Part shown: one piece after another, positions 1 to 47,322 of the stretch | Layout of the letters: every line of letters starts with the position of its first letter | How positions within the stretch are numbered: the stretch's first letter is position 1 | DNA from: Psammoneis japonica | Lineage: Eukaryota | Length of the DNA stretch: 47,322 nucleotides | Reading direction: 5' to 3' | NCBI GenBank assembly: GCA_008632985.1 | Contig: QPGO01000164.1 | Span: 124,001-171,322, forward strand | Notes under the pieces: model-generated | What the model was told of the DNA's origin: nothing | The model's input: the letters and a program-made list of their open reading frames with translations, nothing else | Database searches by the model: none | Translations under genes and position numbers: made by a program

Positions 1-585
1 TGTCGCGAAGCGCTTCTCAAAATGTCTTCCAATTGAACACAGCAAAATGTCTGCTGTTGGCAAAACAGAGTCACTGTGGGCAAAATAGATCCCCGTCCTT
101 TGCGTGCAATGACAGCGGCACGACAATGCAATGCACAACAACACCATGGCGAGCAATGCAAACACCATTCACTCATCCACCAGCTGGCATTTCCAGACAA
201 GATCAAAGCTGTTGGACAATGTTCATGTGCTTCATTCCTGGGTCAAGTTGGGTTTCTTCTCATTGCTTGTTGTCGTGTCACTGCTTGCTTTACAACGTCT
301 TGACCCACGCCATGTTTTTTGCTTTCTTCGCTTCTGCTCCATCGCGTGCGTGCCACAGCTTTTCCTGCAGGGTGTGGCCAGTTGCTCATCACATCAAACC
401 CAAATGTGCGCGACCAACTGGCCTTGCCCTGGCTAACTCATGCAGCACTGCACTCCCCCGCGCTGACCGCGCTGACCCCCGGCTGACCCAGGGCTGACAC
501 CGCGTGCAATCCCACAGCGCGCGGCACTGCACGTCAGCAGTGCGGAAAAAATGACCGTGCATTCCATGCAGACCACGAGCTCTGG

Positions 586-713
586 CGCCACCCGAGTGTG
601 TCACTCGAACTCTGACGTCCGCAAACACTGGAGCGAACCCCAAAGTTCCGCCACCCGAGTGCGTCACTCGAACTCTGACGTCCGCGAACACCGGAGCGAA
701 CCCCAAAGTTCCG
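586..713. repeat. 63-bp tandem duplication (2 copies)
   Basis: cgccacccgagtgYgtcactcgaactctgacgtccgcRaacacYggagcgaaccccaaagttc starts at 586 and 649; the three differences are all CG vs TG/CA. Confidence 0.9.
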
Positions 714-963
714 ACCATTTGCTCACCCGAATCGCTCGCTCTCTCCCCCTCCTCCTCCTCCTCCTCCACACACACACAAAGATGTGACCAACCAAATGCA
801 AACACCACATCGTGTCGCATCCGGACGACCTGCAATGACTGCTGTCAACATGCCCCACCCAACTTGACAAGCAAATCTCAAAGATGGTGGAGGTGAGTTG
901 TTGCCATGAACCGTGGCTTCCTTCCTCTTTGGAAACAGGAGGTTTGTTGTTTTGTCTTTGCTT

Positions 964-2708
964 CTCAGCTGTGCTGCTGCACGTGCGTGGCACACCACTG
1001 GTGGTTTTTGGTGTTGGTTTCCACTCAGCTGAGCCCCATTCTCCAGCTCAGCCCACCCACTCAGCTGAGCACAATGATCCCTCATCGGCTCAGCTGAGCC
1101 TTTTGTTGAATTTTTTCTCAGCTGAAGGATTTCACTCACCTGAGATTCTTTCTTCCTTTGTTTGCAGACCCATCTCCACCCCCACCAGGGCGAAGTTCTG
1201 CTGCTTTGGTGTCTCAGCAGAGGACTGCTGAGATTGCCAGTGCTGGGAGACGTGTTGCTGGAGCTCCTCCTCCTGGTGGTGCCTCCACAGCTGCAGCTGT
1301 TGGCGGCGGCAGTGCTGGTGCCAGCGCCGCTGGAGCCCGTGGCAAGGGCAAGCGCAAGGGTGCCAAGGGCCAGAGCCAGCCCAAGAGGCACACAAGGGTG
1401 CACACCAGGCTGCATCTGCCCATGCTTCTTCTGTGGAACCTGGCATCATTCCCTTGCCTCAGGGCGAAAAGGAGCTGTTGCAGCACCTCATTGCTTGCTG
1501 CAAGGAAATTATGGATCTGAAGGTTCCGCCCACTGTTGGGGAAGGCCTGATGCCCAGCAACCCCAAGGCTGCTCACAAAAGTTTTGCTGAAAATTTGGGT
1601 GCTGTTTTTGCCTTCAAGGCGGTGTTTGGATCTGGCCAGAAGGTCCCTGGCAAGGTTTTTGCCACCATGCATGGAACAAACTGTCTGCCTGACCACGTCA
1701 AGAGGCTTCGTTCTGAGGACACTGAGGCCAATTGTGAACATCTCTGTGCCAAGTGTTTCAATGTTTTAGACAAGCACTTTCCCCTGGGACACTCCATGGG
1801 TTTTGGGGCATGGTGGGGCCGACTTCAAGCCGCAATCAAGGAGGACAAATTTTGGGCCCCCGGTGTTCATGGCTGCAATGCACCTGGAAAGGGTTTGCTG
1901 TGTTGCGGATTCCTCATCATTCTTCTCAAGCACCAAGTGGTGAAGGACCGTCAGCACCAGTTGGAGCTGGTTGTAAAACTCTAGGTTGCAGTCTGTAAAA
2001 CCAGTTCATGAAAAACCGTCGTGTCAATGCACTGAAATCAGATCTGCGCAAGACTCCACAGCACTGCAATTTCATTGCTCATTGGCCAGATGGACCAGAA
2101 ACCCTTCCATCAGGTTGGCGTTGATGTCTTGGTGCCTGAGATCTTCAACACAAACGTTGGAGTGCCTGCAGTGCTTGAGGTTGTGACAGAAGTGTTTGAG
2201 AGCCTTCTTCTGCTTTTTCTCTCTCTCTCTTTGCTTCTTTCTGTTTTCACAATGAGGAGCAAGGACCAAGCTGGATGTGGAGGAGTTGGCAGGGACTGAA
2301 GCTGCTGCATCAGGTGGGTTGGCTGCTGCTGGGTGTGGGGCTTGGCCAACCAAAGTGGGGCGCACTGGCGTCTCATCCAAATGGAGGGTGAGACCTTGGT
2401 CATTCCATCTGGTGGCATCTTCCAAGCCTTCTCTCAACTGCTGTTCCTCTGCCTCCTTTTCAAGTCTCGCCAGGCCATGCTGCATGCCTTCATCCTTCTT
2501 TGGCCTGAAATGACATGAACAAACAACAACGTTGTCAGCTGAGTGCGGTGGATGACAGGGTGTCTCAGCTGAGCCACCACAATCTCAGCTGAGGGACATC
2601 AGATGAGACATTTCTCAGCTGAGATCTTCAAACCAGCTGAGAAAAACAAGCAACAACATTCTCAGCTGAGCATGTGAGATCCCAGTTGAGCACAAGGCAT
2701 CAGCTGAG
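964..2708. repeat. Two clusters of the palindrome CTCAGCTGAG (about 964-1143 and 2535-2708) flanking a degraded TA-depleted segment; possible subterminal repeats of a decayed element
   Basis: Perfect or near-perfect copies at about 964, 1024, 1060, 1089, 1117 and 2535, 2563, 2584, 2613, 2633, 2661, 2700. Confidence 0.55.
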
Positions 2709-4244
2709 AACAACAAACACAACCGCGTGCAGAATGTGACAAGACGGCAACAACACACCACACCACACCACACCCCAAAAAGCAAGCCACAAGAAGAGCA
2801 AGAGAAGCTCACACAAAAGGCAACAGAGCAAAATGGCAGAGCCTCCACAGAGGATCAAAGAATGAAAAAGGTGTTCCACAGAGCCAGCCTGGGTTGAGGG
2901 GTTGATTGATGATGGCCAAGGCCTTGTTGCGGCGCTGTTGTGTTTTGTGTTTTTTGGAGTGGGGCGAGTTGATTGGAAATGGCACAGCACCACACAAATT
3001 TAATGCGTGGCATTGCAACACATTCCATTGTGCGTGCTGCAGTGGATTGCACAGAATTGTGCTAAGACAATGACCTCCTGCCATTGGGTCAGCACACAGA
3101 GCCGTTGTGCACTTTGTGTGGGCTTGGTGTGTTTTTGTGTGGGAGGGCACTGTGTGCCCAACCATGGAGCTGCCCTCCAACCATGAGTTCTGACCTCCTG
3201 TGCCAACAGTGCCAGGTGCGCGCACGTAGAACAAAAACAAATGAAAAGAAATGACCTCCCTGTGAAGGTCAGTGCATGGCAGGGACAGCACTGCACCGCA
3301 ACGAACAGAAAACGGCAGCGCAGGTGATGATGGATTTTGTCCACGATCAATTTTTCATAACGCCCGAAGCCAAAATTGCCTGTCTTGCCATTTTCGCAAT
3401 GAACAAGAATGACTGTGGCACTGTCTGGAAGCGGACCTTCTCCAAGTTCAAGCAGCCTCATTTGACTCCTCGAAACCAACCACAATCATGAGTCCAACTC
3501 TTTGAGAAACGAGAGCCAAGAAATTTGTAGATCGCATCAGATTGCAATGGTCGGACTGCACCGAGGAGCAGCAAATCCAAGCAAAGAAAATTCAGTTGCC
3601 GGACTTCACATGGAGCCCAGCCAAAGGCAACACTGGGGAAAGTGCTGGTCGCCACATGACTGCTTTTGAGGTGGAGTGGGAGAACTTTGTTGGCAATCTT
3701 TCAGAGCCTCATTGCACGGCATTCTTGACATTCGAGCATGTCTTCTTCGACAAGGCAGCTGTGACAAATTACATGGCGATCCGAAAGCAGCTCAGTTGCC
3801 CTGTGCATGCACCAGGCGCTGAAAAAGAAGATGTGTTGCGACTTTGTCGTTGTGAAAATTGTGAGCTGGTTTAGAGCAGAGAAAATGGGATCGTGCGAAC
3901 AGGGAATCTTGCCAAATCCCTGTTCGTTCGCATTTGGATCACCATCAAATCGATCGTGCGTTTGCATTGTGGATCGTGCGAATCAAGCCATCATGCGCCA
4001 TGCACGAGTGATGTCATCGTGTGGAATCACGCTGCCATCGTGGGCCAGACGACGGGCTAGTGTGCTTCACACGGACGCTCTCTTGGCATCCTTCTGGAAT
4101 TGCCTAAGACCCAGAGCCACGCCCTCCTGTGGTCGTGCTTCCCAGGTGCGTGTTGACAACACTACGTTGCCATGCACAAGAGGCTTGTGCACGGTCTCGC
4201 CGTGTTGTCCAGTGGCGAGGCACACTGCACACTCCCCCATGATC

Positions 4245-4830
4245 AGGGCCGTCAAGTGACAGGATGTCTTGCTGGTGACAGGGTGCAATCTGCCGCAGAT
4301 TGCACGTGTCCATCAGCGCTCCATTCTGGACATGCAACGTGCCGTTGTCACACACACGGACAACTCTGGCGGGTCCTGCACAGCTGTCAGAACCGTGCTC
4401 AGAGGATTGTTCCTGTTTGACAAGTGCCAATTGCCCTGCGGTGCATTGATGCTCCTTGCGTTTCTGATTTTCACGCTTGTTGTTTGGGTGGACAAGCTTC
4501 TGCTTTCTGGTTTCTATGTGCTTCCACTTGGCACGATGGGCAACAGACAAAACCGCATCGCGTCCGAAGACCAATTGCGTGGGACTTGCACGCGTGGTCG
4601 CATGCACCGCAGCTCCAATGGCAAAGGCCACTGCGGAGAGGATGCCACTCCATGGGTCATCTTTGTCCAGTTCCACATCCTGCACTGAAAAGGAACGTGC
4701 CATGTTGCCAAGTGTCTGGCGCACACGTTCCACTGTGGCATTTGCCTGTGGATTCCGTTTGCTTGTGGGTTTCTTCAAAATCCCACAGTCATTTTTAATC
4801 ATCTGGCTAAATTCTGCCATAAATTCTGTG
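4245..4830 (-). pseudogene. Gypsy integrase core/C-terminal fragment
   Basis: EFMAEF...NPQANATVERVRQTLGNM...DPWSGILSAVAFAI...SPTQLVFGRD. Confidence 0.88.
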
Positions 4831-4835
4831 GCGTC

Positions 4836-5406
4836 ATGAACTTCTGCCATGCGTTCAGCACACCGCACTCGAACATGTCGCACAGTTCGTCATTGGGCAA
4901 TGGTGCCGGTGTTTCTCCATCCTCCGTCACGGGTGGAAACTGAGAGACACAGCCGTTAATTTCAACAGCCCTCGTGACGCAGTCACGAGGAGAAACCTCT
5001 GCGGGCTTGCGCATGAAGTGTCGCAGACAATGCTTCTGCAACAGTGCCGCCCCATGTGGGAAGATACTTTCCTTTAGCTTCGCGACGCATGCTGCATGCG
5101 CAGTGTTGGTTTGGGATGCCTGCTTGTCAGCGGCATTGTTAAATGACGTCAGAGCATCGCCCTGCAGTGGGTCACGCATGAGGGCAATTTCGCTGGCCCG
5201 GTCGTGATGTTTTGTCCTTCGTGCACGCGATCCACGTTGCGTAGAAAGATCAGGAGTGTCTCGCATGTAGCCGTGGAAAGGTGCGGAATGCCCATCTCGT
5301 GCGTTGGACTGTCCGGATCAGTGGGGTTGTTGCGTAGCTTGAACGTCTGGTGCTCGCCCTGCTGCAGCTCTTTCTTCTCCGGCCGTGCGACAATCCGCTT
5401 CTTCAT
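4836..5406 (-). pseudogene. Gypsy gag fragment (frameshifted)
   Basis: FKLRNNPTDPDSPTHEM...GQNITTGPAK...LQGDALTSF...RHFMRKP...LPNDELCDMFECGV resembles diatom Gypsy gag. Confidence 0.75.
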
Positions 5407-8400
5407 GGTCGTTTTAAGATTTGTGGTCCTGCCAACATTTCGCAGTTTCGTTTCTGTAGATTTCGTTACCTTGCACAACATGCGGGAGCAACATCACTGT
5501 GCCCTGTGCATGTGCTGGGCGCTGAAAAAGAAGATGTGTTACGACTTTGTCGTTGTGAAAATTATGAGCTAGTTTAGAGTAGAGAAAATGGGATCGTGCG
5601 AATGGGGAATCTTGCCAAATCCCCATTCATTCGCATTTGGATCGCATCAAATCGATCGTGCGTTCGCATTGTGGATCGTGCGAATCAAGCCATCACGCGC
5701 CATGCACGAGTGATGTCATCGTGTGGAATCACGCTGCCATCGTGGGCCAGACGACGGGCTAGTGTGCTTCACACGGACGCTCTCTTAGCATCCTTCTGGA
5801 ATTGCCTGAGACCTAGAGCCACGCCCTCCTGTGGTCGTGCTTCCCAGGTGCGTGTTGACAATGCCACGTTGCCACGTACAAGAGGCTCATGCACGGTCTC
5901 ACCGTGTTGTCCAGTGGCGAGGCATGCTGCACAGTGGCATCTGTTCCGCCCATGCCAGTGTCCTTTTTCAGCACTGTGTTGAGAGCTGTCATGAAGGTTC
6001 CCAGGAAGAGAACCACAAAATGCTTGACATTTCATCTTTCACTCTGAAGGATCTGCCAAAACCAATCCAGAAGCGATTCATTGCGGAGGGTGTCACCAGG
6101 TGCAATTCTTTGCAACTCGTCCAACTCTTTGCTGGGATGGAGGACGACCTGTGTTCAAAGCTCACACCGTGCAAAAAATCTGCAGACGCGGATGTTCGTT
6201 GCACTGATGTCAAAACACTTTTCAAAAGATGTGTCCAGCAAAACGAACCCGGTCTCATTTCCTGCTTTAGGGTTGGCGGCGAGTTTGCTGAGAATGCCAT
6301 CCTTGAAGGCCCCCTTGATGACGAGAGGTGCAAGCAAATTGTGTCAGAAAGAGGCGGCAAAGCAAACATCCATGCCATGATCCTAACCGGGGCTTGTCAT
6401 TCAGACAACGATGATCACCATTGGTTTCTACTTCAAAACACTCACCAGGGTGATTGTTTCAAGATCATTGATGGGGAACATTTGGCGCCATGCAATGCCA
6501 CTGTAAGTTTTGCTTTGTCTGTTGACATGTCATTGAAAGGCAACCTACAATGTCGTCATTGGCAAGCACTCCGAGGCGGCATTCGATGTGGAAGAGTGCG
6601 CAGCGAAGTTTGAGGCAGAAGGGCAAAGCAGAGCTTCTGAGGACATGCAGTGGGGCTGCTCATGTTACGTGTCCTGTTCACCCCAAATGACAAGTCTAAT
6701 TGCACGCCAATCACTCTCTGGTTCGGCTCATTTTCACGCCAATTGGCAGATTCTAGTGGATTTTGACCTTGTTCTGTGACAATTCTGTTGCTCTGGCAAA
6801 CAAGTGCCAGCCACCAGTGGCTTGCAGTTGTTCTTTTTAAGCCATTCCATCATTTTCATTGCACATTTTTACATGGCATCTGATTGTTCTGTGCAAAGAT
6901 GGGCTCATTGCTGGAGATTGCACCTCTTGGAATTTGATGCTTTTTTCCTTCCTTGCATGAACTCAACGTTGCTCTTGCACCCAGAACTCTCTTTGCACTT
7001 GTGAACAGGCTCCTTTCAATTCTTCTGCAAAGTCTTTCTCTGTTGTGCTTTGGTGTTGCTGTGTTTTGCATCACCCAACACAAAGTGCCTGTGATTTTGA
7101 TGTGGGTGATGGTCAATGACCAAGTTTTGCTCTTTTGCAATGGCACATTGCACAGCACCCCTGTCAATGCTCTGCCAATTTGACCATTCTGAAGATGAGC
7201 AGCAAGTTCAGAAAATGTCTGCCAGATGCCCTTGGGTTGGTCTGGAAGGTGCAGGAGAAGCTGCAGAACCACAGCAAGAACCACAACATGAGCACACAGG
7301 TCTTTGTGTTGTTTTTCTGAGAAATTTGATGCTTTCCATCTTTGTTGCAGCAACCGTGTGCTTTGACCTTATGCTCCATTGTGCTGCTGCAGGGCCTCTG
7401 GCAGGGATTGTGTGCAAGAGCCAAACCCATGAAAGCCATGCAAAAATTGCACCAGGCAATCTCCAGACTGCCCACTTGATGTTTTGCTTTGGGAGAAGGG
7501 GCGTCACCAGTCAGTGCAGCTGGCTGAACAAAATCTGCCTGTCAGTGCATTTTTTTTTGTGGTTTGCCAGCACATTTTTTGCACTGAGAAGCCATGAAGC
7601 CCATTCAGAATTTACCACAACTGGCAAAAACCCCAAATGCACTGATTGAATGAAGGCAATTGTGCCATCAACTTTGCTTGATGCGGGTTGTTTGTGAAAG
7701 TGGCTTGGAGCTCACACAACAGCTGCTCAGGCCCTCTTGGGTTCTTCCCAGGATCAAAGTCTGGGGCCATGAAGAAGTGCCAGTGGTTGGGCATCCTTGC
7801 CAGAACCCCAAGAAATCATTGACACTGAGCCAGTGGCCCTGCTTCTGGGTGTGCCAAAGAAGTTTATTGGAGAACCAGCAGCGGTGGAAGACCAGCAGCA
7901 CACATCTGCAGATGAGGAGCACAACAGAGAAAACAGAGATGTGTTGCCCCAAAATGAACTGCCACTGCTGCTCTTGAATGAATGGAGTGGGTGCTGATTT
8001 CATGCACTTCACAGCCTTGCTTTTCCTCTCCAGTTGCTGTTGCTGCAGCTCACATCTTTGACGACAAAGCCAATCATGCCTGCTTTTCAAAGTGCTGAGA
8101 GATGCAGAGACACTGTGTGCCAAGAGAATGTGGCAAACAACAAACAATGACCACCAAAGCCAACAAGAAAGCACCCAAACATCCCAGCAAATGCATGTGC
8201 TCATTGCATCTGGAATCATGATCATCATGCTGAGTGCCATGAGGAGGCTGTTGACCAATCAAGGAGGAGTTCATTTTCTCAATTTTGATGGACCCTGTTC
8301 TTTGGGCTTTGGCCTGAAAATGCAGAGCACCAGCAGGCTTGGGTGCACCTAAAAGCAAAAGATTCAAGCAAGTGGAAAGAGGACAAAGCACAGGCCAGCG

Positions 8401-8734
8401 CCAATGTGCTCCACAGCCTTCACACTTTGCACACACGGATGTGAGGGGAGGAGCATCACCATCAACTCAAAACTTGTTCTCTGCTTTTGGGTGTCATGGT
8501 GCAATCACTCATTGTGGCTGGCACAAGCTGCGTGAAGCCAGGCAAAGGCAGATGAGGCAGGTTGCTCTCAGCCACAATGACAAGGCAGCTTGCCACTGTT
8601 CCTGTGTTGATGGGGCAGTCTCAATGAATGCAAAACCTCTTCAATCTGACTGCGCATGCAGGAGACATCCTGGCTGGCCTGAAACAACAACAGCGGGAGT
8701 GCAACAAGCTGACAGTGCGTCTGCCACCTTGGAG

Positions 8735-9009
8735 CAATCTTGAAGGTGCAATGCACTGGTGCTGTGCACATGAACCATGATCCTCAATTGCGCACAGCAA
8801 CCAAAAGTGAGATGGAACCACTGCACACAGATTGTTTCAAATCACATCACAGCATCTCTTGCCACTCTCACAAAATCACCATCTGCAATCCAACAAAGCA
8901 CTCTCCAATTTCTCCAAAAATGGCCAAGCTCATTGTGTTTGCCCTGCTTTTTGCCGCTGTTGTCTTGTCGACCACCACGACCATCAAGGAGGACAATGTG
9001 GTGCATTCC
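8735..9009 (+). pseudogene. Degraded 5' fragment (upstream region plus signal-peptide start) of a secreted-protein gene; paralogous to 26396-26680
   Basis: Shared blocks aaccatgatcctcaat, tttcaaatcacatca, ctctcacaaaatcaccatctgcaa, gaggacaatgtggtgcattccc; ATG at 8920 reads MAKLIVFALLFAAVVLS. Confidence 0.6.
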
Positions 9010-9181
9010 CCCCTTCTTGCCCAGCAAGTCAGTGCAATCCAAAATGTCTCATCTAGAGTGCGGAATTGCTCAAGATTTTCTCAATGGTGTGCATTGCAAA
9101 TCATCTCCAGGAGCACACAGGCATGGCCCCAATGCAGGCGACAAGGGTCAAAACCAATTTGAACATGGAGAATCTGTGAAG

Positions 9182-11010
9182 CCAAGCGCACTTTCTTTGA
9201 ACAATTGATGGGCCCCATTTGTTGTGTTCATCCTTGGTGATCCACCTGCTGTCCTCAAAGTGGTCTGCATTGGAAAGGAGGATTGAGCCCCCAATCCACG
9301 CCAAATGCTTTTGCTCAGGAGGAGCAGTTGCACAGACTTTCACACTTTCTGGAGCAAGGGCCTCAATTTGTTCACTCGGCCTTTCTTCAATGCCTTCAAA
9401 CATGGTGTTTCCGCCAGCCAACACAATGTTGCCATGCACATCCTTCCAAATGTCAGAATCACACTTCACAATCAAATCATGCACCAATCTGTGAATCCCG
9501 CATTGCTCTGAACCTGTCAAATTGGGTTTGAACATAATTTCCAGTGCACGGAATCGTTCGTTGCCGACAGCAATGACTTGACCATCAGGCAGTTCACAGT
9601 TCTGATCTTGTTTGGATGCCTTTGTCATGTCTGCCTCAAAGTCTAGAGCCACGAAGCAGCATTTCTCCTTGATGTCACGGACAATCTCTTTTTCGGCCAA
9701 AGTTGTGAATGAGTGACCGCGCTCTGTCAGGATCTTTCGCAGACAGTCTGTGATGTCTTGTCCTGCAAGATCTGGCCTCAGCGCAGCATGAGGAAGCACA
9801 CAACCCTCACAAATTGGAACAACGTGGGCAACACCGCAGCCAGAATCGAGAACAATCCCGGTGGTTCTTCCAGTCACATGCAGACTGAGCACGGCTGTGA
9901 TTGACACATGGAGTTGTGGGGTGTTGAAGGTTTCAAACACGACTTGTGTCATCTTCTCCCTGTTTGCCTTCGGATTGAGAGGGGCTTCGGCAAGCAACAT
10001 GGGGTGTTCTTCAGGAGCTGCGTGGAGTTCGTTGCAGAACGTGTGGTGCCACATTTTTTTCCACATCGTCCCAATTGGTCACAATGCCATGTTCGACAGG
10101 ATGTTTGATGGTCAGCATGCCACGTTTTGCCTCGGCTTCATCACCAACAGACGCACTCCAGGTCCAGGGTGGGACCTCGTGCTGCTGAACTGTGACATTG
10201 ATGGTTTTTTTCATCGCGTCATGTGTCACGCACGCAGATTTCTACATGATTTTTGTGACATTTTGCATCATTTTACGGCGCCAATGGGAATCTTTCAAAA
10301 ATGATGTAAAAAGCACAAAACAATTGTGGATGCCTGCAGAATCCACATGTTTTTGTGCTGAAACTGACATGTTCACACGATTTGTGCAAAAACAGACTTG
10401 ACTGTTGTTGGGTCAGGCGTTTTTTTGCAAGTGCATTGAAGAAAAATGCACCTGATCAGAAAACAGTCAAGTCCATTTTTCGCAAAGTTAAAAATCACCA
10501 AGGACAGACAGACAGACTTTTCAATGATTGTCTTGGCACTGTTCCACACATTTCCACGCAAATGACTCTACAGCGTGAAAGATTGCCATTGCTTGTTGAG
10601 CGATCTGTCCAAAAACTTTTGACATTTTTTGTTGCAGCGCAGTTCTGTGATGTCTTAAGAATCTCGTGAGGCAGGCGCATTTGCAAAAACGTCGAGTGAC
10701 AAGAGGCACAATTGCAGCACAAACTTGGCCGTTTGTTTGATGTTGAAGACAAACATGTCCATCATCAGTTGGATTCTTGCACTGCGGAGCTGGCATGTAA
10801 AATTCTGCGGGCCCAATGTCACACGGAGTCCCGCCTGGGGCTGGAACGCGTCAACACAAGCACCCTTTTGTCCCACCCTCACAATCACGCCTGGGTGTTT
10901 GAGATGGCCTGCAATTGATGGAAAGACTGCTCTGGGAGCATCGTCACCAGCAAAGCCGGCCTTTGTGGAGCCTGAACCATTGTCCATCACAATTGCAGAT
11001 GTGTCACCAA
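9182..11010 (-). pseudogene. ACT: Divergent actin pseudogene, interrupted by a MITE, frameshifted, with Tyr replaced by Cys/His
   Basis: [27 protein letters not shown] at 10.9-11.0 kb; [82 protein letters not shown] at 10150-10852; frameshift near 10060; the codon at the expected stop position is TGG (9182-9184). Confidence 0.93.
10150..10852. mobile_element. MITE/non-autonomous TIR element (703 bp, hypermutated copy) inserted in actin
   Basis: Imperfect TIRs gacgcactccaggtccagggtgggac / gtcccgcctggggctggaacgcgtc; 4-bp TSD AACA at 10146-10149 and 10853-10856; inverted homologue of 32428-32817. Confidence 0.9.
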
Positions 11011-11218
11011 GCTTGCATCCCTCCCCAGTCTTGATTCTGTTGCGCACCTTTTCAAGAATGTTGGGAGAGCGATGGGTCGGCCATCGGCCAACTGGAGACC
11101 AGCCGCCCCATCTCGAGCTCACTTGTGCACCTGAAGGCCTGGGCACTTGAGGTTGGCATCTTGGAAGCATTCCCTTCCATTGTCTTCTTGAATGCCACCT
11201 TCCGGTGGTGTCGCAGCA

Positions 11219-11575
11219 TCAGCATTGTTCTTCCTTGCTGTGCAAAGGATCGTCGCACAACTCTGGGACGATGTCACCGGTCACACCCACGTTGTTGCAG
11301 CACTCACAAGCAATGCCATGATGCTTGTCATCTGTGCCACACAGAAAGGAAGGTGCCAAAACCATTGCACCCTTGTCACCCACAACCCCATCTGTTCCAC
11401 AGATGAAACACGGCTCATGTGCACCAAGATTGCAGGTGTTGGAAACGTCTCCTGCTCCTTCCGGAGGTGACATCTTGGTCATCTTGAACTCGTTGGAAGG
11501 AGTTTTGTCCCATGTGACAAACCCAATGGTTGCTGCAGAAAGCAATCCAAAAACAGCCAGAGCTGCACGCCCCAT
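11219..11575 (-). pseudogene. Relic of a secreted/membrane Cys-rich protein (hydrophobic N-terminus plus CxxCG motif), in frame with the actin pseudogene
   Basis: MGRAALAVFGLLSAATIGFVTW...CFICGTDGVVGD...CECC...LC..QC; TA-depleted. Confidence 0.4.
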
Positions 11576-12701
11576 GAATGGCTGATGTCAGAGAGAGGTT
11601 TTTTGCAGTTGTTCTGCCGAAGATGCTTTCGAACGAGAACAAAAGCAGAAACAATGGACAATGTGCATTCTCATGCGTGGGGAACAATCATGACGGGAAC
11701 CACAGTTGCGCATCATGCAGGATCCAAAAGAAGTTCTTGAAACATCGCGTGTCAAGCACTTTGTAAATGACAACTGGCGAGAGTGCCTGGAACCAGAACA
11801 TCCCCGAAAACAACTGAAAATGGTCATTTGTGGCACCTTTTTTGTCTGAGCAGTGAAGATTGTGAACATGTTCAGAAATGAAACATGTGCTTAATCGCTC
11901 ATGACACTTTCTTTCAAAATGACCAATCAATGTCCAATCATTGTCTTTTGGACATTTTCCCATGTTCCCACTCTGAACCAAATTGTCCAATTCTAGAACT
12001 TGACAGTTTTTGATTGTCAAAATGTAAAACAAGACAGTTCTAGATTTGTCAAAATCTTCAATTGGACAATTCTAGATTTGTCACTTTCCAAAACTTTTTA
12101 ATCAAAAATGGCAAAAAAAATGTGGGCAGGGTTCAACAATGAGATGACTCGAATTGTCCACAGCAAGCGTGTCTCTCTGCAATGGCCTTGCGAGAATTCT
12201 CCAATTGTTAAAATTCACCAAAAACGGAAGAACGCAAGGCAAAACAAAAGAAACAACATCATTGACTCTGTCATTGGCACAAGGAAAAAAGCATCAAGAA
12301 CGGGCATCAATGATGGTCATGTTGAAAGTGACAGTTGGTGAAATGCCACAAAAGGGCCTCGAGCTTTTGCTGGTCACTGCTGTAAAAATCGGCGTCTGAT
12401 GCAAGAAGTGTGGGTCATTTCCGGTCATTGTCTGTGCCCAGATTTTTGAGGACTTGCAAATCACAGAAATCAACGAAGCTTGTGTCGACCCTAAAATGAT
12501 TTGCGCCACTGATTCTTGACATTTGAGATGGCGACTTGCTGGCTGCGAAAGCACCCCACTGAAGATGATCGCTCGGGGCTCTTTGGAATTTGTGAATGTG
12601 CAGCGCGGAAGTGGGGCTGGCACTGTGCCAAAAAAATTGAAGCTCCCAAGAGTCAAAAGGCACGGCTGGTGTGAATTGCTTTGTGCGCAAATTTTCAACA
12701 C

Positions 12702-14786
12702 TGACCCATGCAGAAATGGGGAACAAGTGCTCAAACCGCAGAGATTGAGATTTTCTGTGTGTGCAAAAATTGCAAGCTTGTTTTGCGCAGAGCATGCGTG
12801 TGTGCAACAGCAAGACATGCGGAGTTTGAGTCCTTTTGCGGAATCAGTCACACTCGGCACTGCGTGCATCCTGTGCATGCCTTTCACACAAGGCGAGTCA
12901 CTTGTGTGATGGCCAGTCACGCCGGTCTCAGTCGCATGGATCTCCCGTGGACCATCGCAGGTCTCGCACCAGGAGTCGCGTCATCCAACACGCGCTTCTG
13001 CGGGATCAGCGTTGCTGCGGACAGCCTGCAGATGCAGGAAAGTGGCATCATCGGCGGCCACGGTCGGCAGGGATGCCTGATGCACTCGCCCCTGTGACAA
13101 GGTCATGCGAGTGACAGAAGGGTCCCACTGCTGGAAAAAGGACATTTTTTGGTGTGTCCAAAAAACCAGCGCACATGCCTTCTCATGCACGAAGGATGTC
13201 ATTGTCATTGTCACTGTTTCAGTGGACATTTCCCCACTCAGGCGTGCGTCAGTTGTTTTCTGAGCTGACGTCATGCAGTGGAGCATGCACTTCCTGTTGC
13301 GCATGGCATCTGACATCATCGAAGCTCACTTCTTTGACTCGCTCGGCGCTCTGCTCTCACGACTTGGTCGTTTGGGGCCTTGCACGGAGATCATCGGATC
13401 ATCCACCGCACCACTCTTGAGGGTCATCTTGAGGGTCGTCTTCATGAGGTGCGGTGCGGCAGGTGAGGCAGAAGGTCCACGACGTGTGCAGGATGCTGCG
13501 CATTGGAACATGCACATGAGCATTGGCTCCAGGCCTTTTTCACAGGCCTTGCAGAAATGTGATGTCCACTCTACATCCCAGAGATGTGGAACATGTGCCA
13601 CAGGCAATGTCACGAGTCATTTTCTGTTGACACTTTGTCTTGGGCCATTTGGCATGTCTGGGGCTAAACTGCTGTTTTCGCATGGTGAGTTTGCAGCACT
13701 GCACCTGCTGCCTTCTTGGCAGTCATCGGTGTCAGCATCTTTCTCACCAGCAATGAATGAAATTTAGAACAAGATTTTCGAATCGCTCACGAAACGCGAC
13801 ATCTGCGGCGTTCGTGTCGAGCAGGTTGAACATTGGAGTTCTCATCTTGCACTGACATCACGAGGCATGCCGCATTCGACGTGATCGATTCTCTCGTCGT
13901 TCGGCATCGCTTTCAGTGCATCACCGCCATTGTCAAGCGGTGAATTCTTTGAATTTTGCTCGTGCGCGTTCTTCTCACCGCACGAGTGCCATTTTGGCAA
14001 TTTTTTGTTTTCTGCTGCACTCCCAACTGAACAGTCATGGAGAACAGGAAAGTGGCACAATGCAGCGTCTTGCTCTTCTCTGCAGAACGGCTGACAATCA
14101 TGGTGAGTTGAACAAAAGCCATTCTTGCACTTGCCGGAAGTGACATTGCCATGACCTGTGCAGAAACAGGGAACAAGCACTTAAACCGCAGAGATTGAGA
14201 CAATTGTTGAAAAGTCTGTCTGTCTGTCCTTAGTGAATTTTAACTTTGCGAAAAATGGACTTGACTGTTTTCTGATCAGGTGCATTTTTCTTCAATGCAT
14301 TTGCAAAAATGCACCTGACCCGATGACAGTCAAGTCTGTTTTTGCACAAATTGTGTGAACACAACAGTTTCAGCACAAAAACGTGTAGATTCCACAGGCG
14401 TCCATGGTTGTTTTGTGCTTTTTACATCACGGGTCATTTTCGAAAGATTCCTGTTGTTTTCTGTGTGTGCAAAAATTGTGAGCTTATTTTACGTAGAGCA
14501 CACGCATGTGCGACAGCAAGACATGCGGAGTTTGAGTCCTTTCGAGGAATCAGTCATGCTCGGTGCTGCGTGCATCCTTCGCATGCCTTTCGCACAAGGT
14601 GAGTCACTTGCGCGATGGCCAGTCACGCCGGTCTCAGTCATGTGGATCTCCCGCAGACCATCGCAGGTCTCGCACCAGGAGTCGCGTCATCCAATGCGTG
14701 CTTCTGCTGGATCAGCGTCGCTGCGGACAGCCCACAGACGCAGGAAAGTGGCATCATCGGCGGCCACGGCAGGGATGCCTGCTGCA
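12702..14786 (-). mobile_element. Second internally deleted Gypsy-like LTR retroelement
   Basis: LTRs 12702-13084 and 14152-14786 (the latter has a 256-bp insertion at 14201-14456); TG...CA ends; 4-bp TSD ACAC at 12698-12701 and 14787-14790; PPT-like caggggcgag on the minus strand at 13085-13094; gag-like remnant MPNDERIDHVECGMP resembles LPNDELCDMFECGV of the first element. Confidence 0.85.
14201..14456. repeat. Internal MITE segment (inverted match to 10282-10530) inserted in an LTR, containing an internal hairpin
   Basis: Reverse complement aligns end to end with 10282-10530; contains gacttgactg...cagtcaagtc inverted repeat; absent from the partner LTR. Confidence 0.85.
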
Positions 14787-15171
14787 ACACATCTGCTCAC
14801 ACCCGTCTGTTTGTTTTGCTTGCGAGTGACAACAGACAATGCACAGGGGCGTCAAGAAAATTTTGCCACTTTTTCACTCAATTTCGTAAAAAACAATTGG
14901 CACTCTCAACATTTGGAGTTGTGAGAAAAGTGTGGGTGATTCGTCTTGTTTTTCCAAGAAAAAGCACTTTTTTGGCAAATGAAACCATGCAAAAACCAGT
15001 GTGTTTTATCTCAAAACTAATTGTGCCCCAAGCTGTGAGCAAATGATGCCATGTGTTGAGGTGGCAAGGGTGCAAAAGTGTGGGCCGTTGCACTGGACAG
15101 ACAGAAATCTTGAACATTTCTGGCGGGAATCCAGAACTTTGTCTTTAACATGAATGATTTGAAAATGTTGT

Positions 15172-18100
15172 TGACAGAAATTGAGGGCAAATGGCAAGAA
15201 TTCAAACAACAACTCCTTGCTGCTGTCTAAACAGCAGATGAGTCTCCGCTCAGAGACCGTTGCAGGAGCCGAAGGACGTGCAAGTCGGCACAATCGGGCT
15301 GCTGTTGTCATTCTTGTGAGCCTTGTGGCTCAAAAGCAAACCACATCGCGCCGAACGCGCGGAACTAAAGCACACAAAACTGTGCGCGGCAAACTGAACA
15401 GCACGCGACATTTCGCGCGCACCTGAATCCTGTTCAAATCCTGTCACTCCCCAGTTTGCTTGAGGAGCCACAGAAACAGACTCGACTTTGGATGGAATGA
15501 AGTTCCAGAACATGAGGGGGCGGAGAAGTCCCAGATTTGGGAGTGACCCCAATGCTTGCTGAGAATGTCAGCAGGGTTGCGGGAGCCTTCGATGAAGTGG
15601 AGCTCAAGGCAACCAGAGGCAATCGCCTCACGCACACGGTGGAACGATGGTGCGGCACGTCGCTTGTGTAACTTGGAGTGCGGGATGGTGGCACTGTCTA
15701 CAACCGACTTGTTGTCACGAACATGCAACTGACATTGCGGATCGGGACGCCAAGGTGGCGCAGGGTGATGCGCAGGTCGACAATCTGTTCGACACAAGTC
15801 CTTGCGGCAACAAATTCAGACCCGCAGGTCGCAGTCTCCACAGTGGCTTGCTTCTTGGAGAACCAATCAGCCGGGAATTTGTTGAGGAAGTGGAGCATTC
15901 CCATGACAGAGCGTCCGGTGAGCATGCAATGGTGCAAGTTTGCATCGACGCAGTGGGTTGCAGTGGCGAACTTGCCAAGGGGTGGTGGAGCGTCCTTCAG
16001 GATCATCTCCTCTGCTTCGCCACACACGGAATGCATCCATTCACAGGCCGGAGCAGAAAAGATCCGAATGGTCGGGCTCTTCCGTGCGAACGCGGAGAGC
16101 GCCGTGTCGCATCTTGGAGAGGTGCCCACAGACGCGTTTGGCACGATCCAAGTGGCCTTGACGGGGTGCAGCTCGGAAGCTGGAGAGTGACATGACGGCC
16201 GTGTTTGATGTCAATTCGACCAAGGGACACTGCCCATTGGAGTGAACCAACAAGAGACTGGAACTTGTGAATGCCATCGGGCTCCAGCAGTTCGGAAGTG
16301 TCCAGTTCGGGGTGGTCACCCTTCTCCAGAGGTGACAGGGCGTTGGTGGTGGGTTTCTCCCCAAACGGTCGGGTGCAGCTGTCGACCATGCGCTCGATGT
16401 ACTTGCGCGGAGACAGGCACAAGGTGCCGTCGGGATCCCGGGAAAAGTCGCAACCCAGATGGAACTCAATGGGTCCCGCACCCTTGAGCTTGAACTTGTG
16501 CTTTTCCGTGAGAGTGTCGACGAAAGATTGAGGGTCCTTCACAGCAACGGCGAGGTCATCCACATAAACGGCAATGCATTCACAGTGGTCGCCGTTCCTG
16601 CGCATCCAAATGTTGGGTTCGGCGCGGCAGGGGAAGAAGCCTTCAGCTCGCAGGCAGTCGGCGAAGCGCTCGTGCCAGCGGAGACGGAGCTGCGCAGTCC
16701 ATGCAGGGCCTTGTGGATGACAAGGATGTGTCCTTCGAGTTTGCCAAATTCGGGTCCGGCTGCAATGTAGAGCTTCTCCTTGGTGGTGGCTTCAAGGTGG
16801 GCATTGCCAATGTCGGTGGCCCATGTCTCCAACTCGTTGAGTTCGGCCAGGAAAATCATCAGCCGAAGGCCACGGAGGGAGACTGCTCCGGAGCAGACAC
16901 TGTCAATGGGTATGTCCATGAGGTGCCCATCAGCTACGAGTCGTGCCTTGTGGCGACCGTCGTGTTTCACGTCGTGCACTGGGTGCACTCGGATCTTCTT
17001 GTGTCCGGCAGGAGGAGTGGAAGACTTGGAGGGCCCGCAGTCATGGAAGACTTCGTATTCCTCGAGTTGGTCCATCTCAAGATTAGTTGCATTTCCCCAT
17101 TTGCAGTTGCCGTTGCGTTCGTCCAGTGACATGGCGTGTTTGCAGTTCCGGGGAACTTCGCATCCGCACTTGCAGCGAGGTGCAGTGCGGAAGGAGCAAA
17201 GCTTGGCTTGGTTGGCCATGCGGAACAGCTTCTTCTGGCGCCTCGCGATGGTGCGGAACCGCTTCCAGCCATCAGTGTCGAGAAGTCCGTTCTCTCGTGC
17301 ACAGATGGCGCAGGTGACGGGGTCATCCTTGGCGATGATGGCAAGAGGCTCGGACGTGATCTCCCCACTTTCCCATTCAAGCACAATGTTGTAGCTTGAG
17401 CCTTTCCAGGTTGGGTCATGAGGCTTCAGAGGTCCTTCGTGTGACACGATGCGTCGAAATTTCCAAACAGCAGTGTCTTCGTCTTCTTGCTCAATGTGAT
17501 TCATGATGTCGTTGCAGGCAAGGACTTCCTCGCATTCATCATTGTTGACAGAGCAGATGAACTTAGTGAGCTCGGGATTGCCGTTCACTTTCCATTCGTG
17601 GTCTTCGACGACGATGCGAGCTCTGTGGCGTTGTCCGTCCTCTTGTGGCTGCATGAGGAAGGTGCGTCTGATGATGTCTTGCGGATCGAAAACTGGCATC
17701 TTGGGTGTCCTGATCTCCCCATCAGGAGAATCGACGGGGTTGTCGTCATGGCGACATTTGATGATGGGTTCAGGTGGCTCCCCATCAGGAGGATCAAGAC
17801 GCAGGTTTCAAACGGCAGGATCGGTGGTGGCGGATCGTACGTTGGACCGGCAGAGGATCTTCTGAGTCTCGTCAGAGAGAATCTTGAAGGTCATCTGGTG
17901 GCCGACGTGCTCAGCAATGCCAACAAAGCGTCCACGCAACTCACGGGATTCGGACGGCCAATCGGAGTCATCGAGGTGGAAGCACACGGGTTCCCACCAG
18001 TGAAAGCGAAGCAATGGGCTGATGTCGGGGTGGAGCCAGTGAGAGTCTCGAGGGGCGTGCGCCAGTGGAGACGTGGGGACGCTGTGTGGTTGAGCACAAA

Positions 18101-21100
18101 GCACACGTGCATGAGCACCAGCAGCCATGTGTGGGCAGGCGAACCGAAACGATCCATGACAGTGTTTGCCATGCGCTTCACGGTCTGGTGTCGACGCTCG
18201 GCAAAGTTTTGGTGTTGCTGGTGAGGCTCACTTTGCCAGCTGGAGATGAAGAGGGCTCGTAGAATCCCGAGCACCTTGTTGCTGATCTCAACTTGAGCAT
18301 GGTCGCCAATGAGTTTGGATGGGGCACCACGCTCACGGATCTGATCCTCGAGTGTGTTGACAAACTCCTTGTCCATCTTGGTGCCATGGACGTCAGTGAC
18401 GGTGGACTCGGTGCCAACAAACAGTTGGGCGCTGGTGCAACCAGAGTCGACGGCCGGGGTGTCGGCACAAACGGTGTCAGTGGCGACAGGCTCGTTGCGG
18501 CGGTGCACATTAAGGGCGGGGTTGGGTGATTTGCAGGCCTTGCGAAGGTGTGTGCCGGCGGGCATGCGGGCGCACTGCGTGGTGCAGTCAAAAGTACGAC
18601 GGACCGCATCGGCAGGTAGGAAGCCAAAGCAAGGCCGAAGAGACTCGAAGGGGGGGTCCTTGGGCTGTACAGTGCGCTCCGGAGGTGGAACGTCATCGCC
18701 CTGGGGGCCAATCGCATGCAGATGACACTCGCAGAACACGTCGTCGTTCGGAATGAGGTGATCATCGAGGGCGGACGCGTCATCAGCAGACAAGGAAGCG
18801 GACATGATGGTCTCGTTGACAACAACACAATGACGGCAGCAAACAGGTTGGCAGTGGGATCGTCCTGCAGGTCAGAGATCGCGTTGCACCACTGGTCGTC
18901 GTCAGTGACAGAGTGATCGAGGACGGAAGGATCCCATGTGTCATCACCGGGTGAGGATGACATGGGGCAGGGTGTCCCATTCGGCATCAGTGCAAGGTCG
19001 CATGGCAACACAAGGCAGGCCGCCCTTGATGTCAATGGGGATGACATGGCCATCAGGAGTGGCAATGCGTTGCAAGCCGTTGGGCACCTTGACAGAGCGA
19101 TCGTTGACATCCTGTTTGTGCCACTCGAGCTGGCCGCAGGAATGGATGGTCTTGCCCTTTCCCGTGTGTGCGCACTGATGGAGGATGGCGATGACGGGAC
19201 CACGCTGGGTCTCAATGACGGCACCCGTGGTGACAACAGGGATGTCCACCAATTGATGGTCGTCAATGCCCTGAACGTCGACTTGGCGAGAGGTGCGTGC
19301 AATGACGCAAACGTCGTCGCCAGCAATGCCGCCGTTGGCCCCACGATCGACTAGAGCACCAGTGCGTGTGGAGCGATGAGCAGAGGCAGAGCAAATGACA
19401 TTGTGGTCATTGACGCGACGGCAAGTGCGGCCGTCAAGTTCCATGTCATCGGCAGAAGCTGGCGGGGTAGAGGGAGTGGCGGATGGCCCCGGTCGACTGG
19501 TGTTGGGGGCTTGGTTAGGAGACAACAGATGGTGCAGATCACCGGGTGGCAGTGGCCTGCGCTTGGTGAGGTGCGCCAGGATGGGATTGTCCGAAGTGGC
19601 ATCCACACTTGGAGCGGAGTCACCAGAGTCAGCAGGAGTCGTGTTGGACATGTCAAGGCGTTGGTCGTGAAGGTTGGCCGTAATGGACTCATGGCAGTTG
19701 CTGGCTCACGGATTGCGGGGAGGCGGACGAGAATGCCCAAGGATGATCGCCTTGGAGGAATGGGGCAACGAATCCCAAATCCGTTGGTGGTCGGGAGGGA
19801 GACGTTTCCATTGGTCACCGGTGAGGCTGGGACCACGGGTGTGGGCAGCATTGGCCTGAAGGACGTCAATGTCGCTGTCAATGTCGCAGAACACATCGTC
19901 AGACGGTTCCTCGGAGTGGACATCGTGTGTGCATGTGGCACGTCGGGGAGCTCGAGGTGTCGTCTTGGGTTGAAACGCACTGTCGCATTGAGCCGCCGCA
20001 GAGAGGAGCAAGCCACAGCATTGATCGCATGTGAGGCTCTTGCCACTCTGCGTACGATGCTGATCAGCTTGGTTCTTGACAGCACGGAGTTCCTCGACAG
20101 GGTGTGCGGCATTCTCAAGCATGATGCACTTTTGTCCTTCAGAGAAGTGGTCACTGGCCGGGATGAGTGCCTCGTGCTTGCGCAACTGATCTTGCCAATG
20201 AAGGATGAACCCGTGGGTCGGACCTTTCCAAGTGCCATCACCAAGACGTGCGGTGGCAAGGTGCGTGAGCAAGGTGGAGGACTCGACAGATGCGTGGGTG
20301 GAGGCGAGCGCATGCTCAGACAAGGCGTGGCAGACGGTCTGGGCGTCAGAAGACCCCACATTTTCGCGAATGAGAGCCTTGCCCTTGTCGGTGAGAAGAA
20401 CGCGTTCGAAGACGGCAAACATGTGCTTTTGCTGTTCAGCAAAGAGCAGTTTGTCTTCGGGGCTGGTCGGTTTGTACGACGAGTCTAGAATGCACTCGAC
20501 GTCTTGGGCACGGGCTTGTGCCACAAGTGAGGTGTGCCAAGTGTGCCACTGCTTGTCAGATTTGAGAGCCGTGAAAGCGGTGGGGTCACACTTGATGCCT
20601 CGCTTGAAGTCTCGCACCAGGTCGCGTGCCTTGGTCGGGTTGGTGACATGCGGAGGTGCGAGGGGTGAGCTGCCGATGGACACAGGGACACAGAAGACAT
20701 GCAGTCGGGGCTCTGAGGCGGCAGGCAAGGAACTCGTCATGCGTGAACAACGAGGAGTCATTGGCAACGTCAAGACCTTCGTGTGCTTTGACAACGCACA
20801 GACTGGTTGGAGCTGCTAACATGTTCTTATAACCGTGGGGCAAAGGGATCACATTGGCGCCGTTGTCGCACTCAAGCGAGTGATTTGGGACGGCATGAAC
20901 GTGAACAGTTCTTGATGCGAGTCCGTGCCATCTTGGGTCAAAGCCAAACGAAGAGGGCTCCCAGCACCTTGGGCAAGCACGGTTCCAACAACGTGCTCGA
21001 AACCATCGGTTTGTTGCTGACGAGTGAGAACCATGGCAGACAAAAGTGGTGTCAGGACAAGCAATTCTTGTTGGGAAGCGAAGGCAGACTTGAAACTTGG

Positions 21101-22220
21101 GTGAGAATGGACTTGACTTGAAACAGACTTGACTTGAAATCTTGAACTGCCTTGAAATCAGAAGTCGCCGGGCTGTGCCATCCCATTCGTTGTCAAGTGC
21201 TAAACTTCCCATCCGGTCCGTAGAGTTGTGCCGGCACGTCCGAACCCGCAGCCAGCGGCGCTTTGGGTTGCTTGCGAGCGGAGCAGCGGTTGCAAACCCC
21301 TGCAGGCAAGCTGACCAGAGGTGGACAAGACCCCCGAACCGTTCTTGTTTTACATTGGTTGGATTTCCCGATCAGGCTGGCCAGTTGACGCAGGCGTTGG
21401 GCACTGTGGACGAACGAACAAACGCGGGAAAGCACCCTCGCCCCAACACAGGCTGCAATCACGGCTGCTTGCTCTCACAGTTGTCGCACCAGTGGTCCGG
21501 GGTGGATCAGGTGCAATGGACTCGGTGTGCTTGTAGAGTGGCAGCAAAACCGCAGTCCGAAGAGTGGGTGCAAGTTCTTGGCCGTGAAGATGTGCACATG
21601 CACATGTCTTCAGCGATGAAGGTCCTTGAACATGCAGGGTTCTTGACCGTTAACCGATGAATGGGTGTGTCAAGGGATGAGGATCAAGGGTGGACTTGGA
21701 TGTGACCGTTGATGCATGTCTTCAGCGATCAAAGGCAGTGTGATCAATCCAGACATCCAGCGGCAAGGAGACTTGACGGTGACGTTAAATTCCTGCCAAT
21801 GCCTGGCATTGAACATGCGCAGACTTGCCGATGCATGTAGAATGTGTGCGGAGGTCCACGCAGAATTGAAGTGGCGTCGTCGGTAAATCAACGACGACGA
21901 TGGCGGTTGCTCAATGGGTTGACAATGAGCAAGACTGTCAATCTGACAGAAATTGAAGGCAAACGGCAAGAACTCAAACAATGACTCCTTGCTGCTGTCT
22001 AAATGGCAGATGAGTCTCCGCTCAGAGACCGTCACAGGAGCCGAAAGACGTGCAAGTCGGTGCAATCGGGCCACTGTTGTCATTCTTGTGAGCCTTGTGG
22101 CTCAAAAGCAAACCACATCGTGCGCAAACGCGCGGAGCTGAAGCACACAAAACTGTGCGCGGGTAAACTAAACAGCGCGCGACATTTCACGCGCACCCAA
22201 ATCCTGTTCAGATCCTGTCA
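15172..22220 (-). mobile_element. Full-length Ty1/Copia LTR retrotransposon (CoDi-like), inactivated
   Basis: LTRs 15172-15446 and 21944-22220 (TGACAG...CTGTCA); 5-bp TSD GTTGT at 15167-15171 and 22221-22225; PPT aaactggggag; domain order gag-PR-IN-RT-RH. Confidence 0.96.
15460..21034 (-). pseudogene. Copia gag-pol polyprotein pseudogene (multiple frameshifts, Tyr->Cys/His)
   Basis: gag start MVLTRQQQ (ATG 21034); protease ALVDRGANGG; integrase SEPHQQHQNFAERR; RT KARLVADGH, DIGNAHLEA, VYVDD; RNaseH WFSKKQATVETATCGSEF, NPADILSKHWG. Confidence 0.93.
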
Positions 22221-22957
22221 GTTGTCATCCAGATGAACAAACACATTCATTTTCCTGCAAAAAATGTCTCTCAAAAATCAACGCTGCTTCTTTTGCAATG
22301 TGCCGGCATCTTGTGTTTGCACCCCGCGATTTGCGCATCCGTTGCCATCAAAAAACTTTGTTTTTCATTTTGACATGGACTCTGAGCAACAGAAAAAAAT
22401 TGACACAGCAAAATTTGAGACACCTCTGTCTTTTGCTTGCTGTTGTCAATGGAGTGCACACTTGTGTCAGTGAACCCACACACCCTTTTTTGAACAAAAA
22501 CACAAAACAATGCTCTCACAAATTCAAGCAACCGGCACTGTGGTGTGAACTTGGGGTGCCGATCTGCGCAAACAACGAAAAAGAAAATGGCTGCAAAACG
22601 AGCCAGGAGGTGCAGGCCTTTTGCAACATCTTTTAGTTTGCGACTTACCACTTTGGCACATAACCCACTCTTTGGGCCCTGATGGGTAGACAGCATGCCA
22701 AAGCGACATGTCAATCGCAGTTGCAGAAATGCCTTCTGTAGCATGCACGGTGAAAAACATCTCTTTTTAAAGAAGTTTTGTCAAAACGTATAAGTGTGCG
22801 GTATAAAATGCGTCTTTTTCAACCATTTTTGTCAAAAGCTAAAAGTACAGCATGCCCGGACGTCAACGCGCGCAAGATCTGCCCAGGTCTCCATTCCATC
22901 GGTTCCATCAAGGCAGAAGAAGGCAGAAAACGCCAACAAAACACACGAGCAACAAGC

Positions 22958-24508
22958 ATGTATCGTCTCCTCCTCTTCTTTCGAGTGCTGCTGCTCTTCC
23001 TCCATGGTGGTGTCGTACAACTAGCACAACAAGAGTATCCGTTTGATGCACCGACAGACGATTTAGCTGCGGCTCTGGATCACGTCCTGTTGACCTTTCG
23101 ACAATCGCCGATGCTCGATTCCGCCGAACTTGGAGTTCTGGAAGAATCACTACGGGCCGCCTCGGCGTGTATACCGTCCGTGTTGCCGGAGCGAACAACC
23201 CAATCGGAAGAACAAGAAAGGCTTGATGAGTTGCTGAATTGGTTTCATCAATCGGGCGGAGAGACACTCGCAGGACTTGAAATCCAACTCGATGAACGAA
23301 CGAACGAGCGAGGTTGGTATTATTCGAAAGCCGGCGACGCATCTTCCTCGGTACAAGTACTGCAGCCCAATACGACTTTGATGCGGATACCAGACGATTT
23401 GATACTGCGTCCCATGCCGCCGGACGGCAACTTATCATCCAATCTCAGTTCGTCGACCCGCCTGGCCGTCCGGTTAATACAAGAAATGCGCCAGGGGACG
23501 CATTCCAAATGGCTGCCCTACCTGAAAACATTACCACCCGTTGATCGTTTGCAGACGCACTGCCTGTTGTGGCCGTGGCAGTCGGTCGATCCGCTTCTCG
23601 TCACGGCCAATCCCGCGGCGCACCAGGAAGCCTGGCAGGCACGACGGGGCACCTTGCTCTCGTACGTCATGACGTGGTCTTTGACGGGTTGTTCTTGGAC
23701 CGACTGGCAGTACGCCGTTACGGTCGTTCGCAATCGACAAAACAGTGCCGATGGGACCGAAGTATTCTTGTTGCCACTTTGGGACATGGCGAATCATGAT
23801 ACGGACGCTGCGACGGAACTCCTAATGACGACGCCAGCCGGCGGTTTCTTGTGGAAGACGACGGCAAATTCGCTGTACCCAGGCGACCAAGTCACCATGA
23901 CGTATTCGCAGTCGCGGCCACTGCATCACTACGCGCTCTATCAAGGCTTTGTCCCCGCAGTTCCTCCGGCTGTTGCCACCCTTTTGACGTACAGCGATCC
24001 GGCCACGTCGTCAGAGCGCCAACGGCTAGCCAAGGCCAATTCGGTCGCTTCACTCGGCACGGACGAGACTATATGGAATATTGAATGGATACGAACAATT
24101 AATAAGAACAACGATGCGGAGGAAGAACAAGCATGCTTGTTCAATACGACATCCTGTTCCTCCACTGAAGATATTGTCATTCCAGCCGGCTTGATTCTGC
24201 ATTGTGCCTACATGTGGGAAGACATGGCAGTTTTGAAGGAAATTATTGCAAGGTACAAGGACAATATGGACGAGCAAGCGGCTCGTCTGGCGGCATCAAA
24301 CCGAACGAACCAGCTTTTGATGCACATTTTTGATACGATTATCGAGGACATGAAATTGCAGGACACAACGACAACAAATATTGTTTCGAACGAACTACGA
24401 AAATTAGTGACCGACTGGAGGGCAGCGGAACTGCTAGTGTTCGAAAAGGCAGCACAGCACATTCAGTCTCTGAGATCCAAAAAGGAAGAACGAGATGCGG
24501 CAGCGTAA
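22958..24508 (+). CDS. SET-domain protein (Rubisco LSMT/SETD3-like lysine methyltransferase fold) with a hydrophobic N-terminal signal-like peptide, 516 aa
   Basis: Long ORF with normal TA and Tyr content; SKWLPYLKTLP, LLPLWDMANHD and GDQVTMTY..HYALYQGF motifs; probable ATG at 22958 (MYRLLLFFRVLLLFLHG). Confidence 0.85.
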   Translation: MYRLLLFFRVLLLFLHGGVVQLAQQEYPFDAPTDDLAAALDHVLLTFRQSPMLDSAELGVLEESLRAASACIPSVLPERTTQSEEQERLDELLNWFHQSGGETLAGLEIQLDERTNERGWYYSKAGDASSSVQVLQPNTTLMRIPDDLILRPMPPDGNLSSNLSSSTRLAVRLIQEMRQGTHSKWLPYLKTLPPVDRLQTHCLLWPWQSVDPLLVTANPAAHQEAWQARRGTLLSYVMTWSLTGCSWTDWQYAVTVVRNRQNSADGTEVFLLPLWDMANHDTDAATELLMTTPAGGFLWKTTANSLYPGDQVTMTYSQSRPLHHYALYQGFVPAVPPAVATLLTYSDPATSSERQRLAKANSVASLGTDETIWNIEWIRTINKNNDAEEEQACLFNTTSCSSTEDIVIPAGLILHCAYMWEDMAVLKEIIARYKDNMDEQAARLAASNRTNQLLMHIFDTIIEDMKLQDTTTTNIVSNELRKLVTDWRAAELLVFEKAAQHIQSLRSKKEERDAAA

Positions 24509-25564
24509 TGAGGTTGTGTGGGAGATGGTTTCGCTTCGCTGGGACGTACCGATGGCGCGGTCACGGTTTGGCGTCGATTATAAAGAATGGAAAGGATCCT
24601 TCAAGGGACACGTGGTATTTCAATGCGGGACCGAACAGTGATGTCTTCTCTACGACCGGTGCTAACACAAAGGTTCCTCAAGCTTGAATGTATCATTGGA
24701 CGTGGTGTAAAGATGCCAGACGGCCTCAGCAGCAGAATTGGATTTATTGTTGGCAAAGTGGATTTCCCTGTGGTCCTGGGGATCCGCGTGGATCTGCACT
24801 TGAAAACCGATTCTCGTTTTCATCCTACGGATTCAGTTGAGCAGCTCATAATTTAGTCAGAGTGTGTTTTGTGAAACCATTTGACTAGATGCAAGTTGAC
24901 TACTTTTGAGTAGAGACCTTCTGCTCTCATTTTGTCTGAGGTGTCACGCTACTAGACTGGACAGCTTCGACTGGTTTATTCGCCCAATTTAAGAACCTCA
25001 CCCATTTCACACCTCCATTTGGGGATGCCCAAACTACAGCATGTTGCCTGCGGCTCTGACTCTGTCAGAATGATGACAAGCTGTGCTCTGCGCCACTTCG
25101 AGCGCTCCAAGTTTGATTCTGGTGTCTGTCTCCGCCAGCTGATCGACATCATTTGAGTCGACCCTGCTCAAGCACGTGCTGCTGTTTCAGGTCCTGCCCC
25201 ACCCCATGACAACCTGGAACCCAGGAGAGCTCTCCAAGCTCTTTTTTTTTTCATTGAAAGAGTCCAAGATGGTTGGTCCACATTGAAGGAGCCCACCGAC
25301 CTGGATGCGATGGCTGAGGAAAGGCCACCTGTGGAGCCTCCTCCTCCAGAAGCCACTGATTGAGGATCCACACCCCCTTTGTCACACCCTCCCAAGGATG
25401 ATGAAGAGAAACTGCCTCCTCTTGACCCTTGTTCTGTTGATGACAATGATTGAAACAATGAGGAATCCCTCTCTCCTCAAGATGCTTGTACAAAATGATG
25501 CTTTGCAGCCATGCTCGCAAACACCTTGCCAGAACTGACTCAATTCACACCTGCCACCCCAGTC

Positions 25565-26280
25565 ATGGGAGGGGTTCAGGGCTCTGCCAAGCATGCTGCT
25601 TGGACCAGAGGCAAACCCAAGGCTGGTTGGTTGGGTCGTGAAGACTCTGCTGACAACGCCCCATTGTCAGAGCATCTTTCACCTTGACGCACTCATCAAG
25701 GAGACTTGCAGACATTGAGAACAATGTCACAAAGCATTTGAAAGACAAAGAACTTGACACAACAACTCACCTTCTCCCAATTCAGAGGAAGGTTTGTGCA
25801 AAACTTGCTGTGTGACCAGACATTCTTGTTGCACCAAGGCCAGTGTTTCCACCCTCATTGCTCCCCAGGTTCTCAGGCACAACTCCTGTGATCATGACAG
25901 CAACAAGGATGCCATCAATTTTCTCAAGGCAAGCATTGACCCCAGCCTGCTGACCAAGGTTCTGACTGGCATTTGTTGTGATGATTCTCAGTCTGTCCAT
26001 TGAATGCCTTGACAAGCTCAAGAAAAGCAACAAGAACATTTCTGCAGCCACTTGTCATGGTCAAGACCTGTTCCTCATGTCAAAAGACTTCAAGACATTT
26101 TAGGGAGTTGTGCACACAGCAGGGCAATGTGGCCACATTTTCACAAAACATTGAGACCTTGAAGGAGAAACTGGATGCCCCCCTCCTGCCCAAAATTGCC
26201 TTCAAGCAGTCTAGAGAGGATGCTGTTCATGCAATGCACACCATCCTGACCCACCTGAAATGACAACATTGGGAGTGCAA
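25565..26280 (+). pseudogene. Degraded gag remnant of another Copia-type element
   Basis: MGG...WTRGKPKAGWLG...HLKDKELDTTTHL...DHDSNKDAINFLKASIDP resembles diatom Copia gag from recall; TA-depleted, many stops and frameshifts. Confidence 0.5.
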
Positions 26281-26395
26281 CAGGCTGACAGTGCATGGCT
26301 CGATTGAGGGAACGAGGATTCCCAGTGGGTGCATGTCACACCACGATGATGACTCTTGCTCTCTTGCCAGACTCACTTGCATCCACCACCTGCAA

Positions 26396-27031
26396 GAAAT
26401 CTTGAAGGCCCACCTTGCCAGCTCTGTTCATGCAAACCATGATCCTCAATGGTGCACAGCAACCAAAGCAAAATGGCAAAACTGCACACAGATCATTTCA
26501 AATCACATCAAAGCATCTCTTGCCCCTCTCACAAAATCACCATCTGCAACCCAACAAAGCACTCTCCAATCTCTCTAAAAATGACCAAGCTCATCCCTTT
26601 GCCCTGCTCTGCACCACTGTTGCCTTGTTGCCCCCTCCCCCCCCCCACAACCATTGATGAGGACAATGTGGTGCATTCCCAGTGCAGAAGCATCTGTGAC
26701 ACTGCATTTCCGCCCAGCAGCAGCCGGTGGATGACTCTAGAGGACACAAAAAGCTTTTGCAAAATTGCATTCCACCAAGCCTGGAAACTATTTTGCCTTT
26801 CCCGTTGGGGTTGAGGAGCGTGCCTTGACCAATTTTGCTCCACAAGATGTCACGACTTGGGTTGAGATGCACGGGTTTGCTCCATTGGACGGTTTTTGCT
26901 ACACTGGCACCACAACAGGCGGGCCCCATCTTTGTTTCGGGGAAAATGTGCAGCTTTCAAAACTGCTTCTTTGGACTTTTGGGGGGATCCTGCCACGTTA
27001 CGGCTGCTGGCCATCAGACGATGGAAGTTGA
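26396..27031 (+). pseudogene. Degraded secreted-protein gene, paralogue of 8735-9009
   Basis: Nucleotide similarity over about 280 bp; ATG at 26581; frameshifts; TA content recovers towards the 3' end. Confidence 0.5.
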
Positions 27032-28549
27032 CAAATAAGAATGCAAGATGTGTCGTTGGGTGCATTGCTGGGATTTCAACAACTTTGATGCTGATCAAGT
27101 CTCTTGTGCTGATGTCACAAAGTGCATGGAACAACTCCAGACCACCACCTAATTTGCCGATGCTTGATCGCCAGTGGCCCTGTCTTGACAGTTTTCACAG
27201 TGTACCCTGACATATTCGCACATTTTATAGAAAAGAGATTTGAATTCACACTGAACAATCTCTTCGTCTACTGGCTTCTTCATGCAAGGAGAGAGCGTAG
27301 CTGGACGTAAAACAAACGCAAAAATAGAATAAATGAAACCAGAAGGCGACTCTCTCTCACTACGGCCATGGTTGTGGCAAAAAGACTCTGGAGACATTTT
27401 TTTGCCCTGTTGTTGCCTGGAGAATCATCGAGACGAAGCATGGATATGTGCTGTACTTGTAGAATCCATTCGTTTGTTGAATTTTGATGAGTGCCGTTCA
27501 ATTGTCTGAAAATGTCAGCCACTTCAGTGTGGCGAGAGAAACGTGATTGCTAGCCCTACTGCGATCTTTTTGTGCTTGCGGCGTCATCAGCGTGACTCTT
27601 CCTGCTCTCCAAACAAGTCCCTTGGGATGCCATATTGTACCATGTGTGTCTCGGTATCCATCTTATTGCTACCTATTGACCACTGCGCAAAAGTGCCGCT
27701 TTAACGAGTCACTCGTCATCATTTTGTAATAATGCTCTTGTCGGAGTGCCACACGGATGCATCTACGGGTTGCCAGCATCTCAGTCCGATGCATGAGCTA
27801 TTGTTTGTACCTGGCATTCGATAAGCCGGGAAAGCAACAATGTCTCACTCACGTCACACATAGCAATCACACATAGCAACAAAATTGATTGCAACTCTAC
27901 AACGCAAAGAAAGAACAAGGGAGCAAGCTATTCTAATGGGGTAGGTTTCACTGCGTCAAAGCCAAACGTCCACTAAATCCTTGTTGTCACAAAGCTGTCC
28001 ACATGATGCACACTTCCTCGACCGCTTCTGTTTTAGCCGAAGAGCAGCGGTCCGTAAACGGGCGCTAACATGTCATTTGTCTTAATCGCACAAAGCTTAC
28101 CCTGACATTTTCTTCCGCACATTGGTGCAAAATGCCTTTTTTGTCTCGAAAATTGCACACAGGACACGCGAGATGACCTTTCAAGAGGGAAACCTGCGTT
28201 GTGAGTTCTTTCCGTAGTGAATTCCGAACTCATTCCTTGTGACTTGGACAAGCTGCTTAATCTCTCTTTGCGATTTCTGTTGATTCCCGATACGCCACCG
28301 CCGAGGACTCCACAAGTCGAACTTTCTCTTCCATGTCTTTGGTGGCTTCCTTGGATTGCTACAACTTCCTTTTCCTGCTGCAACGTTGCTTTCAACACAC
28401 TCGCTAGTGCCGTTCTTACCTTCTAAGTAGCTAGAGCATCCAGTGAACGACTCCAAAATAGTACACATTGATACAATCCTGCATATTGCGTTTCAAGCAT
28501 CGTTTGTGTAGCCACAAGCAGAGGTGAATATAAGTCGTGACGCAAAACT

Positions 28550-29554
28550 CTATTGCTCTTCAAAAGGATTGATTTCATCCTCAGCATTATCATGAGCCAA
28601 CACAAATGCATCAAGGAGAGCCGACTGCATGCTAGCAGAATCATACACCGCCGGCGTAAATGTATGCGTGACTTCTCCGACAATTATTGTTTCATCCTCT
28701 TCAAAAAGCGTACTCTTCTTTGCTTGCGCTCGGAGATGGACACCGAGAGGGCCAATGGCAATAACGGAAGCCTTTTCAACTACAAGACTCTCTTGCATCC
28801 GCCCCGGATTTAGCTGTTCTGCGGCAAGGGCCACGATTTCAGGCTCAAACGCCTCGTCATTCAAAAGCTCCATCAGGTACTCGCAATCCTCATCCAAAAA
28901 GGCCGGCTGTTTCCACCATGGTGGCAAATACATGGGTTTTTCAGCTGCAATATCTTTCCATTCATGTGGCATATCATCAGCATAGGCGGCAGAAATTCCA
29001 GTGTTTCTCAGTTTCGACAATGCTTGTTTGTCCAACTCGTCAATATTTTCCAAGAAACAATCTTCCATTCCTGCGTAATCACTACAATTCTTCGGGAAAT
29101 CCACCGGAACTCGGACAGCCACAAGCGATACCCCAGCACGTACCGTGGCTTGAATGTCCACGTGATTTTCATCCAAACTCACCACCTCGACATGAACAAT
29201 TTCCTTGAGGTCTAGGCCTTGGTCTTCCGGACAGAACGCCGTAGCTATTCTCGCCAAAGCAGCAACCTTTTCCGACTCTAGCATTTCTTTGATATGAGTT
29301 AATGCTGAGCCTTCTGCTGTAGTATCATCATAGCTCTCACCTGTAGACGAGTTATAATCTTCAGCATCGACGTAGGTTTTAGAGTCATAATACACAAGAG
29401 CAGGTAGTTGAAACGAAGTTCGACGACGGTGGTGAACAACATCAACGGCCAGACTAATAGCACCACCTGATGAGACAAAAGCTGATGTCCTTTCGAGCAA
29501 AGAGACAGTGCTTATGAAGGCAAACTTTAGTAGTACCCTTTGTGAAAATGGCAT
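28550..29554 (-). CDS. Nuclear-encoded plastid-targeted protein of unknown function (possibly DUF2470-like), 334 aa
   Basis: Intact ORF with normal Tyr; signal peptide followed by TSAF (heterokont ASAF-type cleavage motif) and a basic transit-like segment; acidic mature region. Confidence 0.8.
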   Translation of the reverse strand: MPFSQRVLLKFAFISTVSLLERTSAFVSSGGAISLAVDVVHHRRRTSFQLPALVYYDSKTYVDAEDYNSSTGESYDDTTAEGSALTHIKEMLESEKVAALARIATAFCPEDQGLDLKEIVHVEVVSLDENHVDIQATVRAGVSLVAVRVPVDFPKNCSDYAGMEDCFLENIDELDKQALSKLRNTGISAAYADDMPHEWKDIAAEKPMYLPPWWKQPAFLDEDCEYLMELLNDEAFEPEIVALAAEQLNPGRMQESLVVEKASVIAIGPLGVHLRAQAKKSTLFEEDETIIVGEVTHTFTPAVYDSASMQSALLDAFVLAHDNAEDEINPFEEQ

Positions 29555-30703
29555 GATGGAAAAGAGGAGGAGAGAACAGGGATCTTTGTGGGGTGTCCGA
29601 GCAATAAAGACGGCTTCGCTGTTCGTGTTTCATCTGGCGATGTGCCATCGCCGAATCATGAATCGCATCATCGCATCATCATCGCTGAAACCGCGCGCGT
29701 ATGCTGTGAGTCCCGCGAGCAAGCACGGAGGTTGACAGAAACAATAAAGACACGACCAGCAACGGAACAGCGATCTCCATTCACGTTGTACTGTCGTGCT
29801 AAATGGTTGTTCGCCGTCGTGCTCCCACATTGTGCTTCCGACCGTGACCCGTGCCACGAATCATTGTGTCAGGGAGAAGCAAGATGCAAGCCCAAGAGTC
29901 AGAGCTTGAATCCACGTTGCACCGAATCACGCAAGAGGAGGTTGGAAAAAAGCCTCTAAAAACCTCGAGAGCAAGTTTGAAGACCTTGAGAGCAAGCTTC
30001 TTGGGACAATTGCAGACAAAAATGCATCCGCGTTTGTGGCAAAGATCAAACAAGTCCTTGTGGGGGCAGCAAAAACAATGGCGACATTGACGATGATGGT
30101 GATGATGATGGGAACAGAGCAAACAATGGCCATGGTCTTGTTGTGGCCGCTGGCACAAATGTGCCCACCTTGTGTCTGCAGTGCACGTCCTTGTGGAACT
30201 CATCAAGAACCTCCAAACATCAAATGACGAAGCAGTGAAGCATGCCCGTCATGCTGCACATGCAGCTTCAGGGCCCCTGCCACCTGTGTTTGAACTGCGC
30301 TGGGGAGCAGACGAAAAATGCCAAGATCCTGCTGGCAACATGTTGCCCTTTTGAATGACAAACTTGTTCTTGCCAGAAGACCATGTCTCAAGTGGCAAGA
30401 ATGATGTTGCTTGTGCCCGACCACACAGCGCCACGAAGAAAAATCTTAATTCTGGATTTTTTCCCATGAGAAACCATCGCTCGAAAGGTGCAGAAGTGTG
30501 GCTGGAAGACTGGTGATTGGACACGGAAGCATTTACACAAAAGGGCAGGTTGTTGAAATGCAGGAAACACGATTGACAGTGGCTGCTCATTCTGCACTTG
30601 GGAGCAGTGGTTGTCCCCTGTTGGACAACGATCGCAATCTGCTCGGCCTTGTTCATGGTGTGTCAAAGCACTGAGGCAAGTGTCACTCAACCGCTGCTTC
30701 AGG

Positions 30704-31367
30704 AGTGGATGCGGAAAAATCTCCCATCTTCCAAGCCATCACCAAATGCTGGAACTGAAAGCACCAGCTCTGTCTGCATGCAGTGCATTTTTGTTGTTTT
30801 CATTTCTGCATGCTTTGTCGGTTGCTTGGCTCTTCATTGTCATGCACTCTGGCAAAGCACTGATCCAAGAAGGAGCCAGACCAACCAATCAACAGAGGTC
30901 TGGTTTGTGTTGACGTGATGAGTTGGTGCATTGGTTGCTCATTCTGCTGCTGCTGCTCTGGTCAGGTGGAGGTTCAAAGGTGCACAATCATGAGTCGTGA
31001 TCACCCAATTCCCATGCATTTGTTGAGTTGGGCTTCAACATGGGTGCCATCACTTGCGCCCTTGCAATCTGGTTGCAATTTCAAAATTGGTTGCACAGCA
31101 AAACAAAGATGAAAACAAAATCGGTCATTTTGGTCATTGCACATGAACAAATCCAGCTGCACGATGGCTCAGCCACTCACAGTGCTGGCATGACAACAAC
31201 ACAACAACCCCAAAGACACTCTGAAGCCTGTTGCAACAAGAAGCCCCCCCCCCCACGAATTTCTGCCACATTTTGGCACATCCCCCCCTTCATGCAAAAT
31301 TTCCACAGATGTGACAAATGGAAATGTTGCCGCACTCCCAATCTTTTAAAAATTGTTGTCACTTTTC
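30704..31367 (-). pseudogene. Inverted, internally deleted, hypermutated duplicate of the upstream region and 5' part of the 33525-35447 gene
   Basis: Reverse complement of 30744-31367 aligns to 32912-33618; 30704-30743 aligns to 34500-34539. Confidence 0.88.
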
Positions 31368-31592
31368 CACCATCAATCCTTTTCAAGAAATGTGACATGC
31401 TGCACCTCAACACAACATTGCTGCATCTCATCACAACTTTGCAACTCTTGCTCTCATTGTCACAGATCTGCTTTGTTGTCACTTTTCTGTTGTCAACCCT
31501 TTTCAAGAAGCATGGCATGCTGCGCCTCAGCATGACATTGCTGCATCTCATCACAACTTTGCAACTCTTGCTCTCATTGTTGCAGCTCTGCT
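31353..31592. repeat. 120-bp tandem duplication
   Basis: Period 120 (tttcaagaa at 31381 and 31501; gcaactcttgctctcattgt at 31441 and 31561); many differences are CA vs TG. Confidence 0.88.
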
Positions 31593-32427
31593 CTTTGTCA
31601 AAGTGGGTGTGGGTGCAAAACTGGCACCATCTCCATCTTCCTCAAAGTCAAACATGTTTCAACAGAACACACCAACTTGCTGGAATGGGTTTGTGAGTCA
31701 TGCTTGTCAACAGGAAGAAGCAATGTTCAGATGCACATGTTGTCTGTTCAATGAGAGCAAAGAAATGCAAAAGAATGTGCCAGCTTGAGTTGACTTTGGG
31801 AAAAAAATGTGTGCACCTGGCATGAGGGGACCGAGCTGCAAGAAGGGTCATGATGCGACATGCCACAGGAGCGCAAATGTCTCCAATTGTCCCCACCAGA
31901 TGAGCTGACCACATGGGTTCTGAAAGAAGTGCAACCCAATTTCCTTCTGGGGGTGCTGCCAAATGAATGCAAAAACAATTTGCTCAGGAGGCGGGTCTGT
32001 TGCTGGAAAATGCTGCTGAGTCACTCAGCTTCAGACTGTTTGTGGGAAAGCATCCCCAGTGTGGATCCTTTGCATTGCTTGGCTTCCACACCAGATGCTG
32101 GATCACAAACACTGCCTTTGCTGGACCCAACAAATCTCTTGCTCATTGGTCAAACCGATGCAACAGCGTGCTTGACCAACAATGTTGGAGTTGCTGATCC
32201 ACCAGATTTGGAGTCTTTTGGCCTGGACTTTGAGTCAACAGCAGAAGACATTTTGTGCAAAGAAACTTTGAAGCAAGGAATGACTCTCCACAAACTCCCA
32301 TCATTGCCCTTCCACTCAACAATGGCTGCAACATCGACTCCATGCTTGGCTCACATGTGTCAACCGGTTTCCACTGGAGTGCCAGAATTTGCCCCCCCCT
32401 GCTTTTCTGACACCAACATCTGCTGCT

Positions 32428-32817
32428 GACGCGTTCCAGCCGTAGGTGGGACTCCGTGTGACATTGGGCCCGTAGAATTCTACGTGCGAGCTCCGTAGTA
32501 CGAGAATTTAATTAATGGATATATTTATCTTCAACATCAAATAAACGGCCAAGTTTGTGGTACAATTATGCCTCTCACCACTCGACTTTTTTGCAAATGC
32601 GCCTGCCCTACGCGATTCTTAAGACATTATAGAATCGCGCTGTAACAAAAAATGTCAAAAGTTGTTGGACGGATCGCTCAATAAGTGTACCGTAAAATGA
32701 CACAAAATATCGAAAAAATCACGTAGAAATCTACGTGCGCGACATACGACGTGATTCAAAAAACTATCGATGTCACAGTTCAGTAGTACGAGGTCCCACC
32801 TAGACCTGGAACACGTC
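32428..32817. mobile_element. MITE (390 bp), TA-rich and largely unmutated copy of the family inserted in actin
   Basis: TIRs gacgcgttccagccgtaggtgggac / gtcccacctagacctggaacacgtc; 4-bp TSD TGCT at 32424-32427 and 32818-32821. Confidence 0.92.
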
Positions 32818-33524
32818 TGCTCATCAACTCAGAAGACAAAAGACAAGAGAGCAAGAGTGCTGCTGTGAGGGAAGCAAACATCATGCAGAAAACAGTCTCC
32901 GTGGGTGCATCGAAAAGCGACAGCAATTTTTAAAAGATCAGCACAGCAACATTTCCATTTGTCACATCTGCAGAAATTTTGCATGAAGGGGGGGGGGGGG
33001 GGGGCATGTCCCATGTGCCAAAATGTGGCTGAAATTTGTGTGGGGGAGCTTGGGTGAATGCAGCCCCCCCTGCAAAATCTTGGTGGGTCATCCTCCAACG
33101 GCGCTCACTTGTTGCAAGCAGTTGCAACAGGCCTTAGAGTGTCTGTGGGATCATCACATCGTCATTGCTAGCACTGTGAGTGGCTGAGCCATTGTGCAGC
33201 TGGATTTATTCGCATGCAATGACCGAAATGACCGATTTTGTTTTTCATCTTTGTTTTACTGTACGGCCAATTTTGAAATTACGACCGAGTGATGGCACCC
33301 ATGTTGAAGCCCGACTCAACAAACGCGCGGGATTGGGTGATCACGACTCGCCGTGATAACGCACCTTTGAACCTCTACCTACTTAGAGAACTAGAGAGTA
33401 GAGTAGCAGTAGTAGAAAGAGCGACTAATACACCAACACATCACGTCAACACAAACCAGACCTCTATTGATTAGTCAGTCTGGTTCCTCCTTCTTAGACC
33501 AGTGCTTTGCCAGAGTGCGTGACA

Positions 33525-35447
33525 ATGAAGAACCAAGCCGCCGACAAAGAATGCAAAAACAAAAACGACAAAGACGCATCGCGTGCGGATAGAACTGGTG
33601 CTTCCAGTTCCAGCATTTCCTACGCAGCGTACGCCGCTTCATTTGATGACAAGCAGCCGCAACAACGTGACGATGTAAAAGGACTACCTTCGCGTCACCA
33701 AAATGAATTTCAAAAGAAAGACCACAAGGCCGAATCTCTTGGAGAATCTGTTCTTGATAACAGCGTCATTTCCAACAAAGATCCCGGGTCTCGGTATCGA
33801 TTAAGCCAAGCACAACAAGGGCCAAAAACGGAAGCTTCAGGTGACGAAGTTGCTCTTTCTCATTTTGAGCCTACTGATACGCCGCATGATGCTGGTGTTG
33901 TTCCTGGGGCAGTTCGCGTGGCTGGTCCTGGAGTTGACTTGACCAGTGACCGTGAAGAAGATGATACCTTTGACATTGAGATGGAACAACAAGCAAATCC
34001 TACTATTGCTGATACTACTTCGTCTCAAGCACCGCAGCATCAAGGCGAAACTCTCCTGCAGGCTGAACTTGTGACACCCTCAAGCAATGATGGAAAAGAA
34101 ATGGCGTCCGCGTCGGCTATTCCTGTCCATCCTTGGAAAACCCGTTTGTCTGTTGCTGTCCTTGTCTGTATTTTAGTGGCTTTGTCAGTTGGCATCGCTG
34201 TTCCGCTTACAAAAAGGTCGTCTTCGCCTTCACCGCCAGCAACCTTGGCGCCGTCGACTTCGTTTCCAAGCAGTAGCCCTACTACAACCCCGGCGCCGAC
34301 TTCGCAAGAACAGATTACGGTCGTTGTTGGGCTCGACTCGAAGCCTCGCGAAACGGGATGGAAACTGGACTGCGACGGAACCAATAGGGCGAACTTTCCG
34401 ATTGGAGTGTATGATGAGAGGAGTGCTAATCGCAATTTGACTGCTCAGTTTCCTGTTACGGTTGGACAAGAATGTACATTTGTGTTGGAGGATGCAGGTG
34501 GCGACGGCTTAGAAGACGGGAGATTTTTCCGGATCCACTATGGACAAGTGTATTCAAGTAACGGTACTCTTTTGGCCAACGGGGACGGCAATTTCACGTC
34601 TAAAACGCAGGTCGATTTTACCATGGTAGCTCCACTGACGCAGGCTCCAACTACCTTTCCGTCAGCATCACCAACGACCACTTTCCGACCTTCTTTGGCT
34701 CCGTCAGTATCTCCGACAATATCGTTTGTGCCATCGATTTTTCCAACGAGAGATCCAACATCGCCTCCGACTGCGGCGCCAACGACTCGTCCAACTCCAG
34801 CGCCAACTCTTTTGCCAACTCAACTGCCTACTTCGGTGCCAACATTCGCCTTGACTTCACGCCCGACCCCATTTGGTACGATTATCGGTCCTCCTCCGCC
34901 ACCCGGCCCTCCGTCTCCGTCACCGCGACCCACGAGTCTTGTTGCTACTTCTCAACCAACGCCAGCTCCAACAAGCTTTCCAACAAAAGAGCCTGAAGGA
35001 TTCAAAACGATTCCTCCCACCCCATATCCAATGACACAGCATCCGACTCGGTTTCCAACTCGAGCTCCTACGCTGTCTCCAACGGTTTCGCCTACTCCAA
35101 GCATTCCTGTCAAACTCACGGTAGTGATTCAGCTGGATGAGTATCCATCGGAAACAGGGTGGAGCATGGTTTGTGACGACACGGTGTTGATAAGGGTGAA
35201 TCCCTCAACCTATGCCCGAGCAAATGAACGCGTGACAGAGGTCTTGACAACCAGAGCCGGAGCATCGTGCATGTTTGAAATTTCAGATTCATTTGGTGAT
35301 GGAATTTGTTGCAAGTTTGAAACGAGAGGCTTTTATCAATTGTTTTTTGGAGAGGACACCAGCGATAGGGCCAATCTGATTACGTCAGGTGACGAATTTG
35401 GAGCATCAGAAGCATTTCCATTTCAGGTGAGAGAGCCTGTCGGATGA
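33525..35447 (+). CDS. Single-pass membrane protein with PGAVRV motif, Pro/Thr/Ser-rich stalks and two repeats of a diatom-type extracellular domain, 640 aa
   Basis: Intact ORF; TM LSVAVLVCILVALSVGIAVPL; repeats VVVGLDSKPRETGW..DAGGDGL and VVIQLDEYPSETGW..DSFGDGICC; probable ATG at 33525. Confidence 0.88.
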   Translation: MKNQAADKECKNKNDKDASRADRTGASSSSISYAAYAASFDDKQPQQRDDVKGLPSRHQNEFQKKDHKAESLGESVLDNSVISNKDPGSRYRLSQAQQGPKTEASGDEVALSHFEPTDTPHDAGVVPGAVRVAGPGVDLTSDREEDDTFDIEMEQQANPTIADTTSSQAPQHQGETLLQAELVTPSSNDGKEMASASAIPVHPWKTRLSVAVLVCILVALSVGIAVPLTKRSSSPSPPATLAPSTSFPSSSPTTTPAPTSQEQITVVVGLDSKPRETGWKLDCDGTNRANFPIGVYDERSANRNLTAQFPVTVGQECTFVLEDAGGDGLEDGRFFRIHYGQVYSSNGTLLANGDGNFTSKTQVDFTMVAPLTQAPTTFPSASPTTTFRPSLAPSVSPTISFVPSIFPTRDPTSPPTAAPTTRPTPAPTLLPTQLPTSVPTFALTSRPTPFGTIIGPPPPPGPPSPSPRPTSLVATSQPTPAPTSFPTKEPEGFKTIPPTPYPMTQHPTRFPTRAPTLSPTVSPTPSIPVKLTVVIQLDEYPSETGWSMVCDDTVLIRVNPSTYARANERVTEVLTTRAGASCMFEISDSFGDGICCKFETRGFYQLFFGEDTSDRANLITSGDEFGASEAFPFQVREPVG

Positions 35448-38389
35448 GGTTAATACTAATCAGTCGTCGGCCAGCAGCGTTACAAGCAAGGCATGCGCAG
35501 CTGGTTCATCAGGTTCATACTGTTGCATGTCATTCATACTTACTATAATGCATAAGATGGAAATTGTTGTGAACCCCATCGTAAGTCCTGTGCCAAACCT
35601 GTCATCATTCTGTTTCATTCCTTGAGGCTCGAAGTTGGTTCTTCCCTTGGCGGAGGAGTGTTCGGCACCGTCGGCTTCGTACTTTTTTCTTGCTGATGCG
35701 ACAAGGGGGCCGCCATTGCCGTTGTTCGCAAAAATCTGCTGCTTGGCTATGATGTGTCTAAAATCAAATGTAAGATGACCACAAGTGCTTCACAATGCTA
35801 AGACAACGCACTTATGTTCCCACACATTACTCCCGTTCTCCACAGAAGTTTTTCTTATCGCCACAAGGTGACAACAATTGAGCCGTCGTGGACGCAGAAT
35901 GTCATTGTGGCACCGAAAGAAAAAATGAAGGATTCCATTTGCCCTTTCGAGCTCTGACAAAGATCGAGATTGGCGGCCCAGGTGGACAGCTAAAAAAATC
36001 TATGTAAAAAGACACAGATTTGTGCGTTTGTGCGTTTGTGTTTTCCGGAGCGGCCCACTTGCGACAGGCCTGTGTGACGCGCGCGCCGCAACATCAAGAG
36101 CTTTGCGTCGGTTGCTCTGTCAACATCTTCTGTTAAAGGGCAGCAGACTTCTTTCTGCCCTCCAAGCAGGAAGCAAAAAGAAATGGAAAGACACGCAAAA
36201 TGGTGACCACGGGCGTGCCCATCACAATTTCTTGGAGTGGAAAGAGAGTCAGGCCAATCCACAGGCTGGTCGGGAATGCCGTGAATCATGCAACAAACCG
36301 AGTCCATGGTTCTGGACAAGCCAAATGTGTGGTGTCTGCTTGACTCATCCACAGAAGCCCACTTGTCCAACATTCTCTTGCATTTTTCAATGTTTTCAAT
36401 GACTTGAGATGCACTCAGCACATTTGCAACCTCGGCTGCTTCCTTGTCAGACAATGTTTGGTTTGTGCATCAAACCAAGGCAAAGCCAATGTGACAAGAC
36501 TTCTCAAGTCTGGGTTGTGATCCACCAAGTGCTCTTGTCAAAACTGTCAAGATGAAAAACACAATCCCTTGATTGGCTCACTGTGAAACAACCCAGCATT
36601 GCAGGCATGGGCATCACCACTGAGCCACATGATGTGGTGTCGTTGTTGCTGACCACCAAAGAACTGTTCCAACTGGTCATGCTGTTGTTGGACTTGGCAA
36701 CGCAAGTGCGCCATGCCTTGACAAAAGCCACACAAATTTGGCATTGATTTGTGATGCTTTTGTTTGTGACTCCAACAATGCATCATCGTGTTCCATCCAA
36801 CTTTCAGTGGCCGTCATGACAAGAGAAGAGCAACCGTGTTCTCTTGAGAGCTCATCATGGCCTGCAAATGTGCTGTGCACAACAATCATTTCAGCTGGCT
36901 GTGAGAGAGAGCCAACCATGAGATTGTGTGGCTCTTGCTGTCATGTCATTGGACAGTGTCAGCAGACATTAGAAAGACCATCCACCACAATCGAAAAGAT
37001 CTTGTTCAGTGCAGGTTCAGCGCAAATCCTGCTTTCTTTGCACCTCAAGGGCCTTGAGCGTGCACAGGACTGCACCTCTGATGTGTCCTGCCCCCCTGGC
37101 TCCTTGCGACAGCACTTTTGCATGTGGTTCCCTCTGACACTGACAAAACTGCTGGGGCACTTGTGACCATCCTCCGATGGCTGCAAAGGTGCACGTGAGT
37201 GTGGCTTTTCCCACTGGTGTGCGTTGCCAACGGACGGAATCTGCACCTCTCGGGACTGTTTTCCTCGCGAATTGTGTTTGCTTCATAGAAGTGGCAGGAC
37301 TGCGGCGAGCGCCGGCTGCATGAAGTCAGGTGGGACTCATTCAGTCACGCATGCGCACACACCCTCCGAACGCCACTCACCATGAGAATCGGAACGGCAT
37401 TTCATGCCATTGCCAAACCTTTTCAACAACAGCAGTGCTTTAGAACAGTTTCTGCCATCACATGGAAACCATTTTCATCACTTGTTTGAAGGCAATTGCT
37501 CAATCGAAAGGTCAAAAAATGGATTTTGTAATTGCATCACCATCCGCTGCTCTTTTTCGTGTGCTGTCGCAATGCAATCGTGTTGCGCTTTCGTGTCACT
37601 GACTCGTTCTTTTTGTTTGATGCACTCATTTCATGCGCTCATGTGGGGAGCATTTCGACCATGTTAAAAGCCCTGACGAGGAACAACGGCTCTCAGTTTC
37701 ATGTCGACATTTGAGCCATTTGTCTGTGGCCGACATTTCTGCATCAATCGAAATGGGGCTGTTGCGTGTCATGCACTGTCTTTTGGATCAAGCCAAGCAA
37801 CGGATGGTCGATTTCATTGATGATGTGGATTGTGGTGTGCGTCATTTGATGGCAGACAACGGCAAGTGTATGATTTGTGGAGCTCACAACTTGCTGCCGC
37901 GAAAAATGATGATGTTCACCTCGAATGCAAGCAACTGACGACACTTTCTTGCCATTTTGCATTTTTCTTACTCACTGTTGAAAGCTTTAGGTGCTTGTTG
38001 CTTCACTGCGGTTCTACACTGCATTTTTAGCCGTCAATGTCCAACCTGTCATCTCGACTTCTCATGGTAAAAATTGGGTTGGATGACATGAATCCAGGAG
38101 GAGGTTGGGGTCAGAAAATTCGCCGGCCGGTGGTTTTGCAATCTCTTGACGGCAAGTGGCACTTTTGTGATGTGAACTCTGCTTTTTTTGTTGAGACGTG
38201 TGCCAAAAATGTTCTTTGCTCATTGTCCAAAGCTGCCAACACATCCTGCTCGATCAGGGACCCTTCCTGATCGGCGGAACAGCGGTGGCACTGATGCTTG
38301 CGGAGAAACTTCTCCACAAGCTGGTGGACACGGACAAGGAGTCGTTGCCGAGTTCATCTGAAATTGCGCAACAAGCCATCATGTGTCCA

Positions 38390-41300
38390 CAAACATGACC
38401 GGCGCACTTTCGTGTGGTGTCCTTTCAAGAGGCAGCAGTGGCCAAGGCTTTGTCAACACACTTGGAAAAGTTGCGACTCTTTTCGGTGGCTGTGAACTTG
38501 CGGCGGTGGCACTTCTAAGGAACCCCCAACACATTTCAATGCCTTCTCCTGCAATCTCACAATGGCGCTTTGGCGAGAAGATGATAGAGACAGTGCATGT
38601 CTCGTCGGATGTTTCGCCAACAAGCCATTCAAGCACTGCAAGCTCCTCTGCAAAGTCTTGACACCGTGCAAGCAAATCGGTGAGTGCAAAATCACGGTGC
38701 TCTGGCTTGACATTGCCCTCAACATCTGACCATTCCTTTGGTGCTGTGACCCGATGCTGGTCTTTCTTCTCGGGGTCAATCCAACCAGTCTCGTACAAAA
38801 TCTGAAAAACACCTTTTGGAGTGCCATCCCAGCTTTTCGTCATTGGAACAAAGTTGTCTCGATTGGAATGTTGTTTTGCCATGCAATCTCCTGCAGCCGC
38901 TCGACTTCATGCCCGCGATTCGGCTGGATTGGCCCCTTTCCGAGCAATTCATCAAAGAGTTCTGGTTTGGCACGTGGTCATTTGGTTGGTCTTGGAATTG
39001 AAGGCTCGTGTGTTGGGATTGGAGGCTTGCATTCGCGAGCGAGTTGCTGGAGCTCACCGACTTTCCTCTTGTCATCTTCGCTTGTGAGATTCCTTGCCAC
39101 TAAATCTGTTTGAGATCTGCCTTCTTCCGTCGCTTTCCCTGCTTAGGAGGCAATGGCTTTGGATGCTGCTGATCAATTTGCTCTTCCTTGCCAAGCGCCT
39201 TTGGACCATCCAGACTTGGGTCGGTTGAATTCTTTGGAAAATTGAAGGTTTGGTGGTCACCAGCCTTGAAACTGCCACCAGAAGGTTCCTCAATTTTGTC
39301 AACAAAAGGTCCAAACACATCTTCAGCAAGTGATGTGTCGCGCATTGGTGGCTGATTCCCCCCGAAACCACCGTTCATGACATTGACATTCAACGACTCC
39401 GGTCGCTTCTTGGCATGCCCCGAACTTTGGTCACACAGCAGTGCAAAATTCAACCAGGGCAGATTCCTCACAGGCAGTCAGCAACGTCTTCTGTCTGGAC
39501 TGCGGCACGCGTGTTGTTCCAATGCCCATCTTTGTCTTTTCCATGGCAAAACTTGGTAAGAAAAATGTCACGAATGTCGTCTGCAGATGCAAACTGCTTC
39601 TTCTTGCTTGAGCCAGTGTCACAGACTTCCACGGTGCTTTCTCTGTCCAAACATTCACTCTTTGCCCCAGACCAACAGCTGTTGATGCAAGCAAGGACCG
39701 TGGGAGTGATGTCCGGCAAATCAGCTCCGCCAAAGCCCATCACAAAGCCTGTGAATGCACTCAACATTGTGCCATTACCTGGACTCTTCGGCTGAATGAC
39801 AGCACTGCCCTTTGAGTCATGCCACACCCTGCTTGAAAAGGCACACTGGTTCACAATGGCTTCGTCTTGACCAACTGTGATCAATGGTGCTTGTTTGGGT
39901 CCTTTCGAACTGAGAAACTGCAGGTGAACTCAACACCTTGAAAAACTTGGGGCTTGGAAAGTGGCAGCAATGCCGCTGCATCATCAAGCACACAGAACTC
40001 CTTGCAAGCCTTCGGGAGCTTGCTTGTGGTGCTTGAGATCTCTGATTCGCAAGCTGAACCCATGTGGGCATCAGCGTTTTGTGTTCTGTGAACCAATCGA
40101 TGAACTTTTTGCAAGCTCTCACATTCTCGGGACTCTTGTGTCTGTCGCAGCAACAGTTCCAACAGCTTGTTGATGGCGGTGCCCTGGGTGAGCAAGCCAG
40201 CAAAATGCCAAAGAGTGACAAAGAGTCTTCATGCCAAACTGTGCCAACACACTCTTCTGTTTCTTTGTCATTGCGTCTTCATCGGCTTCATCTTCTTCAT
40301 CTGATTCATTGTCCGATTCATCATCGTCGCAACTTTCCGGGTCGTCCTTCTCGTTTCTTCGTGCACACGGTCTAGAAAGCTTGTTTGGAAGTGCTCCATT
40401 GCAGTGTCTGTTGAAATTGTCTGAGTGCACCTTTGCGTTGAGAACTTGCTTGACTTCCAACTTCAACTGCGGGAATGCTTGAAAGACTTGCGGCTCGCAT
40501 GCTTTCCAGTTCGCGAGTGGATGTTCGAACTTGCATTGGCGTCTGAAAGATGCATGCCAGCTCAAAAGTGTTCAACCATTTGTGATCAAACATGGGCTTG
40601 TGGGTGAATCATTGATGGCTTTGATTGTGGCGGAGGTGCAGTCTTGAAAGGCAAACCCTCTCTTTCCACCCTGCCTGCCTTGCGCTCTGTGATGCTTGTT
40701 GAGAATCATCAGGCAAAATGTCAGCATGTGCGACATCTTTCCCGAAATGTGTTGCACATCCTTGGTTGAAAGGACATCGTCCACCACACCTTCTGCCGGC
40801 TTGGTTGGCACACTTTCCAAAGGCCTCTGCAATCAAACAACTTCGGAGAGTGGGTCAACGCGTTCGTAATTGCCGTTCGGACGTGACCGCTTTTGGAATG
40901 TTGAGAAACTTGCGAGCCACATCGGACTCCAGTGCGTCAACCTTCCGTGACTTGTTGCTCTCACCTCCTCCTTCTTCTTCTGCTTGTCCTCCTTCATTCA
41001 CAGGTTGGCGTTGAGCAGATTGGGCAGCTTGGGACTTGGCAACACCGGATTGGCGTTGAGCAGCTTGGGTGGATTGGGCAGCTTGGGACTCGGCAACACC
41101 GGATTGGCTTTGAGTGGCTTGGGTGGATTTGGCAGCTTGGGACTCGGCAACACCGGATTGGCGTTGAGTGGATTGGGCAGATTCGGCTTCTTGGGACTCG
41201 GCAATGCCGGACTCGTGCATGCGAGTGCTGTCGTCTCCCCCCCCTTCTTCTCCATTCACAGGTTGGCGTTGAGCAGATTGGGCAGCTTGGAACTCGGTGT

Positions 41301-41754
41301 CACTGGATTGGCGTGTGCGAGTGCTGACACAGAACCAATCTTTCTCACACGTTTGCTGCCAACAATGCCACGGGATGTCACACGGCAACTCAACCAATGC
41401 TTTGCGCGGACACACGCAGCAGAAGAGATGGCGAGTGCAGGAGATGACACCGCTCGTCTTGTTTTTGATCTTTGTGCTTTTGATGACACTGACGATGCGA
41501 ACTTTGGTTCCGCGGATTGGATCTTTCAGGTGAGGGCCGTGTTGGGGATGCTTCTTCAATTCATTGTTCATTTGTTTTGCTGTGACATCTTTGCTCACGC
41601 CCCGGATCTGCAATTTGGTCAACCAAGCGTCCGCGCTTGCCCGGTGCCCAACGAGAGACGACGTGTTGCGTGGTTTTATCGCGTCATTGAATGCTTGATG
41701 AATCGTGCATTGTTTCGGCACCATTTTATGAAATCCACTGCATGCAATGCACAA
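38390..41754 (-). pseudogene. Degraded large DDE transposase of IS630/Tc1-like type with a long N-terminal region
   Basis: Motifs in shifting frames: VGQDEAIVNQ (D1), PKSPGNGTMLSAF, GKDKDGHWN..EDVADCL, LCDQSSGHAKKRPESLN..MNGGFGGNQPPMRDT (D2), SPKRHCEIAGEGIEMCWG (E). TIRs not located. Confidence 0.7.
40997..41291. repeat. Coding minisatellite (45-54-bp units, QRQSGVAESQAAQSTQAA-like on the minus strand)
   Basis: Units ttggcgttgag...gggactcggcaacaccgga repeated four times, plus a duplicated ttcacaggttggcgttgagcagattgggcagcttgg. Confidence 0.85.
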
Positions 41755-44311
41755 ACCCGTTCATTGGCACACATGTGAAGCCTGAGAACCAGTTGCATGC
41801 AGTGAATGTGCTTGCTGGCAAAAGTCATTTGCATCAGCATGCCATTGTCGCACCCGTCGTCATTTTTTCCCACGGTGCACCACGGTGTCCAGATGGAAGC
41901 GTCGACGAGTCCCAAGCAGGCAGGACTCAATTTCACTTGGCAAAAGTGTGGCCAGTGCACAAATCCCTTTTCTGGACATTGTGGGACACGTTAAACTTCC
42001 TGCGTCAACATGCCTGAGACACGGTGAGAAGGATGCACACCACGGGAGGATCGTCAAGCTCGTGCGCACGACTTTGGAATGCTGCGACCGCACAGGAATC
42101 TATTGGAATTCCTTGGCAACAAGAGTTGGATTCTCTTGACAGGACAGACCCAATTGATCATGCACTTGTCAATGTGAAGGGACGCCACTTCTTGATCAAG
42201 GTGACACTCGACAATTCATCTGGTTTGAAGATTTGGTCTGCCCAGACCATGTCCATGGCATCCCTTCTCGTGTCCACTGCGAAACTGAGATTTGGACCTC
42301 TGTGAATGGGTTGTCTCATCAAAGACACCATCCAGTCTTGAATCGATTGTCGCAGCAATCCTGGCATGATGTTCAAAGAGATCACGAACGGGAGATGGCG
42401 GGCGCGGGTGACACTGACGATGAGACAGCCCCTCTGCCAAGGTGCAGTCATGGATGCTGCTGGTGATGGAAATGAAATGAAGGAGGAGGTGTCGGAAATG
42501 GGTGACCAACCAAGAAGGCCATTGCCAGATTGGGGTGCTCGTCATGGGATCTCAAGAGACTCCTGCACCGAACCTCCCCAAACTCGGACTTTCTCCGTTG
42601 TCCACTGCGCCAGTGGAGAACCTCTGGCTTTCACCGCGAGCCGGTCATCCCGCCCTTCTTTCTTGCAACAAACAGAGTTTGAACCTGCTTGGATTGGCGC
42701 AATTGATCGGGAACTGAGAATGTCGATGGGTGGAAACGTTTGTTCAAAACGAACCTCCCATCTCCCCTCCAACAACACGATGCCAGTTGTGGTGAATGTC
42801 TTGCCAGTTCATCCTGAAGGAGATCAAGAGGAGGCTGAAGAAAGGAAGGACCCTGCAAGTCCTGATGGGGAGCAACAGGAATGAGGTCAGTCCCTGCGGG
42901 TCAAGAGGGCAGTCCAGAGATCGCCTGGTGCACTTTTTGCACAGAAACTGCCAGAGAGCCAATCATGCACATTCCGCACAGACGCAGTGCGAAACAGAAA
43001 GCATGGCGCTCCATCACGCGACCTCACGATGACACCACCTGACGACAACGCATCAAAATGGCGTCGTCCGTGTCTTTCTGCAGCTCCTCTTTCACTTGCC
43101 CGATTGCTCCAAAAGGGCCAGGGGAAGCTGACAAGCTTTCTCTTGCAATGGAGCAATGCAAACAAAAGTTGTTTTTCACTCCAAAATCTCAGAATGCAGT
43201 GCAACCGATTGTCAAGGCGAACTTGCACGTTGGCGGCAACAACGCCAGTTGATGTTCACTCCAGAGCAACAATGGAGATGTGGTGCCCCAACGAAGTGAA
43301 GTCTGTGCCCCCATGACAAATTTTGAAGCCAGCTCTTCTTGTTGGCATGCAATCTTTAGCTGCTTTTTAGACTTGACAAAATGATCATCTGCCCCGGCTG
43401 TCACCCTCTGAGTTTGTTGCATTGGCTGACAAACTGGGCAAGTGAGCCACATGTTTCTAGCTCACAAACTGCCTTGCAGCCAAAAGAAGCAATCCAAACC
43501 TTCAGAACAGCCACCGTGCACTGGTCTGCCGAGTCAAACTCCGCATCACTGAGTGGAGGCGGGGAGAACCATTGTCAATGCACTGTGGCGGATCTGAGCT
43601 CTTGAGAGCTTGTCCAGCTTTTGACGCCACAGCCCCAAGTCACCACATTTGTCATGAAGTCAGCCTGATGCTGTGTCTGTGACTTTGCCTCGTTTTGGAA
43701 TTGCCGCGGCCATCGCATTGCAGAGTTGACATTCTTGACAAGGAAAAGTGTTTCTGGGACACCTTGCGACGACGGAGACCCCGCAGAACAAAAGAGCAAT
43801 GCAGAAAGAGACAACACATGTGAGTCAAACGGGCAGTGATGCACAAAGCCTCAACGAAACACACAGCACGAATGGTGGTGCACAAGGTCGGTCGTGATGC
43901 AGCAGAAGCGACGCTGTCAACGCGAACCTTTGGTGAGAATTTTCACCATCAGCCACCCACATGAAGCTGTGCACTCTCGAGCTTGTCACATGCCTTGTGC
44001 TGTGACGCAAGACATTCCGTTGAAAGCACACTGCAAAGTACCTCAGAAACAACCGTGTTTTTGAAATCGGCAAAAAGCCATTGTCGTGTTGTTTTGCGTG
44101 TCATTTTGAGCCGCGAGCCAGAAACAGCCCCAAAAGTTGTTCTACAGGGCAAAATGCACTGAATCTACACAGATTTCGGTTGCACCAGGCCACGTAGAAA
44201 ATGAACGGGCCAAGAACTGTGGTGCGCCCACTTGAGGGCAACATTTGCAGTGACCCAAAGAGGCAATCGGAATCGGAACAGGTAGAAGGCAAACAGTTCC
44301 GATTCCAAGGC

Positions 44312-45479
44312 TCACAATGAAGGATCATCAGGTCCAATCTTCATCTTTCTCTTCTCCATGAATCCGATTCCGTGGCCGTCTTCTCCTCCTTTAGAGAGCA
44401 TGGTCATTGCACTACGTTCTGTTGCTGGAGATGGCTCCAAAGATGTGTCGGAGCTTGGAGATGCAGTCGGAATTGTCGATGGGACCGAGGTTGGGGAGAA
44501 CGAAGGACTTTTTGTTGGCTCAATGAGGACTTGCGGATTGGTCCAATTTCGCATCGGCTGTAGAGGGTCGAAGGGAAGAGGATTGCGACAACCAAATCTG
44601 TGCTGACTTGGAATGATTTCTCTGCACTGTTGTCTCAGATCTTTCAATGCAGCGACCATTTCAGGATTTTCATCGCAGAGATCGACAAACTCCTCGCGAT
44701 CATCTTTCAGGTTATGGAGTTCACTGGTGTGTGGCTTCCAGCTGTTGTGATGAACTTTTTCACTGCCTGCTCCTGGGTCTGGTAAAATGTTGGATTCTTG
44801 CGGGATCGATCAGATCCAAACAGGGTGTCGCTCACATCTTCACCTTCAACTAGATCCCATGGCACATCAGCGCCAGCTAGAGAAGCAACCGTGGGAAGCC
44901 AGTCGAGAGCTGAAATGAACGATTCCGCGTTCACTTTTCCTGCGGGAATATGACCCGGCCACCGCACCAGAAATGGCACCCTTATTCCTCCTTCATAGAA
45001 CGAGTGCTTCGACGTAAGGAAAATGACAGAGCAAGTGGTTTTAGAAGTGAAAGGCAATCGACGACTGGAAAGTAAATGAATCACCGTCTTTCTCTTGCCT
45101 TTCCCCCACGGAGGCCGCCAGCATACGCCGACCCCTCTATCACTTTATTTCGGTTGTCAATTTTGGCAGGACCGTTGTCGCTGGAAAGCATAACAACGGT
45201 GTTGTTGCTGAGGCCAAGTTCGTCAAGTCTCGTTAAAAGACGTCCAATCTGCATGTCCATGCCATATACTTCTCCAAGGTATACCTTCATCGAGGTATTG
45301 ACATCTCCTCCTACGTTTCTGATTCGATCAAACGTCTTTTGCATGTGCTTGCCAAACAATGTTCGATCTACTACCAGCCCATCAAACTTTTCAATCAAGT
45401 AATCTGGGGGCTCAATGGGTGAATGGACCGCATAATCCACACGTTTAGCTAGAAGGGAACATCCTTGTACTGCTTTCAT
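44312..45479 (-). pseudogene. 5'-truncated arylsulfatase-family pseudogene with a putative GC-AG intron (45007-45098) and a P/S/T-rich tail
   Basis: MDMQIGRLL..LGLSNNTVVMLSSDNGP..GLRGGK|HSFYEGGIRVPFLVRWPGHIPAG..DWLPTVASLAG..ELHNLKDD. No CxPxR N-terminal half; stop and frameshift at PF*LNVW; another frameshift near 44780. Confidence 0.8.
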
Positions 45480-45499
45480 CGTATGGTATGGTGTCGATA

Positions 45500-47320
45500 T
45501 CAGGAATTATCATTGCGCAACTTCTCCACCACATAATCAGCACCGTCGTTGTACATGATGACTACAAATCCAGCAACAGGCCTCTTAATTGCCACGGCCT
45601 CCATTGCATGACGGGTTTCAACATATCCTGAAAGCTGCTCGTGAGCTTTGGTGATAAAAGCTGCTGTCGGAGCTTCCTGAACTTGTTTCAGTTCCAGTAT
45701 CACCACACTTGTTGTCGAACTAAACGTGACATCTGTGCGTTTTCCGGTCAGTGGCAAAATATCCTCTTGAGTCGTCTGCGCCCTGCCTCTTAGAATGTCA
45801 TGGGCCTCCGTGATAACGTGCGACTGGAACTGAAGCTCCAAGATGTGATTATGTATGTCAGAGGAAGCCCAAGATATCAACCTCGCCATGTTATTTTTCG
45901 AAATTGAAGTCACAAAGTCCACCAGAATGTCTTCACCTTTGGCGTAGAGGTCTTCCGTGGTTGTGAGTGAGGTCAAAGTTTCAAGGGATGCTCGCAGCGT
46001 TCTCAGCAGCGGTTCGAGGAGGTTCTCACGGTAGAAATCAGAGGTGATGGCGAACGTTGGCTTCCTTTTCGAACTTGCTGATACCACTCCTAGGTGGACT
46101 AAAAGGGTTAGGTAGTCACCGATGTCGATGTCTTCCCGCAAGAGATGCTCCAAACTCAAGTCTCCATTTAGTTCGTAGCCTTTCACTTCACGCCTTTCGG
46201 CTAGTTCGTTTACCACGTGCCGGAGGTTCCGAGCATTTTGAAGGACATTAAACACGGAGGACGGGATCGGCTCCCAGCGAAAGCTTCCTGGTAAGGGAAC
46301 ACCATGCAAGAAGGCGGACCGATCAGAACGACTCTTGAGAAATCTGTTCATCAACGCATTGACCAACGCTGTGTGATACAGGGAGCTCCCGCCAGGAAAA
46401 CGAAGGTTGTTGAAATCGTATTTGATCTTTCGGAAGGCAAGCTCAAGCTCCCCTTCGTTGAAGGGAGCATGCGTGTGGATATTTTCAAGCATTCCACGAA
46501 CATCGGCGTCAGTCAATCCAACAGCATCGGCCATGAATTCCTCAAAAGTAAGCGAGACAAGCTCAAGGCCACTCATCTCTTTGATTCCGATGGGGGTTAT
46601 TCCGGTCAGCATTATTTTCGCGCAGTCCAAGTGCTCCAGGGCAGCCTTGACGGCCCTGAAAAAGGCAAAGTAAGACCCGAACACCGACTTGATCTTCTTT
46701 TCAACAGCTTCGTAGAGATTGCGGCCGTGATCAGGTATTAAGGGTAGCAGACCTTCTCGGACAGGTTGGTCGTATTCATCGACAAGAATCAGCAACCGCC
46801 CTTGCGAAAGCTGTACAGCGGTACTCAGATTATTCATCACCGTGCCAATTGGCTGATCGAGCATTTTGACGCCCATCGAAACACGCTCGTAGTTTTCATT
46901 GAGTTGCTTGTTTGTCAACAAGAGGAAAATCACTTTGTGTTTGATAGCACTTGCGGTTGCCTTGTCGATGCTTCTGCAGTTGTCTTCCCATGTAGCATTC
47001 TCATCGTCTTCAATGGAAACGACGCCAAAATCCAATCGCAGGACAAACCACTTATTCCGATCATCCTCGCCAGGCGAATATCGCAGATCTCCGTCGACAT
47101 TGGAAGTCTTATTCAACGAGAACAATTCGTCGGCAAGGGAGAAAAGCGTTGTCTTGCCCAGTTGCATCGGGCGAGTGAAGACTATCGCATTATCGTTGTG
47201 GTTGAAAAGCTTCTCCAGAAACAAACTGTTGTCGCGGTAGCCGCGGCCTTGACGATAGATCGCCGGAGCACCGTTCTGGTGTCGGCCAGGGAATCCGAAA
47301 CTGTCTTTCGTCCTTTTCGC
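45500..47320 (-). CDS. AAA-ATPase-like NTPase fused to a C-terminal PD-(D/E)XK nuclease; 5' end lies beyond the window
   Basis: Frame open to the window edge; Walker A TRPMQLGKTT, Walker B LILVDEYD, GITP, C-terminal GKRTDV..VILELKQ; normal TA and Tyr content. Confidence 0.85.
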   Translation of the reverse strand, partial: AKRTKDSFGFPGRHQNGAPAIYRQGRGYRDNSLFLEKLFNHNDNAIVFTRPMQLGKTTLFSLADELFSLNKTSNVDGDLRYSPGEDDRNKWFVLRLDFGVVSIEDDENATWEDNCRSIDKATASAIKHKVIFLLLTNKQLNENYERVSMGVKMLDQPIGTVMNNLSTAVQLSQGRLLILVDEYDQPVREGLLPLIPDHGRNLYEAVEKKIKSVFGSYFAFFRAVKAALEHLDCAKIMLTGITPIGIKEMSGLELVSLTFEEFMADAVGLTDADVRGMLENIHTHAPFNEGELELAFRKIKYDFNNLRFPGGSSLYHTALVNALMNRFLKSRSDRSAFLHGVPLPGSFRWEPIPSSVFNVLQNARNLRHVVNELAERREVKGYELNGDLSLEHLLREDIDIGDYLTLLVHLGVVSASSKRKPTFAITSDFYRENLLEPLLRTLRASLETLTSLTTTEDLYAKGEDILVDFVTSISKNNMARLISWASSDIHNHILELQFQSHVITEAHDILRGRAQTTQEDILPLTGKRTDVTFSSTTSVVILELKQVQEAPTAAFITKAHEQLSGYVETRHAMEAVAIKRPVAGFVVIMYNDGADYVVEKLRNDNS

Positions 47321-47322
47321 TG

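Follow-up and report, generated by a model that had tools for sequence, protein, structure and literature searches.

TpA-to-TpG/CpA hypermutation of non-genic domains in a diatom contig, probably akin to that described in Bigelowiella natans

Fungal RIP, as found in Neurospora and others, is a duplication-sensing process that converts CpA to TpA and raises the AT content of its targets, and the ADAR and APOBEC enzymes of animals edit RNA or not yet integrated single-stranded cDNA, with signatures on one strand only. The closest described system is that of Bigelowiella natans, where, in the accessible part of a preprint, integrated viral DNA is reported to undergo de novo hypermutation of TpA to TpG/CpA (Mettrop et al., bioRxiv 10.64898/2026.01.13.699255). 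According to that part, of the 231 single-nucleotide mutations that arose de novo in two viral regions, 230 are A-to-G or T-to-C changes, all of the GC-biased ones lie on TpA, and the mutations appear about 1,000 times faster than background, as bursts confined to some lines; clusters depleted in TpA and enriched in CpA and TpG are enriched in transposable element domains (reverse transcriptase, DDE), and the authors propose an ADAT2-like deaminase (10.64898/2026.01.13.699255). An earlier note on the DNA analyzed here, which held that such a process had no published description, is outdated by this 2026 preprint, and no report of a TpA-erasing process in diatoms was found in the literature searched. 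For dinoflagellates, older work cited in the accessible text of PMC11572971 describes the preferential replacement of thymine by 5hmU in TA and TC.

The window, which is the whole stretch of 47,322 nucleotides analyzed from contig QPGO01000164.1 of the diatom Psammoneis japonica, has observed-to-expected ratios (O/E) of 0.20 for TpA, 1.49 for TpG, 1.51 for CpA and 0.70 for CpG. A two-state segmentation on P(A|T) was used to call TpA-depleted (D) blocks and blocks with normal TpA (N), which identified five D blocks with a total of 35,097 nucleotides (74% of the window; 159 TpA, O/E 0.02–0.09) and four N blocks (O/E 0.51–0.56). When the N-block P(A|T) of 0.139 is applied to the 8,740 T residues in D, approximately 1,214 TpA are expected, and the binomial p for the 159 observed underflows to 0; the kilobase-scale near-absence of TpA described in the earlier note, with an ordinary level in the blocks of intact genes, is thus borne out by the segmentation. 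Per kb, the N blocks have 35.5 TA and 58.3 CG and the D blocks 4.5 and 39.6, a combined loss of 49.7; for TG and CA alike the figure is 74.2 in N and 100.1 in D, a gain of 51.8, so that the loss of TA and CG balances the gain of TG and CA. The CpG O/E is 0.23–0.69 in D versus 0.92–1.12 in N, the GC content is 0.50–0.53 in the three largest D blocks versus 0.46–0.51 in N, and runs tests on TG and CA within the D blocks gave z-values of −0.41 to 1.76.

D block 1 (positions 1–4795; 19 TpA, O/E 0.07; TG 1.67, CA 1.62, CG 0.53) is followed by an intermediate block (4796–5877; TpA O/E 0.36) holding a less mutated repeat copy at 5500–5933, and then by D block 2 (5887–22633; 89 TpA, O/E 0.09), which contains an actin pseudogene, a mutated MITE copy and a Copia element. 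At the right-hand end of D block 2, the 3′ LTR flank (22226–22633) has 0 TpA versus 32.8 expected, and from the sharp border at 22634 onward one TpA occurs per 10–50 nucleotides. N block 1 (22634–25035, plus strand; TpA O/E 0.56, CG 1.12) carries an intact ORF of 576 aa at 22778–24508, D block 3 (25042–27136; 9 TpA, O/E 0.07) is also strongly depleted in CpG (0.23), and N block 2 (27150–29800, minus strand; TpA O/E 0.55) carries an ORF of 334 aa at 28550–29554. D block 4 (29804–32424, or 29804–32435 in the segmentation; 4 TpA, O/E 0.02; CG 0.34) resumes past an intact MITE and reaches 33120, and its right-hand part (32834–33120; 1 TpA versus 17.1 expected), which ends inside the inverted-duplicate copy at 32912–33618, matches a small depleted block previously claimed at 32.8–33.2 kb. 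Directly after it, the TpA O/E is 0.72 (33121–33506), and N block 3 (33121–36005, plus strand, or 32443–36005 in the segmentation; TpA O/E about 0.5–0.7) carries an intact ORF of 646 aa at 33507–35447. D block 5 (36019–44846; 38 TpA, O/E 0.07) is followed by N block 4 (44851–47322, minus strand, ending at 47321 in the segmentation; TpA O/E 0.51), with an AAA-ATPase_like ORF that is open at the window end (45500–47320, minus strand; PF09820, E 2e-13) and a truncated sulfatase relic (44710–45506, minus strand) recognized from Sulfatase pieces in Pfam. The domains are therefore sharp-edged and take in all but the blocks around intact ORFs. The TpA in the gene blocks could also be kept there by purifying selection instead of by targeting.

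In the 219 stop-to-stop ORFs of the window that reach 90 aa or more, a Pfam search recognized four families and no others (Actin, RVT_2, Sulfatase in pieces and, once, AAA-ATPase_like), and no viral genes were recognized among them. The affected DNA comprises the Copia element, which is an LTR retrotransposon, the MITE copy, which derives from a DNA transposon, the copy of the host actin gene, and DNA without recognizable origin or repeat. The claim that depletion coincides with transposons and duplicates is overstated and can be followed in part from these matches: the Copia element, the MITE copy and the duplicates do lie in D, and parts of D look single-copy in the read contigs.

The element at 15172–22220 (minus strand) is a Copia (Ty1) retrotransposon with broken frames, recognizable from its direct LTRs of 277 nucleotides (15172–15446 and 21944–22220; 90% identical, with TG..CA ends), a 5-bp target-site duplication, GTTGT, at 15167–15171 and 22221–22225, and a reverse transcriptase (RT) at 16006–17807 (RVT_2, E about 2e-9), with relatives of up to 59–63% identity (E 1e-138); its integrase and gag were not recognized by Pfam. 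Its TpA O/E is 0.12 with a CG O/E of 0.86. Among 89 conserved RT columns, 10 are changed, six of them from Tyr to Cys or His, and of the seven conserved Tyr in the RT six now read Cys or His (4:2). The two LTRs differ at six CA-versus-TG sites, three TA-versus-TG/CA sites and five CG sites, together with five other transitions and 0 transversions; since they differ at CA-versus-TG sites, these mutations post-date integration. Related Copia RT sequences at 80 metagenome loci have TpA O/E values of 0.36–1.02 (median 0.725), and none of these loci contains a 1-kb window with a TpA O/E below 0.15; the TpA loss of this element is not a trait of its Copia lineage.

The actin pseudogene (9101–11005, minus strand) consists of a C-terminal ORF at 9101–10066 and an N-terminal piece at approximately 10874–11005, with repeat insertions between them (Actin matches in Pfam, E 8e-84 and 2e-11). 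Of its 12 conserved Tyr, six now read His, five Cys and one Phe, and the 236 conserved columns hold 63 changes, 20 of them TA>TG/CA and 10 CG>TG/CA. The replacement of conserved Tyr by Cys or His described in the earlier note is borne out in both genes (11 of 12 actin columns and six of seven RT columns, 17 of 19 together), with a Cys-to-His ratio of 9:8 over actin and RT. This actin copy in D block 2 is intron-bearing.

The MITE family is present both mutated and intact. The hypermutated copy (10148–10856, minus strand) is interrupted at 10279–10591 by a repeat related to 14198–14451, and a comparison with the intact copy shows 24 TpA sites converted to TG/CA, four retained and 0 changes in the reverse direction. 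The intact copy (32425–32833, plus strand), a TA-rich element of about 400 bp with terminal inverted repeats of 33 nucleotides (32425–32457 and 32788–32820), has 29 TpA (O/E 0.9) although it lies within D block 4, and a single X1 contig (depth 35) links 32427 with 32834.

Across 13 internal duplicate pairs there are 343 mismatched positions: 55 sites of CA versus TG account for 110 of them, TA versus TG/CA for 59, CG versus TG/CA for 73, other transitions for 47 and transversions for 54. The direct repeat of 435 nucleotides at 3797–4231 and 5500–5933 (93% identical), for example, shows TA/TG, TA/CA and CA/TG differences. The earlier claim that every duplicate pair differs mainly in this way goes too far: the pair 8716–9010/26378–26680, whose second copy lies in D block 3, has 21 transversions in 49 mismatches, and the tandem copies at 41.0–41.3 kb have some CA-versus-TG sites but no TA-versus-TG/CA site. 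The polarity calls take the N copy, or the consensus of the protein, as ancestral, and the samples are small, with 45 TpA sites in D/N pairs and 277 nucleotides of LTR. In the three D-versus-N pairs, 41 of the 45 TpA sites of the N copy have become TG or CA in its D counterpart and 0 changes run in reverse, and 28 of 49 CpG sites are changed to TG/CA in D, with three reverse changes; the TA→TG/CA change described in the earlier note, alongside CG changes, is upheld by these counts. The change is thus TpA→TpG/CpA, that is, A:T→G:C at a self-complementary TA step. Counted per base, transitions affect 41 of 93 TpA positions, against 7 of 143 in ApA context (A:T transitions), 3 of 105 for GpA and, at non-CpG C:G, 19 of 281. 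The TpA process outpaces other substitutions by a factor of tens to more than 100, and the decay of CpG to TpG/CpA in the same DNA by a factor of about 10; the LTRs and D/N pairs indirectly put it at roughly 30–150 times background. This estimate falls short of the approximately 1,000-fold figure given in the accessible text on B. natans (10.64898/2026.01.13.699255).

Removal of TpA also depends on the flanking base, being fastest in ATAT (0 in D versus 54 in N, although N is three-fold smaller) and slowest in TTAA (36 in D and 36 in N), with fitted hits of 2.36 for TA-T, 1.20 for TA-C, 0.75 for TA-G and 0.42 for TA-A. Error-prone patch repair of the polymerase eta type (WA motif), which the earlier note had offered as a candidate, is disfavored, since A:T transitions are rare in ApA relative to TpA and the D/N ratio of AA is 0.95.

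Taken together, the D blocks are the product of a real process that acted on DNA after insertion and on both strands equally. As a whole, they are probably best explained by TpA→TpG/CpA hypermutation of silent domains at the DNA level, resembling that of B. natans and saturated in this diatom. The process would be of the same kind as that caught de novo in B. natans, would be targeted by chromatin or expression state and not by sequence duplication, and may act episodically, or slowly enough to leave a recent MITE insertion untouched. The claim of a targeted mutator that kills transposable elements survives in that a polarized TA→TG/CA process in non-genic blocks has disabled the Copia element, the MITE copy and the actin copy, but not in its framing as a reverse form of RIP. 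An always-on, domain-wide mutator would be expected to have touched the intact MITE, which counts against the preferred explanation; its presence in a D block would be explained by recent insertion, which is an assumption. The intact MITE is compatible with episodic action.

As far as the accessible text of the preprint allows comparison, both systems show near-exclusive A-to-G or T-to-C change on TpA (41:0 here, with a CG→TG/CA component in addition), both are confined to discrete kilobase-scale regions of foreign or silent DNA (a comparison made here within the window), both leave behind clusters poor in TpA and rich in CpA and TpG, and in both single-copy DNA can be the target. They differ in that B. 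natans is a chlorarachniophyte (rhizarian) and the present organism a diatom (stramenopile); that the footprint here is saturated, its D-block O/E contrasting with 0.45 for the NCLDV region of B. natans; that it extends over about three quarters of the window, takes in a copy of the host actin gene and goes together with decay of CpG; that a flanking-base preference is seen here and is not reported in that text; and that mutations were observed de novo there, whereas only the end state is seen here.

As TpA is self-complementary, A-to-G and T-to-C changes are not distinguishable, and two chemistries have to be weighed. Enzymatic deamination of adenine in 5′-TA on either strand is a tentative candidate, favored at somewhat less than even odds, and the main alternative is modification of the TpA thymine (to 5hmU or 5fU) followed by mispairing. 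The latter belongs to a broader rival, that the mutations are a by-product of a base mark placed symmetrically on TpA in silent chromatin, either 5hmU/5fU from a thymine dioxygenase of the TET/JBP type or N6-methyladenine, which mispairs; an epigenetic mark would then cause mutation as a side effect, in place of a defense by mutation. TpA is palindromic and T-to-C change at TpA would yield the exact pattern observed, both strands are equally affected, and TpA and CpG are lost in the same blocks, as in marked heterochromatin; moreover, the accessible text on dinoflagellates describes a TET/JBP enzyme making 5hmU that silences transposable elements (PMC11572971). The likeness extends to a pyrimidine mark on repeats in a SAR lineage with a preference that includes TA, but no mutational footprint is described in that text, and TpC, which is part of the dinoflagellate preference, is undepleted here (D/N ratio of TC 0.94) (PMC11572971). 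The literature searched documents no modification of this kind in diatoms, TpA decay at about 10 times the CpG rate in the LTR pair would be a heavy cost for a mark, and the bursts in only some B. natans lines, as given in the accessible text, resemble the switching-on of an enzyme more closely than a steady decay (10.64898/2026.01.13.699255). The base-mark explanation is on this evidence unlikely, although it is the strongest of the rivals. Decay of the methyl-CpG type, which likewise turns a self-complementary YpR step into TpG/CpA on either strand in silent DNA, probably accounts for the CG part of the pattern only, as suggested by the CpG polarity and the low CpG O/E of the D blocks; it is unable to remove TpA, and TpA loss is the faster of the two in the LTR pair and is complete even where CpG is near intact, as in the Copia element.

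A second rival is duplication sensing as in RIP, in which both copies would be mutated along their duplicated length. As under RIP, kilobase-scale dinucleotide-specific transitions ruin transposons and duplicated genes here and spare the neighboring genes, the affected elements are disabled, and the internal duplicates, the MITE copy and the Copia element, which is of very high copy number (summed X1 depth 65,000–105,000 versus about 60 for unique DNA), all lie in D blocks. The polarity, however, is opposite, with TpA lost and GC raised, and RIP follows duplication, whereas here DNA spanned by a single contig is depleted (0 TpA at 22260–22633; 3 versus 94 expected at 25042–26541) and the D/N border at approximately 33120 lies within a copy of the inverted duplicate 30744–31367/32912–33618, which is partly spared, its partner being fully mutated. 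In addition, the intact MITE has the highest copy signal in the stretch examined (summed X1 depth 47,000–80,000 versus about 60 for unique DNA), and the hypermutated NCLDV region of B. natans is described as single-copy in the accessible text (10.64898/2026.01.13.699255). Duplication sensing is accordingly improbable, and the "reverse RIP" or "repeat-domain" label given in the earlier note is a poor fit.

A-to-I editing of retrotransposon RNA by an ADAR-like enzyme, fixed by reverse transcription, would be in keeping with a Copia retroelement among the targets, with the 5′ U favored by ADARs (as quoted in the accessible part of 10.64898/2026.01.13.699255) and with deaminase-driven hypermutation against selfish elements in general. 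It is already contradicted by the post-integration differences between the LTRs, by the equal representation of both strands in the Tyr replacements, by the mutation of a DNA-transposon derivative, of the intron-bearing actin copy and of the LTR flank, which are not retroelements, and by the fact that TAG is not the preferred context, and its probability is very small.

Read evidence came from runs X1 and X2, which represent one sample of one study, possibly the source of the assembly, with no platform on record, and therefore do not amount to independent confirmation. One X1 contig (4,282 nucleotides, depth 60.5) covers 22260–26541 with one difference and joins D and N sequence, another covers 35968–37021 with two differences, and X2 contigs cover 22992–24842 in N block 1 (0 differences), 27446–29647 in N block 2 (one difference) and 33404–35925 in N block 3; over 37571–37643 in D block 5, a contig of depth 308 has TA or CG where the window has TG or CA. 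That the true DNA is TA, miscalled at modified TpA in sequencing, basecalling or polishing, is hardly credible in spite of this single provenance, as independently built X1 contigs carry the depleted sequence at an even depth of about 60 in long clean pieces, which strand-dependent miscalls would break, the depleted DNA also has frameshifts, transversions and CpG decay, the same sites have different outcomes in the two Copia LTRs, and one assembly holds the MITE family in both states.

Under the preferred explanation of DNA-level hypermutation, an opposite-polarity counterpart of RIP, reported once before in one chlorarachniophyte with an enzyme that is still only proposed in the accessible text, has a saturated footprint in a diatom, and the process is not a one-strain curiosity. 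A natural enzyme capable of editing adenine or thymine in double-stranded DNA may lie behind it, and candidates could be narrowed to deaminase or dioxygenase genes that are common to both lineages and missing from footprint-free genomes. Transformation and knock-out tools exist for diatoms, which opens the question to experiment. A bolder and slightly less secure proposal than adenine deamination itself is that diatoms, and with Bigelowiella perhaps much of SAR, own a putative enzyme that edits TA in double-stranded DNA of silenced chromatin, most plausibly an adenine deaminase with the preference TAT > TAC > TAG > TAA, acting at more than 100 times background and having erased TpA from most non-genic DNA here. 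If true, this enzyme would in effect be a natural TA-specific adenine base editor, and mutation would be a main arm of transposon control beside methylation and RNAi.

The process bears on the evolution of GC content in repeats and affects diatom annotation, because hypermutated DNA retains long TGA-only ORFs and Tyr-free pseudo-proteins. In the N blocks, the 646-aa ORF has weak homologues in Pelagophyceae and diatoms, and the AAA-ATPase-like ORF, whose similarities agree with a diatom source of the window, has diatom homologues that are 63% identical, its best named relatives being from Bacillariaceae sp., Cylindrotheca fusiformis and Attheya sp.

The O/E ratios for the whole window are 0.20 for TpA, 1.49 for TpG, 1.51 for CpA and 0.70 for CpG. 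A two-state segmentation on P(A|T) resolves the sequence into five TpA-depleted blocks (D blocks 1–5, at 1–4795, 5887–22633, 25042–27136, 29804–32435 and 36019–44846), four blocks of normal TpA content around intact ORFs (N blocks 1–4, at 22634–25035, 27150–29800, 32443–36005 and 44851–47321) and an intermediate block at 4796–5877 (TpA O/E 0.36). The D blocks combined comprise 35,097 nt and contain 159 TpA (O/E 0.02–0.09), whereas 1,214 would be expected at the rate of the N blocks, where the O/E is 0.51–0.56. The depletion reported in the earlier note is therefore confirmed and is striking, and the small depleted block that it placed at 32.8–33.2 kb is also real, as 32834–33120 contains 1 TpA against 17.1 expected. 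The D/N borders are sharp: TpA is absent from 22226–22633, and from 22634 onward it occurs once per 10–50 nt. TAA falls to 1.7/kb in D versus 7.5/kb in N, and TAG to 1.4/kb versus 8.2/kb; because these two triplets are nearly gone, D DNA is rich in long meaningless ORFs that are closed by TGA only.

The direction of change was read from three internal duplicate pairs with one copy in D and the other in N. TpA sites of the N copy have become TG or CA in the D copy in 41 of 45 cases and are kept in 4, with no change in the reverse direction; CpG sites are changed in 28 of 49 cases, with 3 in reverse. When the N copy is taken as ancestral, transitions are found at 41/93 A:T sites in TpA, versus 7/143 in ApA, 3/105 in GpA and 13/125 in CpA, and at 28/105 C:G sites in CpG versus 19/281 other C:G sites. 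In D relative to N, the losses of TA (−31.0 per kb) and CG (−18.7) balance the gain of TG plus CA (+51.8). At 37571–37643, where the window has TG or CA, a contig of this read set that derives from a different locus carries TA or CG. The polarity of 41:0 in the duplicate pairs, together with the hits on a Copia element and a MITE copy, supports the proposal that a TA-to-TG/CA mutator disables selfish DNA. GC-biased gene conversion and selection against UpA are both rejected, since the effect is specific to TpA, is polarised and also occurs in pseudogenes.

Two conserved proteins serve as further yardsticks and agree. In comparison with 21 actins of 370–380 aa, the actin copy at 9101–10066 (minus strand) has no Tyr at 12 conserved Tyr columns, which now encode 6 His, 5 Cys and 1 Phe; at 236 conserved columns it shows 63 differences, of which single TA>TG/CA steps account for 20 and CG>TG/CA for 10. 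The Copia reverse transcriptase (RT) ORF, compared with 50 relatives, keeps all but 10 of 89 conserved columns, and six of the ten changes are Tyr to Cys or His, so that the element is young by ordinary mutation and yet has lost nearly all of its TpA. Tyr to Cys and Tyr to His stand at 9:8 when actin and RT are pooled. Of the 150 library relatives that rank best against the RT ORF, two public Copia-RT-like sequences approximately 50% identical to it (P0202 and P0272) contain no Tyr and 8–12% Cys plus His, the composition that this hypermutation leaves in a protein, and P0202 has Tyr to Cys/His at 5 of 6 conserved columns.

The Copia element at 15172–22220, with 277-nt LTRs bounded by TG..CA, a flanking GTTGT duplication and an RVT_2 domain, is a bona fide insertion, and it dates the changes. 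The two LTRs of one element are identical at insertion. The present pair differs at 6 CA-versus-TG sites, 3 TA-versus-TG/CA sites, 5 CG sites and 5 other transitions, with no transversions. The 6 CA-versus-TG sites require an independent change in each LTR, and the differences therefore postdate integration and were introduced in DNA, on one strand or the other. By rough arithmetic, approximately 27 of 32 ancestral TpA alleles have been lost in the LTR pair versus 5 of approximately 400 other positions, which places TpA loss, to an order of magnitude, at about 100 times background and ten times the CpG rate. The targets include the retroelement, the MITE copy at 10148–10856, the actin copy with its interrupting sequence, and DNA without recognisable origin. 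RNA editing followed by retrotransposition is ruled out, as the changes are post-integration, involve both strands and affect DNA outside retroelements. The TG and CA outcomes are balanced in D blocks, and strand-run clustering of the two was detected in no D block (z −0.41 to 1.76); a single D/N pair gives a hint of TG/CA runs (17 events in 5 runs by hand count, too small a sample). Contigs of the read run X3 (0.16 Mb) match only Copia/LTR and MITE pieces of the window, at 20001–20790, 22006–22197 and 32479–32818.

The survival of a TpA depends on its neighbouring bases: ATAT occurs 0 times in D versus 54 in N and TTAA 36 times in each, and a two-strand Poisson fit gives 2.36, 1.20, 0.75 and 0.42 hits where the base after TA is T, C, G or A, respectively. 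Error-prone synthesis by Pol eta is argued against by the unaffected ApA; TpC is likewise unaffected in D relative to N. Because TpA is self-complementary, A-to-G is inseparable from T-to-C, and adenine deamination and thymine modification are each compatible with the data.

With regard to what delimits the depletion, the term "reverse RIP" used in the earlier note implies duplication sensing, which is not supported. In the run X1 (unique depth approximately 60), one 4,282-nt contig spans 22260–26541 with a single difference and runs from TpA-free DNA adjoining the LTR through an N gene block into a D block, indicating that sequence remaining in one contig is also depleted. Furthermore, the D/N border at approximately 33120 falls within one copy of the inverted duplicate 30744–31367/32912–33618, and the part closest to a 646-aa ORF retains 17 TpA that are lost in the partner copy. 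Such limits agree better with targeting that follows chromatin or expression state, or with selection that protects genes, than with duplication sensing. Contigs of the run X2 match only N blocks (22992–24842, 27446–29647 and 33404–35925), beyond which the N blocks reach by roughly 80–360 nt on either side, and give no D-block cover; as its depth differs from gene to gene, X2 is suspected to be a transcriptome, and its absence from D is not evidence of silence. A look-up over 25001–35000 listed no RNA data set that carries the sequence. At 26671–27337, X2 contigs at a depth of 7,906 match partly, with loose ends, and carry CG or TA where the window has TG or CA, which suggests, from these letters, that a highly represented and unmutated relative of this D-block sequence exists elsewhere in the genome.

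A caveat to this reading is that an approximately 400-bp MITE-like element inside D block 4 (32425–32833), with 33-nt terminal inverted repeats, is untouched (29 TpA, O/E 0.9). Its summed read-contig depth is 47,000–80,000, approximately 1,000 times the unique depth, and one X1 contig of depth 35, about half the unique depth, bridges 32427 and 32834 by 12 other letters. This contig suggests that the insertion is recent and possibly heterozygous; it could represent an empty or excised allele, in which case the MITE family would have been recently active. An untouched MITE within a D block implies that the mutator either works more slowly than MITEs turn over or acts in episodes, as it does in Bigelowiella natans. 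A search for MITE copies in metagenomes with a degenerate 32-letter pattern gave no matches.

Related Copia loci were confirmed in metagenomes in 317 cases. In the best 80, the TpA O/E is 0.36–1.02 versus 0.12 for the window's element, and none contains a depleted kilobase, a set from which degenerate copies were possibly excluded; the loci serve as a baseline and show no sign of the process in environmental relatives, and TpA depletion is thus not a trait of the Copia family. Many of the 80 show strong CpG depletion (O/E down to 0.05) with ordinary TpA, indicating that CpG decay is common in these elements and TpA erasure is not. An artefact is improbable: the depleted sequence recurs in clean form in the read contigs, although every run comes from one sample, from which the assembly itself was possibly made.

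The earlier note knew of no published description, but the signature has been described in B. natans (bioRxiv 10.64898/2026.01.13.699255). According to that preprint, 231 of 302 nuclear single-nucleotide mutations in mutation-accumulation lines lie in an integrated NCLDV region and a virophage region; 230 of these 231 are A-to-G or T-to-C, all GC-biased ones fall on TpA, and they are seen in some lines only. It also reports 124 TpA-depleted clusters enriched in CpA and TpG, with low-TpA CDS enriched in RT and DDE domains, and its authors propose an ADAT2-like deaminase. Full-text literature searches on diatoms and on adenine deamination as a genome defence yielded only this preprint and no report of TpA hypermutation in diatoms. 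The window carries the same signature in a diatom, outside the group of B. natans. With it, a process described only very recently, whose enzyme is so far a matter of candidates, has a second and saturated case, this one in a lineage for which genetic tools exist.

Several minor features were also recorded. A purine/pyrimidine-coded self-comparison of the window revealed no repeats beyond those of BLAST, and an Rfam search gave no matches. An actin search for taxonomic placement was topped by tandem animal actins and carried no taxonomic information. Two direct-repeat pairs, at 3797–5933 (435 nt, 93% identity) and 12751–14786 (334 nt, 88%), have nearly equal spacings of 1703 and 1706 nt, respectively. 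The agreement suggests that a single small terminal-repeat element is present twice, with interiors that can no longer be aligned. In D block 5, three overlapping in-register 93-nt copies with 54-nt spacing (41011–41211, 84–91% identical) sit within long ORFs on both strands. At 44710–45506 (minus strand), the match of two ORF pieces to a sulfatase is limited to its C-terminal half (Pfam positions 185–301 and SGSH_C). The pieces straddle a D/N border and are probably a truncated relic; they adjoin the end of an AAA-ATPase-like ORF that has 63% identical relatives, the named members of which are diatoms.

Follow-up and report, generated by a model that had tools for sequence, protein, structure and literature searches.

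Introduction

Fungal RIP converts C to T, mostly at CpA, which becomes TpA, and leaves the DNA that it strikes rich in TA and poor in GC. Retroelements can also be edited before they integrate: APOBEC3 acts on their cDNA and ADAR on their RNA, in each case on one strand, and the same edits then appear in both LTRs.

The closest described process was first reported in 2026, in a single alga. In mutation-accumulation lines of Bigelowiella natans, two integrated viral regions had gained 231 mutations, of which 230 were A>G/T>C changes, all on TpA (Mettrop et al., bioRxiv 10.64898/2026.01.13.699255). According to that preprint, the mutations arise de novo, episodically between lines and at a rate ~1000 times the background, and the genome holds 124 TpA-depleted, CpA+TpG-enriched clusters that are enriched for reverse-transcriptase and DDE domains (10.64898/2026.01.13.699255). 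The same preprint reports an ADAT2-like candidate, proposes a deamination of adenine that is untried experimentally, mentions that ADAR prefers a U before the edited A, presents transposable elements only as potential targets, and contains no occurrence of the terms LTR, retrotransposon, gypsy or CpG (10.64898/2026.01.13.699255). Retrotransposons as a target class were left open by this sole paper on TpA hypermutation; the footprint reported here covers retrotransposons as well as a pseudogene and unique DNA.

The window, i.e., the whole stretch of 47,322 nucleotides that was analysed, holds a Ty3/gypsy-type element. As in B. natans, the changes are almost only A:T>G:C, fall on TpA only, yield TpG or CpA depending on the strand, are confined to regions, and amount over the long term to TpA depletion with CpA+TpG enrichment. 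Indeed, 27 of the 47 windows of 1 kb satisfy the two cut-offs set in the B. natans preprint (a TpA rho of at most 0.43 with a CpA+TpG rho of at least 1.52, rho being calculated anew for the window). The A>G/T>C spectrum is found together with a separate CpG C>T component, and the restriction to TpA is paralleled by 0 of 28 LTR transitions outside pyrimidine-purine (YpR) dinucleotides. Compared with the NCLDV region of B. natans (TA 3.3%, rho 0.45), the window is far more deeply depleted (TA 1.2%; rho 0.04-0.12 in blocks), and its TA loss is accompanied by CpG loss, a topic that the preprint leaves aside. Moreover, the B. natans mutations were seen live, whereas the process in the window is known from its footprint, with rates that are relative only (TA ~15 times CpG).

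The other systems resemble this locus in part. Like fungal RIP, the process makes single-dinucleotide transitions at repeats and mobile DNA, leaks into unique DNA and wrecks coding capacity; unlike RIP, it removes TA and raises GC, the opposite direction and product. Like CpG decay in methylated transposons, it yields TG or CA, on either strand, from a dinucleotide that is its own complement, and it makes LTRs more divergent. The deamination of 5-methylcytosine, however, cannot remove TA, whose fitted loss proceeds at ~15 times the CpG rate. CpG decay is the minor component here, with 5-6 LTR sites and 16 sites at which the copy departs from the family majority. Transition clusters in retroelements are shared with APOBEC3 and ADAR, where they are deaminase-driven; unlike for those enzymes, the target is integrated chromosomal DNA, since the two LTRs differ and both strands are hit.

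Structure and Insertion of the Element

A repeat search and blastn recovered direct repeats at 3797-4231 and 5500-5933 with 93.1% identity across an alignment of 435 columns. The LTRs themselves end at 4229 and 5931, because a CAGT target-site duplication (TSD) occupies 3793-3796 (left copy) and 5932-5935 (right copy), both read from the sequence and in accord with a run X1 contig. Both LTRs have TG...CA ends and lie on the minus strand: the left LTR (3797-4229), which retains 4 TA and 29 CG, is the 3' LTR in element orientation, and the right LTR (5500-5931), which retains 9 TA and 31 CG, is the 5' LTR. The element is assigned to the minus strand because the polypurine-tract-like run directly upstream of the 3' LTR (4230-4238, GGGGGAG on the minus strand) is read on the reverse complement.

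The internal region encodes on the minus strand, at 4272-4832, the C-terminal part of integrase, which makes up the final ~187 residues in a pol of the Ty3/gypsy type (phmmer, blastx). This fragment matches polyproteins of ~1050-1100 aa carrying reverse-transcriptase (RT), RNase H and integrase Pfam domains (phmmer E 4e-63) and aligns to their C-terminal ends in blastx. An N-terminal gag-side fragment lies at 4913-5385, also on the minus strand (aligned by blastx, E 2e-13, with residues 46-112 and 147-204 in protein P0148; a Pfam search of this fragment gave no match). Of gag the copy retains only the N-terminus, and of pol only the C-terminus: in blastx across the internal deletion junction (4821-4829), gag-side matches, which reach residue ~204 in P0148 (1497 aa), give way to matches with the final ~187 residues of pol homologs of ~1070-1100 aa. 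Family contigs have loose ends at 4821 and 4829, and the sequence that other family copies have at this junction is absent from the window copy. No primer-binding site was identified in the element (3797-5931). The features of a Ty3/gypsy element are nonetheless found in its TG...CA ends, 4-bp TSD, polypurine tract and homologs with PF00078, PF17917/17919, PF17921 and PF00665, which we take to be the RT, RNase H and integrase domains of gypsy pol, in that order.

An empty-site contig from run X1, which is not independent evidence because X1 probably is the sample behind the window assembly, runs from 3793 straight to 5933, leaving out 2139 bases. These correspond to the element (2135) plus one TSD copy and therefore to a single precise insertion. 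This result, with the matching 4-bp TSD, bears on the idea that the LTRs were never identical, either through recombination or gene conversion between diverged family members or through RNA or cDNA editing before integration. The family is highly repeated and its variable places are mostly transitions (233 vs. 36 transversions), such that imported tracts would resemble the observed changes. On the other hand, changes occur on both strands and in both LTRs, RNA-level editing yields identical LTRs through the established mechanism of reverse transcription, and the TA-specific spectrum would still have to be explained. We give this idea a very slim chance; the changes in both LTRs and on both strands support the proposal of the initial annotation that the changes arose after integration and on both strands.

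Divergence of the LTR Pair

The LTR pair is an internal, polarity-free measure of the mutation process because the copies were identical at insertion. The initial annotation had read the divergence as lying almost only at TA, CA/TG and CG sites, with about 9 TA-vs.-TG/CA, 7 CA-vs.-TG and 6 CG-vs.-TG/CA sites, one indel and no clear transversion. Alignment and tabulation by dinucleotide confirmed this spectrum and these counts. The 30 differing columns comprise 28 transitions, a 1-bp indel and one C/G column adjoining the indel. No clear transversion is left, as that column can be re-aligned as a CG/CA transition plus the indel; family contigs have G at 3941 (803.6/937.1 depth) and omit one base at 3942-3944. 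All 28 transitions fall within YpR dinucleotides, a context that covers 239 of the 432 aligned positions, and the chance of such an outcome for 21 independent sites is ~0.55^21 = 3.5e-6. The variable YpR sites are CA/TG (7), TA/TG (5), TA/CA (4), CG/TG (3) and CG/CA (2, or 3 with the indel-adjacent site), and the unchanged ones TA/TA (2), CG/CG (27), CA/CA (28) and TG/TG (42).

At the 193 non-YpR positions, 0-1 differences are found, which agrees with the earlier view of an element too young for background substitutions. The overall K2P distance of 0.072, set against this near-zero non-YpR divergence, also bears out the warning that LTR dating overestimates its age: naive dating would inflate it at least 4.7-fold. 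In integrated retrotransposon DNA, TA loss far exceeds CpG loss, which itself far exceeds all other change.

Comparable spectra occur in two other LTR pairs of the window. A second direct-repeat pair (12751-14786; copies 12751-13084 and 14457-14786, 88% identity) has 32/32 transitions at YpR, including 9 CA/TG doubles. A copia-type element on the minus strand (15172-22220; RVT_2 matches at 16006-17807), with LTRs at 15172-15446 and 21944-22220 (90%), has 20/25 transitions at YpR and 6 CA/TG doubles.

Direction of Change

A four-state Markov model of YpR dinucleotides, in which one rate is assumed per dinucleotide class, was fitted to the LTR pairs. For the gypsy pair, TA loss with CpG loss attains lnL -202.14, the same value as the full model, whose own fit puts the TA-gain and CpG-gain rates at 0; the fitted rates are a = 0.663 for TA loss and b = 0.044 for CpG loss, a ~15-fold ratio, and a share of 0.204 among 120 YpR sites is assigned to ancestral TA. 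A TA ancestor is compatible with the counts (TA/TA 2, single 9, double 7). A CG ancestor for the doubles fits badly (CG/CG 27, single 5-6, double 7), as double hits at 7 CpGs are unexpected when 27 CG/CG sites survive; a special, very hot CpG class could, however, imitate CA/TG doubles in this model.

The opposite polarity, a RIP-like defence in which TA is gained through C>T at CpA and the CA-vs.-TG sites stem from CpGs deaminated on opposite strands, accounts for the 9 TA-vs.-TG/CA sites, and linked repeats are the classic substrate of RIP. TA gain with CpG loss nevertheless reaches only -213.75 in the gypsy pair, 11.6 lnL units worse than TA loss, and the ranking is repeated in the two other pairs (-158.39 vs. 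-164.56, 6.2 units; -120.45 vs. -126.98, 6.5 units). The region is also very TA-poor and CA/TG-rich, the inverse of a RIP footprint.

Protein homologs give polarity, as they are outgroups that the process cannot touch. An actin pseudogene on the minus strand (9104-10078; Pfam Actin E 7.6e-84), aligned to 21 actins, keeps 177 of 242 conserved columns, including Gly 17/17 and Trp 4/4, and none of the 12 conserved Tyr (TAY): 11 of them have become CAY (6 His) or TGY (5 Cys), against RIP-like change, and one is Phe. Similarly, the integrase part of the gypsy element keeps 73 of 91 conserved columns overall vs. 0/2 Tyr and 2/7 Ile; the Tyr are replaced by His (CAY) or Cys (TGY), and T precedes most A>G changes. 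The 261-aa frame of this fragment has 0 Tyr, 13 His and 9 Cys, whereas Tyr makes up a median of 3.8% (minimum 2.4%) in the 120 homologs. Repeat copies lying in different blocks of the window point the same way: 40 sites have TA in the copy from a TA-normal block and CA/TG in the copy from a TA-poor block, with 0 reversed, an asymmetry that also speaks against TA gain; CG sites split 28 vs. 3. With the model and the composition, the lost Tyr codons and these cross-block sites uphold the initial claim that TA is the earlier state, decaying to TG/CA, and the TpA>TpG/CpA spectrum published for the B. natans lines supports it too.

The family consensus, which was expected to settle the polarity, gave a partial answer. 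Among the 40 listed of 271 variants, 2 of the 16 TA-related LTR sites were applicable, and both favour T or TA as the earlier state (family majority TA at 3868, 74%; T at 5865, 71%). At 3 sites (4164, 5242, 5335), TA stands in the window against CA/TG in most family copies, as a RIP-like defence would have it, and the reverse holds at an equal number of sites (3868, 4400, 5865). This test is unclean because all family copies decay alike. We regard the RIP-like reading as exceedingly improbable.

CpG loss is real: 16 of the 36 best-supported window-vs.-family differences have CG in most family copies and TG/CA in the window copy, and TA loss is therefore not the sole process. CG is also the family majority at all 4 CG-variable LTR sites with family information, which are polarised as CG loss and not as A>G at CpA. 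Ordinary 5-methylcytosine deamination could be imagined to suffice if a very hot CpG subclass gave the CA/TG doubles and further C>T gave TA, and CG obs/exp indeed falls to 0.07-0.26 in some blocks. A CpG-only model, however, cannot yield TA-vs.-TG/CA sites, and its lnL collapses. At the 4 internal CA/TG dimorphic sites, the counts demand a minor TA allele at 2 (4698/4699 and 5274/5275) and a CG allele at none. Deamination alone also predicts an accumulation of TA, which is nearly absent, and TA-poor DNA with near-normal CpG exists (14383-22591, rho TA 0.12, rho CG 0.85). Such an account is very improbable.

Block Structure of the Window

The window is a mosaic of four TA-poor blocks (rho 0.04-0.12, CA/TG obs/exp 1.5-1.8) and four TA-normal blocks (about 0.55) with sharp borders. 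The gypsy element lies in a TA-poor block (1-22591; TA obs/exp 0.08-0.12, CA/TG 1.47-1.69), and one TA-normal block (32321-35999; obs/exp 0.42-0.67) holds TA-rich partners of repeats found in TA-poor blocks. Over the whole window, TA makes up 1.2% of dinucleotides. The raised TpA and lowered CpA/TpG of fungal RIP were sought as a candidate signature and rejected on the whole-window obs/exp values (TA 0.20, CA/TG 1.5) and the model comparison.

TA-poor blocks include the gypsy and copia elements, the actin pseudogene and a single-copy flank (3300-3513; depth 65, one contig), and long intact ORFs coincide with TA-normal blocks. Both the flank and this coincidence would suit a genome-wide, untargeted neutral bias against TA, with selection keeping TA only in genes. 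TA is, however, kept in all three codon phases of TA-normal ORFs (e.g., 20/28.3 and 33/56.3 expected in phase 3-1) vs. 0-4 TA per phase in ORFs of TA-poor blocks. In the mostly synonymous phases 2-3 and 3-1, it stands at 0.3-0.7 of expectation vs. ~0-0.25. Repeat copies in TA-normal blocks keep 49 TA vs. 4 in their TA-poor partners, and the block borders are sharp. An untargeted bias is accordingly improbable.

Proposed Mechanism and Implications

Spectrum, polarity, block structure and rate ratio are established here, and post-integration, TA-directed, regionally targeted hypermutation is, in our judgement, a highly probable explanation. An internally deleted Ty3/gypsy-type element, lying on the minus strand, would have entered a repeat that was mutated already, its two identical LTRs carrying ~24 TA dinucleotides each. 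The chromosomal copy would then have been hypermutated regionally by an A:T>G:C transition turning 5'-TA-3' into TG or CA, where either strand can be hit because TA is its own complement. The 7 CA-vs.-TG sites would represent a TA that took a single hit in each LTR, the two hits falling on opposite strands. TA loss per site would run ~15 times faster than CpG decay (CG>TG/CA), with other changes still at or near zero. The targets would be kilobase blocks with sharp borders, comprising retrotransposons, a pseudogene and single-copy DNA, with blocks of long intact ORFs being spared; within 47 kb, a targeting of foreign DNA looks the same as one that takes in all non-genic or silent DNA. By analogy, we infer that the process is the one seen live in the B. 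natans lines.

How TA is attacked is a more tentative matter. Enzymatic deamination of adenine in the TpA of DNA, with inosine read as G, is a plausible route to which we assign somewhat less than an even chance. Alternatively, thymine could be the target, with a T modified at TpA (e.g., a 5-hydroxymethyluracil-type base) mispairing with G and giving the same TA>TG/CA outcome. The palindromic nature of TA makes A>G and T>C indistinguishable from sequence, and dinoflagellates carry 5-hydroxymethyluracil preferentially at TpA. The window offers no positive evidence for a thymine target, a search for a dinoflagellate spliced-leader motif gave 0 matches, and the B. natans preprint names an ADAT2-like candidate and proposes A-deamination (10.64898/2026.01.13.699255); we hold a thymine target to be unlikely.

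For adenine deamination, the affected blocks may be silenced DNA in which a silencing mark guides the reaction, and the sharp block borders are concrete places to seek both the guiding mark and the enzyme. A broader reading, which in our estimate falls only just short of an even chance, is that the source organism is other than B. natans and that protists more widely possess a "reverse RIP" defence, in which chromosomal DNA is edited at TA and chromatin blocks are the target. Retrotransposons, pseudogenes and adjoining unique DNA would thereby lose their Tyr codons and TAA/TAG stops, at ~15 times the pace of CpG decay. In a host other than B. natans, this defence would cease to be a curiosity of one species.

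Sequence annotation is affected as well. At ancestral TA sites, the consensus of a family shifts to CA/TG; the change of Tyr into His or Cys weakens homology searches, and the loss of TAA and TAG leaves long open frames on both strands for ORF finders to report. Homology searches and exact look-ups brought up no near-identical annotated protein. For two ORFs of the window, no viral relatives were found. The 646-aa ORF has its best named match, at 28%, to a pelagophyte protein.

Structure of the Gypsy Element and Its Insertion Site

The internally deleted Ty3/gypsy-type element is bounded by direct repeats at 3797-4231 and 5500-5933 (93.1% identity across 435 columns), the true long terminal repeats (LTRs), with TG...CA termini, ending at 4229 and 5931. 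A 4-bp target-site duplication (TSD), CAGT, is read from the sequence at 3793-3796 and 5932-5935, and one contig, whose shorter side is only 28 bases long, links 3793 to 5933 and omits 2139 bases, exactly the length of the element (2135) and one copy of the TSD. The element is thus a single clean insertion and its LTRs were therefore identical at integration. The empty-site contig probably derives from a paralogous empty site, since the flank itself is repeated: 3514-3792 and 5975-6500 show 2-3-fold repetition in run X1, the sequencing run that supplied the family contigs (depth 111-218 vs. 65). Given these repeated flanks and one diverged flank contig with 40 differences across 253 bases, the element is nested within an older repeat.

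The 1.27-kb interior reads on the minus strand, and a purine run immediately precedes the 3′ LTR when the element is read this way. A gag-side part (5385-4913, minus) aligns with residues 46-204 of a 1497-aa gag-pol homolog, and a C-terminal part of pol (4832-4272, minus) aligns with the C-terminal ~187 residues of ~1050-1100-aa polyproteins, whose precomputed Pfam domains are reverse transcriptase, RNase H, and the zinc-binding and core domains of integrase, as in the gypsy gene order. These partial alignments, together with the points at which contigs of other family copies part from the window (4821 and 4829), indicate that an internal deletion has removed most of pol from this copy. The closest gypsy relatives in a homology search are metagenome proteins of at most 60% identity, and one scan of public metagenomes with a 20-base LTR word devoid of CG and TA returned 0 loci with other family copies. 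In run X1 the family is clearly highly repeated, with a summed contig depth (not to be equated with copy number) of 12,000-55,000 over the element vs. 65 on the unique left flank.

Differences between the LTRs

Of the thirty differing columns in the LTR alignment, 28 are transitions, one is a 1-bp indel and one, adjoining the indel, is C/G; this last column re-aligns as a CG/CA transition plus the indel because family contigs carry G at 3941 and lack one base at 3942-3944. All 28 transitions lie in a pyrimidine-purine (YpR) context, though only 239 of 432 aligned positions are YpR (probability for 21 independent sites all being YpR, ~3.5e-6). The YpR pairings comprise CA/TG 7, TA/TG 5, TA/CA 4 and TA/TA 2; CG/TG 3, CG/CA 2 (3 with the indel-adjacent site) and CG/CG 27; and the unchanged CA/CA 28 and TG/TG 42. 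This recount agrees throughout with the approximate counts in the initial annotation (nine TA-vs.-TG/CA, seven CA-vs.-TG and six CG sites, one indel, no clear transversion), whose proposed tabulation of substitutions by dinucleotide yields the same exclusive YpR context. A manual tally along each LTR revealed no obvious runs of same-strand changes.

Outside YpR, 0-1 differences are found in 193 positions, in line with the earlier view that the element is too young for background substitutions. The LTR Kimura distance is 0.072 and the 95% upper bound for non-YpR positions is 0.015; conventional LTR dating therefore overstates the age at least 4.7-fold, which bears out the warning that such dating would be badly inflated.

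Direction of Change

Sites that read CA in one LTR and TG in the other (doubles) can be ascribed to a TA or to a CG ancestor. With TA as ancestor, the classes of unchanged, single-hit and visible double-hit sites number 2, 9 and 7, which a per-copy loss probability of ~0.72-0.76 fits well, whereas with CG as ancestor of the same doubles they number 27, 5-6 and 7, which no single rate fits. In a four-state continuous-time model with free ancestral composition, TA loss plus CpG loss (lnL -202.14) equals the full model, in which the rates of TA gain and of CpG gain both fall to zero, while a gain of TA as in RIP, combined with CpG loss and having as many parameters, reaches only -213.75. Two other LTR-like pairs likewise favor TA loss over TA gain (lnL -158.39 vs. 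-164.56 and -120.45 vs. -126.98). Per path, the fitted exit rate of TA (0.663) is 15 times that of CpG (0.044), and the ancestral TA share of 0.204 of 120 YpR sites corresponds to ~24 TA per LTR, an ordinary density; the right LTR retains 9 of its own. In three repeat pairs the copies are divided between a TA-poor and a TA-normal block of the window; in these pairs, 40 sites are TA in the normal-block copy and CA or TG in the poor-block copy, with 0 reversed, and CG sites split 28 to 3.

Proteins provide outgroups that lie beyond the reach of the process. The TA-poor block with the element also contains an actin pseudogene, on the minus strand at 9104-10078 (Pfam Actin, E 7.6e-84), which was aligned with 21 of 120 listed hits, i.e., actins of ordinary length with 91% coverage. 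Conservation in 90% or more of these 21 actins marks 242 columns, of which the pseudogene keeps 177; of the 12 conserved tyrosines it keeps none: six became His (CAY), five Cys (TGY) and one Phe. Among the 65 replacements, TA loss alone suffices for 23 and CpG loss alone for 10, and other changes are needed for 32. In the integrase part of the element, compared with 60 of 120 homologs, 73 of 91 conserved columns are kept, as against 0/2 Tyr (both now Cys) and 2/7 Ile, and T precedes most first-position A>G changes. The 261-aa pol fragment contains 0 Tyr, 13 His and 9 Cys, Tyr having a median share of 3.8% and a minimum of 2.4% among the 120 listed homologs. Model fit, protein outgroups and the 40-to-0 split together support the initial proposal that TA was ancestral and was lost after integration on both strands.

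The actin gene lies in two minus-strand pieces, 9104-10078 (Pfam Actin 76-409) and 10658-11218 (Pfam Actin 3-48), with repeat copies at 10148-10856 between them. The pieces hold 0 Tyr, 16 His and 14 Cys, and the gene is therefore a hypermutated pseudogene; its identity to ordinary actins is only ~65%, its best matches in a homology search reach ~65-69%, and a Symbiodinium entry shows 50%.

The family consensus, which the initial annotation had named as the means of detecting TA gain, gives a divided answer. Polarity was taken from the 40 best-supported of 271 variant rows, 36 of them within the element; short contigs were assigned to the best-fitting LTR, a procedure that masks sites where the LTRs differ. 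Among these 40 rows only two TA-variable LTR sites are informative, the family majority carrying TA at one (3868, 74%) and T at the other (5865, 71%); four CG-variable LTR sites are informative (3941, 4173, 5629, 5901), each with a CG majority. The two TA-variable sites thus favor an ancestral TA; across the element, TA in the window faces TG or CA in most copies at three sites (4164, 5242, 5335), equal in number to those pointing the opposite way (3868, 4400, 5865). The test is not clean here because every copy decays, so that once more than half have lost an ancestral TA the majority reads CA or TG. At the internal CA/TG dimorphic sites 4698/4699 and 5274/5275, the depth with A at the second base exceeds that with C at the first, which requires a minor TA allele; none of the internal dimorphic sites in the best 40 rows requires a CG allele. 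Plain CpG loss makes up 16 of the 36 in-element rows.

A Mosaic of TA-poor and TA-normal Blocks

Across the window, observed/expected ratios (rho) are 0.20 for TA, 1.51 for CA, 1.49 for TG and 0.70 for CG. Steps of 1 kb and density segmentation divide it into TA-poor blocks (1-22591, 25087-27028, 29729-32320 and 36000-44815; rho TA 0.04-0.12, CA/TG 1.47-1.76) and TA-normal blocks (22592-25086, 27029-29728, 32321-35999 and 44816-47322; rho TA ~0.42-0.67). Codon phase argues against a uniform bias that selection counters in coding DNA: the four long ORFs in TA-normal blocks retain TA in all three phases, including mostly synonymous ones (20, 20, 33 and 18 at phase 3-1 vs. 28.3, 28.3, 56.3 and 43.0 expected), and in the three ORFs of TA-poor blocks each phase has 0-4 TA. 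The loss is therefore regional. Nor is it confined to repeats, the single-copy flank at 3300-3513 (one contig, depth 65) being likewise TA-poor. The element has a rho TA of 0.12-0.18 in its left half and 0.30-0.38 in its right half, with 0.12-0.14 in its flanks, which fits a younger insertion decaying within an old, already mutated block. Both strands of the TA-poor blocks carry numerous long ORFs that overlap, because the loss of TA has also removed TAA and TAG.

The losses of TA and of CpG can be told apart: rho TA and rho CG are 0.12 and 0.85 in block 14383-22591, and 0.07 and 0.23 in block 25087-27028. Some TA-poor stretches (1001-3000, 7001-9000, 25001-27000 and 31001-32000) are nearly CpG-free (observed/expected 0.07-0.26) and others keep 0.8-0.9, hence two separate decay processes with different histories.

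Each TA-normal island contains a long intact ORF (566, 334, 640 and 555 aa from ATG), three without a Pfam family and one AAA-ATPase_like (PF09820) with mostly prokaryotic look-alike clusters; sulfatase fragments occur at 44710-45506. IMG/VR scans of two TA-normal ORFs found no viral relatives, Rfam families numbered 0, and neither a homology search of three proteins nor exact look-ups of four ORFs found a near-identical annotated protein, the best named match of an intact 646-aa ORF being Pelagophyceae sp. at 28%. A dinoflagellate with 5hmU is unsupported as the host, a spliced-leader motif having 0 matches at up to 3 mismatches.

Other Repeats in the Window

The YpR pattern is not private to the element. 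For all ten other repeat pairs detected by self-blast, P2 to P11, transitions at YpR out of all transitions, followed by transversions, are: P2 (12751-13084/14457-14786) 32/32, 4; P3 (copia LTRs, 15172-15446/21944-22220) 20/25, 0; P4 48/60, 7; P5 18/21, 3; P6 24/31, 6; P7 15/25, 20; P8 17/18, 3; P9 11/17, 1; P10 7/7, 5; and P11 3/3, 0. CA/TG doubles are seen in every pair from P2 to P10, P11 being without.

Differences are again mostly YpR transitions within the short tandem or near-tandem repeats at 586-713 (a 63-bp unit present twice, 586-711, 95%), 31353-31600 (a ~120-bp unit, 85%) and 40989-41314 (spaced copies of ~108 bp). The copia-type element (15172-22220; RVT_2 at 16006-17807, minus) has 275-bp LTRs that are 90% identical and a GC content of up to 0.59; its long open frames on both strands, e.g., 19354-20484 minus and 19355-20485 plus, exist because TAA and TAG stops are gone.

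Mechanism and a Precedent in Bigelowiella natans

These data show a TA-specific A:T>G:C process acting on both strands of chromosomal DNA after integration, in discrete blocks, at ~15 times the per-site rate of CpG decay and with other substitutions at or near zero; the initial observation is confirmed and its interpretation supported. A plausible though tentative candidate would be an enzymatic, silencing-guided editing of the adenine in TpA, the resulting inosine being read as G. Modification of the thymine at TpA, which would then mispair with G, would lead to the same outcome, the two targets being inseparable by sequence because TA is its own complement; we consider it the unlikelier route. 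Among TAs surviving in TA-poor blocks, ATAT accounts for 0/185 (27/393 in normal blocks) and ATAC is rare, while TTAA, CTAA, GTAA and CTAG are in excess. The pattern points to a quicker loss where a pyrimidine follows the edited A (TAY), a context similar to that preferred by TadA-type deaminases; this reading is tentative because, on our own inspection of the alignment, only four of nine polarized single-hit LTR sites fit.

Full-text searches for TpA>TpG/CpA hypermutation found only one preprint, which places 231 of 302 nuclear point mutations in mutation-accumulation lines of B. natans within two integrated viral regions; of these 231, 230 changed A to G or T to C, every one at TpA, at ~1000 times background and in some lines only (bioRxiv 10.64898/2026.01.13.699255, Mettrop et al.). 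The preprint also describes 124 genomic clusters of 1-kb windows depleted in TpA and enriched in CpA and TpG, themselves enriched for reverse-transcriptase and DDE domains, and puts forward an ADAT2-like DNA adenine deaminase as a hypothetical agent (bioRxiv 10.64898/2026.01.13.699255). This kind of process was thus already published in 2026, for the viral insertions of a single alga. The preprint text contains none of the words LTR, retrotransposon, gypsy or CpG (bioRxiv 10.64898/2026.01.13.699255); new here are LTR retrotransposons, a pseudogene and unique DNA as targets, as well as a cleaner rate comparison. The window may represent B. natans itself, through an unannotated region or another strain, or a second host, a reading toward which we lean slightly. 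With rho computed independently, 27 of its 47 1-kb windows pass the cut-offs of the preprint.

What the first reader, a model, noticed from the sequence alone, without database searches (positions are those of the whole stretch)
30704..33618. Inverted gene duplicate is mutated while the source gene and its proximal flank are spared
The arm at 30744-31367 mirrors 32912-33618. The source keeps TA even in non-coding sequence (gtagcagtagtag, actaatacacc, ctctattgattag), whereas the duplicate reads cagcagcagcag, accaatgcacc, ctctgttgattgg. Within the source arm, 32912-33190 is TA-depleted but sequence from about 33200 onward is not. Established: RIP mutates both copies of a linked duplication. Inference: targeting here follows a chromatin domain (silent versus transcribed) rather than homology pairing alone.
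Basis: partly seen in the sequence, partly recalled or inferred. Interest (0 to 1): 0.72.

Follow-up and report, generated by a model that had tools for sequence, protein, structure and literature searches.

The report
Position-dependent TA erasure in diatom DNA
A fragment of a diatom gene that ended up between transposon relics has had almost every TA step rewritten to CA or TG while the working copy 2 kb away is untouched, which shows that this little-known mutation process picks its targets by neighbourhood rather than by recognising duplicated or foreign sequence.

Summary
17 of 19 source TAs read CA/TG in the inverted arm; RIP-type changes are 0 of 54. A paralogous 6-kb segment on contig C126 repeats the pattern and polarises it: both gene-side arms keep TA, and the two dead arms often differ (CA versus TG) at the same site. 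The 33200 boundary is the junction between repeat relics and unique upstream DNA. Transversions are equal across it (about 2%); transitions rise from 2% to 8-12%. Linked 95-97% identical gene duplicates elsewhere are unmutated, and in a five-copy host gene family on C12 only the copy carrying a new insertion lost TAs, fading about 250 bp into the gene. The organism is a diatom; 47% of 600 kb sampled is TA-erased. The same signature is published for Bigelowiella viral inserts (bioRxiv 2026); this scan noted it on this genome hundreds of times. What this locus adds is the targeting rule. Enzyme unknown; an ADAT2-type deaminase is the leading guess.

The parts
28550..29554 (-). 334-aa host ORF that bounds the erased block on the left; TA is kept up to 29800, about 250 bp upstream of its start
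   Evidence: no Pfam or protein hit
29803..30704 (.). Repeat Y, TA-erased (o/e 0.05); abuts the truncated gene end of the dead arm; holds a trypsin-like GSSGxP motif (motif recalled; no Pfam hit)
   Evidence: matches on C126, C270, C324, C240, C287
30704..30744 (-). Internal piece of the ORF (34499-34539) joined to codon 31 across an 880-bp deletion; both TA-type and CG-type changes
   Evidence: a longer piece (34499-34597) is kept on C126
30744..31135 (-). Dead copy of unique host DNA (upstream region plus first 31 codons): 0 TA in 392 bp, CG o/e 0.24
31145..31237 (-). Retroelement-end fragment in the dead arm, 0 TA
31244..32912 (-). Repeat X (at least 6 other loci), TA-erased, broken at 32912 by the inversion junction and interrupted by the MITE
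32428..32817 (.). Young 390-bp MITE with terminal inverted repeats and 4-bp target duplication; 29 TA kept although it sits inside the erased block; absent from the C126 paralogue; 1525 search candidates in the genome
32909..33079 (+). Inversion junction and second, inverted copy of the end of repeat X: start of the gene-side arm; still hypermutated in place
33076..33213 (+). Retroelement-end fragment; relatives come in same-strand pairs 5.8-7 kb apart, and the C2 pair flanks a copia-type reverse transcriptase; its right end is the mutation boundary
33214..33524 (+). Unique upstream region (presumed promoter and 5' UTR), spared: 17 TA, 16 CG in 311 bp
   Evidence: promoter role is inference
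33525..35447 (+). Intact 640-aa host ORF (one likely membrane helix, two related small domains around a Pro/Thr-rich linker); 53 TA kept, 41 with a silent route; intact 95% paralogue on C126, pN/pS 0.40
   Evidence: domain resembles unnamed clusters, commonest Bacillariophyta, and weakly bacterial secreted proteins; helix is read from the sequence

Best explanation
This diatom runs a TpA-specific A:T to G:C mutator in its transposon-rich, probably CG-methylated and silent, blocks. SHOWN: T to C at TpA (equally A to G on the other strand) at roughly 25 times the background and about 4 times the CpG transition rate; it stops once the TpA is gone; it prefers TAT/TAC over TAA/TAG; it hits both strands without local runs; it builds up gradually after insertion; it also hits host-derived DNA lying within a few hundred bases of repeats, and spares identical sequence that is continuous with an intact gene. 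At this locus an inverted duplication broke repeat X and made two head-to-head copies of promoter plus gene; one lost most of its coding sequence, was left as 400 bp of host DNA between repeats and was erased, twice independently (C162, C126). INFERRED: the target is a silent chromatin state seeded by transposons that spreads a few hundred bases and is blocked by active transcription units. GUESSED: the chemistry is adenine deamination by an ADAT2/3-type enzyme (about 45%), rather than thymine oxidation (about 20%) or error-prone repair (about 10%).
For: Polarity: where both gene-side arms read TA, the window's dead arm reads CA/TG at 10 of 11 and the C126 dead arm at 9 of 11; they differ CA versus TG at 33399, 33404, 33413. 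Same sequence, same age: dead vs dead 38 transitions in 323 sites, live vs live 7 in 329, transversions 7 and 4 (p 7e-7). Seven zones: transversions 0.8-3.0% (homogeneous, p 0.35), transitions 2.0-2.4% in gene zones and 7.6-11.9% in repeat zones. MITE family, 87 alignments: transition fraction ATA 0.32, GTA 0.29, CTA 0.11, TTA 0.10, NCG 0.04-0.07, nearly all others under 0.02. Residual TA in erased bins is ATA 36, GTA 123, CTA 177, TTA 297 against 1846, 1845, 1380, 1450 in normal bins. C12 family: sites kept in all sister copies are converted 12 of 16 distal to the insertion, 3 of 4 in the first 300 bp on the gene side, 1 of 26 further in. 33 of 87 linked duplicate alignments are normal in both arms, 11 one-sided. 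Diatom TE islands are CG-methylated and weakly expressed (PMC9998398, passages). ADAT2-like gene present; early TadA-derived DNA editors prefer YAC (PMC7056309, passages).
Against: No methylation, histone or RNA data: no RNA run was available and the chromatin step is untested. Most young MITE copies inside erased blocks are still intact, so the process is slow, episodic or no longer active. Some TA-erased bins keep CpG, so CpG methylation may not be required. Spread into the spared promoter is at most about 50 bp (33262 on C126 only) against about 250 bp on C12, which selection on the promoter could also give. ADAT2 with Asn at that position is general in eukaryotes (recalled), so its presence is no specific evidence; no deaminase expansion was seen (9 matches). 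No local strand runs (131 of 243 concordant vs 129 expected), which a processive single-strand deaminase would give.
Confidence: 0.72

Rival explanations
1. Survivorship: the mutator hits both arms, but lineages in which the working gene or its promoter was hit were removed by selection.
For: The ORF is under purifying selection (pN/pS 0.40); promoter bases may be constrained; spread into this promoter is shorter than into the C12 gene end.
Against: 41 of 53 TA in the ORF have a silent route and are kept; 44 TA are shared unchanged by the two paralogues; MITE copies show graded loss from 1 to 26 of 30, so single silent hits should fix; the C12 copy shows converted sites inside a reading frame.
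Confidence: 0.08
2. Sequence-guided targeting (small RNAs or copy number) of transposon families only, with passive leakage of a few hundred bases into neighbours; no special protection of genes.
For: Both block edges fall at repeat ends (29803, 33213); the dead arm's 400 bp of host DNA lies within about 250 bp of a repeat on either side; none of 33 heavily mutated MITE alignments has 4 or more TA in a 150-bp flank, against 11 of 35 distinct lightly mutated copies (search-biased sample).
Against: Both arms have the same repeat neighbours upstream, yet only one promoter is erased; sister C12 copies abut erased blocks and stay intact. This rival differs from the best explanation only in how the domain is seeded and limited.
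Confidence: 0.14
3. RIP-like homology pairing (RID/DNMT4-type) that mutates duplicated sequence.
For: Linked inverted repeat 1.9-2.6 kb apart; diatoms carry DNMT4 enzymes related to RID (PMC9998398); 27 C5-methyltransferase matches in this genome, not classified.
Against: Wrong direction: CpA/TpG to TpA 0 of 54 in each dead arm; one arm only; linked 1.2-3 kb duplicates at 95-97% on C12 are normal in both copies; the duplicated part of the gene-side arm is no more diverged than the unduplicated ORF (2.1% vs 2.2% transitions).
Confidence: 0.03
4. Error-prone repair (polymerase-eta-like A:T mutagenesis around deaminated 5mC) as a by-product of CpG methylation, not a dedicated process.
For: TpA and CpG loss co-occur (r 0.47 over 400 bins); Pol eta favours WA motifs (recalled).
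Against: The AA/TT contexts are near background (TTT 0.007, CTT 0.000, ATT 0.018, GTT 0.017 against ATA 0.32); TpA loss runs ahead of CpG loss (13 of 16 TA lost with 26 of 31 CG kept).
Confidence: 0.03

Closest known systems
TpA hypermutation of integrated NCLDV and virophage DNA in Bigelowiella natans (Mettrop et al., bioRxiv 10.64898/2026.01.13.699255; abstract to conclusion read)
   Same: A to G and T to C only at TpA, both strands, regional, target need not be duplicated (their NCLDV insert is single-copy and silent), TA-depleted sequences enriched in transposon domains; ADAT2 proposed.
   Different: Other lineage (diatom; the preprint never mentions diatoms or CpG); 47% of sampled DNA erased to o/e 0.06 rather than two regions at 0.45; coupled CpG decay; host-gene fragments are hit by position; spread and boundary measured; TAY over TAR preference. 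Their evidence is a direct mutation rate, mine is a fossil record.
Repeat-induced point mutation (RIP) of ascomycetes (PMC2621366, passages)
   Same: Dense dinucleotide-specific transitions that degrade repeats and gene copies.
   Different: RIP is C:G to T:A, makes TpA and hits both members of a pair; here A:T to G:C, TpA destroyed, one member only, no pairing rule.
CG methylation of transposon islands in diatoms (DNMT5; PMC9998398, passages) and 5mC deamination
   Same: Island layout of silent transposons in an unmethylated gene background; CpG to TpG/CpA decay seen in the dead arms (16 of 21 and 12 of 21).
   Different: Explains only the CpG part; the faster TpA part has no 5mC chemistry.
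TadA/ADAT2 tRNA deaminases and TadA-derived adenine base editors (PMC7056309, passages)
   Same: A to G with a strict 5' pyrimidine and YAC preference resembles the TA, TAY-favoured spectrum.
   Different: Engineered or tRNA-acting; no natural chromatin-targeted DNA activity shown in a diatom; here 5' C is not accepted.

Membership tests
RIP | C:G to T:A transitions that turn CpA/TpG into TpA | tested here: not met
   0 of 54 in each dead arm; NCA transition fraction 0.004-0.015 in MITE copies
RIP | Both members of a duplicated pair are mutated | tested here: not met
   One arm only, twice; 11 of 87 linked alignments one-sided, 33 unmutated in both
RIP | Triggered by homology over about 400 bp at more than 80% identity | tested here: not met
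   Linked 1.2-3 kb duplicates at 95-97% on C12 and at 85-91% on C5 are TA-normal in both copies
RIP | RID/DNMT4-type enzyme | tested here: inconclusive
   27 PF00145 matches, not classified
RIP | Acts between mating and meiosis | not testable with these tools
   No life-cycle data
Bigelowiella-type TpA hypermutation | A to G / T to C restricted to TpA on both strands | tested here: met
   (274 TG, 249 CA)
Bigelowiella-type TpA hypermutation | Regional: clustered TpA-poor, CpA/TpG-rich windows | tested here: met
   568 of 1200 bins under 0.15, bimodal; CA and TG o/e 1.74 in erased bins
Bigelowiella-type TpA hypermutation | Targets are of foreign (viral or mobile) origin | tested here: inconclusive
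   Transposon relics are hit, but so is host-gene DNA beside them; no viral insert examined
Bigelowiella-type TpA hypermutation | Ongoing, about 1000-fold raised rate that switches between lines | not testable with these tools
   Graded loss among MITE copies is compatible; no rate measured
Bigelowiella-type TpA hypermutation | ADAT2-like candidate deaminase present | tested here: met
   C26:119851 with HAE, PCxxC and a downstream CRND motif; weak feature, unproven in Bigelowiella too

The most novel reading that the evidence does not exclude
Diatoms, like a distant rhizarian alga, carry a natural DNA adenine editor that is recruited to silent chromatin, spreads in cis from new transposon insertions, is stopped by active genes, needs no homology or foreign signature, and has rewritten about half of this genome, killing redundant host-gene fragments as well as transposons: an A-to-G counterpart of RIP and AID/APOBEC shared across SAR.
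Probability: 0.33. Interest if true: 0.92.

Novelty: new variant of a known kind. Interest (0 to 1): 0.66.

Why it matters
The TpA signature has one published case, where it is read as defence against foreign DNA and the targeting rule is open. This locus and the C12 family are replicated natural experiments on that rule: identical host sequence is erased or spared depending on where it lies, with a boundary at base resolution and a spread of a few hundred bases. That makes the rule directly testable in a group with genetic tools, changes how transposon ages and pseudogene fates are read in such genomes (LTR dating would be inflated; stop codons are erased), and points to a possible natural A-to-G DNA editor.

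Tried and rejected
RIP: rejected on direction and symmetry. Assembly artefact: unlikely; DNA contigs match the part of the arm listed and a second contig shows the same pattern with different letters. C126 as the other allele: rejected by inference, since homology is limited to 29765-35702 with unrelated flanks while apparent haplotype pairs are 99.2-100% identical. Distant-paralogue origin of the dead arm: rejected, transversion distances among all four arms are 1.2-2.5%. Processive single-strand mutagenesis: no local strand runs (25 of 31 copies kept after dropping 6 with near-identical patterns); per-copy strand bias is slightly overdispersed (1.68, p 0.02, one of four tests). TET/JBP search found nothing but its control rang nowhere, so it is uninformative. 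Expression: no RNA holder listed. Homologue search for the left-hand gene gave nothing. A Fisher test on gene-side versus dead-arm TA is circular and is not used. The MITE-flank p value counted the window's own copy three times and left out 5 middle rows; only the counts are quoted. Deaminase-oxygenase fusion: Atlas hits under 0.8, no lead. Literature searches that found no diatom description: (open-licence PMC and bioRxiv only); and PMC9399415 (passages) gave nothing; PMC5607778 was not held. The preprint's supplements could not be seen and may hold context data that bear on the TAY comparison.
Full report
Observation. Of 19 TA steps in the gene-side arm 17 read CA or TG in the other arm, and 20 of 27 CG steps read TG or CA. 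TA o/e is 0.00 in the dead arm's unique part, 0.22 in 32912-33213 and 0.74 in 33214-33524. DNA contigs from one sample match 30536-30860 letter for letter and cover all bins of the arm (possibly the source of the assembly, 13 variant rows not shown).

Organism and background. The genome has 91.4 Mb in 597 contigs. All six hits that show an organism name among 120 listed relatives of its TadA-like protein are diatoms. In three 200-kb stretches 568 of 1200 bins of 500 bp have TA o/e under 0.15; on C2 the distribution is bimodal, with erased bins at TA 0.06, CG 0.38, CA/TG 1.74 and normal bins at 0.56, 0.98, 1.2.

Anatomy. The block is a mosaic: repeat Y 29803-30704; dead host fragment 30704-31135; retroelement-end fragment 31145-31237; repeat X 31244-32912 with a young MITE at 32428-32817; then the inversion junction, an inverted second copy of the end of X (32909-33079), the retroelement-end fragment again (33076-33213), unique upstream DNA (33214-33524) and an intact 640-aa ORF (33525-35447). 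Other copies of X run on past the junction, and the left arm is the one continuous with X; a fold-back or template switch would make the left, now dead, arm the parent and the working gene the newer copy (inference; the argument does not depend on it).

Direction. A second copy of the whole segment 29765-35702 lies on C126:202360-208425 with unrelated flanks and without the MITE. It gives four arms. Where both gene-side arms read TA, the window's dead arm has CA/TG at 10 of 11 sites and the C126 dead arm at 9 of 11; CG is lost at 16 of 21 and 12 of 21; CA/TG to TA is 0 of 54 in each. At 33399, 33404 and 33413 one dead arm has CA and the other TG: the ancestor was TA and the two decayed independently. 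RIP makes TpA from CpA/TpG in both members of a pair (PMC2621366, passages); this is the reverse.

Same sequence, same age, different fate. Dead versus dead arm: 38 transitions and 7 transversions in 323 sites; live versus live: 7 and 4 in 329 (p 7e-7). Over seven zones transversions are homogeneous (0.8-3.0%, p 0.35) while transitions are 2.0-2.4% in ORF, 3' flank and upstream region and 7.6-11.9% in the four repeat or dead zones. The repeat part of the gene-side arm is among the latter (28 transitions, 3 transversions in 367), so the edge has been active in place since the segment was duplicated. The ORF is constrained (pN/pS 0.40) but 41 of its 53 TA have a silent route and are kept, which selection on protein cannot explain.

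Homology is not the trigger. Of 87 alignments of 300 bp or more between copies within 30 kb in about 690 kb, 33 are TA-normal in both arms, 28 erased in both, 11 one-sided, 15 intermediate (alignments from one family are not independent). The both-normal class includes 1.2-3 kb pairs at 95-97%. In a five-copy kinase-like gene family on C12 one copy carries a 428-bp mobile element (20 matches) near its 3' end; TA sites kept in all aligned sister copies are converted at 12 of 16 beyond the insertion, 3 of 4 within 300 bp on the gene side and 1 of 26 further in, although the sisters also abut erased blocks. A tandem upstream duplicate on C12 repeats the window's pattern: gene-proximal copy intact, distal copy behind a 238-bp repeat with 13 of 16 TA lost and 26 of 31 CG kept.

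Spectrum. Against the majority of the 30 closest MITE copies, 87 alignments (mostly search-selected, not independent) give transition fractions of 0.32 ATA, 0.29 GTA, 0.11 CTA, 0.10 TTA, 0.04-0.07 NCG and under 0.02 for all other contexts but one (GCC 0.03); summed, 0.21 at TpA, 0.053 at CpG, 0.008 elsewhere. Some copies have 26 TpA changes and none at 269 other positions; TA to CG doubles are rare, so the intact dinucleotide is required. Read from the adenine, TAT and TAC are hit about three times faster than TAA and TAG, and leftover TA in erased DNA has the matching bias. Both strands are hit equally (274 vs 249) with no local runs (131 of 243 concordant, 129 expected). Loss is graded from 1 to 26 of 30, and the window's MITE keeps 29 TA inside an erased block, so the process is cumulative and slow or episodic.

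Mechanism. Shown: specificity, direction, regional confinement, reach into host DNA, sparing of intact genes. Inferred: the region is silent chromatin; CpG decay is the fossil of 5mC, and diatom transposon islands are CG-methylated and weakly expressed (PMC9998398, passages). Against a strict need for methylation, TpA loss outruns CpG loss and some erased bins keep CpG. Enzyme: sequence cannot tell A to G from T to C on the other strand. An ADAT2-like gene exists and early TadA-derived editors prefer YAC (PMC7056309, passages), which fits TAY; but ADAT2 is a housekeeping gene (recalled) and no expansion is seen. Thymine oxidation is open because the TET/JBP search was uninformative. A polymerase-eta-type source is disfavoured by the flat AA/TT contexts.

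Known and new. Six searches found no diatom description. The scan itself has 618 notes matching these words, from at least one genome, and all those listed are from this genome; these are leads, not support. I file it as a new variant of a known kind: the signature is known from one alga; the scale, the coupling with CpG decay, the mutation of host-gene DNA by position, and the measured boundary and spread are what this locus adds.

Noticed in passing
L151:5974-7300 (G000:C12:355974-357300): 428-bp mobile element with an 8-bp target duplication in one of five copies of a kinase-like gene; TA loss on both sides, fading about 250 bp into the ORF. The cleanest spread experiment seen.
   Followed up: yes
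G000:C12:339658-340101 vs 340355-340798 (L149, L150): Tandem duplicate of an upstream region, 254 bp apart: proximal copy intact, distal copy lost 13 of 16 TA with CpG largely kept.
   Followed up: partly
L121:313-1785 minus (G000:C79:88506): Open frame fusing a zinc deaminase domain to a DIOX_N/2OG-Fe(II) oxygenase; probably nucleobase salvage, but it joins the two chemistries in question.
   Followed up: partly
G000:C43, C10, C59, C78, C27, C301, C297, C34, C28 and others: 27 C5-methyltransferase matches at many loci, several with stops; not classified.
   Followed up: no
G000:C40:112674-113392 and C79:344558-345390: Two loci of the ADAR/ADAT1-type deaminase family; one is expected for ADAT1 (recalled).
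   Followed up: no
L022, C126 near 204670-204735: The C126 gene-side upstream region carries an extra stretch of about 65 bp with some 15 TA steps, intact next to the erased block.
   Followed up: no
window 9101-11170: Actin pseudogene (PF00022), TA-erased and interrupted by an old copy of the same MITE: another host gene copy erased inside a block.
   Followed up: no
window 15172-22224 and 3797-5933: Copia-type element with LTRs (86% relative on C126; TA nearly gone, CpG largely kept) and a second element between 435-bp direct repeats.
   Followed up: partly
window 33465: One site is shared within loci (A/G in the window's arms, C in both C126 arms): possible short gene conversion between arms, or homoplasy.
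   Followed up: no
window 45500-47167: 555-aa ORF with a bacterial-type AAA-ATPase-like domain (PF09820), TA-normal: apparent foreign ancestry alone does not bring erasure.
   Followed up: no

Follow-up and report, generated by a model that had tools for sequence, protein, structure and literature searches.

The window analysed here, 47,322 nucleotides of Psammoneis japonica DNA (positions 124,001 to 171,322 of contig QPGO01000164.1), contains two copies of one MITE family in opposite states. Copy A is rich in the dinucleotide TA, while copy B, which interrupts an actin pseudogene, has lost most of it. The DNA that surrounds copy A is itself TA-depleted. How did two copies of one element come to differ in this way, and why does the TA-rich copy stand in DNA from which TA has been so largely removed?

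Dinucleotide counts over the whole window give observed/expected ratios (o/e) of 0.20 for TA, 1.51 for CA and 1.49 for TG. Two-state segmentation resolves the window into 12 segments, with 35,936 bases in a TA-erased state and 11,344 bases in a TA-normal state. Erased DNA makes up ~76% of the window (35.9 of 47.3 kb), has TA o/e values of 0.02 to 0.09, and contains a Copia-type retrotransposon, a second LTR pair, an actin pseudogene, a pseudo-copy of a gene fragment and other non-genic DNA; in every erased block, the counts of CA and TG are near-equal. The TA-normal state comprises four blocks of 2.4 to 2.9 kb, a 517-bp patch (5065–5580) and MITE copy A. The four large blocks, with TA o/e of 0.50 to 0.56 and CG o/e of 0.92 to 1.12, harbor one long intact ORF each (Table 1), and the blocks end within a few bases of gene, LTR and MITE borders. 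Transitions between normal and erased DNA lie, for instance, at 25035, 27150, 29800, 33130 and 36005. All four genes are single long ORFs, and the genome appears to be intron-poor; genes of the alga Bigelowiella natans (B. natans), discussed below, are intron-rich, and the proteome of that species is public. A search of a protein collection with the SET-like gene found no relative, which suggests that no public proteome covers this genome. Rfam and tRNA scans of the window returned no match, and no viral genes were recognised within it. The AAA-ATPase_like gene is an unusual one for a eukaryotic TA-normal block, and its closest clusters in feature space come predominantly from bacteria and archaea, and a PD-(D/E)XK nuclease domain is frequent among them.

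Table 1. Coordinates of the features discussed in the text (window numbering)
Feature	Position	Strand	Description
Second LTR pair	3786–4231 / 5487–5933		Direct repeats of ~448 bp, 92% identical, ~1.25 kb between them
Actin pseudogene	9187–11008	-	Split by MITE copy B; frame shifted once near 10050, in an A7 run
MITE copy B	10150–10852	-	TA-erased; in actin coding sequence; target-site duplication AACA
Nested second-family MITE	10282–10591		310 bp, inside copy B; inverted ends of 16 nt, 94% complementary
Copia-type LTR retrotransposon	15172–22220	-	RVT_2; LTRs 15172–15446 and 21944–22220; TA-erased, CG-rich
Intact ORF	22754–24508		SET/Rubisco-LSMT-like, by feature search
Intact ORF	28550–29629		In TA-normal block
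Left flank of copy A	29804–32427		TA-erased, CG-poor; 4 TA, 583 CA+TG
Erased inverted pseudo-copy	30744–31367	-	Of 32912–33618 (5' end of the gene at 33498 plus DNA upstream of it)
Target-site duplication, copy A	32424–32427 and 32818–32821		TGCT, 4 bp; read from sequence
MITE copy A	32428–32817	+	390 bp; 29 TA, 29 CG, 46 CA+TG
Left terminal inverted repeat, copy A	32428–32457		Partner 32788–32817
Subterminal palindromic motif	32471–32488 and 32722–32739		CGTAGAATTCTACGTGCG, near both ends of copy A
Right terminal inverted repeat, copy A	32788–32817		Partner 32428–32457
Right flank of copy A	32818–33128		TA-erased; 1 TA, 65 CA+TG
TA-normal block	33135–36005	+	Surrounds intact ORF 33498–35447; TA o/e 0.51, CG o/e 0.97
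Intact ORF	45500–47320	-	AAA-ATPase_like (PF09820); continues past window end

Copy A is short and non-coding, has terminal inverted repeats, a target-site duplication and an empty site, and belongs to a family with many copies, features that identify it as a MITE. The window contains no autonomous partner, and a 4-bp target-site duplication is not by itself diagnostic of a transposase superfamily. The inverted arms as reported are 33 nt long and 79% complementary and extend 3 nt into the flanks. No ORF of at least 170 aa lies inside the element, and ORF 31854–32429 overlaps its first 2 bases only. The palindrome near both of its ends is a possible transposase-binding site. In composition, copy A is the least skewed segment in the window, genes included, with o/e values of 0.95 for TA, 1.62 for CG and 1.0 for CA+TG. 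The ratio of TA to CA+TG is 29:46 in copy A, compared with 5:648 in 2,935 flanking bases (Fisher p 1.6e-26), and CG is rarer in the flanks as well (CG:CA+TG of 55:648, compared with 29:46; p 1e-11). The TA-depleted DNA described on both sides of copy A by the original prediction is thus present, although on the right it is only 311 bp long. A TA-normal gene block begins at 33135, 318 bp from copy A, which places the element near the edge of an erased block and not deep within it. Copies A and B are the only members of the family in the window, and a 23-base MITE pattern had 0 matches in scans of public metagenome contigs and 0 in viral contigs.

When copy B is reverse-complemented, its alignment with copy A covers all 390 positions of the latter. 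The 57 mismatches comprise 47 transitions (from A to B, 19 T>C, 13 A>G, 10 C>T and 5 G>A) and 10 transversions, so that 32 of the 57 are T>C or A>G. These changes are concentrated at TpA, where 24 of 58 A/T bases were altered by T>C or A>G, compared with 8 of 163 outside it (Fisher p 3.8e-10). The 29 TAs of copy A read CA at 15 sites, TG at nine and TA at five in copy B, which contains seven TAs, the five held in common and two within the nested 310-bp element that copy A lacks. In addition, nine of the 29 CGs of copy A are CA or TG in copy B, and the TA and CG of the subterminal palindrome are mutated there. Three CA/TG doublets, with CA in one copy and TG in the other, were also found between copies A and B, and copy A may therefore have received a few hits itself. 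The nested element has its own sibling 3.6 kb away (14198–14429, 90% identity), and both are TA-erased. The sequence-only prediction had counted about 29 TAs in copy A, which is exact, and about 25 sites in the sibling that read TG or CA, for which the direction holds and the count is 24; the one sibling site that it gave as CG does not occur in the alignment. Its statement that the sibling has no TA that copy A lacks is true over the shared sequence, and the opposite states of two copies of one family agree with its view that TA loss is not intrinsic to the element.

For the MITE itself, polarity is read from the surroundings and from parsimony, with two copies in the window. Four comparisons that are independent of the MITE strongly support the direction as one of TA lost, not gained. 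The actin pseudogene covers all 16 tyrosine positions of the reference protein and encodes Cys at six of them, His at eight, Phe at two and Tyr at none; TAY>TGY yields Cys and TAY>CAY yields His. Comparison of the Copia reverse transcriptase with eight homologues shows the same replacement of conserved tyrosines by Cys or His, with three tyrosines retained; its closest relatives, ~63% identical, are found on metagenome contigs. The 17 TAs in the 5' region of the gene at 33498 correspond, in the inverted pseudo-copy, to eight CA, eight TG, one TT and no TA. Finally, the LTR pairs (see below) and other members of the Copia family agree. Among the best-supported 40 of 929 differences between the window and contigs of a public sequencing run, X1, all of which lie inside the Copia element, at three single sites the window reads CA and the family contigs TA (37–77% of depth), at 11 sites it reads CA or TG and they read CG, and no site shows the opposite direction for TA. 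The polarity from TA to TG or CA that had been proposed from the MITE pair is thus borne out by each of these comparisons.

LTRs of an element are identical at integration. The Copia LTR pair contains six CA/TG doublets and three sites with TA in one LTR only. The corresponding numbers are seven and nine in the second LTR pair, the repeats of which look like the LTRs of a truncated element, and both pairs contain very few differences beyond these two kinds. Such doublets arise when the two LTR copies of an ancestral TA (or CG) are hit independently, one on each strand, and mutation therefore took place after integration, on resident DNA and on both strands. Editing of an RNA intermediate before integration was considered and is excluded by the same doublets. 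In the second pair, each LTR keeps different TAs. This is an intermediate state and indicates that the process is cumulative, as had been suggested from the MITE copies; a further suggested tie to sexual cycles finds no support here, and the published process in B. natans ran in asexually propagated lines. The second LTR pair, with its intermediate erasure, adjoins the 517-bp TA-normal patch. Among the TAs that survive in erased DNA, TTAA, CTAA and GTAA are enriched and ATAT is absent (0 of 167, compared with 27 of 411 TAs in normal blocks), which suggests a neighbour preference, with TAT the most sensitive context and TAA the least.

TA loss is confined regionally. In the four intact ORFs, TA o/e ranges from 0.28 to 0.71 over all three codon phases and from 0.42 to 0.71 in the largely synonymous phase 3-1, and TA is also retained along ~340 bp of non-coding DNA upstream of ORF 33498, in the normal arm of a duplication. 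These findings rule out selection at the protein level, which we considered as the cause of TA in genes, and indicate that the process is excluded from the normal blocks as regions. The duplication itself is informative in this regard. Its stretch 33161–33618 keeps 17 TAs, while the counterpart arm at 30744–31194 is erased; over 32912–33128, both arms are erased. The border between erased and normal DNA, near 33130, thus falls inside a duplicated segment. This asymmetry between the arms argues for targeting by local state, either chromatin or activity, and not by repeat pairing of the RIP type. Homopolymers of differing length are also seen in this region, with a G17 run at 32988–33004 in the right arm compared with G9 at 31290–31300 in the left arm, and a C8 run at 32392–32399.

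CG decay accompanies TA loss in part of the erased DNA. CG o/e is 0.23 to 0.34 at 25037–27146, 29804–32437 and 32807–33128, and in block 7000–9100 both dinucleotides are lost, with 16 CG compared with 488 CA+TG. In the gene-fragment pair, 20 of 25 CGs became CA or TG, the 25 CGs of the gene 5' region corresponding to 13 CA, seven TG, four CG and one AA in the pseudo-copy. The Copia element, with 40 TA compared with 1,259 CA+TG (TA/(TA+CA+TG) of 0.031), nevertheless has a CG o/e of 0.85 to 0.97. An element without TA but with CG shows that TA erasure and CpG decay are separable, and the two appear to differ in their targets or in their timing.

Run X1 was available as 31-mer contigs and is possibly the data from which the window itself was assembled, and is hence not independent of it. 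Two of its contigs, of 4,282 bp (22260–26541) and 3,245 bp (26769–30013) at a depth of 60 to 64, span borders between normal and erased DNA and differ from the window by one letter each. This agreement excludes consensus and polishing errors, though not every artefact. A base-calling artefact from nanopore reading or modified bases, entertained as a candidate, was dropped once the X1 contigs matched across both erased and normal DNA. Two X1 sequences connect the flanks of copy A without copy A, as expected of an empty site. In one of these contigs, position 32427 is followed by 12 letters and then by 32834, so that the MITE and one TGCT are exactly missing. The flanks of copy A are multi-copy in X1 (summed depth 296–522, compared with ~60) and the sequences with the empty site, instead of being alleles, may come from paralogues; the insertion is therefore younger than this duplication of its flanks, which does not give its age. 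Summed X1 depth is 132,769 in the MITE bin, compared with ~60 nearby, and 58,000 to 169,000 for Copia; neither figure is a copy number, but both families are abundant. A second run, X2, the record of which does not state the library type, has long near-identical contigs on normal blocks (22992–24842, 27446–29647, 35042–35698 and 35669–35925). X2 cover is absent from erased DNA at 17000–22335, 25004–26337, 29673–31673 and 36343–36999, and these blanks are not evidence of silence. The stretch 26338–27671, which includes a repeat in common with 8773–8968 (86% identity), has summed X2 depths of 9,626 and 3,412, compared with 5 to 61 on gene blocks.

We consider it likely that a real, DNA-level hypermutation of TpA erased copy B in place, and that copy A came later or was little exposed. 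The changes take TpA to either TpG or CpA (an A>G, which the other strand shows as T>C), on both strands and repeatedly, until TA is exhausted. They are confined to transposons, pseudogenes and other non-genic DNA and spare the 2.4- to 2.9-kb blocks around intact genes, and a second, separable decay of CpG to TpG or CpA acts on part of the erased DNA. Copy B would have entered the actin gene early and then been erased together with it, whereas copy A would have inserted later from a donor still unmutated, or have been exposed very little, and would retain both TA and CG for that reason. The same changes inactivate elements by turning Tyr codons into Cys or His codons, by removing TAA and TAG stops and by destroying the terminal and subterminal TA and CG motifs of MITEs. 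Late insertion or slight exposure of copy A, taken by itself, is quite likely. As the original prediction proposed, it is plausible in view of the least skewed composition of the window and the empty sites in X1, yet this evidence is indirect, and we infer the youth of the copy from it.

Copy A could also be old but shielded, either because it is bound by protein, because it lies in open chromatin bordering the domain of the neighbouring gene, or because it is too short for targeting. The adjacency of a TA-normal gene block 318 bp away fits such a history. So does the border near 33130, which, falling within a duplicated segment, indicates that borders can be set by something besides insertion age, and fungal RIP spares short repeats. 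Shielding is nonetheless unlikely: 311 bp of fully erased DNA lie between copy A and the gene block, erasure did reach copy B, a member of the same family and length class, and copy A surpasses the protected genes in both TA o/e (0.95 vs. 0.50–0.56) and CG o/e (1.62 vs. 0.92–1.12), which suggests that it spent less time in the mutational regime and not that it was protected equally. A reversed polarity for the MITE, in which the family started out poor in TA and a RIP-like or other process gave copy A its TA and CG, is scarcely conceivable, even though the window holds only two family copies and fungal RIP does create TpA from CpA. To gain TA (C>T/G>A) as well as CG (T>C/A>G) from CA/TG, copy A would need two opposite transitions at once, and the actin Tyr codons around copy B fix the direction, in agreement with Copia, the gene fragment and the LTR pairs. 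It is also very improbable that the TA-free blocks are an artefact of base calling, polishing or library chemistry. An A7 homopolymer interrupts the actin frame and a G17 run is present, as in long-read assemblies, and X1 may be the assembly's own data; but X1 contigs of 3 to 4 kb at ~60 depth agree with the window to within one letter each, and chemical conversion, being strand-specific per read, is not expected to leave clean CA and TG side by side. Moreover, the block edges follow gene, LTR and MITE borders, and the same signature was measured de novo in B. natans. The claim that sequencing chemistry is not responsible stands on this agreement of contigs and on the tracking of gene and transposon borders.

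The chemistry behind the hypermutation of TpA may be enzymatic deamination of adenine aimed at silent chromatin, as proposed for B. natans, to which we would give close to an even chance. In its favour, A34 of tRNA, the natural substrate of ADAT, always follows U33 and so presents a UA context. The thymine of TpA could instead be enzymatically modified in silent domains, to 5-hydroxymethyluracil, 5-formyluracil or a base of the J type, and mispair with G to give T>C. On this reading, the loss of TpA would be the trace left by a mark, in the way that CpG decay traces 5-methylcytosine, and the footprint would be the same as that of deamination. Where dinoflagellates and kinetoplastids hydroxylate thymine, they favour a T followed by A, and 5-formyluracil is misread as C. 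In the window, the domains in which CG and TA turn into CA/TG overlap, and the gene "islands" are unaffected, as a thymine mark would have it. The Copia element, however, lost TA and kept CG, which indicates two decays and not one mark, and the sole experimental study, that of B. natans, proposes a deaminase. No paper that connects TpA depletion with 5-hydroxymethyluracil turned up in a literature search, and we regard a thymine mark as rather unlikely.

What follows from TpA hypermutation concerns both the genome and how it is read. We raise, tentatively, the possibility that it is no occasional response to viral inserts but befalls all silent DNA by default, with genes as "TA islands" comparable to CpG islands and a TA clock that starts at insertion. 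The transposon family would then be mobile only through copies that are not yet erased, and copy A would be among the few live substrates in the region. The genome would harbor a genome-wide mirror image of RIP, outside the chlorarachniophytes. Where the 2026 report concerns two viral inserts in one alga, here the signature is near-complete over retrotransposons, DNA transposons, a pseudogene and non-genic DNA. The window also supplies natural controls beyond the published case, namely sister MITE copies in opposite states, LTR pairs and a half-erased duplication, which argue for targeting by DNA state and for TA content as a mark of insertion age. There is a consequence for annotation as well. 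In TA-free DNA, TGA is the only stop codon left, and long spurious ORFs arise on both strands; because TA erasure never makes a stop codon, dead genes pass as intact in ORF finders, and pseudogenes in TA-free DNA look intact to gene callers. Many overlapping ORFs of 170 to 422 aa are present on both strands of Copia at 15596–21660. The actin pseudogene still has an open frame of 325 codons despite 14 changes of Tyr to Cys or His as well as changes of Arg to Gln or Trp.

Judged by its sequence, the window appears to carry TpA hypermutation of the B. natans type, with an identical signature. Mutation-accumulation lines of B. natans yielded 302 nuclear mutations, 231 of them in two integrated viral regions, which consist of giant-virus and virophage DNA (Mettrop et al., bioRxiv 10.64898/2026.01.13.699255). 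Of these 231, 230 were A>G or T>C, and the GC-biased ones were all at TpA; hypermutation occurred in 11 of 15 asexually propagated lines at ~6e-7 per site per generation, about 1000 times background (bioRxiv 10.64898/2026.01.13.699255). The same preprint describes 124 clusters poor in TpA and rich in CpA+TpG, finds coding sequences low in TpA to be enriched for reverse transcriptase and DDE domains, and proposes an ADAT2-like adenine deaminase as the cause (bioRxiv 10.64898/2026.01.13.699255). By our own arithmetic, and purely for scale, its 211 mutations, 6,169 TpA and 3,132 generations work out at about 1e-5 per TpA per generation, a half-life of near 6e4 generations. The two cases are alike in that A>G or T>C at TpA gives TpG and CpA according to strand, in that the process is regional and spares ordinary genes, and in that it is cumulative, in B. 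natans also intermittent. They differ in degree, TA o/e being 0.02 to 0.09 over 76% of the window compared with 0.45 in the viral region there, and in targets, which here are a retrotransposon, MITEs, an actin pseudogene, a gene fragment and non-genic DNA instead of viral inserts. In addition, CpG too has decayed in some of the erased DNA here, and the term CpG is absent from the preprint. A literature search in which subscription journals were thinly covered returned no second report of TpA-specific DNA hypermutation.

Repeat-induced point mutation (RIP), to which the process seen here is functionally analogous, changes CpA to TpA in ascomycetes, and so makes TpA and lowers GC, and it mutates both members of a duplication; in basidiomycetes, RIP-like mutation occurs at TpCpG. 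The window resembles RIP in that dinucleotide-specific transitions riddle transposons and duplicated genes and in that blocks of odd composition adjoin normal genes. However, neither C>T at CpA with the making of TpA nor mutation of both duplicate copies was found: the change here runs in the opposite direction, destroying TpA and raising GC, and one arm of the duplication is erased while the other is not. The decay of CpG through 5-methylcytosine offers a second parallel, as there too a palindromic pyrimidine-purine step turns into TG/CA in silent DNA while gene-sized islands retain the step. In contrast to that decay, TpA is the main target here, and Copia lost TA and kept CG. Finally, editing by ADAR or ADAT, with its preference for a 5' U, shares with the window the change of A to G in a UA/TA context and, for mobile elements, a defence-like outcome. 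ADAR/ADAT editing, and that of retroelements by APOBEC/ADAR before integration, works on RNA or replication intermediates and leaves its changes on one strand. Unlike in such editing, DNA transposons and a gene fragment were changed on both strands here. Together with the doublets in the LTR pairs, these hits on both strands indicate that the substrate of the process was resident, double-stranded DNA.
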